A stretch of DNA of 63,805 nucleotides, counting the filler, from Reclinomonas americana ATCC 50394 (taxonomy: Eukaryota), in the NCBI GenBank assembly GCA_048213135.1. It is 14 parts of 14 records of this genome, joined end to end, with 100 filler letters (N's around TTAATTAATTAA, not from the genome) between each part and the next. Parts side by side here need not be neighbours in the genome. Positions count along the whole stretch, not along the records: positions 1 to 7,593 come from AFZH01019168.1; positions 7,694 to 9,865 come from AFZH01019172.1; positions 9,966 to 11,636 come from AFZH01019174.1; positions 11,737 to 19,578 come from AFZH01019175.1; positions 19,679 to 26,785 come from AFZH01019176.1; positions 26,886 to 36,126 come from AFZH01019181.1; positions 36,227 to 39,264 come from AFZH01019183.1; positions 39,365 to 42,191 come from AFZH01019185.1; 6 more parts are not named here. One strand, written 5' to 3'. The position numbers and the translations under genes were made by a program. The notes under the pieces are model-generated. The model was not told the DNA's origin and ran no database searches. It was given only the letters and a program-made list of their open reading frames with translations. The first letter of the stretch is position 1, and each line of letters starts with the position of its first letter. Positions 1-63,805 of the stretch are shown here, piece after piece.

Positions 1-3000
1 GAGAGAGAGAGAGAGAAACACGCAGAAAGCTTGCTGGTCATTTGATGACATGAGCATACAAGAGGAACATTGTACCCTTTTGTATTGCTCATCCCACCGA
101 CTTTTGTACTGGTGCAGTGGGCTTTCCGGGAGATTCGTCGCCGCTGCGCTGACGCGCCGTTGAGGTTTGTGTGCATTCCTGATGGCAAGGGTTTTATTGC
201 CTCCGCTCATGTTCTCCATCGGGCACAGCGACACTCCGGACGACTATTCTGTGCACAATCCTCGACGTGTGCATTTCGCTCTCGCGATTATCAGCAACTT
301 GATTCAGACGGCGCGAGGTGAGCGAAGGGAAAGAAGGAGGGGGAAAGGAGTAAGGAAAAGAGTGGCTCAGAAGAAGACAGCAGCACGGCAGTGGGCACTG
401 TGCAATATTAGAGGCTGTTAGATAGCAGTGCGCACTTCTTTGAATGCTTTCAGCCGTTTACCAACACCTCGCCCTTTTTCCATCGCAGACTACGACGCCG
501 TAGCAGACGCCATTTTCACGGAGGAAAACGCCGCCGCTCTTCTCTGCTTGTGTGCGAGTGGTGGGGCGTTGTCGCTGAATGCGGGATGGCGACTGCGCGA
601 CATTGCTTGTGCCGTATTGTGTGAGTTCTTGGTGGCGTTTCCCGTTTCGCTGTTGCGGCGACGATTGTTGCCGGTTCTGGAGGCGGTGTCGGCGCTGCTC
701 AGCACGGTGAGTGTGACTCAAAAGAGAAAAGAGAATTGTGAGGAGAATGGAAGACTGTCGACTCACATCTTTGTGAACAGTTTGAGTCGCAACATGCGCC
801 CTCGAGCGAGCTTGTCCTCACTTGCTCTCTGTTGCATGCCATGCATGCGGAGAAGAAACGGTGAGTTTAATCGGTTGATTGTTGTTGTGGATACTGCTGA
901 TCATGCGTGATTGCTTTGTAGTGATGTTCCGAGTACCGCCGTGCAAGAAGCACTTGCTGTACTGCAGGACTTGCAGGCTGTGCGGTCGGGCGGAGATGGT
1001 ACGTGTGGGAGAAACAGAATAAGAAGGCAGGGGGAGCGCAGAGGGAGTAATTGTAGAAGCCAGTGTGGCAGGAAGTGTTCTTCTAATTTTCTCTGTCGTC
1101 CGTCCTTCTGGCCGAGAAAAATAGAAGGCAGGGAGCGCAGAGGGTGTGCTGCTGGAAGTCAGCATGTGATAAGTGGCATGGCAGGAATTGTTCTGCGTTT
1201 ATCTCTCCTTCTTGCGGAGAAAAGCAGGAGACAGAGAGCGCAGAGGGATTCAGTGTGCGATGCTTGAAGTGTTCTGTTCATTTTCTCGTTCGCCACTCCT
1301 TCTTGCCGAGAGATAAGAAGGCAGGATCGCTGTGGGGGTGCTGGTATGTGATGCTTGAAGTGTTCTACACGTGTTCTCGTTCGCCACTCCTTCTTGCCGA
1401 CTATTATTCCTTGTATCGCGCTCGTCTTCCCCTTGTCAACGAGCTCATTCTCGTTTCTTCCTTTCTGTTGTTCAACTCAGTTCGACGTTTGGTGTTCTCT
1501 CCGTGCTCTATCGTCGCGTTCTAATTATCTTCTCTCTTCTTGCCGTGCCATCACCGTTCTATTGTGAGTTGAGCAAGTCAACAGCAGAGCGAGTGAAGAG
1601 TGAGTCCATTCAAGTCTGCGTATGCTGTCTGCTTCGTTTGGTGCATCCTATGCTGTGAGAGAGAGAACTTGTGGTGATATATTGCATCTGCCATTCCACC
1701 AATGCATACTCCTGTCCCTCCCCCCTTTACAGTTCCCCCGCCTCCAACCAAGCTGGCCGCCGCGTGTCGATTGCCCGGTCTGCTCCACTTGCTGCATGTG
1801 ACTGCTGACACGAGTCAGGTGCGGCACATTTCACCTCGCATCTTCGTGTGTACACGTCACTCATTCTTCCACGACACAGGCTGCTGGTGGAAATGCACTG
1901 CTCGGTGATCGCATTGAATCTCTGGTGCCAATGGCGCTGCACCACGAACTCGGTGCTGCCGCGGTTCCGGGGGAGGTGAGCCGCCAGATCGAATCACTTG
2001 GTCGCACGTGGTGAGTGCCCTTGCATCTGTGCCTTGTGCTTCGTCTCTTGCTGATTGCGCCCTGCGTGTTCAGTGCGCGACTGGCCGCGCTGGATGAACA
2101 AATCATTCCTCTGCTCGTCACTCAACTACTCCCGCTGTTGGACGATTACGACGGATCACTGCTGTGCGAGCCCGACGGCAGCACGTGGAATGCGCTTGCC
2201 GTTGCATTGTTGGCCGCCGGTGGCGCGCAGGTGCGGAAGAATCTTCACTGCTTTCTCCCCTTCTTCCTCTCTCCTTTCCATTCTTTGACGCATGCTGTGG
2301 GTCAGATCGACCGCAACGACATTGCGCTGCGCTGCCGGCAATTGTGGCACGTCATGATGTCACTGGTCGAGTTCCTGCAAATTGTGCCGCCGCGACGCAC
2401 CGTGCGCGGACTGGCCGTTGCTCACGAGTCGCCACTGGTTGGTGTTGTGGAGCGCGCCTTGCCGCTGCTGCACTCGGTGGACAGTGCGCCGCTGGTGCTG
2501 TGGTGGATGCGTCATTCCGGTCCGCTGCTGCACCGACGAGCGCAGCCGGCGCGCGTGGAGCCCACATTTGTGCTCAATCGTGTGCGCGCGAAGAAGCAGC
2601 GCCAAGGTGAATAAGTGGAGAAGGGAGGGAGAGAGGCAGAAGGAGAGAGACGGAGGGAGGGAGAGAGAGAGAGAGAGAGAGGCAGAGGGAGAGAGACGGA
2701 GGGAGGAGAGGGCGAGTGAATGTGAGACAGGGTGAGAGTGTGCGTACGAGCGTATGTGTTAGGTTGTGAGTGAGAGTTCGAATGTGTCTCTGTGCGTGAT
2801 TGTTTAAGAGAGCGTGCGTGTGTGTGATGTATCTGTCTTTTGTTTCTCGTCTCCGCCACCGTCTGGATCGTGTTTACATCCTGTCGTTTACTTTCTACTC
2901 TCCTTCTCCCTCCCCCTCTTCACTCTTCTCTCTCTCTCCTTGCGTGAAGAAGCAGCCTGATGCATCTCCCTCGATCTCCATTTCTAACTCGCTTCCTTGC

Positions 3001-6000
3001 TTCCGTTCGTATGAAAGGGCCATTGTGTGTGCATTTACGTTTGTGTTCTTGTTGCTGAATCTGTAAGTGTGCATGTTTAATCGTGTTTGATCATGCTCAT
3101 GCATGTGTTCGTTCTCGTGTGTGAGTCTGATGGCTCGTACTTGTGCGTGCATTGTTTGTTTGTCTGTGTGCTTCCCTGTGTGTGTGTATTTCTCTTAAAA
3201 TTTCAGAGAGAGTCTTCGAGCGTGTGCGTACACACCATTGTTCGTGAAAGACTTCGCCTCAGTTAGCGGTCCTCATCGCCTTCCTCCCCGCACAGCCCCC
3301 ATTTCCGGCTCTGCTGGTTGGGACGCCACCGTGTTTGTGCAACTGGCCAAGCAACTGGAGGCGCTCCCGCACGCACATCAGCTGACCGCCTTTAAGGTTC
3401 GCTTTGCTGGCGAGGGCGGTGTCGACGGTGGTGGTCTGTTCCGTGAGCTGTGGTCGGAGTTGTCGGAGGAGTTGAGTGCGCCTGGTGCGCTGCCGCTCCT
3501 CGCTCAGTGTCCGAATGGTGAGTTAGTAAGGGGAAGGGAGGAGGGGAGGGGAAGAGGAGAAGGGAAAGGAGAAGGATGTTGCACAAAAGGTGCGAAGGAA
3601 AATGAGAGACCCTGAGATAATGAGTGGAAATTCATAAGAGAGGAAGAGCGTGCTGGAGAAACAAGACAGCAAGCGAGAGTGAGCGGTGATTGCAAGACTG
3701 TGGGACACACGGAGAGACGTAGACGAAGAGAAAGCGCGCATGAGTGGCGGAGAGAAGCAGCAGAGAACGAGATTGGAAGAGAAAGGATATCACACGTACA
3801 GATAAGAGACAGCTGTAGTCGAGTGTCCGAAAGGATAGAGAGGAGATGGAGGTATTCTTTCTGCATATCTCTTCTTCTCTGATTATATCGTTTGCCGCGC
3901 ATTCGTGTGGCTTTCGGGATTTGCGGAAATGTAGATTAGACTGCGTGCTCATTTCACATTCTTGCATTCTCTTTTAATTGGGTCCTCTCCTTTCGTTGAA
4001 TTATCCTGTTCTCCGCGCACTGCGACTTCCTCAGTGCGTTGGTGTGCGCGCCCGCATGTTATCGAAAAGTGTCTTTTTCCTCTCCCTTCCCCATCCGCTG
4101 TGCTTGCGTGTGCTCATGCGCCTGTTCGGTGTTCTCCTCTTGTTTACTGCCAATCGTTGTCCTCTTCCTCTCCCCTCCTTTATTCTGTTCATCTATCTCT
4201 GTGTGTGTGCACTCCTCTTGTTTGCAATCGACAAATATTTTTCCTCTCCTCTTCCGTTTATCATCCTCTTCCTGTTTGTGGCAATGTGCGCATGCGCCTG
4301 TTCGGTGTTCTCCTCTTGTTTGCAGTCAACAGTTGTCCTCTTCCTCTCCTCTTGTTCTGGTTGTCTTTCTCTGTGTGTGCGTCCCCAGGCGATCGACAGT
4401 TGTCTTGTTCCGCTTCTCTGCCGTTCCCTTCCTCTGTTCATCTTCTTGGCGTTCGACCATTGTCTTTGCCAATTATCTACGTTCTCCTCTCCTTTTTCCA
4501 CACCTCCCCCTTTCCCCCCACCTCACTTCTCCTCCCCACCACCAGCCCGTCAAAACGCTGGCGGCAACCGCGACATGCTCGTCGTGCAAGCGGCCAGCAC
4601 CGGTCCCGCCGCCCTGCGCATGTTTGAGCGCCTCGGCTTTGTCCTCGGCCTCGCGCGCTCCTGCGGCGAGACCCTCAGTGTGTCGCTCAGCAGCGCGTTC
4701 TGGAAGGCGCTGGTCGGTGCGCCGCTGGTGGAGGACGACGTCTTTGCGGTCGACACGTTTTTCGCGCAGTGGCTCGTCAAGCTGCGACAGGGCCTGCGGA
4801 GCGGTCACGCTCGCGGTTCGGCCGCCGGCAGCGGCACAGTGGCCGAGGTGTACGGTGTCTCCTCATTCGAGTGCGTCATGTCGGACGGGTCGGTGCGCGA
4901 GGTGCTGCCGGACGGCAAGAATACGCCCGTCGAGTGGGAGACTCTGGGACAGTACTGCCAGTTGTGTGTGCGTGCAAGGTTGGAGGAGGCGGCGGAGCAG
5001 GTTTGTTGGGGAAGGAGGAGAGCAAAGGTTTGTCGTCGAATTGCTCACATTGTTTTGGTAGATGGATGCAGTGCGTCGGGGATTCTGCATGACTGGGGAG
5101 GAGAATCGGATGCTGTTGAGATTGCTGTCACCGCAGGCCATGGTGTGCACATCTCCTTCACCGATGTGCGCCGTGCCTCCCACTCATTTCTCCTTTTGCA
5201 GGAGGCGACGATTTGTGGCAAGGCCGATGTCGATGTGGATGCACTCAAGGCCTGCACTATCTCCAGTGTCGGTGATGCGCTCACCGCGCGTCTCTTTGAG
5301 GTGCTGGCGCAGTGGCCGCCTGCGGATCGTTGCTCTTTCTTGAGGTGTGTTTTGATTGATTGGTGGAGTGTGGTGGCGGTTGCTTACATGTGTGTGATTG
5401 GTGGGAAAAGGTTTGTGTCGGGGAGGTCACGCATGCCGGCGAGAAATGCAAAAGATGCGGAGTTTGTAATTTGCGAGTTGCCGTGTGCGAGGCCGGGTGA
5501 GTGGGGGAAGGGGAAAGGGGGGAAGGAAGGGAGAAGGGGAAAGGAGAAGGGGAAGGGGAGGAGGAGGGGAGAAGAGATAATCTCGTCAATTTTTGTGAAC
5601 TCTGGTCACACAAGCTGAGAGATCTACTTTCAGACCACAAAGATGCAGAGAAAAGTGCAGGAAGAAAGATCGACCATCTTACACGAGGAGGGGGGAATGA
5701 AGGAGAAGGGGGGTTGGTAAGTGGTAGAGGGAGGACGAAGGGAGAAAACTGAACACAAGAGACGATATGAGATAGGCAGGGAGAAGCTCTCTTGTAAGGA
5801 AGAACGAGAAAGAGAGAAGAGAGAGTGAGAGAGAGTGAGAGAGAGAGAGACCGTTCTCGCGAGAATCGACGACTTGCTGTGAGAGGGACCAGATGATGTG
5901 GGTGAGAGCGAGAGTTCGGTTGCACCGAACTCTGACTGCGTGGTGCGAGCAACACGTAGCTGGCAAGGCTGCACGAGAGGCGCAGCACAATGTGTGGTGG

Positions 6001-6217
6001 AAGAGCGAACACTGGAAGAGATTTCTCGCCACTCGTGCTCACCCCAAGTGCATCACTTGCAGACGAGCAACTCCCAGAGGCACATACTTGCTTCTTCCAG
6101 TTGGACTTGCCGGCGTACTCGTCGGCGAGCGTGTTGCATGAGCGCCTCTTGTACGCGGTGCGAAACTGTGTCAGCATTGATCAGGATCAGGAGGTGGCGA
6201 TGGATGTGTTTGAGTGA
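1..6217 (+). CDS. HECT-domain E3 ubiquitin ligase (HERC-like C-terminus), multi-exon, 5' end outside window
   Basis: Spliced exons give FKVRFAGEGGVDGGGLFRELWSELSEEL (~3390-3517), MFERLGFVLGLA...FWKALVG (~4620-4720), RFVSGRSRMP (~5410) and LPEAHTCFFQLDLPAYSSASVLHERLLYAVRNC with the catalytic Cys (~6063-6217). Ends at TGA. Confidence 0.92.
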
Positions 6218-6966
6218 ACGAGATGGGATGGAGAGCGATGCTCACAACTGCGTTATCGCAATGTTGAGGAAGCATCAGGAACGGAGAGAGCAACATGCAG
6301 TGGACTCCGGACAGAAGCGGTCCAGACGCGACGTCGGTCTTCTCTCGGGCGCAGCAGAGAAAAGAAACAACAGGAACAACCTTTCTGATTCGAAAAGCAT
6401 GATCACCAGGTTGAGTGAGCAGCAGCTGAGACATCACGGAAGCAGTGAGAAAAGTCGAAATCCCCAATGCTGGCGTTCTGCAATAGAAACCACGGCTCAT
6501 GACAAGCATGGATTTGCAATTGACGCCGAATTCCAAACAGGATGTAGAATTCGAAAGATAGCAAGAGGTGTTGGTGTCCGAAGCCAAACACCAGTGTATG
6601 CCGACGCGCTTGCGTTTGTGTATCGGCTGCCGTAGCAGTTTATTGATCCGTAGCATAGAGTTGCAAGTTGTCGACTTGGACGAAAGAAACCAAGACCTCA
6701 AATGTCACCTCGCTGCAACCTGTTTGTGCAATTCGAACTAATTGCATTTCTTCTTCGGTTTTCCAACTTGAGCACTCGACTTGCAATACGCTTGCCGTTC
6801 TTGGGCAAGGATTCTCTCATCAGTTCTCTTGATGTTCCGAATGCAGAGTTGCACTCACCGCAGGAGCAGGGCGCTCCCCCAGCCGCCCTTCAAAATCCAA
6901 AACCAAATTCACCATCCAGTATTTCGACGGACTCACGCTTTTTTTTTGGACGAAACTCCTGAAAGC

Positions 6967-7523
6967 ATGAGTGGGGGCGAGAGCCCGCTGCTTCAGCCAG
7001 CGCTGCTGGTATGAGACGCACACCGCACACCCTTCCCGCCCACAGACTCCTCCTCTCATCTGTCCACTGCAGATTGACACTCCGCAATATGCTTTGTGCT
7101 CCGGCATGATCACCAACACCAAGGATCGCGCCTTTCGTCTGCGCGCGGCCCTCGTCTTCACCGCCGCCTCTGTTGCGCCACCTTCTTTTTTTGCGAGAGG
7201 AAGAGCGATGTCTGCGCGTGTCATTCTCATCATCATTTCACGCAGGTCATTCTCGGTCTTCTCCTCGTGTTGTCTTCGGCGTCGCGATGGTGGCGCATCT
7301 TTGACTGGCCGCTGCTTGTCTCTGCGTTTACGTTCTTCTTTACACGCGCTACGTTGCGTCTGCACAGACGAGAGAGAGAGAGCGTGTTTACATGTTGTTC
7401 TCACTCTCCGGAGACAGCGGCACCTGAGGTATGATCCTCAACGGGAAGTGGGACCCCGATGGACAGGGGAAACGCCCAATTCCCGCTGAGCATGCGGCGT
7501 TTGGTGCGCGGGTCAAGTCCAAG
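6967..7523 (+). CDS. Small two-TM membrane protein with in-frame TGA (candidate selenoprotein); 3' end lost in gap
   Basis: Exons 6967-7008, 7073-7171, 7246-7352 and 7418-7523 are joined by GT-AG introns of 64-74 nt. Translation: MSGGESPLLQPALLIDTPQYALCSGMITNTKDRAFRLRAALVFTAASVILGLLLVLSSASRWWRIFDWPLLVSAFTFFFTRATGT-[TGA 7425-7427]-GMILNGKWDPDGQGKRPIPAEHAAFGARVKSK, followed by a strong GTGAG donor. Confidence 0.65.
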
Positions 7524-7593
7524 GTGAGGATCGATTGCCATGCGCAGCTTTCATTCTCTCGTGCCTGCCTTCGCTGTCTCTCGCTGTGCGCTC

Positions 7594-7693
7594 NNNNNNN
7601 NNNNNNNNNNNNNNNNNNNNNNNNNNNNNNNNNNNNNTTAATTAATTAANNNNNNNNNNNNNNNNNNNNNNNNNNNNNNNNNNNNNNNNNNNN
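7594..7693. other. Artificial scaffold gap spacer N44-TTAATTAATTAA-N44 (also at ~9866, 11637, 19579, 26786, 36127, 39265, 42192, 43778, 48361, 55449, 57344, 60899)
   Basis: Identical 100-bp blocks carrying a six-frame stop linker. Genes such as the ARM, Clu and PSP1 genes continue across them, so the contigs are ordered. True gap lengths are unknown. Confidence 0.97.
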
Positions 7694-7950
7694 ACCTCGT
7701 CACCTCGTCACCTCGTCACCTCGTCACCTCGTCACCTCGTCACCTCGTCACCTCGTCACCTCGTCACCTCGTCACCTCGTCACCTCGTCACCTCGTCACC
7801 TCGTCACCTCGTCACCTCGTCACCTCGTCACCTCGTCACCTCGTCACCTCGTCACCTCGTCACCTCGTCACCCTCGTCACCCTCGTCACTTCGTCACCTC
7901 GTCACTTCGTCACTTCGTCACCTCGTCACCTCGTCACCTCGTCACCTCGC
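7694..7950 (+). repeat. (CCTCGTCA)n 8-bp tandem repeat, intronic
   Basis: About 30 near-perfect copies abut the gap and decay into the pyrimidine tract before the acceptor at 8034. Confidence 0.95.
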
Positions 7951-8034
7951 CTCCTTTGTCACCTCGCCTCCTTTGTCACCTCACTTCACCTCTTTGTCCT
8001 CTCCTTCTCCCTCCCTCTTCTGTGCATCTCACAG

Positions 8035-9565
8035 GGCATCGACACCGAGTACGTGAACGCGGCCGGCAGCAAGAACTTTTTGCGCGATTCGCGAGTCCTG
8101 TGCCGCGTACTCGCCTCGCAGCGGTTCTGCGGACAAAAGGTGCAAGTGCTGGAGGCCCTGATCAGCAAGTACGTTCGCAACAAGGACCCGAACGACTTTA
8201 TGAGCGTTTTGCGTCTGGAGCGCAGTTGCGTCATCGTTAAGTCTCCGATCGCATGGTTATGCGTTCTCATATGTGGTTAATCGCAGCTCGCGGTGACGAC
8301 GACTCACTGCCGGCCGAGTTGGCTCCTGCCGCCGTGCGTGGCTTCATGCAGTCAAGGTACGATAATTATCGCCATGTCGCCGCCCTAGCTTCCGCTCACC
8401 GTCTCGTATTGCGCACAGTTCGGGCGGCTCGCGGTCCGTGACGCGCATCGACAACCCGCTGCGCCGCGTCCGCATGCTTTTCGATCCCACGGTGCCGGTC
8501 GGTGATTTGGTGCTGAGCAATGCTCGCGACGAGGCCGAGTCGGCAGGTTTGTCTCCCCCTTCTCGCTTTTTCTTCTCCATTCCATCTCCTCACATCATTC
8601 CAGGCTGGGAGACATACGAATCAATCGAGCGCATGTTCCCGCTGCTGCTCAACACGATTGTGAAGCTGCCGCAATCCATGGTGTTGTACGGCGTCAAGTA
8701 CGCCGCGCTGCTCTCCGCGTCGGGTGCGTTCCTCGGCACCGTTGAGTCCCTTCCTTCTTCGGGACACTCACTCCATCATAGAGGCCAATTGTGTCAAGCT
8801 CGTGGAGCACGGCGGCATTCGCGTGGCGTTCTCGCTCATCAACGCCTTCCACAACGATCCGGAGATTATGGAGTTGGCGCACATGTTGATTCGCAACATG
8901 GCGGCGGCGGTGGACTGTGTGTCGCAGCTGGTGGCAGTGGATGCGTTGGACAGTGTGCTGGCGTCGCTGCGGCGTCATCCGAATAATGGGTTGGTGCATG
9001 AGTGCATGTACCGGGTGATGGCGAGGCTTGCGACAGGTGTGCGAGAGGGGAAGGGGGTAGAGGGGAAGGGTAGAGGGGGAAGGGTAGAGGGGGGAGGGGG
9101 AGGAGAGGGAGAAGGAGAGGGAGAAGGAGAGGGAGAAGGAGAGGGAGAAGGAGAGAAAGAGGGGAGCGGAGAAAGGAAAGAGGAGATGCTTTGTCTTGTT
9201 GTCCCTCTGTCTTTTCTGTCTTTCTCTCTGTTCTCTTTCTGCTCTTTCTTTCACTCTTTCTTTCCTGCCTTCTTTTCTTACTTCTTTCTTCCCTTACTTC
9301 CGTGTTTCTTTTTCTTTTCTTCCTCCTATTCTTTCTTTCTTTCTGTCTGTCTGTCTCTCTCTCTTTCTCTCACTTTGTCGGTCTGTCTGTGTGTCTGTGT
9401 GTCTGTGTGTTTGTCTGTCTGTGTGTTTGTCTGTCTGTGTGTCCGTCTTTGTGTGTGTGTGTGTGTTGTGTTTGTGTGTGTGTGTCTCTCTCTCTCTGTC
9501 CTGGGTTTCTGTGATTCTTTCTTTCTGTCTGTGTTAATCTCTGTCTGTTTGTTTCTTTCATTTGT

Positions 9566-9612
<47 letters not shown>

Positions 9613-9639
9613 GTCTGTGCGTCTGTGTGTCAGTCTGTG

Positions 9640-9714
<75 letters not shown>

Positions 9715-12700
9715 GTTTATCTCTCTGTTTTTTTTCTGTTTGTTCTTTCCATTTGTTCTTTCTGTCTGTCCTTTCTGTTGTTTCTGTAGTTCTGTCTGTT
9801 TGTTCTTTATATCTTTCTTTTTTCTGTCTGTCTGTCTGCCTGTCTGTCTGTCTCTCTCTCTCTCTNNNNNNNNNNNNNNNNNNNNNNNNNNNNNNNNNNN
9901 NNNNNNNNNTTAATTAATTAANNNNNNNNNNNNNNNNNNNNNNNNNNNNNNNNNNNNNNNNNNNNGTCTTCGTCTCTCGTCTCTCGTCTCTTCGTTTCTC
10001 TCTCGTCTCTCGCTCTTCGTTTCTCTCTCGCTCTCGCTCTTTGTTTCTCTCTCGCTCTCGCTCTTGTTTCTCTCTCGCTCTCGCTCTTTGTTTCTCTCTC
10101 GCTCTCGCTCTTGTTTCTCTCTCGCTCTCGCTCTCTATTTCTCTCTCGCTCTCGCTCTCTGTTTCTCTCTCGCTCTCGCTCTTGTTTCTCTCTCGCTCTC
10201 GCTCTCTGTTTCTCGCTCTCTGTTTCTCACAATCTCTCGTGACACTTTGTTTCATCGTGTGGGTTTCATGTCTTCATTGGTCGCTCCCATGTTGACCTTC
10301 CCTCTCCACTCGCCTCGCAGACCGCGGCCTCGCGGAGGAGATGGTCAATCGCGGCTGCGTTGCGGTGCTGTCACGCGGATCGCTCGTCTTCACAGAGAAC
10401 GTCGACGCGGTGCGCACTGCCACCCTCGCGCTGTCGGTGCTGTCCAAGTACGGTTCGTTCGACTCGCAGATCCAAGTATTCTTGCCACCTGTCGTGTCTC
10501 TCACTTGCTTGCAGAGGAGTACCGCATGACGCTGGTGCGCGAAAAGGTGCTGCAGGCGTTGGTGGCCAACATGCAGGCGCACCCGGTGGATCGCGAGCTC
10601 ACGCTGTCGGCCTGCGAGCTGCTGCACCATTTGAGTATCACGGAGAAGACGCGCATCTATGTCACCAAGGAGGGTCGCATTGAGGCGCTGGTGGCGAGTT
10701 TGTATCACTGGCCGAACAGCATGCCGATTGCCTCGACGTGCTTGCACACGTTCCTCAATATTTGCACGGATGGTGAGAGAAGGGGTCAAAGGGGGAAGGG
10801 GGAAGGAGGGGGATGGGAGGGGGAGGGAGGGGGAGAAGGAGGAAAGGGGGGAAAGGGAAGATTGTGAATCGACGTGTGTATGCTTGCGTGCGTGTGGGTG
10901 TGAGCTTGTGCGTGCGGCGTGTTTGTTTGTCTGTGTCTGTGCCTTGTGTGTGTGTGTGTGTGAGTTTGTGGATGTAGTTGTGACGATACTTTTGTGTTCA
11001 AGTCATTTCTGCGTTGCATGTGTGTGCGAGTTTTGCGTGCCTGTCTGTTGAGCTGATGGTTTTTATCTGTTCCATGTCATTTCTGCGTCTTTGTCGTGCC
11101 TGTTGTTGAGGTTACGGTTCTGATCTGTTAATCCTCATTTCTGCGTCGCGCGCACGCGCGTGTGTGCGTGAGCTTATCTTTCGTGTGTATCTGTTGAGCT
11201 GACGGTTTTTATCTGTTCAACGTCCTTCCGTTGTCTGTGCTTGTGTGTGTTGTGTGAGCATGTGAGCTTGAGCTTGTCTGTTGAGCTCACCGTTCTCTGT
11301 TCAAAGTCATTCCGTCGTCTGTGCTTGTGTGTGTTTGTCTGTGTCATGCATATCTGTTCAGCCGACGGGGTTTATCTGTCCAGTTCGTTCATGCATCTGA
11401 GCTTGTGTGTGCTTGTTTGTGAGCTTGTGCGTGTGCGTATCTTAGATGTTCAATGGCATGTCTGCGTTTGTGGTTGTCAGCACGTGTGTTATCCTTATCT
11501 GTTTTGCTGACGGTGTCTCTGTTCAAAATCATTCCTGCATCGTGTCATGCGTAGCTGATGAGTTGATGGTATTCTATTGCCATGTCCTTGTTTTGTTGCT
11601 CTCTCTCTCTCTCTCTCTCTTCCCTCTCTCTTCCCCNNNNNNNNNNNNNNNNNNNNNNNNNNNNNNNNNNNNNNNNNNNNTTAATTAATTAANNNNNNNN
11701 NNNNNNNNNNNNNNNNNNNNNNNNNNNNNNNNNNNNTATCGAGCACATTTCGAATGCCATGAACCGCTTCTGCAACGATCGCAACTTTGTGTTTGCCGGC
11801 ATCCAGCTGCTTCTGCGCTTGGTGCTGACGAGCCAAGGAGGTTGGCTTCGCACACACTTCTTCCTATGCTAATGATATGAGTGACTCAGCACTGTGCGTG
11901 TGTGATGGCGCAGATACGACGCTGGTGGACATTGCTCGCTCGGGTGGCATCGAGCCGGCCGTCGTGTCGCTGGTGCAGTACATTGATGATCGGGAGTTGG
12001 TGGTGTTGGACATGGATCTGATCGAGCGGCTGTCAGCTGATCGTGAGTGGAAAAGGGGAAAGAAGGAAGAGGGGGCTATGAAAGGCACTCACTTCCCTCT
12101 CACTTCACAGCCGACAACCGCAACTTTGTGGCCCGCGCCGGTGGCGTGGAGGGCGTCGTCAAGGTCCTCATCCAGTACCGCAACGACCCCTCGCTTGTGC
12201 GCATGTGCATCTCGTCGCTGGCGAACCTGTCGGTGCTGACGTCGGAGAGCCGCGACCGCATCGCCAAGACTGGTGGTATCGAGGCGATTGTGGAGACGGC
12301 CGCCGACTATGCCGACGATCTGGAGGTGGCGCGCATGGCACATCGCGCGTTGTGGCCGCTGGCGGGTCACAGTTGCGTTTTGTTTTTGATTGTGTGAGCG
12401 TGTCCCTGTTTGCTGACATAAAAAAAATTGTAGCCGAGCGCGATGACCACATCACCAAGGCTGGTGGTGTGGCGGCGTCGATTGAGGCGCTGCGACTGTT
12501 CCCGGAGGATTCGGAGTTGGTGAGCTCAGCCAACCGCATGTTGTGGAATATGACCAAGAATGGTACGGCGTATTAGGGAAGGGGGGTGAAGGGGGAAGGG
12601 GGAGAAGAGGAAAGGGGAGAGGAGGAAAGGGGGAAGGGGGTGACAGGGGGACGGAAGAGGAAAGGTTGAGGGGGAACTGCGTATACGAGTGGATGGGTGA

Positions 12701-13319
12701 GCTGATAATTTGTTGCACCTTGAGGAAGTCTTCGGCGTGTGTGTATGTGTTTGTTTTGTCAGTGAGTGTGAGAAAACGAGTGTTTGTTTGCGTGTATGCG
12801 TGATCACATTGTACGCCTGTGTGAGACAAGACGTTGTGTTCGTTGAGAGTGTGAGGCAGTGAGTGAATGTGAGGAGAGCGCGTCGATGACTTGAGTACAA
12901 GTGTGCTGTTGAGTGCATTCGCATTCACTAAGTTGTGCCTACGTGTTGACATTGATGTGTGTGTGTGCGTGGGAGTGAGTGCGTGTGAGATAGCGAGTGT
13001 GTGCATTTGAGTGAATTTGATGCAAAAGTGTACTGAGCAGTAACTGTCTACCACCAATCTAACATTCTTCCCTTTCCCCTTGACTGTCCCTCACTCTTCC
13101 CCTTTTGCAGACTCCAACCTGGACGAAATCCTTCGCCTGGGCGGTGAGGACATTATTGCCGCCTGCATGCGCCGCTTCCCCGACGACCGCCGCCTGACCG
13201 TGTGCGGCAACGTGGCTCTGCGCAATCTGCGCAACCGCAAGTCGGAGCTGGAGACCAAGAGCAAGGCGGCCGCCGACAGTGATGCGGCGGCGGCCTCTGC
13301 GTCGGCGCCGCCGTCGTGA
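8035..13319 (+). CDS. Armadillo-repeat protein, multi-exon; 5' end uncertain (in gap, or ATG 7431)
   Basis: Repeated ARM-like units: KLVEHGGIRVAF, LVREKVLQALVANMQAHP, IARSGGIEPAVVSL, VARAGGVEGVVKVL...SSLANLS, IAKTGGIEAIV, ITKAGGVAASIEAL, LGGEDIIAACMRRFP...ALRNL. Ends at TGA 13317-13319. Confidence 0.88.
9300..10225 (+). repeat. (CTGT)n and (CTCTCG)n-type simple repeats in a large ARM-gene intron
   Basis: Low-complexity microsatellite runs flank the gap at 9866-9965. Confidence 0.9.
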
Positions 13320-13778
13320 GAGGCAAACAGAGATTCCTTGTTTGGTTGGGGCGAGTGAATGCATTGTTGTTGTTACTGATCGGGGGAGGTACATTTGCCA
13401 TCACGGTAATCGAGTCGGTGGGAAACAGAGATTCCTTGTTTGGTTGGGGTGAGTGAATGCATTTTTGTTGTTACTGATTGGGGGAAGTACATTTGCCATC
13501 ACGGTAATGCGAGTCCGTGGGAAACAGAGATTCCTTGTTTGTGTCGAGTGAATATACTTATCTTCCTGTTGATCGAGGAGGGTATCCGCGGGGTTGTGAG
13601 CACGTGAGTGGAGTGCACAGAGATTTCTTGTTTGGTGTGCATTGTTGCTGTTACTGATCGAGGGAGGCTTATTTGCCATGATACTTCACGTTGGGTCACG
13701 TGAGTGGAGGCAAAGAGACTTCTTGTTTGCTGTGCATTGTTGTTGCTATTAGTCGGGGAGGTACATTTGCCTGATATA
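13320..13778. repeat. Degenerate ~100-bp tandem repeat between convergent stop codons
   Basis: 4-5 copies of AGAGATTCCTTGTTT...TTACTGATCGGGGGAGGTACATTTGCCAT. Confidence 0.8.
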
Positions 13779-25908
<12,130 letters not shown>

Positions 25909-26504
25909 CTGCAAAGAGGGAAAGGGTGGTGGGTGGGAGAGGTGGGATAGGGAAGTGGGTGGGAAGGAAGAAGACAGAGAGAAGATGGAGAGGAGGAAGG
26001 GGGACAGAAAGTGGAATGAGAAAGGAGACGGGGAGCGCGTGTGAGCGAGGAAGGGAGTGGGAGGGAGAAGAAAGATAAAGTGTGGGACGGAGAAGTGACA
26101 GGGAGAGAAAAAGGAGAAGGATATAAGTGAGAGAGACGGTGTAGGTAGACAGCAATTAAGAATCAGATGGAGACAGAACACGGGATGGAGAAAAGAGACA
26201 GGAGGCGACAACGAGAAGGGAGAGAGGCAATGGGAAGCGGGAGGGGTGCAAGGAGGGAGAGGGGATACAAAGAGACACGAAGGCGAGGAGACAGGGAGGT
26301 GAGACGGAGACAGTGAAGGGAGTGGGTAGGAGAAATGAGACCAGGAGTGGGAAGGACGAGGGAGACAGGGAATGGATAGAAGAGCGGGCATATGGAGTGA
26401 GAAGGAAATGAGACAGGGAGAATGGAAGGATTGGAGACTTGGAGATGGGAAGGAGAAGGAAGAAAGAGGGCGATAAAGCATAGGAAGACAATCTCGCTAC
26501 TCCA

Positions 26505-26785
26505 CGTTCCTCTTGCTGTGCTCTCGTTCCTCTCGCTGTGCTCTCGTTCCTCGCGCTGCGCTCTCGTTCCTCGCGCTGCGCTCTCGTTCCTCTCGCTGCG
26601 CTCTCGTTCCTCGCGCTGTGCTCTCGTTCCTCGCACTGTGCTCTCGTTCCTCTCGCTGTGCTCTCGTTCCTCTCGCTGCGCTCTCGTTCCTCTCGCTGCG
26701 CTCTCGTTCCTCTCGCTGCGCTCTCGTTCCTCTCGCTGTGCTCTCATCCCTCTCGCTGTACTCTCGTCCCTCTCGCTGTACTCTC
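26505..26785. repeat. 20-bp tandem repeat CTCTCGTTCCTC(T/G)CGCTG(C/T)G
   Basis: About 14 copies running into the gap. Confidence 0.92.
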
Positions 26786-26887
26786 NNNNNNNNNNNNNNN
26801 NNNNNNNNNNNNNNNNNNNNNNNNNNNNNTTAATTAATTAANNNNNNNNNNNNNNNNNNNNNNNNNNNNNNNNNNNNNNNNNNNNCA

Positions 26888-29800
26888 GTGTCCCGGTGGA
26901 TATCCGAGTCTTCTTGTGGCTTCATCTTTTTTCGCTTCATCTGCGTATCGCTTCTCCACGATTGCACAATTTTGAATTTTACCACCTTGAGTGTCAAGCA
27001 ATCACACTCCTGCTTCTCTGCTCTGCTTGTGCAGCCACCAGAATGTGATCGGCATCTACGGCATTGTACCAGACTCTCCGAATGGACCAGGCTACTTGAT
27101 GGACTTTTGCGAGGGCGGTTCATTGTCAGACTTGCTATTTATTCGCAGCGAGCATCTCACCAATGTGGAGGTGAGCCTCGCAATTGCTCCTTTTACTTGC
27201 CGTGTGTTTATTTTTCACACTGGTTTCCCGCATCACAGCGTCTCGATTTGTGTATCGACGTTGTGCGAGGCCTGGTAAATTTGCATCGCCACGGCATTGC
27301 TCATCGTGATCTCAAACCGGAGAACGTGCTTTTGGATGCGCATCGCGTCCCTCGTCTCGCCGATTTCGGTCTTGCTGACACTGCATCAACCGCTGCACGG
27401 CTTACCGGTGCCGTCGGTACACCATTGTGAGTGACGTTCGTTGACGAGCAAGGTTTCTTGTTTTCTCACTTGCATCCGTGACAGGTTCATGGCACCCGAA
27501 GTGATGAATGCGGAGGTGAGGAAAAAATTAGACGTGTTACTTTGCTGATGTTGCTCTCCAGTCAACCGTGAATTTATTACGCTCCGCAGCCATACGATCT
27601 GCCTTCCGACATTCACTCTATGGCAATGATCATCTGGGTGGTTTTTGCATCCGAGCTTCATTTTGCGGGACTCGCACCACTGCCGGTGTGTGTATTTCGC
27701 ATATCTTCCGCCTTAATTGTCAACTAAAAGCAATCATCAGCTGGCACGGTGCATTGATCGCGGGGATCGTCCACCATTGACGTCGATTCCCTCTGATCTT
27801 CATGGCATTGTTGCTCGCTGCTGGGTGAGTTGTACGGTTGCGCTATTCCTGTTGTCTCGGTACATCTTGTTGCCATTTTTTCTTTGCAGGCACCGGCGCC
27901 GGCCGATCGTCCATTGAGTGTGGATTTGCTTGCCAGCTTGCTGCAAGTTCGTCAGCTCTGGCATCAAGAAGAATCCATTCGGGACAAAGAGCGTGACCGT
28001 GGAGAAGCACGTCGGCGACCGCGAATTTCAGCATGGACCGAAAGGGAGGAGGTCTTACGGCCGCAGCGACTACGAGAAGAGATCGCCGCGCAAGGAGTGC
28101 AACAGATCCAGGAATCAGGGTTGAGGAGGCGCGAAAACCAATCGGTTGCTGTTGAGCAAGCACGGCTCGCTCAGCGGGAAGCGGAAGCTCGGCGACAGCA
28201 GGAAGCAGATGACCTGCGCCGTCGAGAGGAAGCTGCTGCCCGTGCCGAAGCAGAGCGGTGGCAACAGGAATCGGAGACCGCACGTCAGCGACAACTGCAA
28301 GAGGCCTCTGCAAGAGCGGAAGATGAACAACGTCGACACCAAGAGAAGAATGTCCGCCATCCGGTTTGTATTGCTTCCACAGACGTGCAGGAACGCTGCA
28401 GTTGTATTGATCTTCTTGTCACAGCTGTGCAAGAGATGCGGACAGCCAGCTGTTCCTGGCCAGGAATGCATGCACCACTTTTCAGTTGCGTGGTGTAGAA
28501 ATCATATTCTACAATTATTCGCGCATTGTAGGCTCAAATCTTCTTCCCAGTGGGTATGTTTGCGTCATTCGTGGCACGCCTACGGTTGCTAACGCGTTGT
28601 GTACCTGGCGACAACGACGATTAATGCAGGCTGTGAGTATGAGCACATCTCGTCTGTGTATGTGTGTGTGATCTGCTGTGGCGAAAGAGAAAGTGTGCAT
28701 GTTTGTATGACTTTGTGCCTGTTATGTCCTGCAAACTGATGAGGGTGTGCCTTTACTGACGAGTATGTGGCTTGTGTTGTTTCCCACGCGCGCGGTTTGC
28801 AAACGGCGATGCTTGCATGATTAATGCAGTTTGTGAGTATGAGTACATACATGTATGTGTGCATACGTGTTTGAGTTGTACTTGTTGCGCGAGTTGTTGA
28901 GTGTGTGTTGATCGCTGACTACCTGTGGCATGTGCGTTTGTGTGTGGCGGGGACGATGGCGATGGATGAATGACGGATACAGCCAGTTAAGTATGTGCAC
29001 AAAAGTGTGGAGTGTGTGTGTTTGTGTGTGTCCGTTGTGGTTGTGCGAATGAATGGGTGCGTGTGTGTGTCCTTGGCTGACTGCTCGTATGGTCTGTGCT
29101 TTGTGTGTGATATCGGCAATGGCGATGGATGTATGATCAATACAGCGAGTTGAGTATGTGTGCGTGTTTCGGAGAGTTTGTGTATATGTGTATGTTGTTG
29201 TTCTTGTTGATTTGTGCGCACGGATGAGTGTGTGTGTGTGTCGTAGACTGACTGCTGTGTGGCCTGTGTTTGTTTGTTTGATTGACGACGACCATGGCGA
29301 TGGATGCTTTATGGCAGGTCGTGAGTATGCGTTTATTTGTGTTTGGCGAGAAGATATGTGATTGTCGTTGATTTGTCAAATGGATACGATTGTGTGTGTA
29401 TGTGTTTGTGCGTGCGTGTGCGTTGTCGACTGACTGCCCGTGTGTGTGTGTGTGCTTGTGTGTGTATGACGGCGACATTGGCGATGGATGCATGCTAATG
29501 ATACAGATGGTGACTATGTGTGTGTGGATTGAGTGTGTGTTTGTTGTTATTGTTGTTGTTGTTTTGTGCGAATCGATGAGTGTGCGTCGTCGACTTACTG
29601 CATGTGGTGCATGGATTGTGTGCGATCAATGCAGGATGTGAGTTCGTGCACATGTTTGTTGTTGTGCGAATGGATGAGTGTTTGTCGTCGACTGACTGAG
29701 CATGTGGCCTCTTTCTGTGTCTATGACGACGACAATGGCGTTGTGTGAATCATAATGCAGGTAGTTGAGTGTGTGTCTGTGGAGAGAGTGTGTGTTTGTT

Positions 29801-31017
29801 GTTGTTGTGCGAGTAGATGAGTGTTTCTCGTCGACTGATTGTGCGTTTGGCCTGTGTATTATATATGCAAATGGCGACCATGGCGATGGATGTACGGTGG
29901 TGTAGAGAGTTGAGTGTACATATGTGTTTGTGTGTGTGTGTTGGTGATGTACTATTGCGCGTGTGAATGGATGAATGCTGCGCCGTCGACTGACTTTGTA
30001 TGTGTTCAATGTGATTTGCTTGTTTGACGGCGGCAATGGCGATGGATGCACGATGAAACAGGGAGTTGAGTATCTGTGTGTGCATACATGTGGATAGAAT
30101 GCGATTGTGTGTGCATACGTGTTTGTTGATGTTGATTTGCACGAACAAATGTGTGTGTGTCGTCGACTAACAGTATGTCTGGTGTGTGATTGTGTATAAT
30201 TCGGTGACTATGGCGATGGATACGTGATGCAGGGAGTTGAGTTTGTATGTATGCGCGTAGAAAGAGAGAGAGAGCGTGTCTGTCGATGTAGTTGTGGTTG
30301 TTTGTACGAATGGATGGGTGCCTGTCGTCGGCTGACTGTGCGCTTGTGGCCGGTGTTTTGTTTGTATATGGGTGTGTGACTGTGACAATGACTATGGGTG
30401 CATGATATTGCAGGCAGTTGAGTATGCGTGTACGCGTGCGTGTGTGCTTGTTTGTTGCAGTTGTTTGCGCGAATGGGTGTGTGTTTGTCGTCGACCGACA
30501 GAGTGTGTTGCCTTTGTTGTTTGGGGGGTGTGATGGCGACAATGACGATGGATCCATTATAAATACAGCAAGCTGAGTATGTATGTATGTCTGTGTATCT
30601 ATTGAGAGTATCTGTTGTTGTTGTTGTTGTTGCTAATGTGTACATTTGTGAATCTGTATCTTCGACTGACTGTACATCTGGCCTGTGTTTTGTGTATGAC
30701 GGCGACAATGACGTTGGATGTATGATCAATGCAGTTGGTGAGTATGTGTGTGCATGCGGGTGGAGAGTGTGTTTGTTTGTGTGTGTATGTGCGTAGTCGT
30801 TGTTGTTTTGTTTTGTGCAAATGGATGTGCGTGTATGTCGTCGACTGACTGTGCTATGGCCTATAATTGTGTACGTGACGACGACAATGACGATGGATGT
30901 ATGATCAATACAGCATGTGAGTAAATGTGCAGATGTGTTTGTGTGTCTGTGTGTTTGTTGCCGTAATCTGCGAATGAATGAGTGCTTGTCGTCGACTGAC
31001 TCTGCGTGTGGCTTGTG

Positions 31018-31059
<42 letters not shown>

Positions 31060-31174
31060 TTGTGTGTGTGTATGTGTGTGTGGCGGCGACAACGGCGGCG
31101 AATGCGTGATTATGCAGCGAGTTGAGTGTGCATGTACGCATGTGTGTGTGGCTAAGAGCTGGTGCATGTGTGTC

Positions 31175-31244
<70 letters not shown>

Positions 31245-33425
31245 GATATGTGCGAATGGACAAGCGAACGTCGTCGACTGACAGTGCATGTGGTTTGTTT
31301 TGTGTGACGATCTAAATGTGACGATGGATGCGTAATTATGCAGGGAGTTGAGTCTGTGTGTGTCTACATGTGCATGCATGCGTGAAGAAAGACGGATAGA
31401 GAGAGAGAGAAGAGAGAGTCTGTGCGTGTTGTTCTTGTCGTTGTTGTTTTGTGTGAATTGGCTTGCGTATGTGTCGTCGACTGACAGTTTATGTGATCTT
31501 TATTTGTGTTTGCGTGCCGACGACGACTCTGATGGTCCCATGGGCAAACAGGGAGTTGAGTATATGAGTGTATGCGTGTGGAGATATCGATAGTGTGTGT
31601 GTGTGTGCAAGTGTGTTTGTGTGCGTGTGTGTGTTTGTGTTTGCTGTAGATATGTGTGGATGGATGAGTGTGTGGCATCCACTAACTGTGCATATGACCG
31701 CTGTGTGTGTGTGTGTATGTGCTACGACGACAATGGTGATTGATGGATTATGATGCAGTGGGTGAGTGTGCGTGCACGTTTGAGCGAAGAGTGGGGACAT
31801 GTGTGCTTGTTGCTGTTGTATTATGCGTACGCATGAGCGTTTGCTGTTGACTGACCATGTTCGGCCCTGTGTTTCTGTGTGTGACTGTGACGATGCCGAT
31901 GGATGTACGATCAATGCAGTATGTGAGTATGCGTGTGTTTGCGTGGAGAATGTGTGTGTGTGTGTTTGTTGCTATTGTATTGCGTGTGTCGTTGACTGAT
32001 TGTGCATCTGGTCTGTGTGTATCGATGACAACGGCTATGGATACTTCAGGGAGTTGAGTATGCATGTATGTGGTAGACAGAGAAGAAGAGTGTGCGTGTG
32101 CGTTTGTAGTTGCTTGTGCGTATGGTTGCGTATGTGTCGTCGACTTACTGTGCATGTGGCCTGTGTTTCTGTGCGACGGCGGTAATGGCCACGGTTTCAC
32201 GATGATGTAGGATGTGAGTATGCGTGCATGTAGATGAATGTGGAGTGTATGTGTTTGTTTGTTGAATTGTTTTGTGTGGATGGATGAACGTGACGTCGTC
32301 GACTTACAGCGAAATTGGTTTGTGTTTTGTGCGCGTATGTATGTGTGTGTAACGACGACAAATGGCAATGGTTGCGCAACGATGCAGGGAGTTGAGTATG
32401 TTGTGTGTGCGTGCGTATGTGTGCGTGTTTGTTTGTGTTGCTTTATGTGCATTTCGATAATTCAGAATGTGTGCTGTCGACTGATTGTGCCTGTTGACTG
32501 TGATATGTTGTGTGTGTGTGTGTGTGTGACGGCGACGATGGCGACGGGTACATGATGATGTAGCTGGTGATTATGCGTGGGTTACTGTATGTGTGTGTGC
32601 ACTCGTATGTGTGCTGCGGTTGTTGCTGCTGTTTTCTGCGAGTTGTTGAGTGTGTGTCGTCGTCGACTAACTGTGCATGTGGTTTGTTGTTGTATTCTTT
32701 GCGGTGGGTGCATGAATGTGCAGCAAGTTGAGTTTGCATGTTTGTTGATGTTGTGCTGTTGGAGTGTGTGTCGTTGACTGACTGTGTATGCGGTTTGTGC
32801 ATTTGTTTGCCACTGTGGTAATGACGATGGATGCGCGATGCTGCAGGGAGTTGAGTATGGATGTTTGGAGTGTGTGTTTGTGTATGTGTGTGTGTTCGTA
32901 CGACAGCAATTGTTGTTGTTTTCTTGTGCACACGAATGTGTGTCTACCGTCGACTGACTGCACGTTCTCTACTATTTTGTGTGACACGGCGTCAATCGAT
33001 TGATACACGATGATGTAGGATGTGAGTACGTGAATGTGTATACGTGTTAGTATAGATACATTGTCGTTGTCGCTGTGGCAATGGATGAGTCTGTCTCGTC
33101 GACTGACGGTGTATGTGCCTGTGCTTCATGTGTGACGGCGGCGACGGTATCAACTGTATGATGATGTAGTTTGTGAGTATATATGCAAGTATGTTTGTGT
33201 ACGTGTGTGTGTTTGTTGATGTTGTTTGTTCGACTGACTGCGTGTGGCCTGTTACTGTATGCGTTGCGGCGAAAATGGCGATGGATGCATGATTCATGCA
33301 GGGAGTTAAGTGTGCGCGTGTGTTTGTCATTTTTGCAATCGAGTTTGTGCAAATCGATGAATGTGTGTATTGTCGACTGACTCTTGCTGTGATTGGGCAG
33401 CCGGTTTGTGCTGCGTCCAATCTAA
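26888..33425 (+). CDS. Protein kinase (TKL-like) with coiled-coil tail and a proposed 29-micro-exon C-terminus; N-lobe in gap
   Basis: [66 protein letters not shown] and RCW...DRP span 27035-27960, followed by an E/R/Q-rich coiled coil to ~28350. The kinase call is secure; the extension through 28554-33425 is inferred. Confidence 0.85.
28554..33400 (+). repeat. Degenerate ~165-bp tandem array (29 units), each unit read as an intron plus a 3-nt micro-exon
   Basis: Each unit has GTCGACTGACTG ... GACGGCGACRATGGCGATGGATG ... YAG-NNN-GT(T)RAGT separated by TG-rich variable spacers. Unit spacing is 123-226 bp. Confidence 0.9.
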
Positions 33426-33463
33426 TTCGCCTTCTCTAGCTTACTGAACGCAATCTTTCATGA

Positions 33464-36126
33464 TCATGGTGGCCAGTTCAACAAGGTGTGCAGATGCTCT
33501 TCGTGCAACAGTGCCGAATCAAATTGCTGACGTTCGCGGTAGATGGTATTTGTAGTGCACAGCGCAGAAAATCTGTTGATGTCCTTATCCGCAAATAATT
33601 CTTCGCGTAGATGGCATGGATGTTGCGAATGCGTGCTCAAAAGAAACTGGTATAATTTGTGAACATCGTGTGTGAAGTAATCACTTCTGACTGCTGCTAC
33701 TGCTCCTTTCAGCCCTACATGATGTGGACGTGCTGCGGCTCGACTGATCTCCACGCGCCTGGATGCTTGCCATCCTCTGCACACATGCCTTGATGTTGGT
33801 ATGTAACAACAACTCCCAACTCGTCACAAGTCGATTGCCGCGTCTCGGAAGGACGTGTTTTCATGTTGCCGTGTGCTCATAGGTGCGGCTGAAGCATACG
33901 TGCGTAGGGTAATGCAATGCTCACCCAGCGTACACTGCGAATCTAATTCTACGCAAATGAATGGCGACAATCTGTGGACATCAACAGAGCTGCAGCTGGT
34001 CGACGTTATTGATCAGTGAACTGTATGTAGGCGAGGGGGAAGAGGAGACCGTCACAGACGAAGAGAGTGTAAGGTGAGCGGGTGGAGAAAAGTTGACATG
34101 TGAAAGGAATGAGGGGTGATTTCGATGCTGGGGGAAAGAGGGGAAAGAGCGAGGCTCGAGGGGAGAGTGGATGCAACGGGGCAAAGGGGTGGATGTGAAG
34201 AGAGGACGAGAGTGAGCCGACATGTGGAAGGAATGAGGGGATGATTCTGGGGGATCGAGGAAAAAGAAGCGAGGAGATCCTTGGGAACGAGGGAGGATGG
34301 GTGGACAGAGGGGGGGCATGATGGATAGTGGATACAGAGAAATGCTTGTTGGTGAGTTGTGTGATAGATGTGGGGAGAGTGTGGGATCAGTGGATGGGAA
34401 CGGTTCGGGAATGTGGGGCGAGTTGATGCAGTATAACTGAATGTCTTGTGAGTGGGTGCTGAGAAGGGAAGTGGGGGAAAAGTCAGGGGAGGAAACGGGA
34501 AAGGGAGTGAGGGCAGAGGTAAGTCGACACGAATGAGGGAATCAAGGGTGAATAGACAGACGCGAATGAAATTCAGATGACTGCACTGACAGCGAAGGTG
34601 AGTGGAGATGGGATGACTGAGTGAGTGAGCGCGTGAAGGAGACGAACTGACAGGACGAGCCGAGGTGGGCGAGATGCACGATCGGAGAATGAGATGGGCG
34701 AGTGAGTGAGTGACTGGCGAGGATGGTAGACTGCATGCACATCAGAATTGTAGGGGAGTGGATACTCGTGGAGGGAGTGAGAGAAAAGTATGAAGAGGCA
34801 TGACTGTGAGGTGACACGCATGGTGGGCGGAGTGAACATCGACAAGGGGGAGGGAATGAAAAGTGAGTGGGTGGCAAAGTCGGATGAAATGAGAGGGAAA
34901 GCAGTGGATGCAAGGTAGCGAAGACAGTGGTTGGGATGATTTGAGTGCGTGTGAGTGCTTATGCGGGAGGGTCGATGCGGGAGGAGGAGGAAGAGAAGGG
35001 AGATGGAAGGACAAGAGAGGGAGAAGGAGAGAAAAGAAGAGATGGCAGTCGAGGTGAAGGATTGGAGAAGAGAGAGGGAAAGAGAGCAGAGAAAAAATGA
35101 TGCAGGTTGATGAAGGGTGAGATGAGGGGCATGGAAGGACAAGGGTGTGGGGCGATTGAACACAAGAGAGAAGAGATGGCAGTCGAAGTGGAGTGTTAAA
35201 GAAGAGAGAGACGGAGGGAAAGAGAGAGAATTGATGAAGCGTGATATGAGGGAGTGACGATGGTGGCAGCGTGAGGGGTGAGTTTATGCGTGGAAGATAT
35301 GTAAGGTAGGCGACATCATGAATGCATTTGAGAGTGAGTGGATGGAGAAGGAGGCGATACGAGACGAGATGCGGTGATGCAGAAGCAGGGAATGTGTTTT
35401 GAGATGATTGAGTGGATGTGTGAGTGGTGAGGACGGTGTGAGGCGATGCGTAATGCGGAGTGAGATTGGTGGGCGGAAGAGACTGGGAATGAGGAGTGAG
35501 ATGCAGAAATGAGAGAGGAGAGAGAGGAGAGGGAGAGACATGTACAGTGCGCGAAAGGGCGTTCCTATACTTGTACCTCAGTCCTCCCTCGGAGAATGAG
35601 AAGTGGGTGAACATGAGTGAGTGAGGATATTTGATGGAGAGAGGGAGGGTGAGAGATGGAGAAGCAGAAGTGGAGGTGCGGTGCGATGGGAATGTTGGGA
35701 GTGCATGAGCAAGAGAGTGGATGAGTATGAGAGTGCCAACTGTGAGTGAGGACGTTTGATGGAGAGAGGGAGGGTGAGAGAGATGGAGAAGCAGAAGTGG
35801 AAGTGTGGTGCGATGGGGATGTTGGGAGTGCATGAGCAAGAGAGTGGATGAGTATGAGATGAGCCAACTGTGAGTGAGGATGGTTGATGGAGAGAGGGAG
35901 AGAGAAAGGGAGATGGAGAAGCAGAAGTGGAGGTGCGGTGTGGGGATGTTGGGAGCGCATGGGAAGTGAGCGGATGAGTATGAGAGTGCCAACTGTGAGT
36001 GAGGATGTTTGATGGAGAGAGGGAGAGTGAGAGATGGAGAAGCAGAAGTGGAGGTGCGGTGCGGATGTTGGGAGTGAATGAGCAAGTGAGTGGATGAGCA
36101 TGAGAGTGCCAACTGTGAGTGAGGAT
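33464..36126 (-). CDS. Hypothetical protein, 3' exons; upstream part in CT-rich introns and the gap
   Basis: Terminal exon ...GLKGAVAAVRSDYFTHDVHKLYQFLL...HLHTLLNWPP* (33464-~33715) with upstream exon-like segments to ~34020. The large upstream region is pyrimidine-rich on the minus strand, like introns of the other minus-strand genes. Confidence 0.45.
35620..36126. repeat. ~120-bp minisatellite
   Basis: About 4 copies of GAGATGGAGAAGCAGAAGTGGAGGTGCGGTGCG...GCCAACTGTGAGTGAGGAT. Confidence 0.88.
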
Positions 36127-36413
36127 NNNNNNNNNNNNNNNNNNNNNNNNNNNNNNNNNNNNNNNNNNNNTTAATTAATTAANNNNNNNNNNNNNNNNNN
36201 NNNNNNNNNNNNNNNNNNNNNNNNNNTTTTTCGCACCAGATGATTACGGAGAATTCAGACTTCTTCTTCTTCTTCTTCTTCTCCTCCTCCTCCTTCCCCT
36301 GTTCTCCTTCTTCCTCTTCTCCTTCTTCTTCTTCTTCTTCTTCTTCTCTCTTGGTATCTTGGTATTCTCCTTCTTTCTCATCATGGATCGTCGCTGTTTC
36401 GTTCTCTGTTGCA

Positions 36414-39264
36414 GAACCAGGTGGCTTGTTGAAGGACAAGAAGAAGAAGAAGCACAACACCGACGAGGGCACAGCCGCCATTGCCGCTGCGCGAAGTGAC
36501 GCGGAGAATCTAACTGAGCAGGGTGCGTCGTTCATTCTCGTTGCTGTCACATGCTTCGCGTCATGTGATGTCTCATCGTGGTCATGCATCCACGCAGCTG
36601 CTCTCCAGGAGCACATGGAACACACCGCGATGGATGGCATCGTCGAGGTACAGTGATTGTGTGTCATCCCAAACGGGCATGTCTCTCACTGACCTTCTCT
36701 CTCCCTCTCTTGGCATGCTTGACAGCAAGACGACTGCTCGCAAATGAACCACAGTGATGGCTTGCCAGCACGTGACTCAGTTGATACATCGATCCGCAAG
36801 CGTTCTCTGACGGTGAGCTCCAACGAGGTGCGTACCTCACTCGTCATTCGCTTGTGTGCTGACGGTTGCTTTATCCCCGAAGGTGGATGCATCCAGCGAT
36901 GACGAGCTTGCACCGCCGAAGAAGAAGAAGAAGGTTTGGATGCTGTGGCGCATCTGTTTTTTGTTGAGTTCTTCGTGACAATCCGTGGTGTGGATTCTTA
37001 ACATGGCAAGACTCGCGCTGCGAAAGAGCCCGTGGAGTTGAGTGCAGACGAGAAGCTGGTGCTGAACAAGCTGTTCGTTGCGTGTGCTGCTCACGGATCT
37101 CCTCATCCTCCTTGCGCTCACCGATGTTGGTGTGCCACGAGCAGCGACGCAATCGGAAGAGAATTCTGGTGAAGGCATTCGGCCTGATGGCGCCCATTGT
37201 TCAAGGGTTCACAGTTGCCCACCATCAGGATGTGCTGTTTGACCTTGCCTGTGACGACTGCGGGATTCCAATGGCGATGGCGGGTCGCACGTCTTCCGCA
37301 GTCAAGTACGCGTTCGGCAAGAGGCTTGGCTGCATGGCCAGGGACTCACGCAGAAGGACCTCCAAATCAGTGGAGGGCGTGCTCAAGAGCGTTAGCCAGT
37401 ACATCAAGGTAAGGGAACTTGTGTGTGTGTGACGACCATGACCTGTGAGCCACCCTTCAGATGATTGCAACCTGCAGATGAGTGAACTCTGTGGCGTCGC
37501 TCTGGTGGATGCTGTTGAGAGACCACTGATTGTTGTTGACGATCGTGGATATTCGGAGGTGAATTTCGTTGCACATTGTGTGCGCGCTCAGCGCGTTCGC
37601 TGATTTGGTCGAAGCTCACTCGGTTCGTGTGTGACAGGAATCGTGGGAGAAACTGCCACTCCGGAGCAAGAATCAGAGCAATCAATTTCTGCCATTTTTC
37701 GTCACGCAAGCCATGACTGCGCTCCGCGAGTGTCGTGGTCTCATGGTTGCACTGCTTCGAGACAAGAGTCTTTCTGGGACCGGGGTATCACGCGCCATCA
37801 CGTGGTGTCAGTCGAAAGGTCTGATTCTACTGCGACTGGCGTGGTTACACAAGTCACACGACGCAGTGACTGGTGTTGCAGAATCTGCAGAGACGATGAC
37901 GGTGGAGGATGGGAGGGATGAAGACGATGATGATGAGGGTGACAACGAAGATGAAGGCGATGATGCAGACATGGTACGCAGAGGACAGATAATGATCGCG
38001 TCGCACCCAGCCATATATTGATGTCTTGCGTTCACAGGTGGATGTGGGCGTTGACGATGAGGAAGAATCAAAGCCGAGTAAGGTTTGGATTGTTCACGGT
38101 AGCCCGTCGTCGGCGAAGCAGGCAGACTTGTTGATTGCGAATGATATGCGATTGCAGGGCGGCAAGTGTGGCCGTCGTGCGTTCACTGAAGACTTGAGCG
38201 AGGACGAGCAATTGACTCTTAACCGACTCCTAGTTGCGTGTGCATGTCCGCAACACCGAAGTATGACTTCTTGGCATTGAGTGCACGTGCTCATGTCACC
38301 TGTCGTACTGCGTGCAGCGATGTAACAGGAAGATGTTACTGGTGAAGGCATTCGGTATCATGGCTCCTTTCGTAATGAGATCCACGGTTCTTCATCATCG
38401 GCGCGTTCTCGTTGACCTCGCATGCAAGAAGTGTGGACTTCCATCATCGGGAGCGGGTAGCCCATCGTCGACAGTCATGGATTCATTGGGCAACAGTCTT
38501 TCGTACACTGTCAAGAACGCACGCCGCGAGACCCCGAAGTCAGTTGAAGGAGTTCTCCAGTGCATGAGCAAGTTTATCGAGGTGAGCACGGTTCAGTGCC
38601 GTTTCATGAAAGTTCACCACAACTGAAACGAGAGGCCTGCAGAGGAGTGGTCTGCGAGGTGATGCCATGGTGGATGCCGTTGAGCGACCTCTGGTGTTGG
38701 TGGACATTCGCGGTTACTCCGAGGTGTGATATCTCTCTCTCTCTGTCGTGTATGCCACTGTTCAATGTGCATTTGCATACTTACTTTCCGTGCGTTCTTT
38801 GGATAGGAATCGTCGCAGCTTCCGAAAGTGCCACACAACAAGCAGGGTCGTCTTCTGCCTTTCGTCTTGCAGACAGTGGAGGCACTCCACAACTGCCCTT
38901 CGCTGCTTGCCACTCTGCTTGGAGACGGCTGTCTCTCCGAGGCGGACATTGCACGTGCCACCAAGTGGTGCACTGAATCTGAACGAGGTTTGATGGCGTC
39001 AATTGCGTTTACTGCGTCGTGATCAATGTTGAAGTGCAAGATGCAGCTGTGACGGCGGTGACAGTGGTGAAGAAAGAAGAAGTGAAGGTGGAGGAGGAGA
39101 GCGAGGAGGATTCGGAGGACGGCAGCGAAGATGGGGACATTGATCTTGACATGAAGAGAAGCAAGGTATTCGTGTGGATGGTGAGGTGAGGTACATGCTG
39201 CAGCAGCACTTATTCGTGTGTCTGTCACAGCGACGCGGAAATGGTCCGGTGATCCTGAGCGTAG
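36414..39264 (+). CDS. Unknown protein with two copies of a multi-exon module, acidic linkers and poly-Lys NLS-like motifs; partial
   Basis: Copy 1 RRNRKRILVKAFGLMAPIV...LFDLACDDCGIP...RRRTSKSVEGVLKSVSQYIK aligns with copy 2 RCNRKMLLVKAFGIMAPFV...LVDLACKKCGLP...RRETPKSVEGVLQCMSKFIE. The FLPFFVTQ...RAITWC and LLPFVLQ...RATKWC segments also align. Confidence 0.7.
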
Positions 39265-42070
39265 NNNNNNNNNNNNNNNNNNNNNNNNNNNNNNNNNNNN
39301 NNNNNNNNTTAATTAATTAANNNNNNNNNNNNNNNNNNNNNNNNNNNNNNNNNNNNNNNNNNNNGTGCGTCAAATCCACTGGTCAACCACGCGTAAGCGG
39401 TGAAGATCGCAGTTCTCGACTTGTTCGGAGCTCCGAGAGCGAACACACACACACACACAAGGAACCTTCTGCTGCCCTCAAGATTGGTGTTTGTGTTGGT
39501 GTTTTTGGATATGGTTGAACTTGGTCATCAAGACAGCTGTTGCTTGTTGTGTTGACGAATGAAGCAGCTTGTCCGTCACCAATATCGAATTGCTGAAGCT
39601 GGCGTCCGAATCCGAGTTTCACCCTCCGCAGGCTTTTTGCAACAACAATCAGCATGTCGCTATGATCCTTTACGGACGAATAGACCTCAACACAAGCTGT
39701 AGGTACAGGTGTCGCGCTTCTCCAAATGCAATTGTCACGCCTCGGCTCCACACTCCGTTCTGCAATTATCTTTTTCCAACAGGCGCCTCTCTACTTACCC
39801 TCCTGTCGCATCGCCCTTCCTTCATCTGCTGCCTGGCTTCCTCTTGAAGCCGACTCTGCGCCGATTGGTTCGGATTCGGCTAGCGATTACCATTTCCAGC
39901 AGCGCATCCAATTATTCGACATTTTTCTTTGGCGAGCGAAGGTGAGCCGGTCACTCGAGTGGCACCTGTCACAGATGCGCGGCTCCTGTGAACTTCTTTC
40001 TGTATGTGTGTGCGTGCGTGTTCGTGCGTATGTGAGGTGTGTGTGACGCAATGACAGTGTTGTCGGGGTGAACGCCACGTGTTTTCCGAATCGTTCCGGT
40101 TTGCTCTCTCTCTCTCGCTCTCTCTTGTCGCACGCGTGTGTATGAGTGTGAGAGAGTCATAGAGCACACCGTCAAGTGGTTCACGCAGGGGCGACAGAAA
40201 TGGTCCACGAGTCGCTCGTTTGGGCATGTGCAGATGCACATGCGCAACCAGGGCCGACTGGGAAAACTCCTCTCTCGTGGCACGCACATGCACACGCATG
40301 CACTCTGCCAGCCTCGCTTCACTCTATGTGTGTCTCTCTCTGTCTCTCCCTCTTCCCTCTCTCTCTCTCTCTGGCTCCTTTTTGGTGTCCGATCACGTGT
40401 CATGACTCCGAGTGGGTTCATGTCGGAGTGTGACACGTTGCTCACCTGTCACTCTCCTCCTCCCCGCAATGCTGGTGTTTGCTTCGCTCTATCTCTTTGT
40501 GTGCGGATGTCGAGTTGTTGAGCATTCACTGTCGAGTAGCACGCGGGTCTCATCTGACTTGTCCATCGGGGGCCTATTTGACACATTTTTCTTTTTTTGG
40601 CTGCTGCTGTCGAGCACAAGCAAGCTCACAGAGCAAAAGTGCGTGTTTGTGTATGTGTGTGTGCATGTGCATGTGCGTGTGTGTGTTATGGGTAGAGGGA
40701 CACGAGAACTCCGGTGTTGCAGTGAGGTCTCTCTTTGCTCTGTTTTTGTGCTTTTGTCGCGTTTTGGTCGTGCTCTCGCCCTGTGGCTCCCCGCTGCTGT
40801 GCGAGTGAGAGTATGTCGGTCTGCGCACCCCTTGCTTCTGTGGCTCTTGTCGCGTGGGGTCGCTGTTGGGAGGCGATTCTCTTGCTGATGTCATTGCTCT
40901 TTCGTCATCATGAACACCATGCATTCCATTCTTTCCTTTGTTGCTTCGCAGCAGAAGCACTCGCGTACTGCTATACTCCGCCGTTGAGTTGTCTTCTGCT
41001 TCTGCTTTCTATCTCTTTTTCGCTTCTACCCCCTCGCATGTCATGACTTTTCTCGTCGCATTCGTGCTGTTCGGATCTGCTCGACAACTCTATTCTTCCT
41101 CTCTTCTCTCTCGCCCGCTCCTCTCGTTGCTGTGTGGTTCCTGGTGTTTTGGTAATCCCACTGATGTCGATATATCCGTTGTGTGGCTTCCGTTGCTTCG
41201 CGCCCATTTCATCTTTGATGGCCGATTCTGCGCTGTTTTGTGACTCCTGTTGTCGCGAATGTTTGTCAGTCGTCTCTTCCCTGCGGTGCACAAGATCCAG
41301 TCCTTCCTCCACCCACCTCATCGTTCTTGGTGGTTATCGGGCTGCGCTGCTCCCCGGCAAATCGTCTCGGGGGTGCGGAGGCGCCTGTGATTCCTTTTTC
41401 GTTCTCCTTTGCTTCCCTTGCAGCGAATGTCAAACTGCTTCCCCTCTGTTCCTCTTTGCGAGATCTATCCACTGTCTGTGCGTGTGTGTGTGTACAAGTC
41501 CGTGTCGTTTATGCAGTCGCGCCGATTGTTCGTCCCCCCGTGGTGTACTCCGGTAATGTGTCTGTGCTGGTGCCGTTGTGGCGCGCTCGTGCCACCGGTT
41601 GTGAATCCCACTGCAACAGTCACGCTCTCCCCTTTTTCTGGTGCACTCGCGGCAGAGAATCCTCGCGTGCTTGAGCGCGTGCTTGGCCAGTGCTTGATTC
41701 CACTACATCCGTTAGTATATTGTTGTGCTGTTGTGGAGCGCAGAGACAGTGCGTGTCTAAAGTAGAGGTACAGAGAGGGCTGTGGTGGAATCGTTCTTCG
41801 TTCCTGTCGCGCAGGAAATTTGCTGACGGCGGAATCGTCCGCTCGCGGTCTGTGCCGTCGTCTCGCCTGCACGCCGTGCGAAAATACTGTGCCGTCTCGT
41901 CATCCTTTCCGCCTCCTCTCTCTCTCTCTCTCCCCCCCTCTCTCTCTCCCGTTCTCGACTCCGCTGTTTGAGTTGCTACGCACTGCTCTTCTTTCGTTGC
42001 GTCATTGCAGGTTGGACTTACTGTTTGTCGATGTGTGTACAGAAACCCGCTTGTGAATTCCCGCCCCCCA

Positions 42071-43181
42071 TGCAAGTAGCCGCCAGCGCAGACGATTGTG
42101 ACTTGCGCACCACCCAATCCATGTCCACTGCCCCTGCCGATTCCCCAGTCGCCTCTGGAAAGGCCGCACTGCTGCTCTCGCAACAGGAGCANNNNNNNNN
42201 NNNNNNNNNNNNNNNNNNNNNNNNNNNNNNNNNNNTTAATTAATTAANNNNNNNNNNNNNNNNNNNNNNNNNNNNNNNNNNNNNNNNNNNNACCACCACC
42301 ACGGCCGCTGCAACAGCAGCACCGCCTGTTGCTGCTGCTGCTGCCGTTACTGCCACCACTCCTGCCCCAGCTGCACGCGCGACTGGACCTGTACAATATT
42401 TTCAAGGTTTGTGTGTCGGTCTTCTCTTCTTCTACCTTTTCTCTCTTTTGCTCACCCGCTTTCACAGTGGAGTTCAAGAACGACCGCCGTGGCACCTACA
42501 TCAAGGATGACGCTCATTTCTCGTACACTGCTGGTGACTTTGTTGTGGTGAATGCCGATCGCGGCGACGATGTGGGACGCATTGTCAAGCAGATCCCGCA
42601 AGACAAGATTTTGTACCCGGAGCGGATCGAGAAGCGCATTCTCCGACCGGCGTCACCGGCGGAGAAGATTGCGCTGCGTGAAAAGTACGAGTCGGAGGAG
42701 GCCGTGCTGAAGCTGTGCCGCGAAAAAGTCGCCGAATGCCATTTGCCCATTGAGGTATGTCTTGAGTGTGCTCGTGCCACTTGTTTGTGATTTGTACTTA
42801 TGCGTGCGCGACTCGTGTGTGTCCTCCTTGCAGCTGGCATACGTGGAGTACCAGTTCGATCGGAAGCGACTGACGGTGTACTACTGCTCGAATGAGCGAA
42901 TCGATTTCCGGCATTACGTGCGCGAGCTCTTCCAGTTGTTCCGCACGCGTATCTGGATGCAGCACATCCAGGAGGATGACGGTACACACCAGCACCATCA
43001 TGGCCACCACCAACACCAACAGCAGCAACAGCAACAGCATCACCACCACGAGGTGCCGCACCCGCCGGCGACTGGCCGCAGTGGCAAGGGCCAGCAGCAG
43101 CAGCAGCACCATCACCACCAGGCCTCGCAGCAAGTGCAGCAACGCAAGGCCAGTGGAATCGGCGGCCGGACACGCACGTGA
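42071..43181 (+). CDS. PSP1 C-terminal domain (YaaT/Tpl-like) protein with Q/H-rich tracts
   Basis: VEFKNDRR...GDFVVVNADRGDDVGRI...KRILRPA...EYQFDRKRLTVYYCSNERIDFRHYVRELFQLFRTRIWMQ. The start is tentative and the model spans a gap. Confidence 0.9.
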
Positions 43182-44384
43182 AGGCCGCCAGCCACCATCT
43201 CCATCTTCTCCTATCTTCGTTATCCCCCCTGTTTTTTGTTAATCGATTTGGTGCCGGGCTGCTCTCGTCGTCGCCCGCCGTGTCGGATAGTACACGAGCA
43301 CGCGAGAGGGAGAGAGCAGCGATCAAAGTCGACCGTGTTATGCGACGAGGACAGCACATGTGTGAAAAATGAAATTGGGCCCCACCTTGTGTAAACCGTA
43401 CATGGCAACAAGAAGAACACAAGCGAACAAGTGCTGTATCCCGCTTTTCTCACCTCTCTCTCCACACTGCCCTTCGTTTCCTCACCACGCTTATGCCGCG
43501 CACACACGCGAAAGGCCAGTTGAACCGTTGCCACGCGAAAGCACACGAAAAGCACGAAGAGGAATGTGCGGCACACATTTCATGCTCGCGACCGTTGATT
43601 GTCTGTGTGTAGTGCGCGTGTGACAAGAGCAGGCACACACAATGGCCGGCTCCTCGACCAAACCCATGGGTGGCTCCGTGGTCGAGTGGCTGGTACGCAC
43701 GTAGTCTTCTCTCTCTGTGCGTGCGTGTCTCTCTCTTTCTTTCTCACGCGTGCGCGACAGGACAAGGCACTTGATCCNNNNNNNNNNNNNNNNNNNNNNN
43801 NNNNNNNNNNNNNNNNNNNNNTTAATTAATTAANNNNNNNNNNNNNNNNNNNNNNNNNNNNNNNNNNNNNNNNNNNNCGCTGCACACCGTCTTCACTGTG
43901 CTGATGACACCACTGTTTCATCCAGGTGCTCTTTGTGCGCTTCTTGAACGGAAGCCACTTGTTTGCCGTGTTGCGCGATATGGGTCTCGCATGTGTGCCG
44001 CTGCTGGTGCCGGAGGAGCAGCGCGCCGACTTTGAGGCCGAGTTCGCTCACAGTTGCGTGCTGTGCTCATCATGGATGGCTGGCACGTAACTAATAGCAC
44101 GTGTGGCACGCACAGCTCCAGCGCCGTCGGAGATCATGCCCCGAGTGGAGGAGAGCGGAAGCGAACGAGAGCAGTATCCCTTCCGACGGAGTCGCCGAGA
44201 CAAACCCTCGGCAACTCACGAGTCGCCGTTTGTGTTTTGACCGCGGCGGCGACAGACTCTTGATATAATGAAGCACGAAGAGATGCAGTTGATGATGCGG
44301 GGCGAGGGAGAATCACCCACCGTCTGTCCGCTACTCACATCTCTCCGCCGATGTCATTGTCGGTCGACATTGCCAGACGCTTCA

Positions 44385-46265
44385 TTATGTCTCCTGTGGT
44401 CTCCGCTCGTTGGGACGCATAGGAATTGTGCTCGTGGTCTGCCCAGGTACGGGCGACATCATTATTGGTGGCAGCAGTGGTGGCGCCACCGCGCTCTGCA
44501 CCATCGACGGCGACATGCCCATCAACGCCAACGGACTGGCGTTGATTCGTGGTTGCTGTTGCTGCTGCTGCTGCTGCTGCGGGATGTAGTGTTGCGGCTG
44601 GTGAAGCTGCTGTTGTTGTTGTAGTGGTTGTTGTTGCAAAGCGGACAGTGTGTAGGCGGTGCTCTGCAATTGTGGATGGGTGTGATACAGCTGCTGCGAG
44701 ACACCGTAGACGGAGCCGAGGTGTGCCGGCGTGGCTTGCATCGCGCGCATATTCGGGAGTTGGTGCATTGAGTCGCAGTACTGTTGCTGTTGCAGCTGCT
44801 GCAGTTGTTGTTGCTGCTGCTGCTGTTGATGCTGTTGCTGCCACAGCCCATACATGGGTGGCGACATCATTGAAGTCGCTGTGGTGGTGGTGGTGGTGGT
44901 TGACGAGGAGGCTGACGACGTGGGGGAGGTCGTTTGTGAGAGTAGCGACGCGCTGCTCAGACTGCTGCTGCCGCCGCCGCTGTTGATGTCCACCATCGAT
45001 CGCAAGTGTGCCAGCGTCTGCGGCGATGCCTGCGGTGTGTGCTGCGTGGAGTTCAGCGACTGCAGCAGCACCGCATGCGACGCCGGCGAGGCAATGGAAG
45101 TCGCACTCGGCAAGTGGCGCTTGACCGCCGTCGACGGCGGCGGCGACGACGGGATGAACGACGCCGAATTCGCTCGCAGTGCCGCGGCCACGGCGGCACC
45201 CACACCGATACTTGGAGCCGCCGGTGCCGCTGCCGACGCGCCCATTGACATCCTCCTTTCCTCAGCACGAGAGGTCGGCGGGGACGGGCCGTGTGACCGT
45301 GAGGGCGGTGAATCCTTGCTGCCCCTGGCCGCCTTCTGCAAACGCATTGCAATGGCATGCAATTTAGGCCGGATTGGCTTGCAAATACAGCAGCAGAAGC
45401 GCGCGCGCAACTCGATGCTTCTGCAAGTGCGACTTGACCTGCAGCAGCGTCACACCCCACTGTTGCAGCGTGCCAGCATTGAGACTCTCCATCGTGTTCT
45501 GCACCGGTCAGAGAACACACGCACGTGTGCAAAAGAATGGTCGTACATGCCAAACCAAGTGAGGCAGAGAATATAACAGATGTACAACACAGGCGACGGG
45601 GTAGTACGCAACAAGAATGGACTTGGGGGCAATCACTGATGACATGAGAGAGGCCACACAGAGAGAAAGAGTCAATGCTACTGTTGTGCGCAATACACCT
45701 CCACCTCACTCCTCTCACCGAGACCACGCTCCTGCAGCACATTGACTGCCGCATCAAACAAATCACTGAGTTCTCCTTGCCAGCGAACTCCCCACTTCTG
45801 CTTCTCCTTGGATGCCGACTTGCCACTGCATGTGAGACGTCATCACCACATGCGAATCCAACTGGGGGGAGGAGGGAATATACAGAAGAAAGAAAGAAAG
45901 AATAGGGCCACTCACCGCCGCCGCTTCACGCTCATCGACCCCTGCGCCTGCGTGGCACACAAGCAAGTCAATCTCACACAAACGCGCACAGAGAGGGGGA
46001 GGGCCAACCGCAAGATGCCAAAAAGGCGCACCCTCAAAGGTGCGCATATTACCACTCTCTCTGTCTCTGTCTCTCGCAACGTGCATGTTGGGGGGCGTGT
46101 AGAGAATCCACCACTCACCGCATGCTCCTCTCCATCTGCATCCCCTCCCGCGTCCATTGCACTCACACAGGGCGCAGCAGAGGCGCCAGCAGACGCGTTG
46201 CGCGACATGGCAAGCGACGACAAGGCCGCAGCCGCCATTGCCGATAACCCAGGCGGTTCTGCCAT
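44385..46265 (-). CDS. GARP/G2-like (Myb SHAQKYF-class) transcription factor with S/P/Q-rich tail
   Basis: Spliced: KQKWGVRWQGELSDLFDAAVNVLQERGLVIAPKSILNTMESLNAGTLQQWGVTLLQVKSHLQKHR, then a low-complexity poly-Q tail. Confidence 0.85.
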
Positions 46266-46383
46266 CAATCTCTCACTCTTTCTCTCACACACTCGCACAC
46301 TCTCTCACTGTCGACTGTCACGCTGTACGCTCAATCAGGCGACACGAGATGCGCTCTCCGTCGCTGGGATCTCGCTTAAAAAG

Positions 46384-47854
46384 ATGCGGAAAACTCGCGC
46401 GTCCGAAAACTTATCGTCCTTTTTTCCCGCCCGCGTCCGTTTTCTCTTCGATCGCACATGGAGAGACAAGAGTGTCTGCGCGTGGGCGATGTATGCGCCT
46501 CGGATCCGCTCGGACTCGAGCGGGAGTCAGTGCACGCAGTGTGCTTCCGACCGCGGCGTGTGGAGCGGACACGACATCGTCCGACACCGCTCGATGCCGA
46601 GGAAGAAGGGTGTGCATGCCAGTTGTCTTCCTCTTCTCACTGTCTCTGACACCTCCTCCTCTTGCGCAGTGATGGGTATGCACTTGCCGCGGTGTGCGAG
46701 AGCGGTCTGATCCGCCTGGGCGATGCGTCCACTGGTCGCGTGTCGAATGCCATGGACGCGGTGGTGATGACGGCTGGTGAGGGTGGTGCGTATGTTAGTG
46801 CTGCGGCGGTGGAGCAGCAGCGAGTGGAGCATGAGCAGCAGTGTGAGAGCGATCCGGGGGTGCCTCCATTGCGGCCGCTGGTGTGGTCGGTGGTGTGGAA
46901 TGCCGATGGGACGATTGGCACGGCCAAGTTGCGAGGAGGAGGAGTGCTGTGAGTGAGTGTATGTGTGCTCATTGATCAATGTGTGCATGCAGTACGCGTG
47001 ATAATCGTGTGTTTCTGTGGACGGATCCAATGTTGCGCGGTGTCGGTGTGCGGCTACTGGGAACGGTGACGGATGCGGCGGCGAGTGGCATTACGGCAAT
47101 GGAGGGCTCGCCCAGTGGAGAGTTCTTTGCGGTGTCGACGCCCGAGGGCCATGCGTCGGTTTGTCAATCGCATCGCATGCTGTCTGATGTGTGAGAGAGT
47201 GATGCAGACGCGCAGGTGTGGCGTGTGGGCGAGTGGACGCGACTGTCGTTGCCGGTGTACCACACGTTTGGACTGACGAGTGTGCGGTGGTCGCCCGACA
47301 GCTCCATGCTGCTGCTGACCTCGCACGATCGGCGCGCCACCATCTGGCGATTGGAACCAGAAGGCAATGAGCTGGTGCTGGCCGCGGTCATGACTGGCCA
47401 CCGCAGCTCGGTGACGTGCGGCCACTGGTCGTGTGATCAGGAGCACGTGGCCACGGGCGGCGAAGACGGTCAGATCCTCATCTGGTCGAGTGCCACGGGC
47501 GATTGCGTGCAAGAGGTCGCGTCGTCGTCGTCGTCAAGCCGAGCCTTCCCGTGTCGCTGCATCAGCTTCCACCCGCTCTATCCGGGCATGCTGGTGGCGG
47601 GGCTCGCCAGTGGCGGTGGTGTGCTGCTGTGGGCGGCCGACGAGTGCGCCGCGCTCGACGAGCAGCTGAAAAAGTCGGCAGTGACTGGTCTCGCGTGGCG
47701 CCCCGACGGCGCCGCACTGGCCGTCTCCTGCTCCAATGGCACCGTGGTGGTGTACGTCGACACGGCGGCTGTGTTGCACTTGCAGCAGCCACTCCACTCA
47801 CCACCGTCGAGACCACCGACGTTGAAAAAGAACCCCGCTGCCGACCTTCAGTGA
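46384..47854 (+). CDS. WD40-repeat protein (start uncertain)
   Basis: HTFGLTSVRWSPD...SHDRRATIW, GHRSSVTCGHWS...ATGGEDGQILIW, SAVTGLAWRPDG...SNGTVVVY. Confidence 0.9.
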
Positions 47855-48513
47855 AACAAGAGCTGTCCTTTTCGTCGTCCTCGCGTGTTGTTGATTGAAA
47901 GAGAGCGAGGGGAATGCGTCTGGCCAGTGCAGTGGGCCCACTGGTGTTCACCGGCCTCGTGGGTCTCCTCTGGCTCTTCTCAGGCGACGCCGATGCACGC
48001 GCACCACGTTGCGTCGCATGTGCATTCTCATCTCTCTATTTCGCACGCACTCTCTGACACTGTGCGCTCTCATGCACACACAGCACGTGGCGCAGCAGGA
48101 GCGGGAGCAGGTGCAGCAGGCGGCCCTGCACCCTCAGCCTCCTTCCTCTCCGCACTGCAGGACTTTGTGAGTGGCGCCGGTGCCTTGTCCGCGCTGGGCT
48201 TCCCCGAGGCCGACGCGCGAGACTCCTCCGTGCAGTTCGAGCTCATCTCTCAAGTGCAGTGTGTGACCACAGTGGGGCGACCTGTGTCGGCATCTGTGAG
48301 GAACCAGCCGGCCGCCGATCAGAGGCGACTGGGCATATGAGTGAAGAAGAATGCGTGTTTNNNNNNNNNNNNNNNNNNNNNNNNNNNNNNNNNNNNNNNN
48401 NNNNTTAATTAATTAANNNNNNNNNNNNNNNNNNNNNNNNNNNNNNNNNNNNNNNNNNNNGTGAGTGTGAGTGAGTGTGAGTGCGTCAGTTGCCTCCACG
48501 CGTGTGACGCGCA

Positions 48514-48750
48514 CCAATGTTGGAGATGGGCGGTCTCGGGAGAGGTCCGTGTGCTAGTGTGAGCACCATGGTGGACTTGCCAGAGCCATCGAGACCTATT
48601 GTGTTGCAGTGTATGTGAGGGGAGAGAGAGAGAGAGAAGACGTCATGCATTGTGTGTGGAACGTTACACACCCAGAATGAGGATCTTGCGCTTCTTGCGC
48701 ATCTTCATCACAATCTGGTTACTTGTTCCCTGCGGACAGAAGCAGCCCAT
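48514..48750 (-). CDS. Arf-like small GTPase, N-terminal exons; rest in gap, possible low-complexity tail at ~47900-48300
   Basis: MGCFCPQG...KKRKILILGLDGSGKSTMVLTLAHGPLPRPPISNIG shows an Arf/Arl-type P-loop and an MGC acylation motif. Confidence 0.75.
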
Positions 48751-48913
48751 TCTCTCCTCTCTCCTCAAGCACACCGACAATGGAATGATGACAATCGGTC
48801 GATCTGCAAATCAGTCTCCCCCGTTTTCATTCCACGTACAATGCATCTTCTTCGCTCCTCCTCCCTTCTCTCATTCTTTCTCTCTCTCTCTCTCTTGTCG
48901 GCAGTGGTGCGGT

Positions 48914-51607
<2,694 letters not shown>

Positions 51608-52054
51608 TGTGTGTGTGTGAGAGAGAGTGTGTGTGCGAGTGAGCGAAGAAATTTCATTGTGGTGTTGCTCTCGCGCGCGCGACGTTGATTATCACACTTT
51701 CGTTGTCTCAGAGTGCGCGCCTGTGTGTGTGTGCGTCTTGTTGCTCTCTCTCGCACACAACTGGTGTGCGCGCGCGTGTGTCTCGTGGACATCTCCTTCG
51801 CGCACGCACTCCCAGACACAGTGAGCGCGCGCGTGTGAGAGAGAATGGGCATATGTCACTGTGGAACGCCCATTGACGATGACAGTTACGCGCGCTCTCG
51901 TCACACACAACACAGCACATATGTCTGATCATTACACACATACAACAATCACACAACAGTTGCTCGTCTGCTCTTTCGCTACTTCACCGAGGCGTATCAG
52001 AGTCGACTGAGCGAGCCCACTGTTACCTCCACTAGTAAGCCGACTGCAATTGCC

Positions 52055-55000
52055 ATGACTGCGGTGCAAGTGCAGAGCAAACCGCGCTCATTGTCGACTG
52101 GCACCGCGACGCCCATGCCAAGTCACCTTGCGGTGTCGTCGGCGAGTGGGATGGTCAAGGCGACAAGCAATGGGCCGTTGCCTGCAGGAGCGGGATCGTC
52201 GTCGTCGTCGTCTGCAGTGACAGAGGTCGCCAGTGAAATGGTGGAGCCTGTGCAGTTTGTGCAGCAGGTGCGTGCGCTCGATGCACCGCCGTTGGCGTCG
52301 GCGTCGGCGGTGAAGCAGGCGGTGCGCGAGGAGTTGCAGGCCAAGTCGCGGCGAGTGAGCAGTCAAGGTGCTGTCTCTTGTTGCATACACAGGGGGGAAT
52401 CGGACACTGAAGTCTATTCTGCAGTGGGCTTTGTGATGGATCTGAAGCAGAAGATGATTGGGAATGTGGCGGTGCGGGCCTTGTGCGATGCGGTGCAGGC
52501 GGTGGCGGCGGAGCACAAGTCGTTTCGAATTGGCTTCAACCTGCGTGGTAATGGAGTTGCGATTCAACGCGCATGTCTGCATCAGTGTGGGCGCGCTCGA
52601 GTTGTTCACCCGCTCTGTGTGTAGGTGGGTGATGCGGGTGTGCGCAGTCTGGGGGACTTGTTGAAGAAGCCCGTGGGTCTCTTCTACTTGGATCTGTCGA
52701 GTAATGAGTTTGTTGCGTGGGATTCGCTTTGGAACTCTCGCTCTGCAGTCCGAATATTTGACTCGTGAGGCGTTGCAGACGGATCAAGGCCTCAAGTCTC
52801 TCAGCATGTCATTACGCAGCAACGAATCTCTCCGTGTCTTGCTGCTGTCCAAGATGGAGGTGCGTGTGTGTGTATGCGTGTCTGTTTGTTTGTTTGCACT
52901 TGTCATGACACGCGACCCAATGCTTACTTCCTGTCTGTTTTTCCCAAAATAAGACGTGTGGTCAGGGACTGGAACTGCTGCTGGCCGCCTTGGCCTCCAA
53001 CAAGTTCTTGCGGAAACTCGACATCTCAGGTGCACCTCTCGACCTGCAGGCGGTGACGTGGATTGCAAATGTTTCGTCCACGCGATTGTGGTCCGCATCC
53101 ATCCATTGTGCGCTCTCTGTGTGCTCATCCGACACCGCCGCAGATGCTCGAGAGCAACCGAGCACTCCGTGAGCTCGACATTAGTCGCATCATGTTGGCC
53201 GAGAATGCTCTCGACGTCCTCGTGCAGTCCATCGAGCGCAACTTGTATCTCACGTGTCTGCGCATTGATCGGTGTGCCCATCTCCCTCCCTCCTTCGCTT
53301 GCGCTTTCTGTGTCTCACGCTCACCATTCTTTTTGGACGGCAGGTCCTGCCTCAACACGCGCATCTCACAGTCGCTCGAGCAGACGATCGAGCGCAACCT
53401 GACTGTGTACGAGACGATTGAGCAAATGGTGGAGAAGGTGTTTGCTCGTCGGCGATCGGGAATCGGACAGCAGTCGTCACGAGGTCGAGTCGTCTCTGCG
53501 TTGGAGGTGTGTGTTTTTGGATGTGCCTCTTTTTTCGCTCTTCTGTCGTCTTCTAATCGCTTGTCGCGGCAGTTCTTCGACAAGGCCGTCATGAAAACAG
53601 GCCTCATGCCAGAGCAGTTTGAGAATCGCTTCTTCAAAGTGGGTCACGCGGAGACCATTGGACGGAGACCGACCATGGAGGATGCGGCCTCGATCCAGGT
53701 ACGCGCCATGGTGCCACACGTCACGCAATGCACGCTTGCTTACTTTTTCGGTTGTGCAGCTGTTCTTCCGCGACCGAGAAGACGAGGCGTACTTTGGTGT
53801 GTTTGACGGACACGGTGGCGCCGCGGCGTCCGAGTTTGCCGGAAAGTACTTGCACGACTTGATTGCACAACGATTGGACAGCGGCGAATACGAGGGCAAC
53901 ATGGAGATGCTGCTCACCGACTGCTTCCTCGAAGTCAACGACATGATGAGCCAGCAAGCCATTCAGGATGGCACGACAGCGCTGGTGCGTCAGCCACACA
54001 TACACACACACGTATCTTGCTTTTTCCCGTGCGCTGATCACTCCTCGATTGCAGGTCACGTACGTGTCTGGCATGAGGTGTTGGCTGGCCAATGCCGGCG
54101 ACAGCCGTTCTGTGCTTGCTCGGTAAGTGTGTGCATCGCGCGTTGCCTTTCGTCTCCCGCATCTTGCCTCATTGCTCGTGCAGAAACGGCAATGCCATTC
54201 GGTTATCTGTCGACCACACGCCGGCCATTCCGGAGGAGGCGCGTCGCGTGGAGCGCATGGGAGGGTGAGGAACGTGCTGGATGGTGGTTCATGTGTGCTC
54301 GCGTGTATTCACTCTCGCCATGCAGATACGTGTCGCTCGATCGTCGCGTAAACGGCGTGCTGAGCGTGTCTCGTGCCCTCGGTGACTTTTTCCTGCATCC
54401 ACTAGTGACGCCAGAGCCGTTCCTCAATTCTTTTGACATCACGGAGGGTGCGTTGCGGTGGGGGCTCTCGTGGTTGCGTTGTTGCGCTCACACTCGTGGC
54501 GTGCGACGCAGACGATCAATTTATAATCATGGCCTGCGATGGACTGTGGGATATCCTCACCGACGAGCAGGCCGTACAGCTGGTTCGTGGTTCTCGCTCC
54601 GTTTCCCAATGTGCTGCTGCTGACGTTTTCTTCGTGCTCGTGGCAGGTCATTCAAGAGGATCTCATGGACGACCCGCCGCGTGCGGCCTCCATGTTGCGC
54701 GATTTTGCGTACCGACACGGTGAGACTGTGGTGGTGGCGGTGTGGCGCTGCCTTTTTCCCCACTGCCTCTCATTTTTTTGTGTGTCACAGGGTCCACCGA
54801 CAACATCTCGGTGGTCATTATTCGTTTCTTGCACTGGTGCGACGATAACATCGATCACCGCACGCGACTGCTGAGTGTCACCGCCCCCGATATGCCGGAG
54901 CCTGAGCCACCACCACCTGTCTCGACGCCGAGCCGCGCCGCCTCTGCGGCCGCGCATCGCAATGGTCGTCAGCACCACCAGTCACGATCACCGCCGCCAC

Positions 55001-55164
55001 CACCCCCCATGCCGATGATGGAGTTGATACCACCAAACACGGCTGTGGGGGCGGACTTTACGCCGGAGACCCCGGGTTCTCCGAGCACTGCCAGTGGGAT
55101 GCGCACCGAAACCGTCTCGCTGCTGGAACAGGAGGCCGCCGAGTTGCCACCTGTCGAATCTTAA
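52055..55164 (+). CDS. RNI-like leucine-rich repeat plus PP2C (PPM) phosphatase
   Basis: LRRs: FNLRGNGVGDAG, LDLSSNEFTDQG, LRELDISRIML. PP2C motifs: GRRPTMEDA, FGVFDGHGG, DGTTA, ANAGDSR, RVNGVLSVSRALGD, IMACDGLWD, GSTDNISVVII. Confidence 0.93.
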
Positions 55165-56429
55165 ATGCTTTCGGTCTCATAAAGATTATCCTCTTTATAC
55201 ACGCTTTCGCATTCGCAATCCTTCACCAGCCCACGCACGCATGCACCCGTACACAAAAACCCCACACAGCATTCTCTCTTGGCATCCTCGCCGCGCCATG
55301 CTGTCGCGGTGGCGCGCACCTCACTCTGTTTCATCGAGTTCTCTTTCATGGCCCCGCGAGGCGTCCTTCTCGGGTTCCCTGCATCCGCACAGTGCACGTG
55401 TGAGATGAGGGAGGGAGGGAGGATATAGGCATAGTGGAATCAAGACGCNNNNNNNNNNNNNNNNNNNNNNNNNNNNNNNNNNNNNNNNNNNNTTAATTAA
55501 TTAANNNNNNNNNNNNNNNNNNNNNNNNNNNNNNNNNNNNNNNNNNNNCGCACACACACAGTCAGTGAGCACGCGAACAACAAGAGCGCAAAAACACAAC
55601 AAGGAGTGCCGCGCGTACCTCCCACCCACAGCTCCTCCAAATTGCCCATATACATCGCAATACAGTGCGCCGCGCGATCGCTCAACTTGTTCGCTAATCA
55701 CACAACAGTGCATCAGCAACAACAACACACAGAGAGAGATAGACACGCACACACGAGTGCGTGCGTGCGTGCTCACCGGGCAACTTGAGCACGCGCAGTT
55801 GCGGAAAAGGCCGATCGCGCACCGCTTGCAAAAACGCCGCCTCGGTCAATCCACGCCCAGAGAACACAACCTGCACACCAATACACACGCATCAACACAC
55901 ACACGCACACAGAGACAGAGAGAGAAGCGGACAGCAATCACACGAAAACACTGCAAAATGTGCACCCGAGTGTGCGCCAGACTCCTTCAAACCTTCCACT
56001 GCTCTCTGTGCGAGTGCATATCTCACTATCGCACGCACTCTTCTCTCTCTCCAATGTCACATCTCTCTCTCTCTCTTCTCTTTCTCTCTCTCGCTCTCTT
56101 ACCTTTTGCGTGGCACCATTCAACAAGTTTGCAAACTCTTGCGCGACACCCTCTGCCGCCGATCCTCCCCGCGAGCTCCCCGTGCTATTCCCACTCAGTT
56201 TGCGACTGGCCGAGCCTGTGGAGGCCGTGGAAGTCGCAGATCCGCCTCTGCCTCGCACATTGCTTCCACTGACAAGCACTCCAGCTGCGGCTGCGCTGCC
56301 TCCTCCACTTCCACTTCCATTGCCTTTTCTGGGTGCGGAAGGGTCATCGTCGTTGGTGTCATCTGCGTTGTTGTGCTCACCCTGGCCGCCTCTGTCTTTG
56401 GTGGAGTTGCTGGAGGAGCACAAGCCCAT
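55161..56429 (-). CDS. N-myristoylation-motif protein with LRR-like segments; middle in gap, 3' end tentative
   Basis: MGLCSS start, G/S-rich linker, then FPQLRVLKLP...NKLSDRAAHCIAMYMGNLEELWVG. Exon-like segments at 55161-55380 after the gap may complete it. Confidence 0.55.
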
Positions 56430-56654
56430 TTGTGAGAGGTGAGTGAGTGTGGGTGAGGGTGAGAGTGCGCGCGTATGTATTGTGTGGTGGGGTGCGCAGT
56501 GGTCGTGGGACACATGCGTCGTCAATGCATGTGTGTGTTTGTGTCGGCTGTGGTATGTGAGACAGCACGCGTGAGCTGCTTTCTCCCTCCTCCCTCTCTG
56601 TGTAAAGTCTTTTGTGCGCGCATCGCGACTTGCATTCGGGCGAGGAGAGCGAAA

Positions 56655-59600
56655 ATGTCGACGTCGACAGCGTCGTGCCGTTTGCATCTTCATCGCAAAG
56701 CACAAGGACGCTCTTGCCGACACTCATACACTAACAATTGCTGCGTTTACCGAGCTGCAACGACGGATCTTTGCCAGAGCAATCGACGTCGACAAATGCA
56801 AATCCGACTCCCTTCCAGCGCACGTGCAACACAAAGCTCGTTGCAGACAGACGATCGGCAGCCGCAACAGCACCGCACCACCTTCATTGCACTGTTGCCA
56901 GCGACGTTTGTCCCGGATTTCACCTCGAGTCGTCGATCATGCCACCCGCGAGAGGGGACGACGAGGCATCGACCGGCGCACGGCCACGGCGACGTGTACG
57001 CGCTCTGCTGCAACACGTGTTCCCTCGCGTCCTGGCCGTGGCGCAAGCAGGTGCGTGAACGGATCGATCGATCTCTCTCATTGTTGCTGCTGAGTCGTCT
57101 GCGCGCAGCCTCCTCGTCGACAGAGGTGCAGCGACGTGGTCGTGCAGAGACAGAGATCGAGGCGGCTCCGCGTGAGCTGGACGGTCCATCGGCCTCGTGG
57201 TTGTCCAAGATCGTGCGCTCGTTGCAAGGATCGTCCAAGTTGTCGGCCGATTCGTTGCAGGTGAGTGTGCAGCTGGGCAAGGGTGTCTTCTGGTCGCTTG
57301 GCTGACATGCACGCCATCAGGCCTTCAACAACATTCTGTTTCTNNNNNNNNNNNNNNNNNNNNNNNNNNNNNNNNNNNNNNNNNNNNTTAATTAATTAAN
57401 NNNNNNNNNNNNNNNNNNNNNNNNNNNNNNNNNNNNNNNNNNNGCTGGTTGCAAGCTTGTCTCTGCCGTGGTGTCGTGTCTCATTGTGTGTGTGTGTGCA
57501 GTCGGTGGTCGTGCAGTTGCTGGGAGTGTGCTCGTATGTGCCGGGCGAGGGTTTCGTGCTCCACCAGGGACTGGCTCGTGCACTCCTGCAGTGGCGTCGT
57601 CTCGGCGGTGATATTGCGGTGGACCGGCGTCTGGTGGTGTTCACGTACACGGATGCGGCGGTGGCGGCGCACGTGCTGGCGGCCGATCCCGACGCCGGTG
57701 ACCTGTTGTCCACGTTTGCGGTGGTGCGACAGCAGATTGCGCGGTCGCTGGAGCGGCTGGCGGCGGAGACCGAGATGGAGGTGCACTATTGTTGCTGTCA
57801 GACCACCGACGCGCAAGCGATGCAGGAGCCGTCGGTGTGCGCCCAGTTTTTTTCGTCGGGGGTCGGCATGGTGGCCTTCCTGCAGCGTCGCCTCTTCCTC
57901 TCCCTCGACAACTTGGTCTTTGTGTACGGCGACTCCACGCCGTCGGATCGGTGGCGCGACATTGGCCTGCGCTGGCTCGTGTCCGCCGCCAATTTTCTCG
58001 ACTTTGGCGCGCAGCCCAACATCAAGTCCTTGTTGCGTTATAATTACACGCCTCTCTCAACACTCTTTCCTCCCTCACGAGGTGTTGTTGAGGTGGCAGG
58101 TCCAACATTCGCGAGGACCATGTTCGCTCGCGCATGCCATTCCTCACCAATGTGCAACCGCTCTCCGAGGAGGAACTGGAGCGCCTGTCGAGTGACGATT
58201 GTGTGCGACTGCGCGACCCCTACGTCACCCACCTGCTTCCCGTGCAACAACTCGTGCCCCTGACGGCATTGGTCGACAACGGCAGTGGCGATTTGCAGCT
58301 CTTCGAGGAGCAAGCGTGGGGCGGTCGCTTCCACGGACTGGTGGTGCCGGAGAGCATGGCCGACCGCCTGCTGGAATCGAGCCTGCATTCGTCCATTTTT
58401 GTGGTGAGCGGCGCCAAGGGCAGTGCCAGTCTGAGCAGCACCAGCAGCAACAGTAACAGCAACAGTGGCCGAATCGGCAGTGTTCGTGGCTCACTGGAGA
58501 GCACCGGTAGCAGCAGCAGCAGCAGCAGCAGCATGCTGGACCGCAATCTGCGCCTGCTCAGCTCGGGCGCCGCCGTACCGACTCCACCACTGGCCTCCTC
58601 CTCGAATGGCTCGTCATCGCTTTCCTTTTCGTCGTTTCCCATTTTCGGGGCGCCGGCACCTGTCGAGTCACGCAATGCTGCTGCACGGGCACCGCCACCG
58701 CCCGTGCCACCCATTGGTTCGACGACGTATCTACACACGCGTGTTGAGTTTTTTTTTGCTGACACGCACCACATCACACAGACATGTCGTGGGTGCGCGC
58801 CACGTGGACCGAGGACTACACCACCAGCGTGTGCAAGGAGCACGAAGTCAGCAAGGCACAGCTGTTGAGTAACCTTTGTGTATGTGTAATATATCTTGGT
58901 GTTTGACCATGTGGCAGATTGGTGCGAGCCAACCGTGTGCGCTTTCTGGGCATCCGGCGGGAGGGCGACAGTGACAGCCGCATCACGGTGGTCGCGGCTT
59001 GCGAGGGCTCCGAAGCCAACGTCTTTTATCAGCTCGTCGTTGCGCTCCTGCCTCCTGCCCTTTATTTTTGTTCTCTCTCTCCAGTGCTGCTGATGCTTTC
59101 GCTGGCTGCAGCTGCGCTTTGCGGTGACGGGCCAGTATGGCGATTGGACGTGTACGTGCCCCGACTTTACACAGCGGGGCCACAAGCTCGCGTACCCCAT
59201 GTGCAAGCACCTGACTGCCGCCATCATGACCATGCGCGAGGCCGATCCGGCGACTCTGGCACGATTCTCCACGGCACAGTCGCCGAAAGGTGTGTGTCAA
59301 AGAGAAAGAGAGAGGGTGCAGGCCGCGATCTGGAGACTGACCGCGAGACACAGATCTCTTTAGCGCCTTTGACGCGCAGATTGCAGCCGCCAAGAAGTCG
59401 GTCGGTATCAATTCACATTGCGATTGCTGGTATTGCTGCTGATTGTGTAAGTCGTCCTCGCAGGCCGCAGCACCATTGTCGATGGTGCCGCCTGTACAGC
59501 AGGCACAACAGCCGGCGCTGTGGTCGTCTCGTGCGCCGAATGTCACGCGAACCGCCACACTGCCTCCCTTGTCGACGATGCCAGCGCCTGCGGCCGCAAC

Positions 59601-60897
59601 AGCCGCCCCAGTGGGCCGGTTGGTGACTACAACTGGCGCCGATACAGCCACTGCTGCCGCTGGCCGAGGTGGTGGACGGCACTTGCCGGCCTTCTTGTTG
59701 GCGTTGCGTTGTGTGTTTGTTTACAGAAAGAGCGGTGTGTTCTGACGCGAGTACGTTTTCTGTCGACCAGTGCACCCGGCGGCCGTAAAAAGTCCTCGTC
59801 TCGCACGACAAGCACAACGACCACCGCGGCCGCCGGTGATGCAGCGCCCGACGGCGGAGAGGGTCGGCGTGGAAGACGCGAGAAGGAAAATGAGTTGTGT
59901 GGGCGGTCCTTTCCTATGATGCGCCGATGGTCTCCTCACTCACTGCCCCCCCAACCAGCCAACTGAGTCGTCTCGTCAGTGAGTTGCTCGGTGGTCAGGC
60001 CCACGACAGATCTCGCCTGCATCGCGAAAAGGACATGTACGATGTGGCTCGCATGACGCTCATGGAGGTCGGTGCAGCTCGTTCCGCGATACGCTTCCAC
60101 TGGCTGCTGATGTGAATGTCGCCTCGCAGCGTTTTCACGTCCCCGAGGCCGACATCCCCGCCTACTCGGCCTTTGGCGACTCACGCACTCCCAACGGTTC
60201 GCCGCCGCCACCAGCGCCAGCGCCACGGCCCGTGGCACCACCTGTTCGGCGGCGACCACGTGCCGAACCACCATCAAAACGTTCATGCCAGCGGTCCGTC
60301 TCGCCGGAACCCGCTGCTGCTGCTGGCACCTCTTCATCTTCGCCGTCGCCACCACCACCCCGGCCACCACCACCACCACCACGGCAAGCACCGCCCCAGG
60401 TATTTGTGTGCGCTGGTGACTGTCAATTCGCACTCTTGCTGAACCGTGCACGACAGGCGAGTTACATGCAGAAGATGCTGCAGATGATCGCGGCAGCCGA
60501 CACCGACGTGGAGCTCGAGACAGCAGCCGCAGGAGAGCCAACTGCGGCGGCGGCATCCATACACCGGTGCGTATCTCGGCACACAAAAAAACAAGCCACT
60601 CTCGGAACTCATTGCTTTTTCATTTTCACCCTCCACAGCACCGGCAGCGCTGCGAGTGGGAGCGCAACACCACTGCTGTTTACACTGGAGCCGACACTCG
60701 CGTCTCGTGGTGAGCTCCCGTGCATGTCACACTCTGACTGCGCAATAATCATCTCAACCACGCGCGTCTGCAGTATCGCGGTCCAACACGCAAGCCTCCT
60801 CGGCACGCGTACGCCGCAAACGCGGCAACAGTGTGTCTCCAGCCTCCTCCTCGTCCTCCTCCTCGTCTTCCTCTTCCTCCTCCTCCTCGTCGTCATC
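56655..60897 (+). CDS. Protein with a degenerate HAD-IIIA-like domain and a SWIM zinc finger; partial
   Basis: SWIM: WTCTCPDFTQRGHKLAYPMCKHLTAA (~59140-59225) preceded by ACEGSEANVFY. The upstream exon RRLVVFT...VHYCCC...GMVAFLQRRLFLSLDNLVFVYGDS..SD resembles the GmhB/PNK-phosphatase layout. Confidence 0.7.
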
Positions 60898-60998
60898 ANN
60901 NNNNNNNNNNNNNNNNNNNNNNNNNNNNNNNNNNNNNNNNNNTTAATTAATTAANNNNNNNNNNNNNNNNNNNNNNNNNNNNNNNNNNNNNNNNNNNN

Positions 60999-63760
60999 AT
61001 CCTTCGTCTTCTGGATCTTGGCGCCACCACGCTTGTTTGCGCTTGTTGGCCAAGTACTCTTGTCGCTGCGTCTCCAGTGCGTCCTCATCGCCGCCCTCTT
61101 GTAATGACCACTTGAGCATCGGCGGGGCCTGGCGTGTGCGTTGGTCGTTTCCCGCGCGTGTTATGTGTCAACTCTTTTTTGTCCCGAATTCATTCACTGC
61201 TTTTTTCCGATCGCGACGTCGAACCGCGTTGTTGCCAGTACTGCAGGCCGCGTGAGAAGAGATCGGATTGCGGCGGCGGAGCGGACACGCGATCGAGATC
61301 GGTGTAGGTTGACGAGTCGATGGGCGGACCACCACCACCACCTCGACTGCTGCCGCGACTGCCGCGCGGACGGCCGCGTGGTCGGCCACGGGCACGACCG
61401 CTGCCTCCTCTAGCACCTGTGCCGGCTTCCATTGCCTGCTGTGGTGGTGGTGGTGGAGCATAGCTCCAGTCTGCATCGCCGCGACCGCGACCACGACCAC
61501 GACCACGACCGCGGCCACGCCCTCGTCCTCGCCCACCGCGACCACGCCTTGCATCGCCGTATCCACTGCCGTACTCGTCCTCGTCGCCGTCGACCGAGTC
61601 TGCCGCCCACTGACTGACCTCCTTTCGTGGCGGGAACGTGTACGGTATCCGCTGGGCGGCGTCGGGGCCACCCCATTCTGCCGGCACGTAATCGAGCAGG
61701 TCGCTGCGCAGCGAACCGAGAGCAGTGTACTGTTCGCTGAGCGCCGGCACCGCGTCGTCCTCGCTGGCGGCGAGCACTTCGAAATCCGGCGCATTCGCCA
61801 CATGCCGCACCAGCAGCGCATTGCCAATGTCGGTGCGCTGACTGATGTTGGCGTTGTGGAGCACTCGTTGGAGATACTTGAACTGCTGCGCAAACCTGCA
61901 TCGCGAGAGTGAGAAGGGGCAGGCAAAAAAACGTAAGCAGCAACGCAACGTGTCATCCGCCACGGCGGGTGGCTCGCTCAATGTCTGCGTGCGCACAATG
62001 GTGCCGTCGACTGGATCCACGTGCACTGTGGTTGGCGTGGAACGTGAGCAAGCAACTTGCGCATCGTGCATGCTCTCCTGGCGACACACGCACACACCGA
62101 TAAAGAGTCGCGAATGGGGTCTCAGCTGGAAATGCAGCCACCAGCGGAAGCGCTCCTCGAACGACACTTGCTCATCCAGTGGCCGACAGTACTCCACTTT
62201 GACATCGACATGCACTGGCATAACAGACTGCGCGTGTTGTTTTTCGAGTGAGGGGAAGTTAAAATAAAACAGCCCGTACACACACTCACACACACACACA
62301 CACACACACCTCGCCCGTCTTGTCGTGACAAAGGACTTTGTCGCGCACAATCAGCCGATGTTCGCCAAACTCGAGCAAACAGTACGACACGCCACATTCG
62401 ATTGCCGCAGGCTCCTCTTCCCCGGCGTGCGCCCGCACGACCTCGTCTATCGACACTCGCGCCACATCACCATCTCCCGAGGCTTGCGATCGAGCAGCCT
62501 CGAAGTCGACAGCGTCCTCGCCGGTCACACAACAACAGCGCCTTACTACGTGCCGAAACAAAAGTTCGTGACGCTCGCGACCAGTCATTCCACGCGGCAA
62601 CCAGGCCGACTCGAACACCAGCAGTCGTTTGCCTGCACCGCGCAAGAGTAAGCGTCCTGCACTTCACCGACTGCATACCCCATTCTCTGCATCGCTACCT
62701 CCATCACCGGGAAGCACATGCAACGGCGTGCACCACTCGTGTCGCATGGCTGAGGGACCCGGATTGCACATGACAGCATGCAGGGCCGACGACGTGAACA
62801 TGGCAGTGGCGCGATGGGTGGCCGCCAAGTGCAAGGCATGCGGATCGGAGTGCAACGGCACCAACGACTTCCACTGCACGCAACAGTCATGAGCTCCGAA
62901 ACATCGTAGTGCAAGCAGTGCCAACAACACACGCACTCTTTGCAGCACCGTGTCAGGCGAAGCGGAAAACAACGAAAACAGCTTGAGTGGCGCAAACGGC
63001 CGAGTTCTTCCCTGCGCGTAGACGACGGTGAGATTGCCGATCATTGACTCGCACGGAGACCGTTCATATCACGTCACGCAACCGCAGTGGCCATATGGTG
63101 ATGACCAAAGTGATGGGGATCGGCCTCCGATGGGAGCGCGTTGCGCACGACCCAGCGATCGACGACCACTCGGCGTCCGAGCCACTCACTGTGCTGCAGC
63201 TTGGCTTGCTTGCGTGAAACAATCGCCTGCATGCAACAGCAGCAGTGAGACGCAGCGCAGTGCAGAGCCAGGCCGTCGACCTCACGATCACCTGCAACAT
63301 CGGCACAATCTCGTCGGCCATGTGCAGGTACACGTCGCGGTTCTCCTCCTCCGCAACACGCTGCTGCTCCAGCATGTACAAGTGTCGTTCCGCAGCGAGT
63401 TGCTGCCGCGCCACTCTTATCCAGTGCCGTTCCTCGGGCGACAACTGCGACCCCGCACACGAAATCAGCACTGTGACACACGCGCAGTTCGCGGTACACG
63501 CATACACACGCACCCCTTGACCCTGCGACTCCTTCCGTTCCAACGCCATGAACACCTGGTGATCCGCCGCGGTGAACGCCGACACGGGTGGCTCGAGTCC
63601 GCGTCGAGGCAGCGGCTGCTGCGGCAGTGGAGGAAGCGACTGCGCAGGTGCTGCAGGTGATGGTGTCGGTGTCGATGCTGGAGCAGCCGCGGTGGCGGCA
63701 CTCTGCCGCCCTTCGTCGTCGTCCGGCTGCTCATCGTCACCATCCGCGACTGCCGACACG
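60999..63760 (-). CDS. ICE2/NARG2-like protein (NARG2_C-type domain) with RG-rich tail; both ends incomplete
   Basis: PLHSDPHALHLA...TSSAL...EWCTPLHV...LPRGMTGRERHELLF, VSYCLLEFGEHRLIVR, VKVEY...EQVSFEERFRWWLHFQLRPHSRL and RIPYTFPP follow the motif order I recall for ICE2. An RGRGRG tract lies at ~61480-61550. Confidence 0.65.
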
Positions 63761-63805
63761 CACTCGGTGCTGTGCATTTCGTATTGCGATTGTGTGACGA
63801 ATGGC

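What the first reader, a model, noticed from the sequence alone, without database searches (positions are those of the whole stretch)
7172..61949. Window-wide heavy use of a +1-shifted 5' splice site, GTTGCG(T)
SEEN: frame-restoring introns start with GTTGCG at 7172, 7353, 8225, 12372, 52556, 52712, 58032 and 59039 (+) and at 14069, 14227, 15796, 18780, 20605, 45411, 45612, 50418, 50512, 51393 and 61949 (-). GTTGAGT occurs at 58864. Of these 19, 14 have T at +7 and only 1 has G at -1, whereas many ordinary GTGCG/GTGAG donors here follow G. The three AMPK junctions are fixed by protein conservation. KNOWN: +5 G is near-invariant in U2-type donors, and GUUAAGU-type sites read by shifted U1 pairing are rare exceptions in humans. 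INFERENCE: here they form a major donor class, implying altered U1/U6 recognition or variant snRNAs.
Basis: partly seen in the sequence, partly recalled or inferred. Interest (0 to 1): 0.82.

Follow-up and report, generated by a model that had tools for sequence, protein, structure and literature searches.

The report
Abundant one-base-shifted GTTGCG intron starts
In this piece of an unidentified, intron-rich microbial eukaryote roughly one intron in five begins with GTTGCG(T) instead of the usual GTGCG/GTGAG, which looks like the normal start signal read one base out of step, a reading known until now only as a rare exception in humans.

Summary
All 20 coordinates carry the stated motif. GTTGCG is in excess (80 sites against 52±7 expected; GTTGCGT 29 against 12.8±3.6). 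It is the GT-hexamer most strongly coupled to a downstream branch/AG module (46 of 79 against 30% background). It is also the commonest donor in a gene finder that knows nothing about donors beyond GT (15 of 101 introns; none among 13 in a reversed-sequence control).

Four GTTGCG junctions are fixed by gap-free collinearity with homologous proteins: three in the AMPK/SnRK1 gene and one in a second gene.

These introns share length, branch motif and YGCAG 3' end with ordinary GTG[AC]G introns and are not repeat copies.

Exon position -1 is G in 2 of 30, against 33 of 58 ordinary donors. That fits a one-base-shifted register (CA|GUUGCGU mimicking CAG|GUGCGU) and argues against a bulged U.

GTTGAG is almost unused (1 against 14-30), although a standard U1 would pair better with it. 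This points to a U1 5' end, or a variant U1, that pairs with the C.

No genome, snRNA gene or RNA-seq was available, and the organism stays unidentified. The mechanism is therefore inferred and the genome-wide share is untested.

The parts
49913..51607 (-). 5' half of an AMPK/SnRK1 alpha kinase gene: 9 exons and 8 introns. Three introns start GTTGCG. The other five are 51044-51105 GTGCGCG, 50825-50898 GTGCGTT, 50654-50732 GTGAGTA, 50191-50259 GTGCGCC and 50025-50084 GTGAGTG.
   Evidence: Pfam Pkinase hits on three exon ORFs. The spliced protein is collinear with P0043 and P0007 (75% identity) with no gap at any junction.
51197..51393 (-). GTTGCGT intron, 197 nt (AMPK intron 1), phase 1
   Evidence: Gene finder and strict test. 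The junction gives GKVK-L-AEH, as in homologues.
50454..50512 (-). GTTGCGG intron, 59 nt (AMPK intron 5)
   Evidence: Gene finder. There is no gap at the junction in the alignment, but the junction codon gives N where homologues have K or Q.
50344..50418 (-). GTTGCGT intron, 75 nt (AMPK intron 6)
   Evidence: Missed by my gene finder, which chose 50442. The junction restores [13 protein letters not shown] exactly as in homologues. The read-through has an in-frame stop.
49676..49742 (-).
   Evidence: Gene finder and strict test; changes the frame.
20552..20605 (-). GTTGCGT intron, 54 nt, in frame and free of stops
   Evidence: Gene finder. The alignment of the unspliced translation to P0129 opens an 18-residue gap exactly over this stretch. 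The spliced form aligns without a gap (score 147 against 119).
8225..8286 (+). GTTGCGT intron, 62 nt
   Evidence: Gene finder and strict test; frameshift and stop in the read-through.
12372..12433 (+). GTTGCGT intron, 62 nt, in an armadillo-repeat gene
   Evidence: Gene finder and strict test; CTGAC branch; frameshift and stop in the read-through.
7172..7245 (+). GTTGCGC intron, 74 nt
   Evidence: Gene finder only; changes the frame.
14011..14069 (-). GTTGCGT intron, 59 nt
   Evidence: Gene finder only; changes the frame.
14165..14227 (-). GTTGCGT intron, 63 nt
   Evidence: Gene finder only. It is in frame with no stop, so support is weaker.
15063..15130 (-).
   Evidence: Gene finder; frameshift and stop in the read-through.
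15738..15796 (-). GTTGCGT intron, 59 nt
   Evidence: Strict test. The gene finder chose the GT four bases upstream.
15867..16026 (-).
   Evidence: Gene finder and strict test.
18720..18780 (-).
   Evidence: Gene finder; changes the frame.
24018..24104 (-). GTTGCGC donor at 24104; the acceptor is uncertain (87 nt in the model, possibly a longer intron)
   Evidence: Gene finder only; in frame with no stop.
45499..45612 (-). GTTGCGT intron, 114 nt
   Evidence: Gene finder; in frame with a stop in the read-through.
46928..46992 (+).
   Evidence: Gene finder and strict test.
48008..48083 (+).
   Evidence: Gene finder; frameshift and stop in the read-through.
52556..52624 (+). GTTGCGA intron, 69 nt, in the leucine-rich-repeat part of an LRR-PP2C gene
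   Evidence: Gene finder and strict test; in frame with a stop.
52712..52965 (+). GTTGCGT donor; the acceptor is ambiguous (242 or 254 nt)
   Evidence: Gene finder only.
58032..58099 (+). GTTGCGT intron, 68 nt
   Evidence: Gene finder and strict test.
58864..58917 (+). GTTGAGT intron, 54 nt: the only supported GTTGAG donor
   Evidence: Gene finder and strict test; in frame with a stop.
59039..59111 (+). GTTGCGC intron, 73 nt
   Evidence: Gene finder and strict test.
61896..61949 (-). GTTGCGT intron, 54 nt
   Evidence: Gene finder only; CTCAC branch; in frame with no stop.
62874..63082 (-).
   Evidence: Gene finder and strict test.
45336..45411 (-).
   Evidence: It is frame-compatible and ends in TTGCAG, but no CTSAY branch motif was found and neither of my tests called it.
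7353..7417 (+).
   Evidence: Not called by either test. The gene finder chose the GT at 7358, and no acceptor gave 30 open codons on both sides with a branch motif.

Best explanation
GTTGCG(T) is a genuine and abundant 5' splice site of ordinary GT-AG introns removed by the major spliceosome. In this window it starts about 15-25% of introns.

It is most likely recognised one nucleotide out of register. CA|GUUGCGU presents the same nine bases as the organism's ordinary CAG|GUGCGU, except for a U in the slot of the ordinary +1 G. The intron's G+1 therefore sits where the exon's -1 G normally pairs with U1, and cleavage falls one base upstream, at the only GU available.

The class is almost exclusively GUUGCG and not GUUGAG. 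I therefore infer that the U1 5' end of this organism, or one of its U1 copies, pairs with the C. That would mean a G in place of the first pseudouridine (ACGUAC-like), as reported for Mastigamoeba balamuthi.

Shown: the introns are real, abundant, ordinary at their 3' ends, and lack the -1 G preference. Inferred: the register and the snRNA change.
For: REAL AND ABUNDANT. Four junctions are fixed by protein collinearity. Of 33 candidate introns with a known phase, 29 change the frame or carry an in-frame stop.

SAME 3' MACHINERY AS ORDINARY INTRONS.
- Median length: 68.5 nt (GTTGCG) against 75 (GTGCG) and 83 (GTGAG).
- CTSAY branch motif about 18-21 nt from the 3' end in all three classes.
- YGCAG ends in all three classes.
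- Intron phases are evenly spread.

REGISTER.
- -1 G in 2 of 30 GTTGCG donors against 33 of 58 GTG[AC]G donors (Fisher p = 2.4e-6).
- The exon context fits the ordinary donor profile 15.3 bits better when slid by one base than in the unslid (bulge) register.
- T at +7 in 19 of 30, against T at +6 in 30 of 58.

THE C REQUIREMENT.
- Strict donor-blind test: GTTGCG:GTTGAG = 14:1 against GTGCG:GTGAG = 15:15 (p = 0.007).
- Union set: 30:1 against 29:29 (p = 3e-6).
- GTTGAG has no compositional excess.

NEAREST-NEIGHBOUR DUPLEX ENERGIES, in kcal/mol.
- Standard U1 5' end: -12.2 (GUGAGU), -7.8 (GUGCGU), -5.5 (shifted GUUGAGU), -1.1 (shifted GUUGCGU). This is the wrong order for the shifted pair.
- U1 with G at that position: -13.7, -9.0, -2.3 and -7.0 respectively. 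This matches the observed use.

PRECEDENTS. The shifted register is described for human sites (PMC4856993, passages). U1 with ACGUAC alongside GUGCGC donors is reported for M. balamuthi (bioRxiv 10.1101/2022.06.08.495308, section 15).
Against: - No RNA-seq, no U1 or U6 sequence and no other part of the genome could be examined.
- The slid register explains the exon context no better than background composition does (0.4 bits). The positive evidence for a shift therefore rests almost wholly on the missing -1 G.
- G before GTTGCG is also uncommon at non-intron sites (13 of 98).
- The comparison sets come from my own gene finder. They contain false positives, and four pairs of alternative donors share one acceptor. 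The 30:1 figure comes from a run whose donor table was self-trained.
- Species with GYGCGY donors such as Micromonas and Thecamonas keep a standard U1 (same preprint, passages). A changed U1 is therefore not the default expectation.
- A shifted U1 helix leaves open how U6 then positions the GU.
Confidence: 0.5

Rival explanations
1. There is a dedicated second U1 snRNA. One U1 gene copy has a 5' end fully complementary to GUUGCGU (ACGCAAC in place of ACUUACC) and serves this intron class, while a standard copy serves GUGAGU/GUGCGU.
For: Positions +1 to +6 are invariant and +7 is T in 19 of 30, tighter than the ordinary class. The class has no exon preference. The duplex with such a variant would be -13.3 kcal/mol for GUUGCGU. 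Mixed standard and modified U1 copies are mentioned for Physarum in the Entamoeba preprint (passage).
Against: It needs three substitutions in one of the most conserved RNA segments known. No snRNA gene could be examined. A single change, G at one position, already explains the usage order.
Confidence: 0.17
2. Bulged-U register: U1 pairs with the exon and with GU in the normal register, the extra U at +2/+3 bulges out, and GCGU then pairs as usual.
For: Removing one T turns GTTGCGT into the ordinary GTGCGT. Bulged registers are established for human sites (PMC4856993, passages).
Against: This register keeps exon pairing, so -1 G should be at least as frequent as in ordinary donors. It is found in 2 of 30 against 33 of 58. 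The unslid exon profile fits 15.3 bits worse. It also does not explain why GTTGAG is unused.
Confidence: 0.1
3. Recognition is largely independent of U1 pairing. The heptamer is read by a protein factor or by U6/U5 at a later step, and its resemblance to a shifted GUGCGU is coincidental.
For: With a standard U1 the shifted duplex is only -1.1 kcal/mol. The exon context carries no information.
Against: No candidate factor is known. GUUGCGU pairs no better with the U6 ACAGA box than GUGCGU does (my own reasoning from the pairing scheme quoted). The near-identity to the ordinary nine-base site would be left unexplained.
Confidence: 0.1
4. Artefact: either wrong gene models, or assembly errors that doubled a T in ordinary GTGCG donors.
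For: The assembly is fragmentary, 14 contigs of 1.5-9 kb. My gene models are home-made and noisy.
Against: Four junctions are fixed by homologous proteins. A doubled T would leave the -1 G preference intact and would hit GTGAG as often as GTGCG; neither is seen. The reversed-sequence control gives no GTTGCG introns.
Confidence: 0.03
5. A separate intron type: a minor-spliceosome-like class or copies of a mobile 'introner'.
For: The rigid 7-nt donor without exon consensus recalls U12-type donors.
Against: Branch motif, its distance to the 3' end, YGCAG ends and lengths are the same as in ordinary introns. There is no RTATCCTT donor. All-against-all comparison of 31 introns shows nothing shared beyond the first 10-11 bases.
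Confidence: 0.03

Closest known systems
Shifted-register 5' splice sites of humans (Roca and Krainer 2009, seen only as reference 10 of PMC4856993; example ACA|GUCAAGUAU in that paper's Table 2)
   Same: G+1 occupies the slot of the exon's -1 G. Downstream bases match the consensus one position late. Cleavage still takes place at a GU.
   Different: In humans these are rare exceptions (recalled, not from a call). Here the class is the commonest single donor hexamer in the window. The sequence is fixed as GUUGCG(U), and the version that should pair better with a standard U1 (GUUGAG) is avoided.
Bulged-nucleotide registers (+2/+3 bulge) of human 5' splice sites (PMC4856993, passages)
   Same: There is one extra U between GU and the consensus-like GCGU.
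   Different: The bulge register keeps exon pairing. Here the -1 G preference is absent.
Co-evolved U1 and donor sites in Archamoebae: Entamoeba GUUUGU(U) with U1 ACAAAC, and Mastigamoeba balamuthi GUGCGC with U1 ACGUAC (bioRxiv 10.1101/2022.06.08.495308; passages and section 15)
   Same: These are lineage-wide atypical donors with U at +3 or C at +4. A U1 5' end with G opposite the C is exactly the change my energy calculation favours.
   Different: Those genomes have one dominant donor read in the normal register. Here two registers coexist. The window is not M. balamuthi: GC is about 53% against 60.7%, contigs are a few kb against an N50 of 442 kb, and introns are shorter and denser.
GTGCG(T/C) donors of Mamiellales such as Ostreococcus and Micromonas (Irimia and Roy 2008, PMC2483917, search listing only; earlier scan note e1-560454)
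   Same: The ordinary donors of this window are GTGCG/GTGAG, with a CTSAC-like branch motif close to the 3' end.
   Different: No GTTGCG class is mentioned for them in what I saw, and their U1 is reported as standard. This window is far richer in introns, with 8 in 1 kb of the AMPK coding sequence.

Membership tests
U2-type (major spliceosome) GT-AG introns | GT at the start and AG at the end, and removal restores a continuous reading frame | tested here: met
   All candidates are GT-AG. 29 of 33 with a known phase change the frame or hold an in-frame stop. Four junctions are collinear with homologous proteins.
U2-type (major spliceosome) GT-AG introns | Branch-site motif and pyrimidine-AG acceptor shared with the organism's other introns | tested here: met
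   A CTSAY motif is present in 27 of 30, at a median 18 nt from the 3' end. Position -3 is C or T in 29 of 30. The values match those of the GTGCG and GTGAG classes.
U2-type (major spliceosome) GT-AG introns | Spliced junctions seen in RNA | not testable with these tools
   No RNA holder was listed.
Shifted-register 5' splice sites | Intron G+1 takes the place of exon G-1, so no G preference remains at -1 | tested here: met
   -1 G in 2 of 30 against 33 of 58 ordinary donors, p = 2.4e-6.
Shifted-register 5' splice sites | Positions +3 to +7 match the organism's consensus for +2 to +6 | tested here: met
   TGCGT against T-G-[C/A]-G-T. T at +7 in 19 of 30 against T at +6 in 30 of 58.
Shifted-register 5' splice sites | The shifted duplex with the organism's U1 is more stable than the canonical one, and suppressor U1 acts in the shifted register | tested here: inconclusive
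   The organism's U1 is unknown. With a standard 5' end the shifted duplex is only -1.1 kcal/mol; with G opposite the C it is -7.0. Suppressor tests are experiments.
Bulged-U (+2/+3) register | Exon pairing is kept, so -1 G is at least as frequent as in ordinary donors | tested here: not met
   2 of 30. The unslid exon profile fits 15.3 bits worse than the slid one.
U12-type (minor spliceosome) introns | RTATCCTT donor and TCCTTAAC-like branch site (motifs recalled) | tested here: not met
   The donor is GTTGCGT. Branch motifs are the same CTSAY set as in ordinary introns.
Introner / mobile intron families | Sequence similarity between copies along the element | tested here: not met
   All-against-all blastn of 31 introns found nothing beyond the first 10-11 bases or short chance words.

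The most novel reading that the evidence does not exclude
This lineage runs its major spliceosome in two registers at once. Its U1 5' end has changed, either by a G opposite the donor's C or through a second U1 copy complementary to GUUGCGU. As a result, a one-base-shifted donor has become a standard, selected intron start used by about a fifth of all introns genome-wide. That would be the first genome where register-shifted 5' splice-site recognition is a rule rather than an exception.
Probability: 0.3. Interest if true: 0.8.

Novelty: new variant of a known kind. Interest (0 to 1): 0.64.

Why it matters
Pairing of U1 with the 5' splice site in one fixed register is textbook. Shifted and bulged registers are known from individual human sites studied with suppressor U1s.

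A genome in which a shifted donor is as common as each ordinary donor would be a natural experiment on three questions:
- How the cleavage site is chosen independently of U1 pairing.
- How U6 copes with an extra base.
- Whether core snRNAs co-evolve with splice signals. So far that has been reported in what I read only for Archamoebae, with a more complex case in Physarum.

There is also a practical point. Gene finders trained on GTRAG-type donors would mis-place about one junction in five in this organism. My own donor-blind models did so at 7353, 12372 (first passes), 15796, 50418 and 58032.

Tried and rejected
EXTERNAL DATA THAT COULD NOT BE OBTAINED.
- No whole genome is held.
- RNA runs: no RNA holder was listed.
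- snRNA genes in the window: none at gathering scores. The permissive scan found only chance miRNA/snoRNA-type matches on a GA/CT hairpin at 9.1-9.3 kb.
- No tRNAs were found.

ORGANISM IDENTITY: NOT OBTAINED.
- Three word-index protein searches gave no self hit and no close named relative. The AMPK exon search returned 120 hits, the best full-length ones at 75%. The WD40 exon search gave 5 weak hits. A 63-residue exon gave none.
- The metagenome scan found one weak locus, L001, at 40% identity over 49 residues. I did not use it.
- The Atlas search was uninformative.
- The earlier scan notes hold nothing on this genome or look-alikes.
- Diplonemids ((G)/GTATG donors) and Mastigamoeba balamuthi (GC 60.7%, N50 442 kb) do not fit.

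TECHNICAL DEAD ENDS.
- The first gene-finder pass with a generic codon model was useless.
I scanned 150 ORFs instead.
- The full HMMER scan with a 109-residue stretch gave 3 hits. One (P0127) is a repetitive chance match; two short ones (P0128, P0129) were usable.

IDEAS REJECTED.
- Pairing between the intron's two ends (UUGCG with CGCAG) as a class-specific feature: YGCAG ends are equally common in all classes.
- Introner copies.
- A U12-like class.
- Assembly error from a doubled T.
- A splice shifted by one base at both ends of the 50512 intron, which would restore the conserved K. It is rejected because it needs TT..GT ends, and because the same shift at 51393 would give W instead of the conserved L.

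LITERATURE.
- The exact-motif search (GTTGCG, GUUGCG, GTTGCGT, GUUGCGU) found 17 papers, 16 of them listed, none on splicing by title or abstract.
- Searches on shifted registers, protist U1 and U1 co-evolution listed no paper describing such a donor class.
- Sequence logos in figures and supplements cannot be searched, and the organism is unknown, so an existing description cannot be excluded.
- Roca and Krainer 2009 is not held.

Full report
WHAT THE WINDOW IS.
The 63,805 bases are 14 contigs of 1.5-9 kb joined by N44-TTAATTAATTAA-N44 spacers. GC is about 48-60%. The sequence carries eukaryotic genes cut into many short exons by short introns. It also has long strand-skewed low-complexity tracts between 16 and 36 kb.

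Genes recognisable by Pfam:
- A HECT ligase.
- An AMPK/SnRK1 kinase.
- An LRR-PP2C phosphatase.
- A PSP1-domain gene.
- A WD40 gene.
- A second kinase.
- An armadillo-repeat gene.

No whole genome is held. No RNA holder was listed. The window has no snRNA or tRNA gene. The organism could not be named.

THE MOTIF IS THERE AND IS IN EXCESS.
- All 20 coordinates carry the stated motif.
- GTTGCG occurs 80 times against 51.99 +/- 7.06 in shuffles.
- GTTGCGT occurs 29 times against 12.77 +/- 3.58.
- GTTGAG shows no excess: 51 against 56.94 +/- 7.45.

ARE THEY INTRON STARTS? TESTS THAT IGNORE THE DONOR SEQUENCE.
First, for every GT on both strands I asked whether a CT[CG]A[CT] motif followed by its first AG lies 45-140 nt downstream.
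- The background is 2182 of 7242.
- GTTGCG scores 46 of 79 (p = 2e-7) and is the top hexamer.
- GTTGCGT scores 22 of 29.
- GTGCGT (25 of 103) and GTGAGT (24 of 84) do not stand out, because they are diluted by GT-rich non-coding sequence.

Second, I wrote a dynamic-programming gene finder. It scores codons (trained on 1033 codons from Pfam-hit stretches and AMPK exons), requires only GT and AG, and gives a bonus for a branch motif.
- It predicted 101 introns in models of at least 240 nt. GTTGCG was the commonest hexamer (15), ahead of GTGAGT (6) and GTGCGT (5).
- The same run on reversed contigs gave 13 introns, none GTTGCG.
- After self-training of a donor table the counts were 27 GTTGCG, 16 GTGCGT and 11 GTGAGT of 160. 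After removing overlapping models they were 21 GTTGCG of 114.
- The self-trained control drifted upward to 98 introns, so these later numbers are softer.

Third, a strict local test required at least 15 open codons on both sides, positive coding score, a branch motif and blocked read-through. Sites passing:
- GTTGCG: 14 of 78.
- All GT sites: 219 of 8072 (p = 2e-8 for GTTGCG against this background).
- GTGCG: 15 of 315.
- GTGAG: 15 of 314.
- GTTCG: 6 of 93.
- GTACG: 4 of 90.
- GTATG: 4 of 125.
- GTTGAG: 1 of 51.

Of 75 distinct acceptors, 15 have a GTTG[CA]G donor candidate and 27 a GTG[AC]G candidate (3 have both).

HOMOLOGY.
Joining the nine AMPK exons at GT-AG borders gives a 340-residue protein. 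It aligns to P0043 and P0007 at 75% identity over about 290 residues, with no gap at any of the eight junctions.
- Three of the eight donors are GTTGCG (51393, 50512, 50418). The others are GTGCGCG, GTGCGTT, GTGAGTA, GTGCGCC and GTGAGTG.
- At 51393 and 50418 the junction codons give the conserved L and C.
- At 50512 the junction codon gives N where homologues have K or Q.

A second gene supplies a fourth case. The 54-nt stretch 20552-20605 is in frame and free of stops, so reading frames alone cannot call it. A homologue found by a full HMMER scan (P0129) aligns to the unspliced translation with an 18-residue gap exactly there. It aligns to the spliced form without a gap.

Seventeen of the 20 sites are in my gene-finder/strict union. 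50418 is supported by homology. 7353 and 45411 stay unresolved. Fourteen more candidates appeared. About five of these lie antisense to better models and are doubtful. Of 33 candidates with a phase, 24 change the frame, 5 are in frame with a stop, and 4 are in frame without a stop.

WHAT KIND OF INTRONS THEY ARE.
The GTTGCG, GTGCG and GTGAG introns are alike at the 3' end:
- Median lengths are 68.5, 75 and 83 nt.
- The CTSAY branch motif lies at a median 18-21 nt from the 3' end.
- C or T at -3 occurs in 29 of 30, 28 of 29 and 27 of 29.
- YGCAG ends are equally common.
- Intron phases are evenly spread.

They share no sequence beyond the first 10-11 bases. They are therefore ordinary major-spliceosome introns that differ only in the donor. 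They are not a minor-spliceosome class and not mobile-intron copies.

WHICH REGISTER.
- Ordinary donors follow G in 33 of 58 cases. GTTGCG donors do so in 2 of 30 (A 12, T 10, C 6) (Fisher p = 2.4e-6).
- Scored with the exon profile of ordinary donors, the GTTGCG exons fit 15.3 bits better when slid by one base than unslid. They fit only 0.4 bits better than background.
- The data therefore reject a bulged-U reading that keeps exon pairing. They are compatible with a shift, in which the intron's G+1 stands in for the exon's -1 G, and they do not prove it.
- T at +7 (19 of 30) mirrors T at +6 of ordinary donors (30 of 58).

Caveats: G before GTTGCG is also uncommon at non-intron sites (13 of 98). 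The ordinary set holds false positives and four pairs of alternative donors.

AN UNEXPLAINED ASYMMETRY, AND WHAT IT SUGGESTS.
Ordinary donors use C and A equally before the G (15:15 strict, 29:29 union). The shifted class uses C almost only (14:1 strict, p = 0.007; 30:1 union, p = 3e-6). GTTGAG has no compositional excess.

Duplex energies in kcal/mol:
- Standard U1 5' end (AUACUUACCUG, as printed in PMC4856993): shifted GUUGAGU -5.5, shifted GUUGCGU -1.1. This is the wrong order.
- U1 with G opposite the C: GUGCGU -13.7, GUGAGU -9.0, shifted GUUGCGU -7.0, shifted GUUGAGU -2.3. This matches what is used.

Such a U1 (ACGUAC) is reported for Mastigamoeba balamuthi, which prefers GUGCGC donors. 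Micromonas and Thecamonas, which also have C at +4, keep the standard U1 (bioRxiv 10.1101/2022.06.08.495308; passages and section 15). The window is not M. balamuthi. A fully complementary second U1 is an alternative. None of this can be checked without the rest of the genome.

COMPARISON WITH WHAT IS KNOWN.
Shifted and bulged registers are established for individual human sites (PMC4856993, passages; Roca and Krainer 2009 seen only as its reference). Lineage-wide atypical donors with co-evolved U1 are described for Archamoebae. I found no description of a genome in which a register-shifted donor coexists with the ordinary one at comparable frequency. Figures, supplements and the unknown organism's own papers could not be checked.

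VERDICT.
Its reading as a shifted donor class is the best-supported one. The snRNA part is an inference with one indirect line of support. Everything rests on 64 kb and on gene models without RNA evidence.

Noticed in passing
window 7594-7693 and 12 further gaps: The window is not one locus. It is 14 contigs of 1.5-9 kb joined by N44-TTAATTAATTAA-N44 spacers, so neighbouring genes across a spacer need not be neighbours in the genome.
   Followed up: partly
window 16000-36000: Long, strongly strand-skewed low-complexity tracts (GC skew up to 0.49, AT skew up to +/-0.45). They give stop-free 'ORFs' of 300-500 codons in several frames. They are probably non-coding and they confound ORF-based reading.
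   Followed up: no
window 7694-7960 (+): Tandem array of an 8-base unit (ACCTCGTC) directly after a contig spacer.
   Followed up: no
window 9100-9290: A GA-rich/CT-rich hairpin draws sub-threshold matches to several plant miRNA families and a snoRNA model, all far below gathering scores. These are chance matches to a simple inverted repeat.
   Followed up: partly
window 51960-55164 (+): The gene model joins leucine-rich repeats to a PP2C phosphatase domain (Pfam PP2C on two exon ORFs; model). The 5' end of the model upstream of 51960 is spurious, because it overlaps the AMPK gene on the other strand.
   Followed up: partly
window 50513-50515 / 50453 (-): The AMPK junction codon at the 50512 intron gives Asn in the otherwise invariant ISG(K/R/Q)LYAGPE motif of the eight homologues aligned.
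   Followed up: partly
all intron classes, window-wide: The 3' splice region has its own tight grammar: a CTSAY branch motif about 18-21 nt upstream, and YGCAG at the end in roughly half of the introns.
   Followed up: partly
window 44335-45245 (-) and 42305-43181 (+): The predicted proteins carry long poly-Q, poly-A, poly-S/T and poly-H runs.
   Followed up: no

Follow-up and report, generated by a model that had tools for sequence, protein, structure and literature searches.

The window, by which we mean the whole 63.8-kb stretch of DNA that was analysed, consists of 14 contigs linked by N44-TTAATTAATTAA-N44, and sequence outside 26886..36126 does not represent the true neighbours of the array described here. 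Within this contig, a 4.8-kb repeat lies downstream of a protein kinase gene. The features are as follows.

26886..36126, no strand assigned: array-bearing contig, delimited by N-run positions and linker sequence
27035..28501, + strand: protein kinase gene, 3' half (Pfam PF00069, E 5.6e-15), with a continuous frame after intron removal
27035-27170, 27239-27426, 27485-27515, 27590-27685, 27741-27824 and 27890-28501, + strand: kinase exons
28364..28424, + strand: candidate 61-nt intron, GTTTGT...CACAG, which we infer
28425..28553, + strand: candidate Cys/His-rich exon of 43 codons, ending at the first donor of the array
28499-28501, + strand: kinase stop codon, TAG
28554..28629, + strand: predicted first intron, 76 nt, with a GTATGT donor, a GCTAAC branch-like motif and no internal AG
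28630..33304, + strand: core array of 29 three-base spacers and 28 predicted chimeric introns of 120-223 nt
33305..33400, + strand: predicted last intron, 96 nt, with a GTTAAGT donor and a GACTGAC branch motif 20 nt before CAG
33401..33439, + strand: candidate terminal exon, in phase 0 reading 12 codons and then TAG
33467..33823, - strand: 119-codon open reading frame, no Pfam family

Removal of five GT-AG introns of 55-74 nt yields a single continuous kinase frame, which carries the GTPLFMAPE motif and one 11-residue motif. A homolog search with a kinase exon returned generic kinases only (35-67% identity), the kinase tail ORF found one weak match among 1.84 billion representatives, and of the 596 pattern matches from a metagenome scan with the kinase tail protein, not one was confirmed; these searches yielded no ortholog. 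The kinase stop precedes the array by 52 nt, so the array need not belong to the coding region or even to that transcript. The preliminary description had placed the triplets of the array on the tail of the kinase, with 28532-28553 as a kinase exon. The array does lie downstream of the kinase gene, but the frame ends before it unless the unverified intron at 28364-28424 is used, and 28532-28553 finds no support as a kinase exon. If the candidate intron were used, the stop would be bypassed and the kinase frame would continue into 28425-28553; the joined frame is open and reaches 28553 in phase 0. The region 28425..28553 is open in two of three frames and shows only insignificant Pfam matches (E 0.08-0.1), and Pfam searches gave no homology support for the candidate intron and exon at 28364-28553.

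On the other side of the array, Pfam and homolog searches with the minus-strand frame at 33467-33823 found no family and no match, and its codon-usage score is not coding-like, although this is a weak test. A real gene at this frame would place the array between convergent genes. The array unit was not found elsewhere within the window. Other tandem repeats are present on the array's contig, and a homolog search with a WD40 ORF gave weak matches only.

We examined the junctions of the array. All 29 triplet coordinates proposed earlier are preceded by YAG (24 CAG and 5 TAG, with no other base at acceptor position -3 and with A and G in 29/29 units each) and followed by a donor-like motif, and the opening GTATGT at 28554 and the closing CAG ending at 33400 are both present. 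The spacing from one YAG-3 nt-donor junction to the next is 123-226 bp, without a double-length gap, indicating that no unit has lost its junction. Each core intron has a donor, a CTNAY motif, an AG-free zone and a YAG. The distance from CTNAY to the acceptor has a median of about 65 nt and is mostly 50-81 nt (37 in one unit and 118 in another). Some features count against splicing of the units: they are two to three times as long as the five verified introns of the kinase gene, their branch-to-acceptor distance is unusually long where those introns measure 55-74 nt in total, and the sequence ahead of the acceptor is rich in purines and in G and T and lacks a pyrimidine tract.

The donors fall into two types. 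Thirteen are GTG-type (11 GTGAGT, 1 GTGACT and 1 GTGATT), and 16 are longer by one base (13 GTTGAGT, 2 GTTAAGT and 1 GCTGAGT), so that 11 GTGAGT and 15 GTT[AG]AGT donors are found, and the three weak donors comprise one GC donor and two with a mismatch at +5 (one C and one T). An A occupies position -1 in 16/16 extra-base donors and in 0/13 normal donors, which suggests that the former are read as AG|TTGAGT in a shifted U1 register, an association of A with the extra T that was possibly inherited from one founder. Shifted and +3-bulge U1 registers have been described, including the oligonucleotide ACAGUCAAGUAUA labelled 'Shifted +1' (PMC4856993). The 13 GTGAGT-type donors would pair with U1 in the normal register, and the 16 extra-base donors (A|GTTGAGT) would use a shifted or bulged register.

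We next compared the conservation of these signals with the decay of the units. The mean pairwise identity between units is 62%, the top value across the three nearest neighbours listed per unit is 74%, the mean identity to the consensus is 0.78 over 141 well-occupied columns, and no higher-order periodicity was found across units at lags 1-4; the array units are old. The copies are too diverged for Tandem Repeats Finder, which missed the ~165-bp period of the array. In spite of this decay, the repeat donors keep G in 29/29 and T in 28/29 units (one GC donor), or +1 G in 30/30 and +2 T in 29/30 when GTATGT at 28554 is included. The CTNAY branch motif of the internal units keeps C in 28/28, T in 27/28 and A in 28/28, with G, T or A at N. 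Of the 141 columns, 15 are conserved at 93% or more; 10 of them lie within the donor, the branch motif or the acceptor, and five are isolated T or G positions elsewhere. All 11 occurrences of GT[AG]AGT in 28500-33450 are at junctions, as are 15 of the 17 occurrences of GTT[AG]AGT, and the combined branch-acceptor-donor pattern has 4 matches, compared with 0 in 100 shuffles. Because the units share ancestry, any shuffle test in which they count as independent overstates significance. A metagenome scan with the composite branch/acceptor/donor DNA pattern gave 0 matches.

Judged from this alignment of the 29 units, AG and GT are kept above background, in line with the preliminary description, but the exactness of the 3-nt spacing goes only modestly beyond expectation. 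Selection has evidently kept every splicing signal intact while the remaining unit sequence decayed. Two further ideas about the divergence were discarded: the restriction of signal positions to permitted variants (C to T) is not significant, as 81% of all C changes are to T, and RIP-like hypermutation does not fit a set of changes that includes 42% transversions and a G+C content that is not depressed.

A further line of evidence is the distribution of AG within the units. From branch+8 to the acceptor, the 1572 nt of 27 units contain no AG, whereas 89±7 are expected from mononucleotide shuffles (minimum 64 of 1000) and 23.6±3.4 from column-composition shuffles (minimum 12 of 1000). No other dinucleotide drops to zero within the zone, and the complementary CT occurs 51 times, with 51.1 expected, which makes the constraint strand-specific and suggests that it acts at the level of RNA. 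By comparison, the 5' parts of these units contain 87 AG in 2372 nt, and 141/141 non-junction AGs are within the first four fifths of the unit. The exclusion zone, a concept described in PMC1431707, spans 52-151 nt in 30/30 introns, and the acceptor YAG is the first AG past the branch site. An AG-exclusion zone restricted to one strand in this way is characteristic of 3' splice sites that are in use.

These results bear on the idea of an inert minisatellite, intergenic or 3'-flanking, whose splice-like motifs are unused leftovers of the founder. In favour of this idea, the array begins past the kinase stop, an opposite-strand open frame begins 66 nt beyond it, and other tandem repeats share its contig. 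However, neutral decay to 62% identity should have lost some of the 29 AG and GT pairs and should have made about 24 AGs in the exclusion zones, where none is observed, and it would not deplete AG on one strand while sparing CT. In a comparison repeat of 114 bp at 14381-14941, some of the splice-like motifs are already lost at 83% identity. We therefore agree with the earlier view that the repeat is not an inert satellite, because its conserved positions are spliceosomal signals and an AG-exclusion zone precedes every acceptor, and we rate the inert reading as improbable. On these grounds the units behave as individual introns, and the 3-nt spacers as micro-exons.

We also considered whether the units are conserved as RNAs. 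RNAalifold found 0 conserved pairs over 28 units, and an Rfam search at E up to 5 found no family, with a single chance-level match to a viral pseudoknot; with neither a conserved fold nor an Rfam family, splicing has no competitor as the cause of the conservation. The array could in principle host intron-encoded small RNAs, with a snoRNA-like molecule in each intron and irrelevant exons, as in SNORD115/116. Outside the splice signals, every unit shows blocks of moderate conservation (TGCGAATGGATGAGTG and GGCGACAATGGCGATGGATG), and GGATGA...CTGA in each unit resembles the C and D boxes of the C/D consensus. These box-like motifs are about 14 nt apart, while a box C/D RNA has boxes at least 60 nt apart and a terminal stem; the GGATGA block is not strongly conserved, and CTGA is fully explained as the branch motif. 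Although tandemly repeated introns are known in that setting (PMC3413130), the Rfam and RNAalifold results also speak against a small-RNA host, and this explanation is very improbable. A spliced-leader RNA gene array was rejected, as variability within the unit peaks at the three bases ahead of the donor, where such an array has an invariant mini-exon, and no Rfam SL family was matched.

Taken as a whole, 28554-33400 on the + strand probably holds about 30 complete U2-type spliceosomal introns in tandem, with 3-nt exons between them. Its ends record how it may have grown. The first intron is homologous to the 3' two thirds of the unit and the last intron to the 5' part only, the latter having its branch motif as close to the acceptor as in a normal short intron. 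These end-unit homologies indicate growth by tandem duplication of a segment composed of the 3' part of an intron, 3 nt and the 5' part of the next intron, and together with the chimeric units they bear out the earlier proposal of growth by duplication of an intron+exon unit. The founder state would be a 3-nt exon between two ordinary short introns, as the anatomy suggests. Repeated tandem duplication or unequal crossing-over would have copied a segment that starts within the first intron, spans the 3 nt and reaches into the second intron, and each duplication would have added one chimeric complete intron and 3 nt. Neighbouring triplets differ from one another, indicating that the spacers are not target-site duplications. 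Introner-type mobile introns are recognized by dispersed near-identical copies with target-site duplications; within the 63.8-kb window, the array copies are contiguous and about 62% identical. A 19-22-nt direct repeat that flanks the region (28358-28380 and 33398-33419) was rejected as a target-site duplication, since it scores 24 in local alignment and shuffled sequences reach up to 30 (mean 19.8).

Transcripts leaving the kinase gene would then be spliced unit by unit, across each intron, as is expected because the verified introns of this genome are 55-74 nt long. Branching would occur at the A of CTNAY, the acceptor would be the first AG downstream, and the mature RNA would retain the 3-nt spacers, which no use of the internal sites can remove. 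The 87 nt of spacers would form either a glycine-rich 29-residue stretch in phase 0 or part of a 3' UTR.

A different fate of the triplets would follow from stepwise shrinkage of one long intron. The units would be spliced first, reducing 4.85 kb to ~260 nt (first intron, 87 nt and last intron), and in the last step this stretch would be removed or the 87-nt composite skipped, giving a mature mRNA without triplets. Shrinkage accounts for selection on the internal signals, suits a genome with 55-74-nt introns and requires no meaning in the triplets, which are among the most variable unit positions (consensus frequencies 0.41-0.55). But it requires exon skipping of the composite and leaves the constant 3-nt spacing unexplained. 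Under intron definition, exon skipping is uncommon. We find shrinkage hard to credit, if a little less so than the inert minisatellite.

We then asked whether the triplets are coding. The reading under test takes them as translated single-codon exons on the C-terminus of the kinase, with variable skipping that produces a ladder of protein isoforms. The spacer is 3 nt at 29/29 junctions, while the adjoining stretch of about 11 nt differs in length between units (15 units have 11 nt, 8 have 12, 2 have 9, and single units have 14, 8 and 4), and only a 3n spacer permits such an array to expand within a reading frame. The expected number of spacer indels is only about 2-4, and thus the constant spacing is weak evidence. 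Translation reproduced the open phases 0 and 1, and in phase 0, at which the candidate intron 28364-28424 would link the kinase frame through the open 43-codon exon to the first donor, no stop interrupts the 29/29 triplets or the 12 codons that follow. From base counts, we estimate that 29 triplets would lack a stop by chance with a probability of ~0.13-0.25, so the stop-free phases 0 and 1 are not significant, and phase 2, which the preliminary description preferred, contains stops in translation. Against the reading are also the end of the kinase frame at 28499-28501 when the extra intron is left out and the lack of a family or homolog for the candidate exon 28425..28553. Codon-usage log-odds, trained on 1901 window codons, did not separate coding from non-coding sequence for the short candidates and are uninformative here. 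Translation of the triplets is thus a tentative reading that we consider unlikely. The combinatorial diversifier of the preliminary description is speculative. The same doubt attaches to a kinase gene with 29 consecutive single-codon exons, each flanked by complete introns maintained by selection, in which unequal crossing-over of an intron+codon unit would have built and resized the array and would give an in-frame glycine-rich linker of variable length and sequence, differing between alleles (copy number) and between transcripts (skipping).

If the array is spliced as its signals imply, it is a natural test of how small and how densely packed exons can get, with thirty introns in 4.8 kb and 3-nt exons, for which exon definition cannot operate and sequential joining is obligatory. 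The array would, moreover, clearly exemplify introns that multiply through tandem duplication of their own ends, a route of intron gain that would cost the gene only one codon per event. Should the single-codon-exon reading be true, this would be the smallest-exon and highest-density exon array known. Such arrays escape standard gene finders and read aligners, and similar ones may be missed elsewhere. The 28 old paralogous intron copies would, in addition, serve as a natural mutagenesis series of the intron positions that the spliceosome requires.

Several known systems resemble parts of this array. In the long introns of Drosophila, recursive splice sites (ratchet points) place an acceptor beside a donor in a long non-coding stretch that is removed stepwise, and the array likewise has acceptor and donor side by side in a long stretch. 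At a ratchet point, however, zero bases separate AG and GT and nothing is left, whereas 3 nt lie between AG and donor in 29/29 units and only 2/29 triplets begin with GT, so the spacers of the array must stay in the product. In intron 7 of human F7, a 37-bp VNTR repeats the exon-intron boundary and multiplies the 5' splice site (PMC1557585); this minisatellite repeats the donor only, whereas the array repeats donor, branch site and acceptor, that is, whole introns. A single tandem genomic duplication can yield a whole new intron (PMC3265369, PMC2891723 and PMC4974935). In those gains, the duplicated element is an exonic AGGT and former exon becomes the new intron, whereas the piece duplicated here bears the ends of two existing introns and would give a chimeric intron, over about 28 rounds. 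Human RPS24 is one of the real genes with a spliced 3-nt exon, and such exons are also reported in Amphidinium carterae (PMC12207440 and PMC12584245), but these are isolated or occur in runs of three micro-exons of different sizes, while the array has 29 copies made by duplication. In the SmPoMuc mucin genes of Schistosoma mansoni, exon 2 and its flanking intron are tandemly repeated, and the micro-exon+intron unit is duplicated head to tail up to ~20 times in one gene (PMC2576457). SmPoMuc and the array share an exon length that is a multiple of 3 (3 nt in 29/29 for the array), so that the frame is kept when the copy number changes. SmPoMuc has a 27-bp exon, a ~1-kb unit, intronic parts that are >94% identical and sequenced transcripts (PMC2576457), whereas the array, known from its DNA, has a 3-nt exon, a ~165-bp unit and ~62% identical copies in which only the splice signals are preserved.

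The array (28554-33400, + strand) is built of units of about 165 bp, each with an acceptor, a 3-nt spacer and a donor at its junction. On re-reading of the sequence, all 29 triplet coordinates in the preliminary description, which had taken the array for 29 single-codon micro-exons on a kinase tail, proved correct, and all 29 junctions consist of YAG (24 CAG and 5 TAG), three bases and a donor. The junctions lie 123-226 bp apart with no double-length interval, indicating that no unit lacks its junction. The copies have diverged too far for Tandem Repeats Finder to report the ~165-bp period; the unit is clearly visible in a MAFFT alignment. Compared pairwise, the 30 units are 62% identical on average; among the three closest counterparts listed per unit, the maximum is 74%, and no higher-order periodicity shows at lags 1-4.

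The splice signals stand out from this divergence. The mean identity to the consensus is 0.78 (141 alignment columns, each filled in 24 or more of 28 units), while the acceptor A and G are present at 29/29 junctions, the donor G at 29/29 and the donor T at 28/29, so the AG and GT positions are indeed conserved above the unit background. Position -3 of the acceptors is C or T only. The branch motif of each unit, CTNAY, lies within the block GTCGTCGACTGACTG and retains its C in 28/28, its T in 27/28 and its A in 28/28 units; its N varies, being mostly G, with T in three units and A in three. The block CGACTGAC also recurs as part of array units. The spacer bases are among the most variable of the unit (consensus frequencies 0.52, 0.41 and 0.55).

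The donors comprise 13 of GTG type (11 GTGAGT, 1 GTGACT and 1 GTGATT) and 16 with an extra base (13 GTTGAGT, 2 GTTAAGT and 1 GCTGAGT, a GC donor). Within 28500-33450, all 11 occurrences of GT[AG]AGT and 15 of the 17 occurrences of GTT[AG]AGT are at junctions. An A precedes the donor in 16/16 extra-base donors and in 0/13 normal donors. Shifting A/GTTGAGT one base to the right gives AG/TTGAGT, a single mismatch to the AG/GTGAGT consensus, and excerpts of two reports document U1 pairing in a shifted register or with a +3 bulge for human 5' splice sites (PMC4856993; PMC9311317). The link between the A and the extra-base donor may descend from a single founder; in this class the first two spacer positions are altered in 7 of 16 units and the A is unchanged.

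The most telling result of the analysis is the AG-exclusion zone, the AG-free interval from the branch motif to the acceptor. For all 30 acceptors, the nearest other AG upstream is 52-151 nt away. No AG occurs in the 1572 nt between the branch A +8 nt and the acceptor in 27 units (one unit, whose branch motif was wrongly located by the motif search, was left out; its exclusion zone is 79 nt). Shuffling each zone gives an expectation of 89±7 AGs (minimum 64 in 1000 shuffles), and within-column shuffling, which keeps the column content, gives 23.6±3.4 (minimum 12 in 1000). No other dinucleotide is absent from the zones, and CT, the complement of AG, is found 51 times against 51.1 expected, indicating that the constraint acts on one strand, i.e. 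on RNA. The 5' parts of the units contain 87 AGs in 2372 nt, and none of the 141 non-junction AGs falls in the last fifth of its unit. Because the commonest change in the array is G-to-A, AGs must have been created repeatedly and then eliminated. That no AG should stand between a branch point and its acceptor is predicted by the scanning rule for choosing a 3' splice site, as set out in part of one report (PMC1431707).

An inert satellite cannot explain this strand-specific AG depletion and is rejected. A comparison repeat elsewhere in the window is, at its level of identity, already without some splice-like motifs:
14381-14941: 114-bp tandem repeat, 5 copies, 83% identity
The repeated unit holds intron-like pieces (CT[GA]ACAG, 6-9 bases, GTGAGTGG, then about 40 nt on TTTCTGCTRCAG). 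Unlike in the main array, the donor is lost or the acceptor changed in some copies, and the spacer length is inconstant.

Judged from conservation within one array of units sharing ancestry, on which all functional readings rest, the array is probably a series of about 30 introns that are under selection and spliced one by one, with exons of 3 nt; we consider this the best reading. Every signal is conserved in every unit of so old an array, which argues for use of the internal sites; with splicing confined to the outermost donor and acceptor, the signals inside would decay freely or, acting as decoys, be counterselected. Spacers are left behind whenever internal sites are used, so the mature RNA would be expected to carry joined triplets totalling up to 87 nt. 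This composite could alternatively be skipped as a whole after unit splicing, which is the sole route to later triplet loss. We infer these splicing steps, and also that they would have to be sequential, since the two ends of a 3-nt exon cannot be occupied simultaneously. A host array of structured small RNAs is disfavoured, as the units have no Rfam match and no pairing conserved across them. Two further candidates were excluded: a spliced-leader array, because variability is highest in the bases preceding the donor, and recursive ratchet points, because of the 3-nt spacer.

The two end introns suggest how the array arose.
28554-28629 (+): first intron, 76 nt, GTATGT...GCTAAC...CAG
33305-33400 (+): last intron, 96 nt
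The first aligns solely to the 3' two thirds of a unit, and the last, whose GACTGAC lies 20 nt from CAG in ordinary short-intron geometry, solely to the 5' part. The internal units therefore appear chimeric: the downstream intron supplies their 5' part, branch site included, and the upstream intron their 3' part. This accounts for the branch motif lying ~65 nt from the acceptor in internal units. The simplest history would start from two normal introns around one 3-nt exon and proceed by repeated tandem duplication of a piece spanning that exon, each duplication adding one complete intron and three bases.

At the left end of the array's contig, upstream of the array, lies a + strand protein kinase gene (Pfam PF00069, E 5.6e-15), of which the 3' half is present.
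26886-36126: array contig, 9.2 kb
27171-27238, 27427-27484, 27516-27589, 27686-27740, 27825-27889 (+): kinase introns, 55-74 nt
28364-28424 (+): candidate intron, 61 nt, GTTTGT...CACAG
28425-28553 (+): candidate Cys/His-rich exon, open, 43 codons, phase 0 at the first donor
Removal of the five GT-AG introns (donors, in order, GTGAGC, GTGAGT, GTGAGG, GTGTGT and GTGAGT; CAG acceptors in 5/5) gives a single uninterrupted kinase frame, which passes through a charged coiled-coil-like tail and ends at TAG 28499-28501, 52 nt before the array start.

That the triplets encode the tail of this kinase is possible, and we regard it as unlikely. The candidate intron, if used, would join the kinase frame to the candidate exon, for which no family or homolog was matched. 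In phase 0 of the joined triplets each triplet is a codon, 10/29 being GGA (glycine) and 0/29 stops, and 12 further codons past the array lead to TAG 33437-33439. The exon chosen in the preliminary description, with an alternative acceptor at 28531, would lead to phase 1, which is likewise open; the phase 2 that it preferred contains stops. Stop-free triplets are weak evidence, with a chance of about 0.13-0.25 from the triplet base counts. The constant 3-nt spacing does favour a reading-frame constraint, but only modestly: the neighbouring ~11-nt stretch takes six different lengths in the 28 units, and at that rate about 2-4 indels would be expected in the spacer. A 19-22-nt direct repeat (CCGGTTTGT..TGC.TCCA) is present at 28358-28380 in the kinase tail and at 33398-33419 right after the last acceptor, both copies reading PVC.AS in frame; it may be due to chance, its alignment score being within the shuffle range. 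On the opposite strand, a 119-codon open frame starting 66 nt beyond the array has no support as a gene from Pfam families, homolog search or codon usage.

The window consists of 14 short contigs of about 1.4-9.2 kb, stitched by N44-TTAATTAATTAA-N44 linkers, and gene order and neighbourhood across the linkers are artificial.
7594-7693, 9866-9965, 11637-11736, 19579-19678, 26786-26885, 36127-36226, 39265-39364, 42192-42291, 43778-43877, 48361-48460, 55449-55548, 57344-57443, 60899-60998: linkers
7694-7982, 9330-9865, 9973-10218, 19428-19837, 26505-26785, 31175-31245: micro- and minisatellite stretches
35617-36126: 127-bp purine-rich tandem repeat, about 4 copies, 87% matches
36968-37429, 38267-38623 (+): paralogous open frames, 52% identity over 95 residues, E 2e-27
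3978-5615 (+): HECT domain
24367-24729 (-): CLU domain
42711-43178 (+): PSP1 domain
47195-47851 (+): WD40 domain
50347-51603 (-): second protein kinase domain
53595-54620 (+): PP2C domain
Micro- and minisatellites are unusually abundant, many of them at contig ends, and probably caused the assembly breaks; they include (ACCTCGTC)n, (TCTG)n, 24-bp and 20-bp repeats and long (GA)n, and (TGT)24 sits inside one array unit. The 127-bp repeat runs into the end of the array contig and begins GTGAGTGAGG, with no acceptor-like partner. The paralogous open frames, which share a contig and neither of which has a Pfam family, look like a tandemly duplicated gene. The six domains are on contigs other than the array contig. 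None of the three ORFs searched for homologs has close relatives in protein collections, and the organism therefore seems to be without sequenced near kin in those collections.

A limited full-text literature search found neither arrays of single-codon exons nor arrays with tens of introns in tandem, and the 'tandemly repeated introns' in the excerpts it returned were snoRNA hosts in every case. The separate elements have precedents in parts of published reports: single 3-nt exons are known elsewhere (PMC12207440; PMC12584245), and tandem duplication is a known route of intron gain (PMC3265369, PMC2891723, PMC4974935). In the SmPoMuc genes of Schistosoma mansoni, as an excerpt of one report describes, a micro-exon and an intron are tandemly duplicated together; there the exon is 27 bp, and the ~1-kb units are >94% identical and number up to about 20 copies (PMC2576457).

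Follow-up and report, generated by a model that had tools for sequence, protein, structure and literature searches.

Why does one gene of Reclinomonas americana ATCC 50394 appear to carry 29 consecutive micro-exons of only three nucleotides, and why does the last base of each predict the type of donor that follows it? These questions arose from a sequence-only reading of a 63,805-nucleotide stretch of joined DNA (the window; assembly GCA_048213135.1), in which the array lies on record AFZH01019181.1. That reading reported a perfect covariation between the last micro-exon base and the donor, attributed it to selection on pairing with U1, and took it to support functional splicing.

We scanned positions 28500-33500 with a regular expression for YAG-NNN-donor and obtained 30 matches, of which 29 fall at the repeat period (Table 1). 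The remaining match, at 30098 (AAT/GCGATTGT), lies 36 nt within intron 10 and has no unit context, and it was discarded. The region from the first triplet through the end of the final donor spans 28630-33311.

The covariation was reproduced exactly. All 16 triplets ending in A (class A) are followed by a shifted donor, G[T/C]T[G/A]AGT, which reads GTTGAGT 13 times, GTTAAGT twice (28983, 33302), and GCTGAGT once (30569). All 13 other triplets (class N; eight ending in T, four in G, and one in C) are followed by GTGA[G/C/T]T, which is GTGAGT in 11 cases, GTGACT after ATG (29507), and GTGATT after CTG (32564). Intermediates between the two donor classes are absent among the 29 units. The resulting table (16/0/0/13) gives a Fisher p of 1.5e-8 when units are treated as independent, an assumption that is false because the units are copies of one repeat. 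Outside the array, A precedes G[TC]T[GA]AGT in 3 of 14 heptamers and GTGAGT in 26 of 84 cases. The heptamer itself therefore does not account for the association of A with the shifted donor.

Table 1. Features of the array and its flanks, with positions counted along the window
Feature	Positions	Strand	Description	Basis
Protein kinase gene, 3' part	26886..28363	+	Ends ...EKNVRHP	Translation and sequence reading
Direct repeat, left copy	28361..28380	+	20 nt, CCGGTTTGTATTGCTTCCAC; across candidate donor CCG/GTTTGT	
Candidate intron	28364..28424	+	61 nt, GTTTGT...CTTCTTGTCACAG	Inferred from sequence
Candidate exon	28425..28553	+	129 nt, 43 codons, Cys/His-rich; open in phase 0	Sequence
Intron 0	28554..28629	+	76 nt, GTATGT ... 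GCTAAC ... AATGCAG; ordinary-looking	Sequence
Array	28630..33304	+	29 triplets with 28 introns of 120-223 nt between; units ~60% identical	
Triplet 1	28630..28632	+	GCT, donor GTGAGT	Regex scan
Triplet 2	28830..28832	+	TTT, donor GTGAGT	Regex scan
Triplet 3	28983..28985	+	CCA, donor GTTAAGT (shifted)	Regex scan
Triplet 4	29146..29148	+	CGA, donor GTTGAGT (shifted)	Regex scan
Triplet 5	29318..29320	+	GTC, donor GTGAGT	Regex scan
Triplet 6	29507..29509	+	ATG, donor GTGACT	Regex scan
Triplet 7	29635..29637	+	GAT, donor GTGAGT	Regex scan
Triplet 8	29761..29763	+	GTA, donor GTTGAGT (shifted)	Regex scan
Triplet 9	29906..29908	+	AGA, donor GTTGAGT (shifted)	Regex scan
Triplet 10	30062..30064	+	GGA, donor GTTGAGT (shifted)	Regex scan
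Triplet 11	30233..30235	+	GGA, donor GTTGAGT (shifted)	Regex scan
Triplet 12	30414..30416	+	GCA, donor GTTGAGT (shifted)	Regex scan
Triplet 13	30569..30571	+	CAA, donor GCTGAGT (shifted, GC donor)	Regex scan
Triplet 14	30735..30737	+	TTG, donor GTGAGT	Regex scan
Triplet 15	30914..30916	+	CAT, donor GTGAGT	Regex scan
Triplet 16	31118..31120	+	CGA, donor GTTGAGT (shifted)	Regex scan
Triplet 17	31344..31346	+	GGA, donor GTTGAGT (shifted)	Regex scan
Triplet 18	31552..31554	+	GGA, donor GTTGAGT (shifted)	Regex scan
Triplet 19	31759..31761	+	TGG, donor GTGAGT	Regex scan
Triplet 20	31920..31922	+	TAT, donor GTGAGT	Regex scan
Triplet 21	32050..32052	+	GGA, donor GTTGAGT (shifted)	Regex scan
Triplet 22	32211..32213	+	GAT, donor GTGAGT	Regex scan
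Triplet 23	32388..32390	+	GGA, donor GTTGAGT (shifted)	Regex scan
Triplet 24	32564..32566	+	CTG, donor GTGATT	Regex scan
Triplet 25	32724..32726	+	CAA, donor GTTGAGT (shifted)	Regex scan
Triplet 26	32847..32849	+	GGA, donor GTTGAGT (shifted)	Regex scan
Triplet 27	33019..33021	+	GAT, donor GTGAGT	Regex scan
Triplet 28	33170..33172	+	TTT, donor GTGAGT	Regex scan
Triplet 29	33302..33304	+	GGA, donor GTTAAGT (shifted)	Regex scan
Last intron	33305..33400	+	96 nt	Sequence comparison with unit
Candidate last exon	33401..33439	+	12 residues, then TAG 33437-33439	Sequence, translation

Our preferred explanation, which we give a slightly better than even chance of being correct, is a tandem micro-exon cassette that is spliced stepwise, with a shifted donor that originated once and a -1 A that selection has retained. 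The cassette would have been duplicated in tandem within a protein kinase gene, in its 3' part and on the + strand. Each unit (about 125-225 nt) begins with the 3' block of one intron, continues across the 3-nt spacer, and extends into the 5' part of the next intron as far as its branch site, so that a complete composite intron is formed at every repeat junction. In these composite introns, a donor is followed by a conserved TGCGAATGGATGAGTG block, then by the branch motif GTCGACTGAC, then by ~65 nt that lack AG and contain GACGGCGACAATGGCGATGGATG, and finally by an acceptor YAG. The spliceosome would then take out the 29 introns singly, in the simplest case from 5' to 3' in the manner of recursive splicing, and each step would leave 3 nt behind and expose the next donor, with the reading frame unaffected by copy number. 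The units are probably old, given their ~60% identity and star-like tree, and purifying selection may keep every unit spliceable while the triplets drift almost to randomness.

Functional splicing, as claimed in the sequence-only reading, is well supported, mainly by an AG exclusion zone, the invariant AG and G+1, and the fixed spacer rather than by the covariation. The acceptor AG, a pyrimidine (C/T) at -3 (1.3 bits), and G+1 are present in 29 of 29 units, and T+2 is present in all but one, which carries C (the GC donor). Information content reaches 2.0 bits at the acceptor A and G, compared to 0.3, 0.1, and 0.5 across the triplet. All 29 spacers measure exactly 3 nt. When the + strand was scanned with spacers of 0-12 nt, the array matched at spacer 3 only (27 matches, because the pattern passed over the GACT and GATT donors), and only two spacer-3 matches occur elsewhere in the window, indicating that a spacing of 3 nt distinguishes the array. 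A branch-like motif is found in all 29 introns (CT[G/A/T]A[C/T] in 28 and CCGAC in one).

From branch A+8 to the acceptor, the 29 introns contain no AG dinucleotide in 1638 nt, versus 88 in 2321 nt of their 5' parts. Composition alone predicts 95 in this zone, where none of the other 15 dinucleotides has fewer than 24 occurrences. When neutral decay from the AG-free consensus was simulated, 27-50 new AGs arose on average and every run yielded at least 13 (2000 simulations per rate tried). The donor variants seen are also of the tolerated kind: the GC change falls at a position unpaired in the shifted register, the G/A variation falls at the position facing U1 position 6, and both +5 mutants (GTGACT and GTGATT) follow a -1 G. 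Splice signals that stay intact amid such drift suggest that the repeat would be spliced out one codon at a time. From these signals we infer intron excision, retention of the triplets in mRNA, the order of splicing, and coding status.

Conversely, the array might be an unspliced minisatellite that grew from an intron-exon-intron fragment and bears fossil signals, located between genes or in an untranslated tail. Compared to the five ordinary introns of this gene, the array introns are two to three times longer, lack a pyrimidine tract, and have an unusually long distance from branch motif to AG (50-81 nt, range 37-118). The last two features would suit a minisatellite, as would the richness of the genome in tandem repeats and a stop codon upstream of the array (see below). 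However, fossil signals should decay as their surroundings do, whereas here AG and G+1 persist throughout at ~60% identity, the spacer never changes, and AGs that neutral decay should have created are missing. There is also no dead unit: array intron lengths (96-223 nt) include no double-length decayed unit, and GTGAGT is absent elsewhere within the array. We regard a minisatellite as very improbable.

The host gene bears on the same issue. Its kinase exons, one of which (27239-27427) matches Pfam PF00069 (E 1.2e-15), are interrupted by five short introns of about 60-75 nt (borders placed by eye) with donors GTGAGC, GTGAGT, GTGAGG, GTGTGT, and GTGAGT, and a long E/R/A/Q-rich exon closes the kinase part. 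The 61-nt candidate intron that follows uses the sole acceptor choice of plausible length that retains phase 0, and its excision would skip the in-frame stop at 28496-28498. If this intron, which has a weak donor (GTTTGT), is not removed, the kinase frame stops at 28496 and the array could sit in the 3' UTR. The 129-nt candidate exon has no significant Pfam match (best E 0.055). By alignment context, the 3' block of intron 0 resembles that of the repeat unit. The last intron has a 5' part that corresponds to the unit up to branch motif GTCGACTGAC and a separate 3' end, TCTTGCTGTGATTGGGCAG, just 20 nt past the branch A. A gene model with all junctions in phase 0 can be built. The left direct-repeat copy is identical at 16 of 20 positions to 33401-33420, the first 20 nt of the candidate last exon. 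This is the best match within 26886-28629 and was equalled in 1 of 2000 shuffles. The repeat flanks the inserted region on both sides.

Pairing of 5' splice sites with U1 snRNA in a shifted (+1) register was reportedly described by Roca and Krainer in 2009, in a paper that PMC4856993 cites as its reference 10. Duplex energies had been proposed for the organism's own U1; we computed them in both registers with the human U1 5' end as printed in PMC4856993, from which that of the host may differ. Each class pairs in one register only: class A donors give 0 kcal/mol in the canonical register and a mean of -6.4 in the shifted one, and class N donors give a mean of -8.0 in the canonical register and 0 in the shifted one. 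Donors of type NNN/GTGAGTAT would thus pair canonically and those of type NNA/GTTRAGTAT only in the +1 register, where a single U x C mismatch is spanned and -1 A and +1 G would pair with U10 and C9, respectively. The part of PMC4856993 considered here describes sites of the same kind, in which a donor GU, then U/C, then RAGU has little canonical complementarity and the helix is displaced by one position, so that -2 A and -1 G are replaced by -1 A and +1 G. The validated test oligonucleotide in that part, ACAGUCAAGUAUA, is consistent with this arrangement, since its A would fall at -1 when read against the adjacent consensus oligonucleotide, which is how we place the boundary. Unlike the sites in that part, those studied here have one mismatch instead of two, have a G.U pair at the R position, and occur in 16 copies within one array.

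The U1 interpretation is weaker with regard to the identity of the -1 base. With human U1, A closes the A:U10/G:C9 stack and gains -1.4 kcal/mol over C or U. However, duplex stability does not favor A over G: a -1 G is predicted to pair at -7.8 to -9.2 kcal/mol through a bulge (+2/+3) register, an alternative for the shifted heptamer, which is as good as or better than -1 A. Yet -1 G occurs in none of the 16 class A units.

Selection of A might instead act through exon contacts with U5 loop I. This loop binds the exon, and its uridines pair with purines. Cleavage of shifted donors at A/GU would give U6 a poor +4 to +6. These positions read GAG, which would leave such donors dependent on U5. 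A role for U5 would account for the purine-rich class A triplets (GGA, CGA, AGA, CAA) and for a choice that U1 energetics alone do not make. Among class A triplets, 13 of 16 have a purine as the second base and all 16 have A as the third, compared to purines in 6 of 13 and 4 of 13 class N triplets, respectively. However, G can also wobble with U5 uridines, so the missing G is unexplained, and purine richness could be inherited from a GGA founder. We consider this proposal improbable.

How often did class A arise? The tree of the unit flanks, which had been proposed for counting its origins, is a star, with 1 of 26 inner branches supported and one supported independent contrast. The sequence-only reading had also held that two clades by flanking sequence would allow a single ancestral indel to explain the pattern; the tree so constrained is 22 log-likelihood units worse, yet the AU test does not reject it (p-AU 0.10). 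Neither tree nor identity comparisons reveal a class signal in the flanks. Unit flanks are 0.60-0.62 identical (nearest neighbor at most 0.73), similarity does not fall with distance along the array, and the classes are mixed randomly (14 runs versus 15.3 expected).

These data can be taken to mean that class A arose many times, with selection on U1 pairing driving a compensated pair of changes on every occasion. On the best, unsupported tree, 11 changes of class label are required (bootstrap 5-95% range 8-11), which is not below the number for shuffled labels (mean 9.9), and neither class forms one clade in any of 200 bootstrap trees; the cost of the two-clade constraint points the same way. 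However, the supported branches force only one change, the AU test leaves one clade standing, and short-tract gene conversion or an amplification burst would also wipe out flank signal. Every switch would take both an indel and a base change, and the 29 units include no intermediate. A common class A consensus is unexpected as well. We judge repeated origins to be improbable.

Half of the class A triplets (8 of 16) are GGA, and donor class is associated with the base at exon position 1 (p 0.05) and at exon position 2 (p 0.004). This consensus points to common descent and suggests a single origin. Most likely, the shifted type would have arisen once as GGA/GTTGAGT and spread by duplication, after which selection would have held the -1 A. 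The perfect covariation would then mostly reflect inheritance plus purifying selection, not repeated compensatory change. The earlier claim of selection on U1 pairing is upheld in part: moderate evidence suggests that purifying selection preserved A once the class had arisen (p 0.001 to 0.06, depending on the neutral rate), whereas repeated selection lacks support on this tree. Specifically, all 16 class A units retain -1 A, versus 21 of 32 consensus bases at exon positions 1-2 (Fisher p 0.009), and the probability of full retention is 0.0013 at a neutral rate of 0.66 and 0.02-0.06 at 0.79-0.84.

The higher of these rates leaves room for pure hitch-hiking, in which the units are spliced but A has no role: one ancestral unit chanced to read GGA/GTTGAGT and was copied, and all 16 As persisted by chance. 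The GGA consensus, the single supported contrast, and the unrejected two-clade tree agree with this history, and inheritance rather than optimization predicts the absence of a -1 G that pairs at least as well. Against it stand the greater retention at position 3 and the low probability at a rate of 0.66. It also needs two near-identical founders and then a burst of amplification, given flanks without class signal. We find hitch-hiking unlikely, if less so than the other alternatives.

We found no literature description of an array of this kind. Introns can be gained by tandem duplication of a splice-site-like segment or from transposons (“introners”). As in these processes, new donor-acceptor pairs would let duplicated DNA leave as an intron, and a direct repeat surrounds the inserted DNA. 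Unlike in these processes, the unit already held a whole micro-exon cassette that would have been copied 28 times in place; it has no dispersed copies that we could find within the window, and no terminal inverted repeats were noted.

Long introns of Drosophila undergo recursive splicing at ratchet points (PMC8605326). As described in the portion of that source we draw on, internal acceptor-donor pairs permit stepwise removal of a long intervening sequence, with a donor presented again at the new exon end after each step. There, AG adjoins GT to form a zero-length exon, whereas the two are separated here by exactly 3 nt, which the mRNA would keep. The array also differs in having 29 sites in a tandem repeat with a ~160-nt period in a host whose ordinary introns are ~60-75 nt.

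Single 3-nt micro-exons are known from animals, including micro-Ex8 of Drosophila homothorax (PMC7392893) and one in RPS24 (PMC12686416). According to the excerpts of these reports, they likewise comprise one codon and keep the frame whether included or skipped, but they are single, conserved, and regulated, whereas the 29 described here are tandem, near-random, and known from sequence. Schistosome micro-exon genes have runs of short symmetric exons of 3-81 bp (bioRxiv 10.1101/2023.06.21.545858). In the part of that preprint used here, such exons remain in frame in any subset and are proposed as a source of protein variation; most exceed 3 nt, lie between long introns, are not copies of a tandem unit, and encode secreted proteins. 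By contrast, the present array is hosted by a kinase gene, and it is the introns that are repeated.

We scanned positions 28500-33500 for a YAG acceptor followed by any three nucleotides and a donor, which gave 30 matches, 29 of them at the repeat period; the match at 30098 lies inside an intron and was left out. The 29 retained triplets (28630..33304, + strand), each carried by a repeat unit of ~125-225 nt, are referred to here as the array. The sequence-only reading had reported perfect covariation between the last base of the triplet (position -1) and the donor that follows, and its counts are exact. Sixteen triplets end in A and precede a shifted donor (13 GTTGAGT, 2 GTTAAGT, and 1 GCTGAGT; class A). 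The other 13 (8 ending in T, 4 in G, and 1 in C; class N) precede a normal donor (11 GTGAGT plus GTGACT and GTGATT, the latter two both after G). When units are counted naively, the 2x2 table of triplet end against donor type gives a Fisher p of 1.5e-8. Acceptor and donor are 3 nt apart in 29/29 cases, and among spacers of 0-12 nt no other length is present in the array. Beyond the array, A precedes the donor heptamer in just 3/14 cases.

Introns between triplets are 120-223 nt long, and the order of sequence blocks is identical in every aligned unit (see table). The intron ahead of the first triplet has only the 3' block in common with the units. The last intron (96 nt) is unit-like as far as the branch motif and has its own 3' end 20 nt further on. 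GTATGT was considered as the true donor and rejected, as it follows the junction in just 5/29 units.

Features of the array units, the adjoining host gene, and a second tandem repeat in the window
Feature	Position	Strand	Length	Sequence or description
Array unit, block 1				donor GT(T)GAGTATG
Array unit, block 2				variable GT-rich DNA including microsatellites
Array unit, block 3				TGTGCGAATGGATGAGTG
Array unit, block 4				TGTCGTCGACTGACTG
Array unit, block 5				GGCCTGTG and further GT-rich DNA
Array unit, block 6				GACGGCGACAATGGCGATGGATGCATGAT-A-TGCAG
Intron ahead of first triplet	28554-28629		76 nt	GTATGT...GCTAAC...AATGCAG; resembles ordinary introns of the kinase gene
Candidate intron	28364-28424	+	61 nt	weak donor CCG/GTTTGT
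Candidate exon	28425-28553	+	129 nt	Cys/His-rich, 43 open codons; downstream of the 61-nt intron
Second repeat, unit part 1	14381-14941	+	7 nt	CTCCAAA
Second repeat, unit part 2	14381-14941	+	41 nt	GTGAGTGG...CTGCTACAG
Second repeat, unit part 3	14381-14941	+	22 nt	TGATCAGAGTCCCACCAAAAGG
Second repeat, unit part 4	14381-14941	+	44 nt	GTACAGAG...CTCTAACAG

The units are old. Their aligned flanks are 0.60-0.62 identical (closest pair 0.73), neighbouring units are not more similar than distant ones, and the flank tree is star-like, its terminal branches having a median of 0.28. All 29/29 units retain the AG, the pyrimidine at -3, and G+1, and T+2 is kept in 28/29 (the exception being one GC donor); the last acceptor reads GGGCAG. 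Information at the three triplet positions is just 0.3, 0.1, and 0.5 bits. There is no intron of double length and thus no decayed unit. A CTNAY-like branch-site motif is found in 28/29 introns, with CCGAC in the remaining one.

From 8 nt past the branch A to the acceptor, the 29 introns together contain 0 AG in 1638 nt, and their 5' parts contain 88 AG in 2321 nt. Base composition predicts 95 AG in the branch-to-acceptor interval, where none of the other 15 dinucleotides is found fewer than 24 times. Simulations of neutral decay from an AG-free consensus, with per-lineage change rates set between 0.15 and 0.30, produced 27-50 new AGs on average and at least 13 in each of the 2000 runs per rate. 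Choice of the 3' splice site falls on the first AG after the branch point, which exactly explains the AG-free interval, and we know of no other process that gives such exclusion. The AG exclusion zone is the most telling result for functional introns, and it shows how strongly 3' splice-site scanning can constrain sequence. Furthermore, GTGAGT occurs 0 times elsewhere in the array. Because the splice signals are invariant, AG is excluded, and GTGAGT is confined to the junctions, splicing of each unit is well supported at the level of sequence.

Several features count against the splicing reading. A pyrimidine tract before the acceptor is missing, since the 3' block (GACGGCGACAATGGCGATGGATGCATGAT...) is G/A/T-rich, whereas the introns of the protein kinase gene just upstream end C/T-rich. 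Compared with the five kinase introns (about 60-75 nt), those of the array are 2- to 3-fold longer, and their branch motif lies 50-81 nt from the AG (range 37-118). In addition, the kinase frame meets a stop at 28496, upstream of the array, unless a 61-nt intron is spliced out. If the array is not spliced, the conservation pattern itself needs another explanation.

A naive count treats the units as independent, although they are copies of one repeat. We built trees from the 75 nt upstream of the YAG together with the intron after the donor, leaving out the junction, and just 1/26 inner branches was supported. The class label changes 11 times on the best tree (bootstrap range 8-11), and shuffled labels change 9.9 times on average, with 451/500 shuffles as low as observed. 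Same-class and different-class pairs have upstream identities of 0.607 vs 0.612 (permutation p 0.76), downstream identities of 0.617 vs 0.623 (p 0.85), and combined flank identities of 0.604 vs 0.604 (p 0.52). The sequence-only reading had noted that two clades defined by flanking sequence would let a single ancestral indel explain everything. With equal flank identities and a star tree, that split is absent, but a single class-A clade is still not rejected: forcing it costs 22 log-likelihood units (p-AU 0.10). The supported branches force one change only and leave one supported independent contrast, so repeated independent origins of the A/shifted state are not borne out.

The junction itself argues for common descent of class A. 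The class-A consensus is GGA (8/16 triplets), and class is also associated with the base at exon position 1 (p 0.05) and at exon position 2 (p 0.004). A class switch requires an indel plus a substitution, and intermediates number 0/29. An amplification burst from two near-identical founder units, or short-tract conversion, would fit all of these observations.

Overall, the evidence for selection on the base preceding the donor, of a kind matched to donor type, is moderate. In class A, the consensus is kept at positions 1-2 in 21/32 cases and A is kept in 16/16 (Fisher p 0.009). The probability of keeping all 16 is 0.0013 at the retention of positions 1-2, and 0.02-0.06 at the higher retention of alignable flank columns. 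Absence of A from class N (0/13) has p 0.09 if the local frequency of A is assumed and p 0.008 if A is taken to be as frequent as before GTGAGT in the rest of the window. Each of the two weakened canonical donors comes after G, which by hand arithmetic (4/13 x 3/12) has a probability of about 0.08. Selection on this base is compatible with U1 pairing and also with U5 exon contacts.

We then assessed U1 pairing in the canonical, +1 shifted, and bulge registers, using the human U1 5' end printed in PMC4856993, which is assumed for this organism. With that human sequence, 29/29 donors have a predicted duplex of -4.0 to -13.0 kcal/mol in one register. Class N pairs in the canonical register (mean -8.0 kcal/mol with human U1) and has no shifted pairing. 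Class A has a canonical energy of 0 in 16/16 units and pairs with human U1 at -4.0 to -8.3 kcal/mol (mean -6.4) in the +1 register. There, the -1 A pairs with U10 and the +1 G with C9, the +2 U lies opposite C8, and +3 to +9 form seven pairs. The class-A variants match this register, as the only T-to-C change is at +2, which is unpaired, and both G-to-A changes are where ordinary donors have R. Human U1 gains -1.4 kcal/mol from a -1 A relative to C or U. However, a -1 G reaches -6.3 kcal/mol in the +1 register and -7.8 to -9.2 kcal/mol through a +3 bulge register, again with human U1. Thus, the view of the sequence-only reading that the pattern fits selection on U1 pairing is partly supported: class A pairs only when shifted, but G is predicted to pair as well as A or better. 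By these estimates, U1 stability alone does not explain A in 16/16 and G in none.

The donors are also extended to GTGAGTAT or GTTGAGTAT, with AT after GAGT in 9/13 and 9/16 units. This AT gives pairing up to the very 5' end of U1 and is absent from the five kinase introns.

The window of 63,805 bases is made up of 14 contigs linked by 13 spacers, each reading 44 N, 12 bases, and 44 N, and the DNA is eukaryotic. The array sits on the contig at window positions 26886-36126, directly downstream of the + strand protein kinase gene, which has short GT-AG introns and matches Pfam PF00069 (E 1.2e-15) in the exon at 27239-27427. Other contigs of the window encode a HECT domain and a PP2C domain. Removal of the candidate 61-nt intron would link the kinase frame to the array through the candidate exon, for which a Pfam search returned nothing significant, in phase 0. 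In that model, every junction would be in phase 0, through all 29 triplets and the last exon, with a stop at 33437. The predicted spliced order would be the upstream exon, GCT TTT CCA CGA GTC ... (87 nt), and then CCGGTTTGT. Stop codons among the 29 triplets number 0. Triplets starting with T make up 0/16 of class A, where T would create TGA or TAA in 13, and 5/13 of class N (hypergeometric p 0.037, calculated by hand from the counts). The absent stops and absent T-initial class-A triplets are weak hints of the triplets being translated as phase-0 codons. A search with the exon before the array found no match among longer proteins, and of 1.84 billion representatives searched in full with HMMER, 1 matched weakly (E 3.8e-5, coiled-coil-like). 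A 119-codon open frame at 33464-33823 (-) ends ~30 nt beyond the predicted kinase stop; it has no match in a Pfam search and may be the end of a convergent gene.

Positions 28361-28380 and 33401-33420 (the first 20 nt of the last exon) are identical at 16/20 positions; the 1.7 kb upstream holds no better match, and 1/2000 shuffles equals it. This direct repeat encloses the array and 270 nt upstream of it; its left copy spans the candidate donor and its right copy begins exactly after the last acceptor. Because the repeat brackets 5 kb, this DNA may be an insertion or duplication that turned intronic. Skipping all 5 kb would restore ...RHP-PVCAAS..., near the read-through ...RHPVCIAS....

An ancestor of the array could have had a single 3-nt exon between two introns, with tandem duplication of the DNA that starts at the first intron's 3' block and extends to the second intron's branch site, so that each duplication junction would yield one composite intron. 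We tentatively propose, with slightly less than even confidence, that a repeat or insertion in the coding end was tolerated because each unit is an autonomous short intron. A spliceosome tuned to ~70-nt introns would cross 4.7 kb in 29 steps and leave behind, at each of them, a single codon free to evolve. The product would be a 29-residue "scar peptide" (AFPRVMDVRGGAQLHRGGWYGDGLQGDFG, phase 0) whose length follows copy number and whose composition could vary if donors skip to later acceptors, forming a frame-safe, single-codon combinatorial cassette. The 16 shifted donors would then constitute a natural collection of shifted-register U1 sites maintained by selection.

The stepwise logic of such a model is like that of recursive splicing (PMC8605326). 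However, ratchet points have a zero-length exon with AG abutting GT, and the array has 0 matches at spacer 0; its splicing may be stepwise despite this missing feature. In animals, 3-nt micro-exons are known singly (PMC7392893 and PMC12686416), whereas all 29/29 acceptor-donor gaps in the array would be exons of 3 nt. Schistosome micro-exon genes (bioRxiv 10.1101/2023.06.21.545858) have runs of symmetric short exons, and the array triplets are symmetric too; those genes encode secreted proteins, whereas the gene hosting the array encodes a protein kinase whose tail is coiled-coil-like. For human sites, the shifted U1 register is documented (PMC4856993), and class A is predicted to pair in this register with human U1. 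Introners, introns born from transposons, are many dispersed, near-identical copies with target-site duplications. The array is bracketed by the 20-nt direct repeat, and 22/23 and 17/20 matches to two unit motifs in the 63.8-kb window fall inside it, the others being near-matches elsewhere with 1-2 mismatches. No tandem array of 3-nt exons is described among the matches listed in a literature search of titles and abstract starts. Pending RNA evidence, such an array would be the new element here; stepwise splicing, micro-exons, and the shifted U1 register are already known.

Other readings of the array were tried and rejected. A scan of metagenomes with two unit motifs found 13 loci with one match each, and these are chance matches, since an AG-N3-donor junction or a repeat occurs in 0/13. 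Rfam returned no family at gathering score for the whole window or at E up to 1 for 28300-33500, a tRNA search found none, and no dinoflagellate spliced-leader relic was found. Structured RNA is disfavoured, as the 8/29 introns of <=150 nt fold no better than shuffles (z -1.82 to +1.89). Around the branch site, a candidate 7-bp stem (GUCGUCG/CGRCGAC) is paired in 85.7% of cells across 24/29 introns; two introns without the 12-nt motif (I01 and I02) and three short or truncated ones (I06, I24, and I29) were left out. The stem was rejected because 63/500 shuffles reach its score and versions slid by 3 still pair at 74-78%, as expected for a 3-periodic motif. GUCGUCG lies just 5' of the branch motif and CGRCGAC in the 3' block (e.g., 29684-29690 with 29728-29734), and such a stem would place the branch site in a loop and leave a shorter route to the acceptor. 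Minus-strand coding across the array has long open frames, which are expected from the C/A-rich composition, and no significant Pfam match. A snoRNA-host reading fails since CTGA and ATGATGA words are present in the wrong order and spacing, and Rfam support is absent.

If the triplets are truly spliced as exons, the array would string together many exons of the smallest size compatible with an intact reading frame. It would provide a test of how a 3-nt exon is recognized when U1 and the 3'-splice-site complexes cannot both occupy it. It would also bear on the stepping-stone removal of long DNA inside genes of short-intron organisms, on tandem duplication as a generator of many introns at once, and on the use and maintenance of non-canonical U1 registers outside mammals. 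As the units are otherwise equivalent, the 16 shifted donors can be compared directly with the 13 canonical ones.

The window holds a second tandem repeat with intron-like signals, consisting of five copies of a 114-nt unit whose putative exon, at 29 nt, is not divisible by 3. Simple or purine/pyrimidine-skewed tandem repeats, such as (GA)n, (TCTG)n, and ACCTCGTC x36, lie at the ends of many contigs, and further contig-end repeats are a 20-mer x14 at 26505-26785 and a 127-mer x4 at 35617-36126. These repeat-ended contigs point to a fragmented, repeat-rich assembly.
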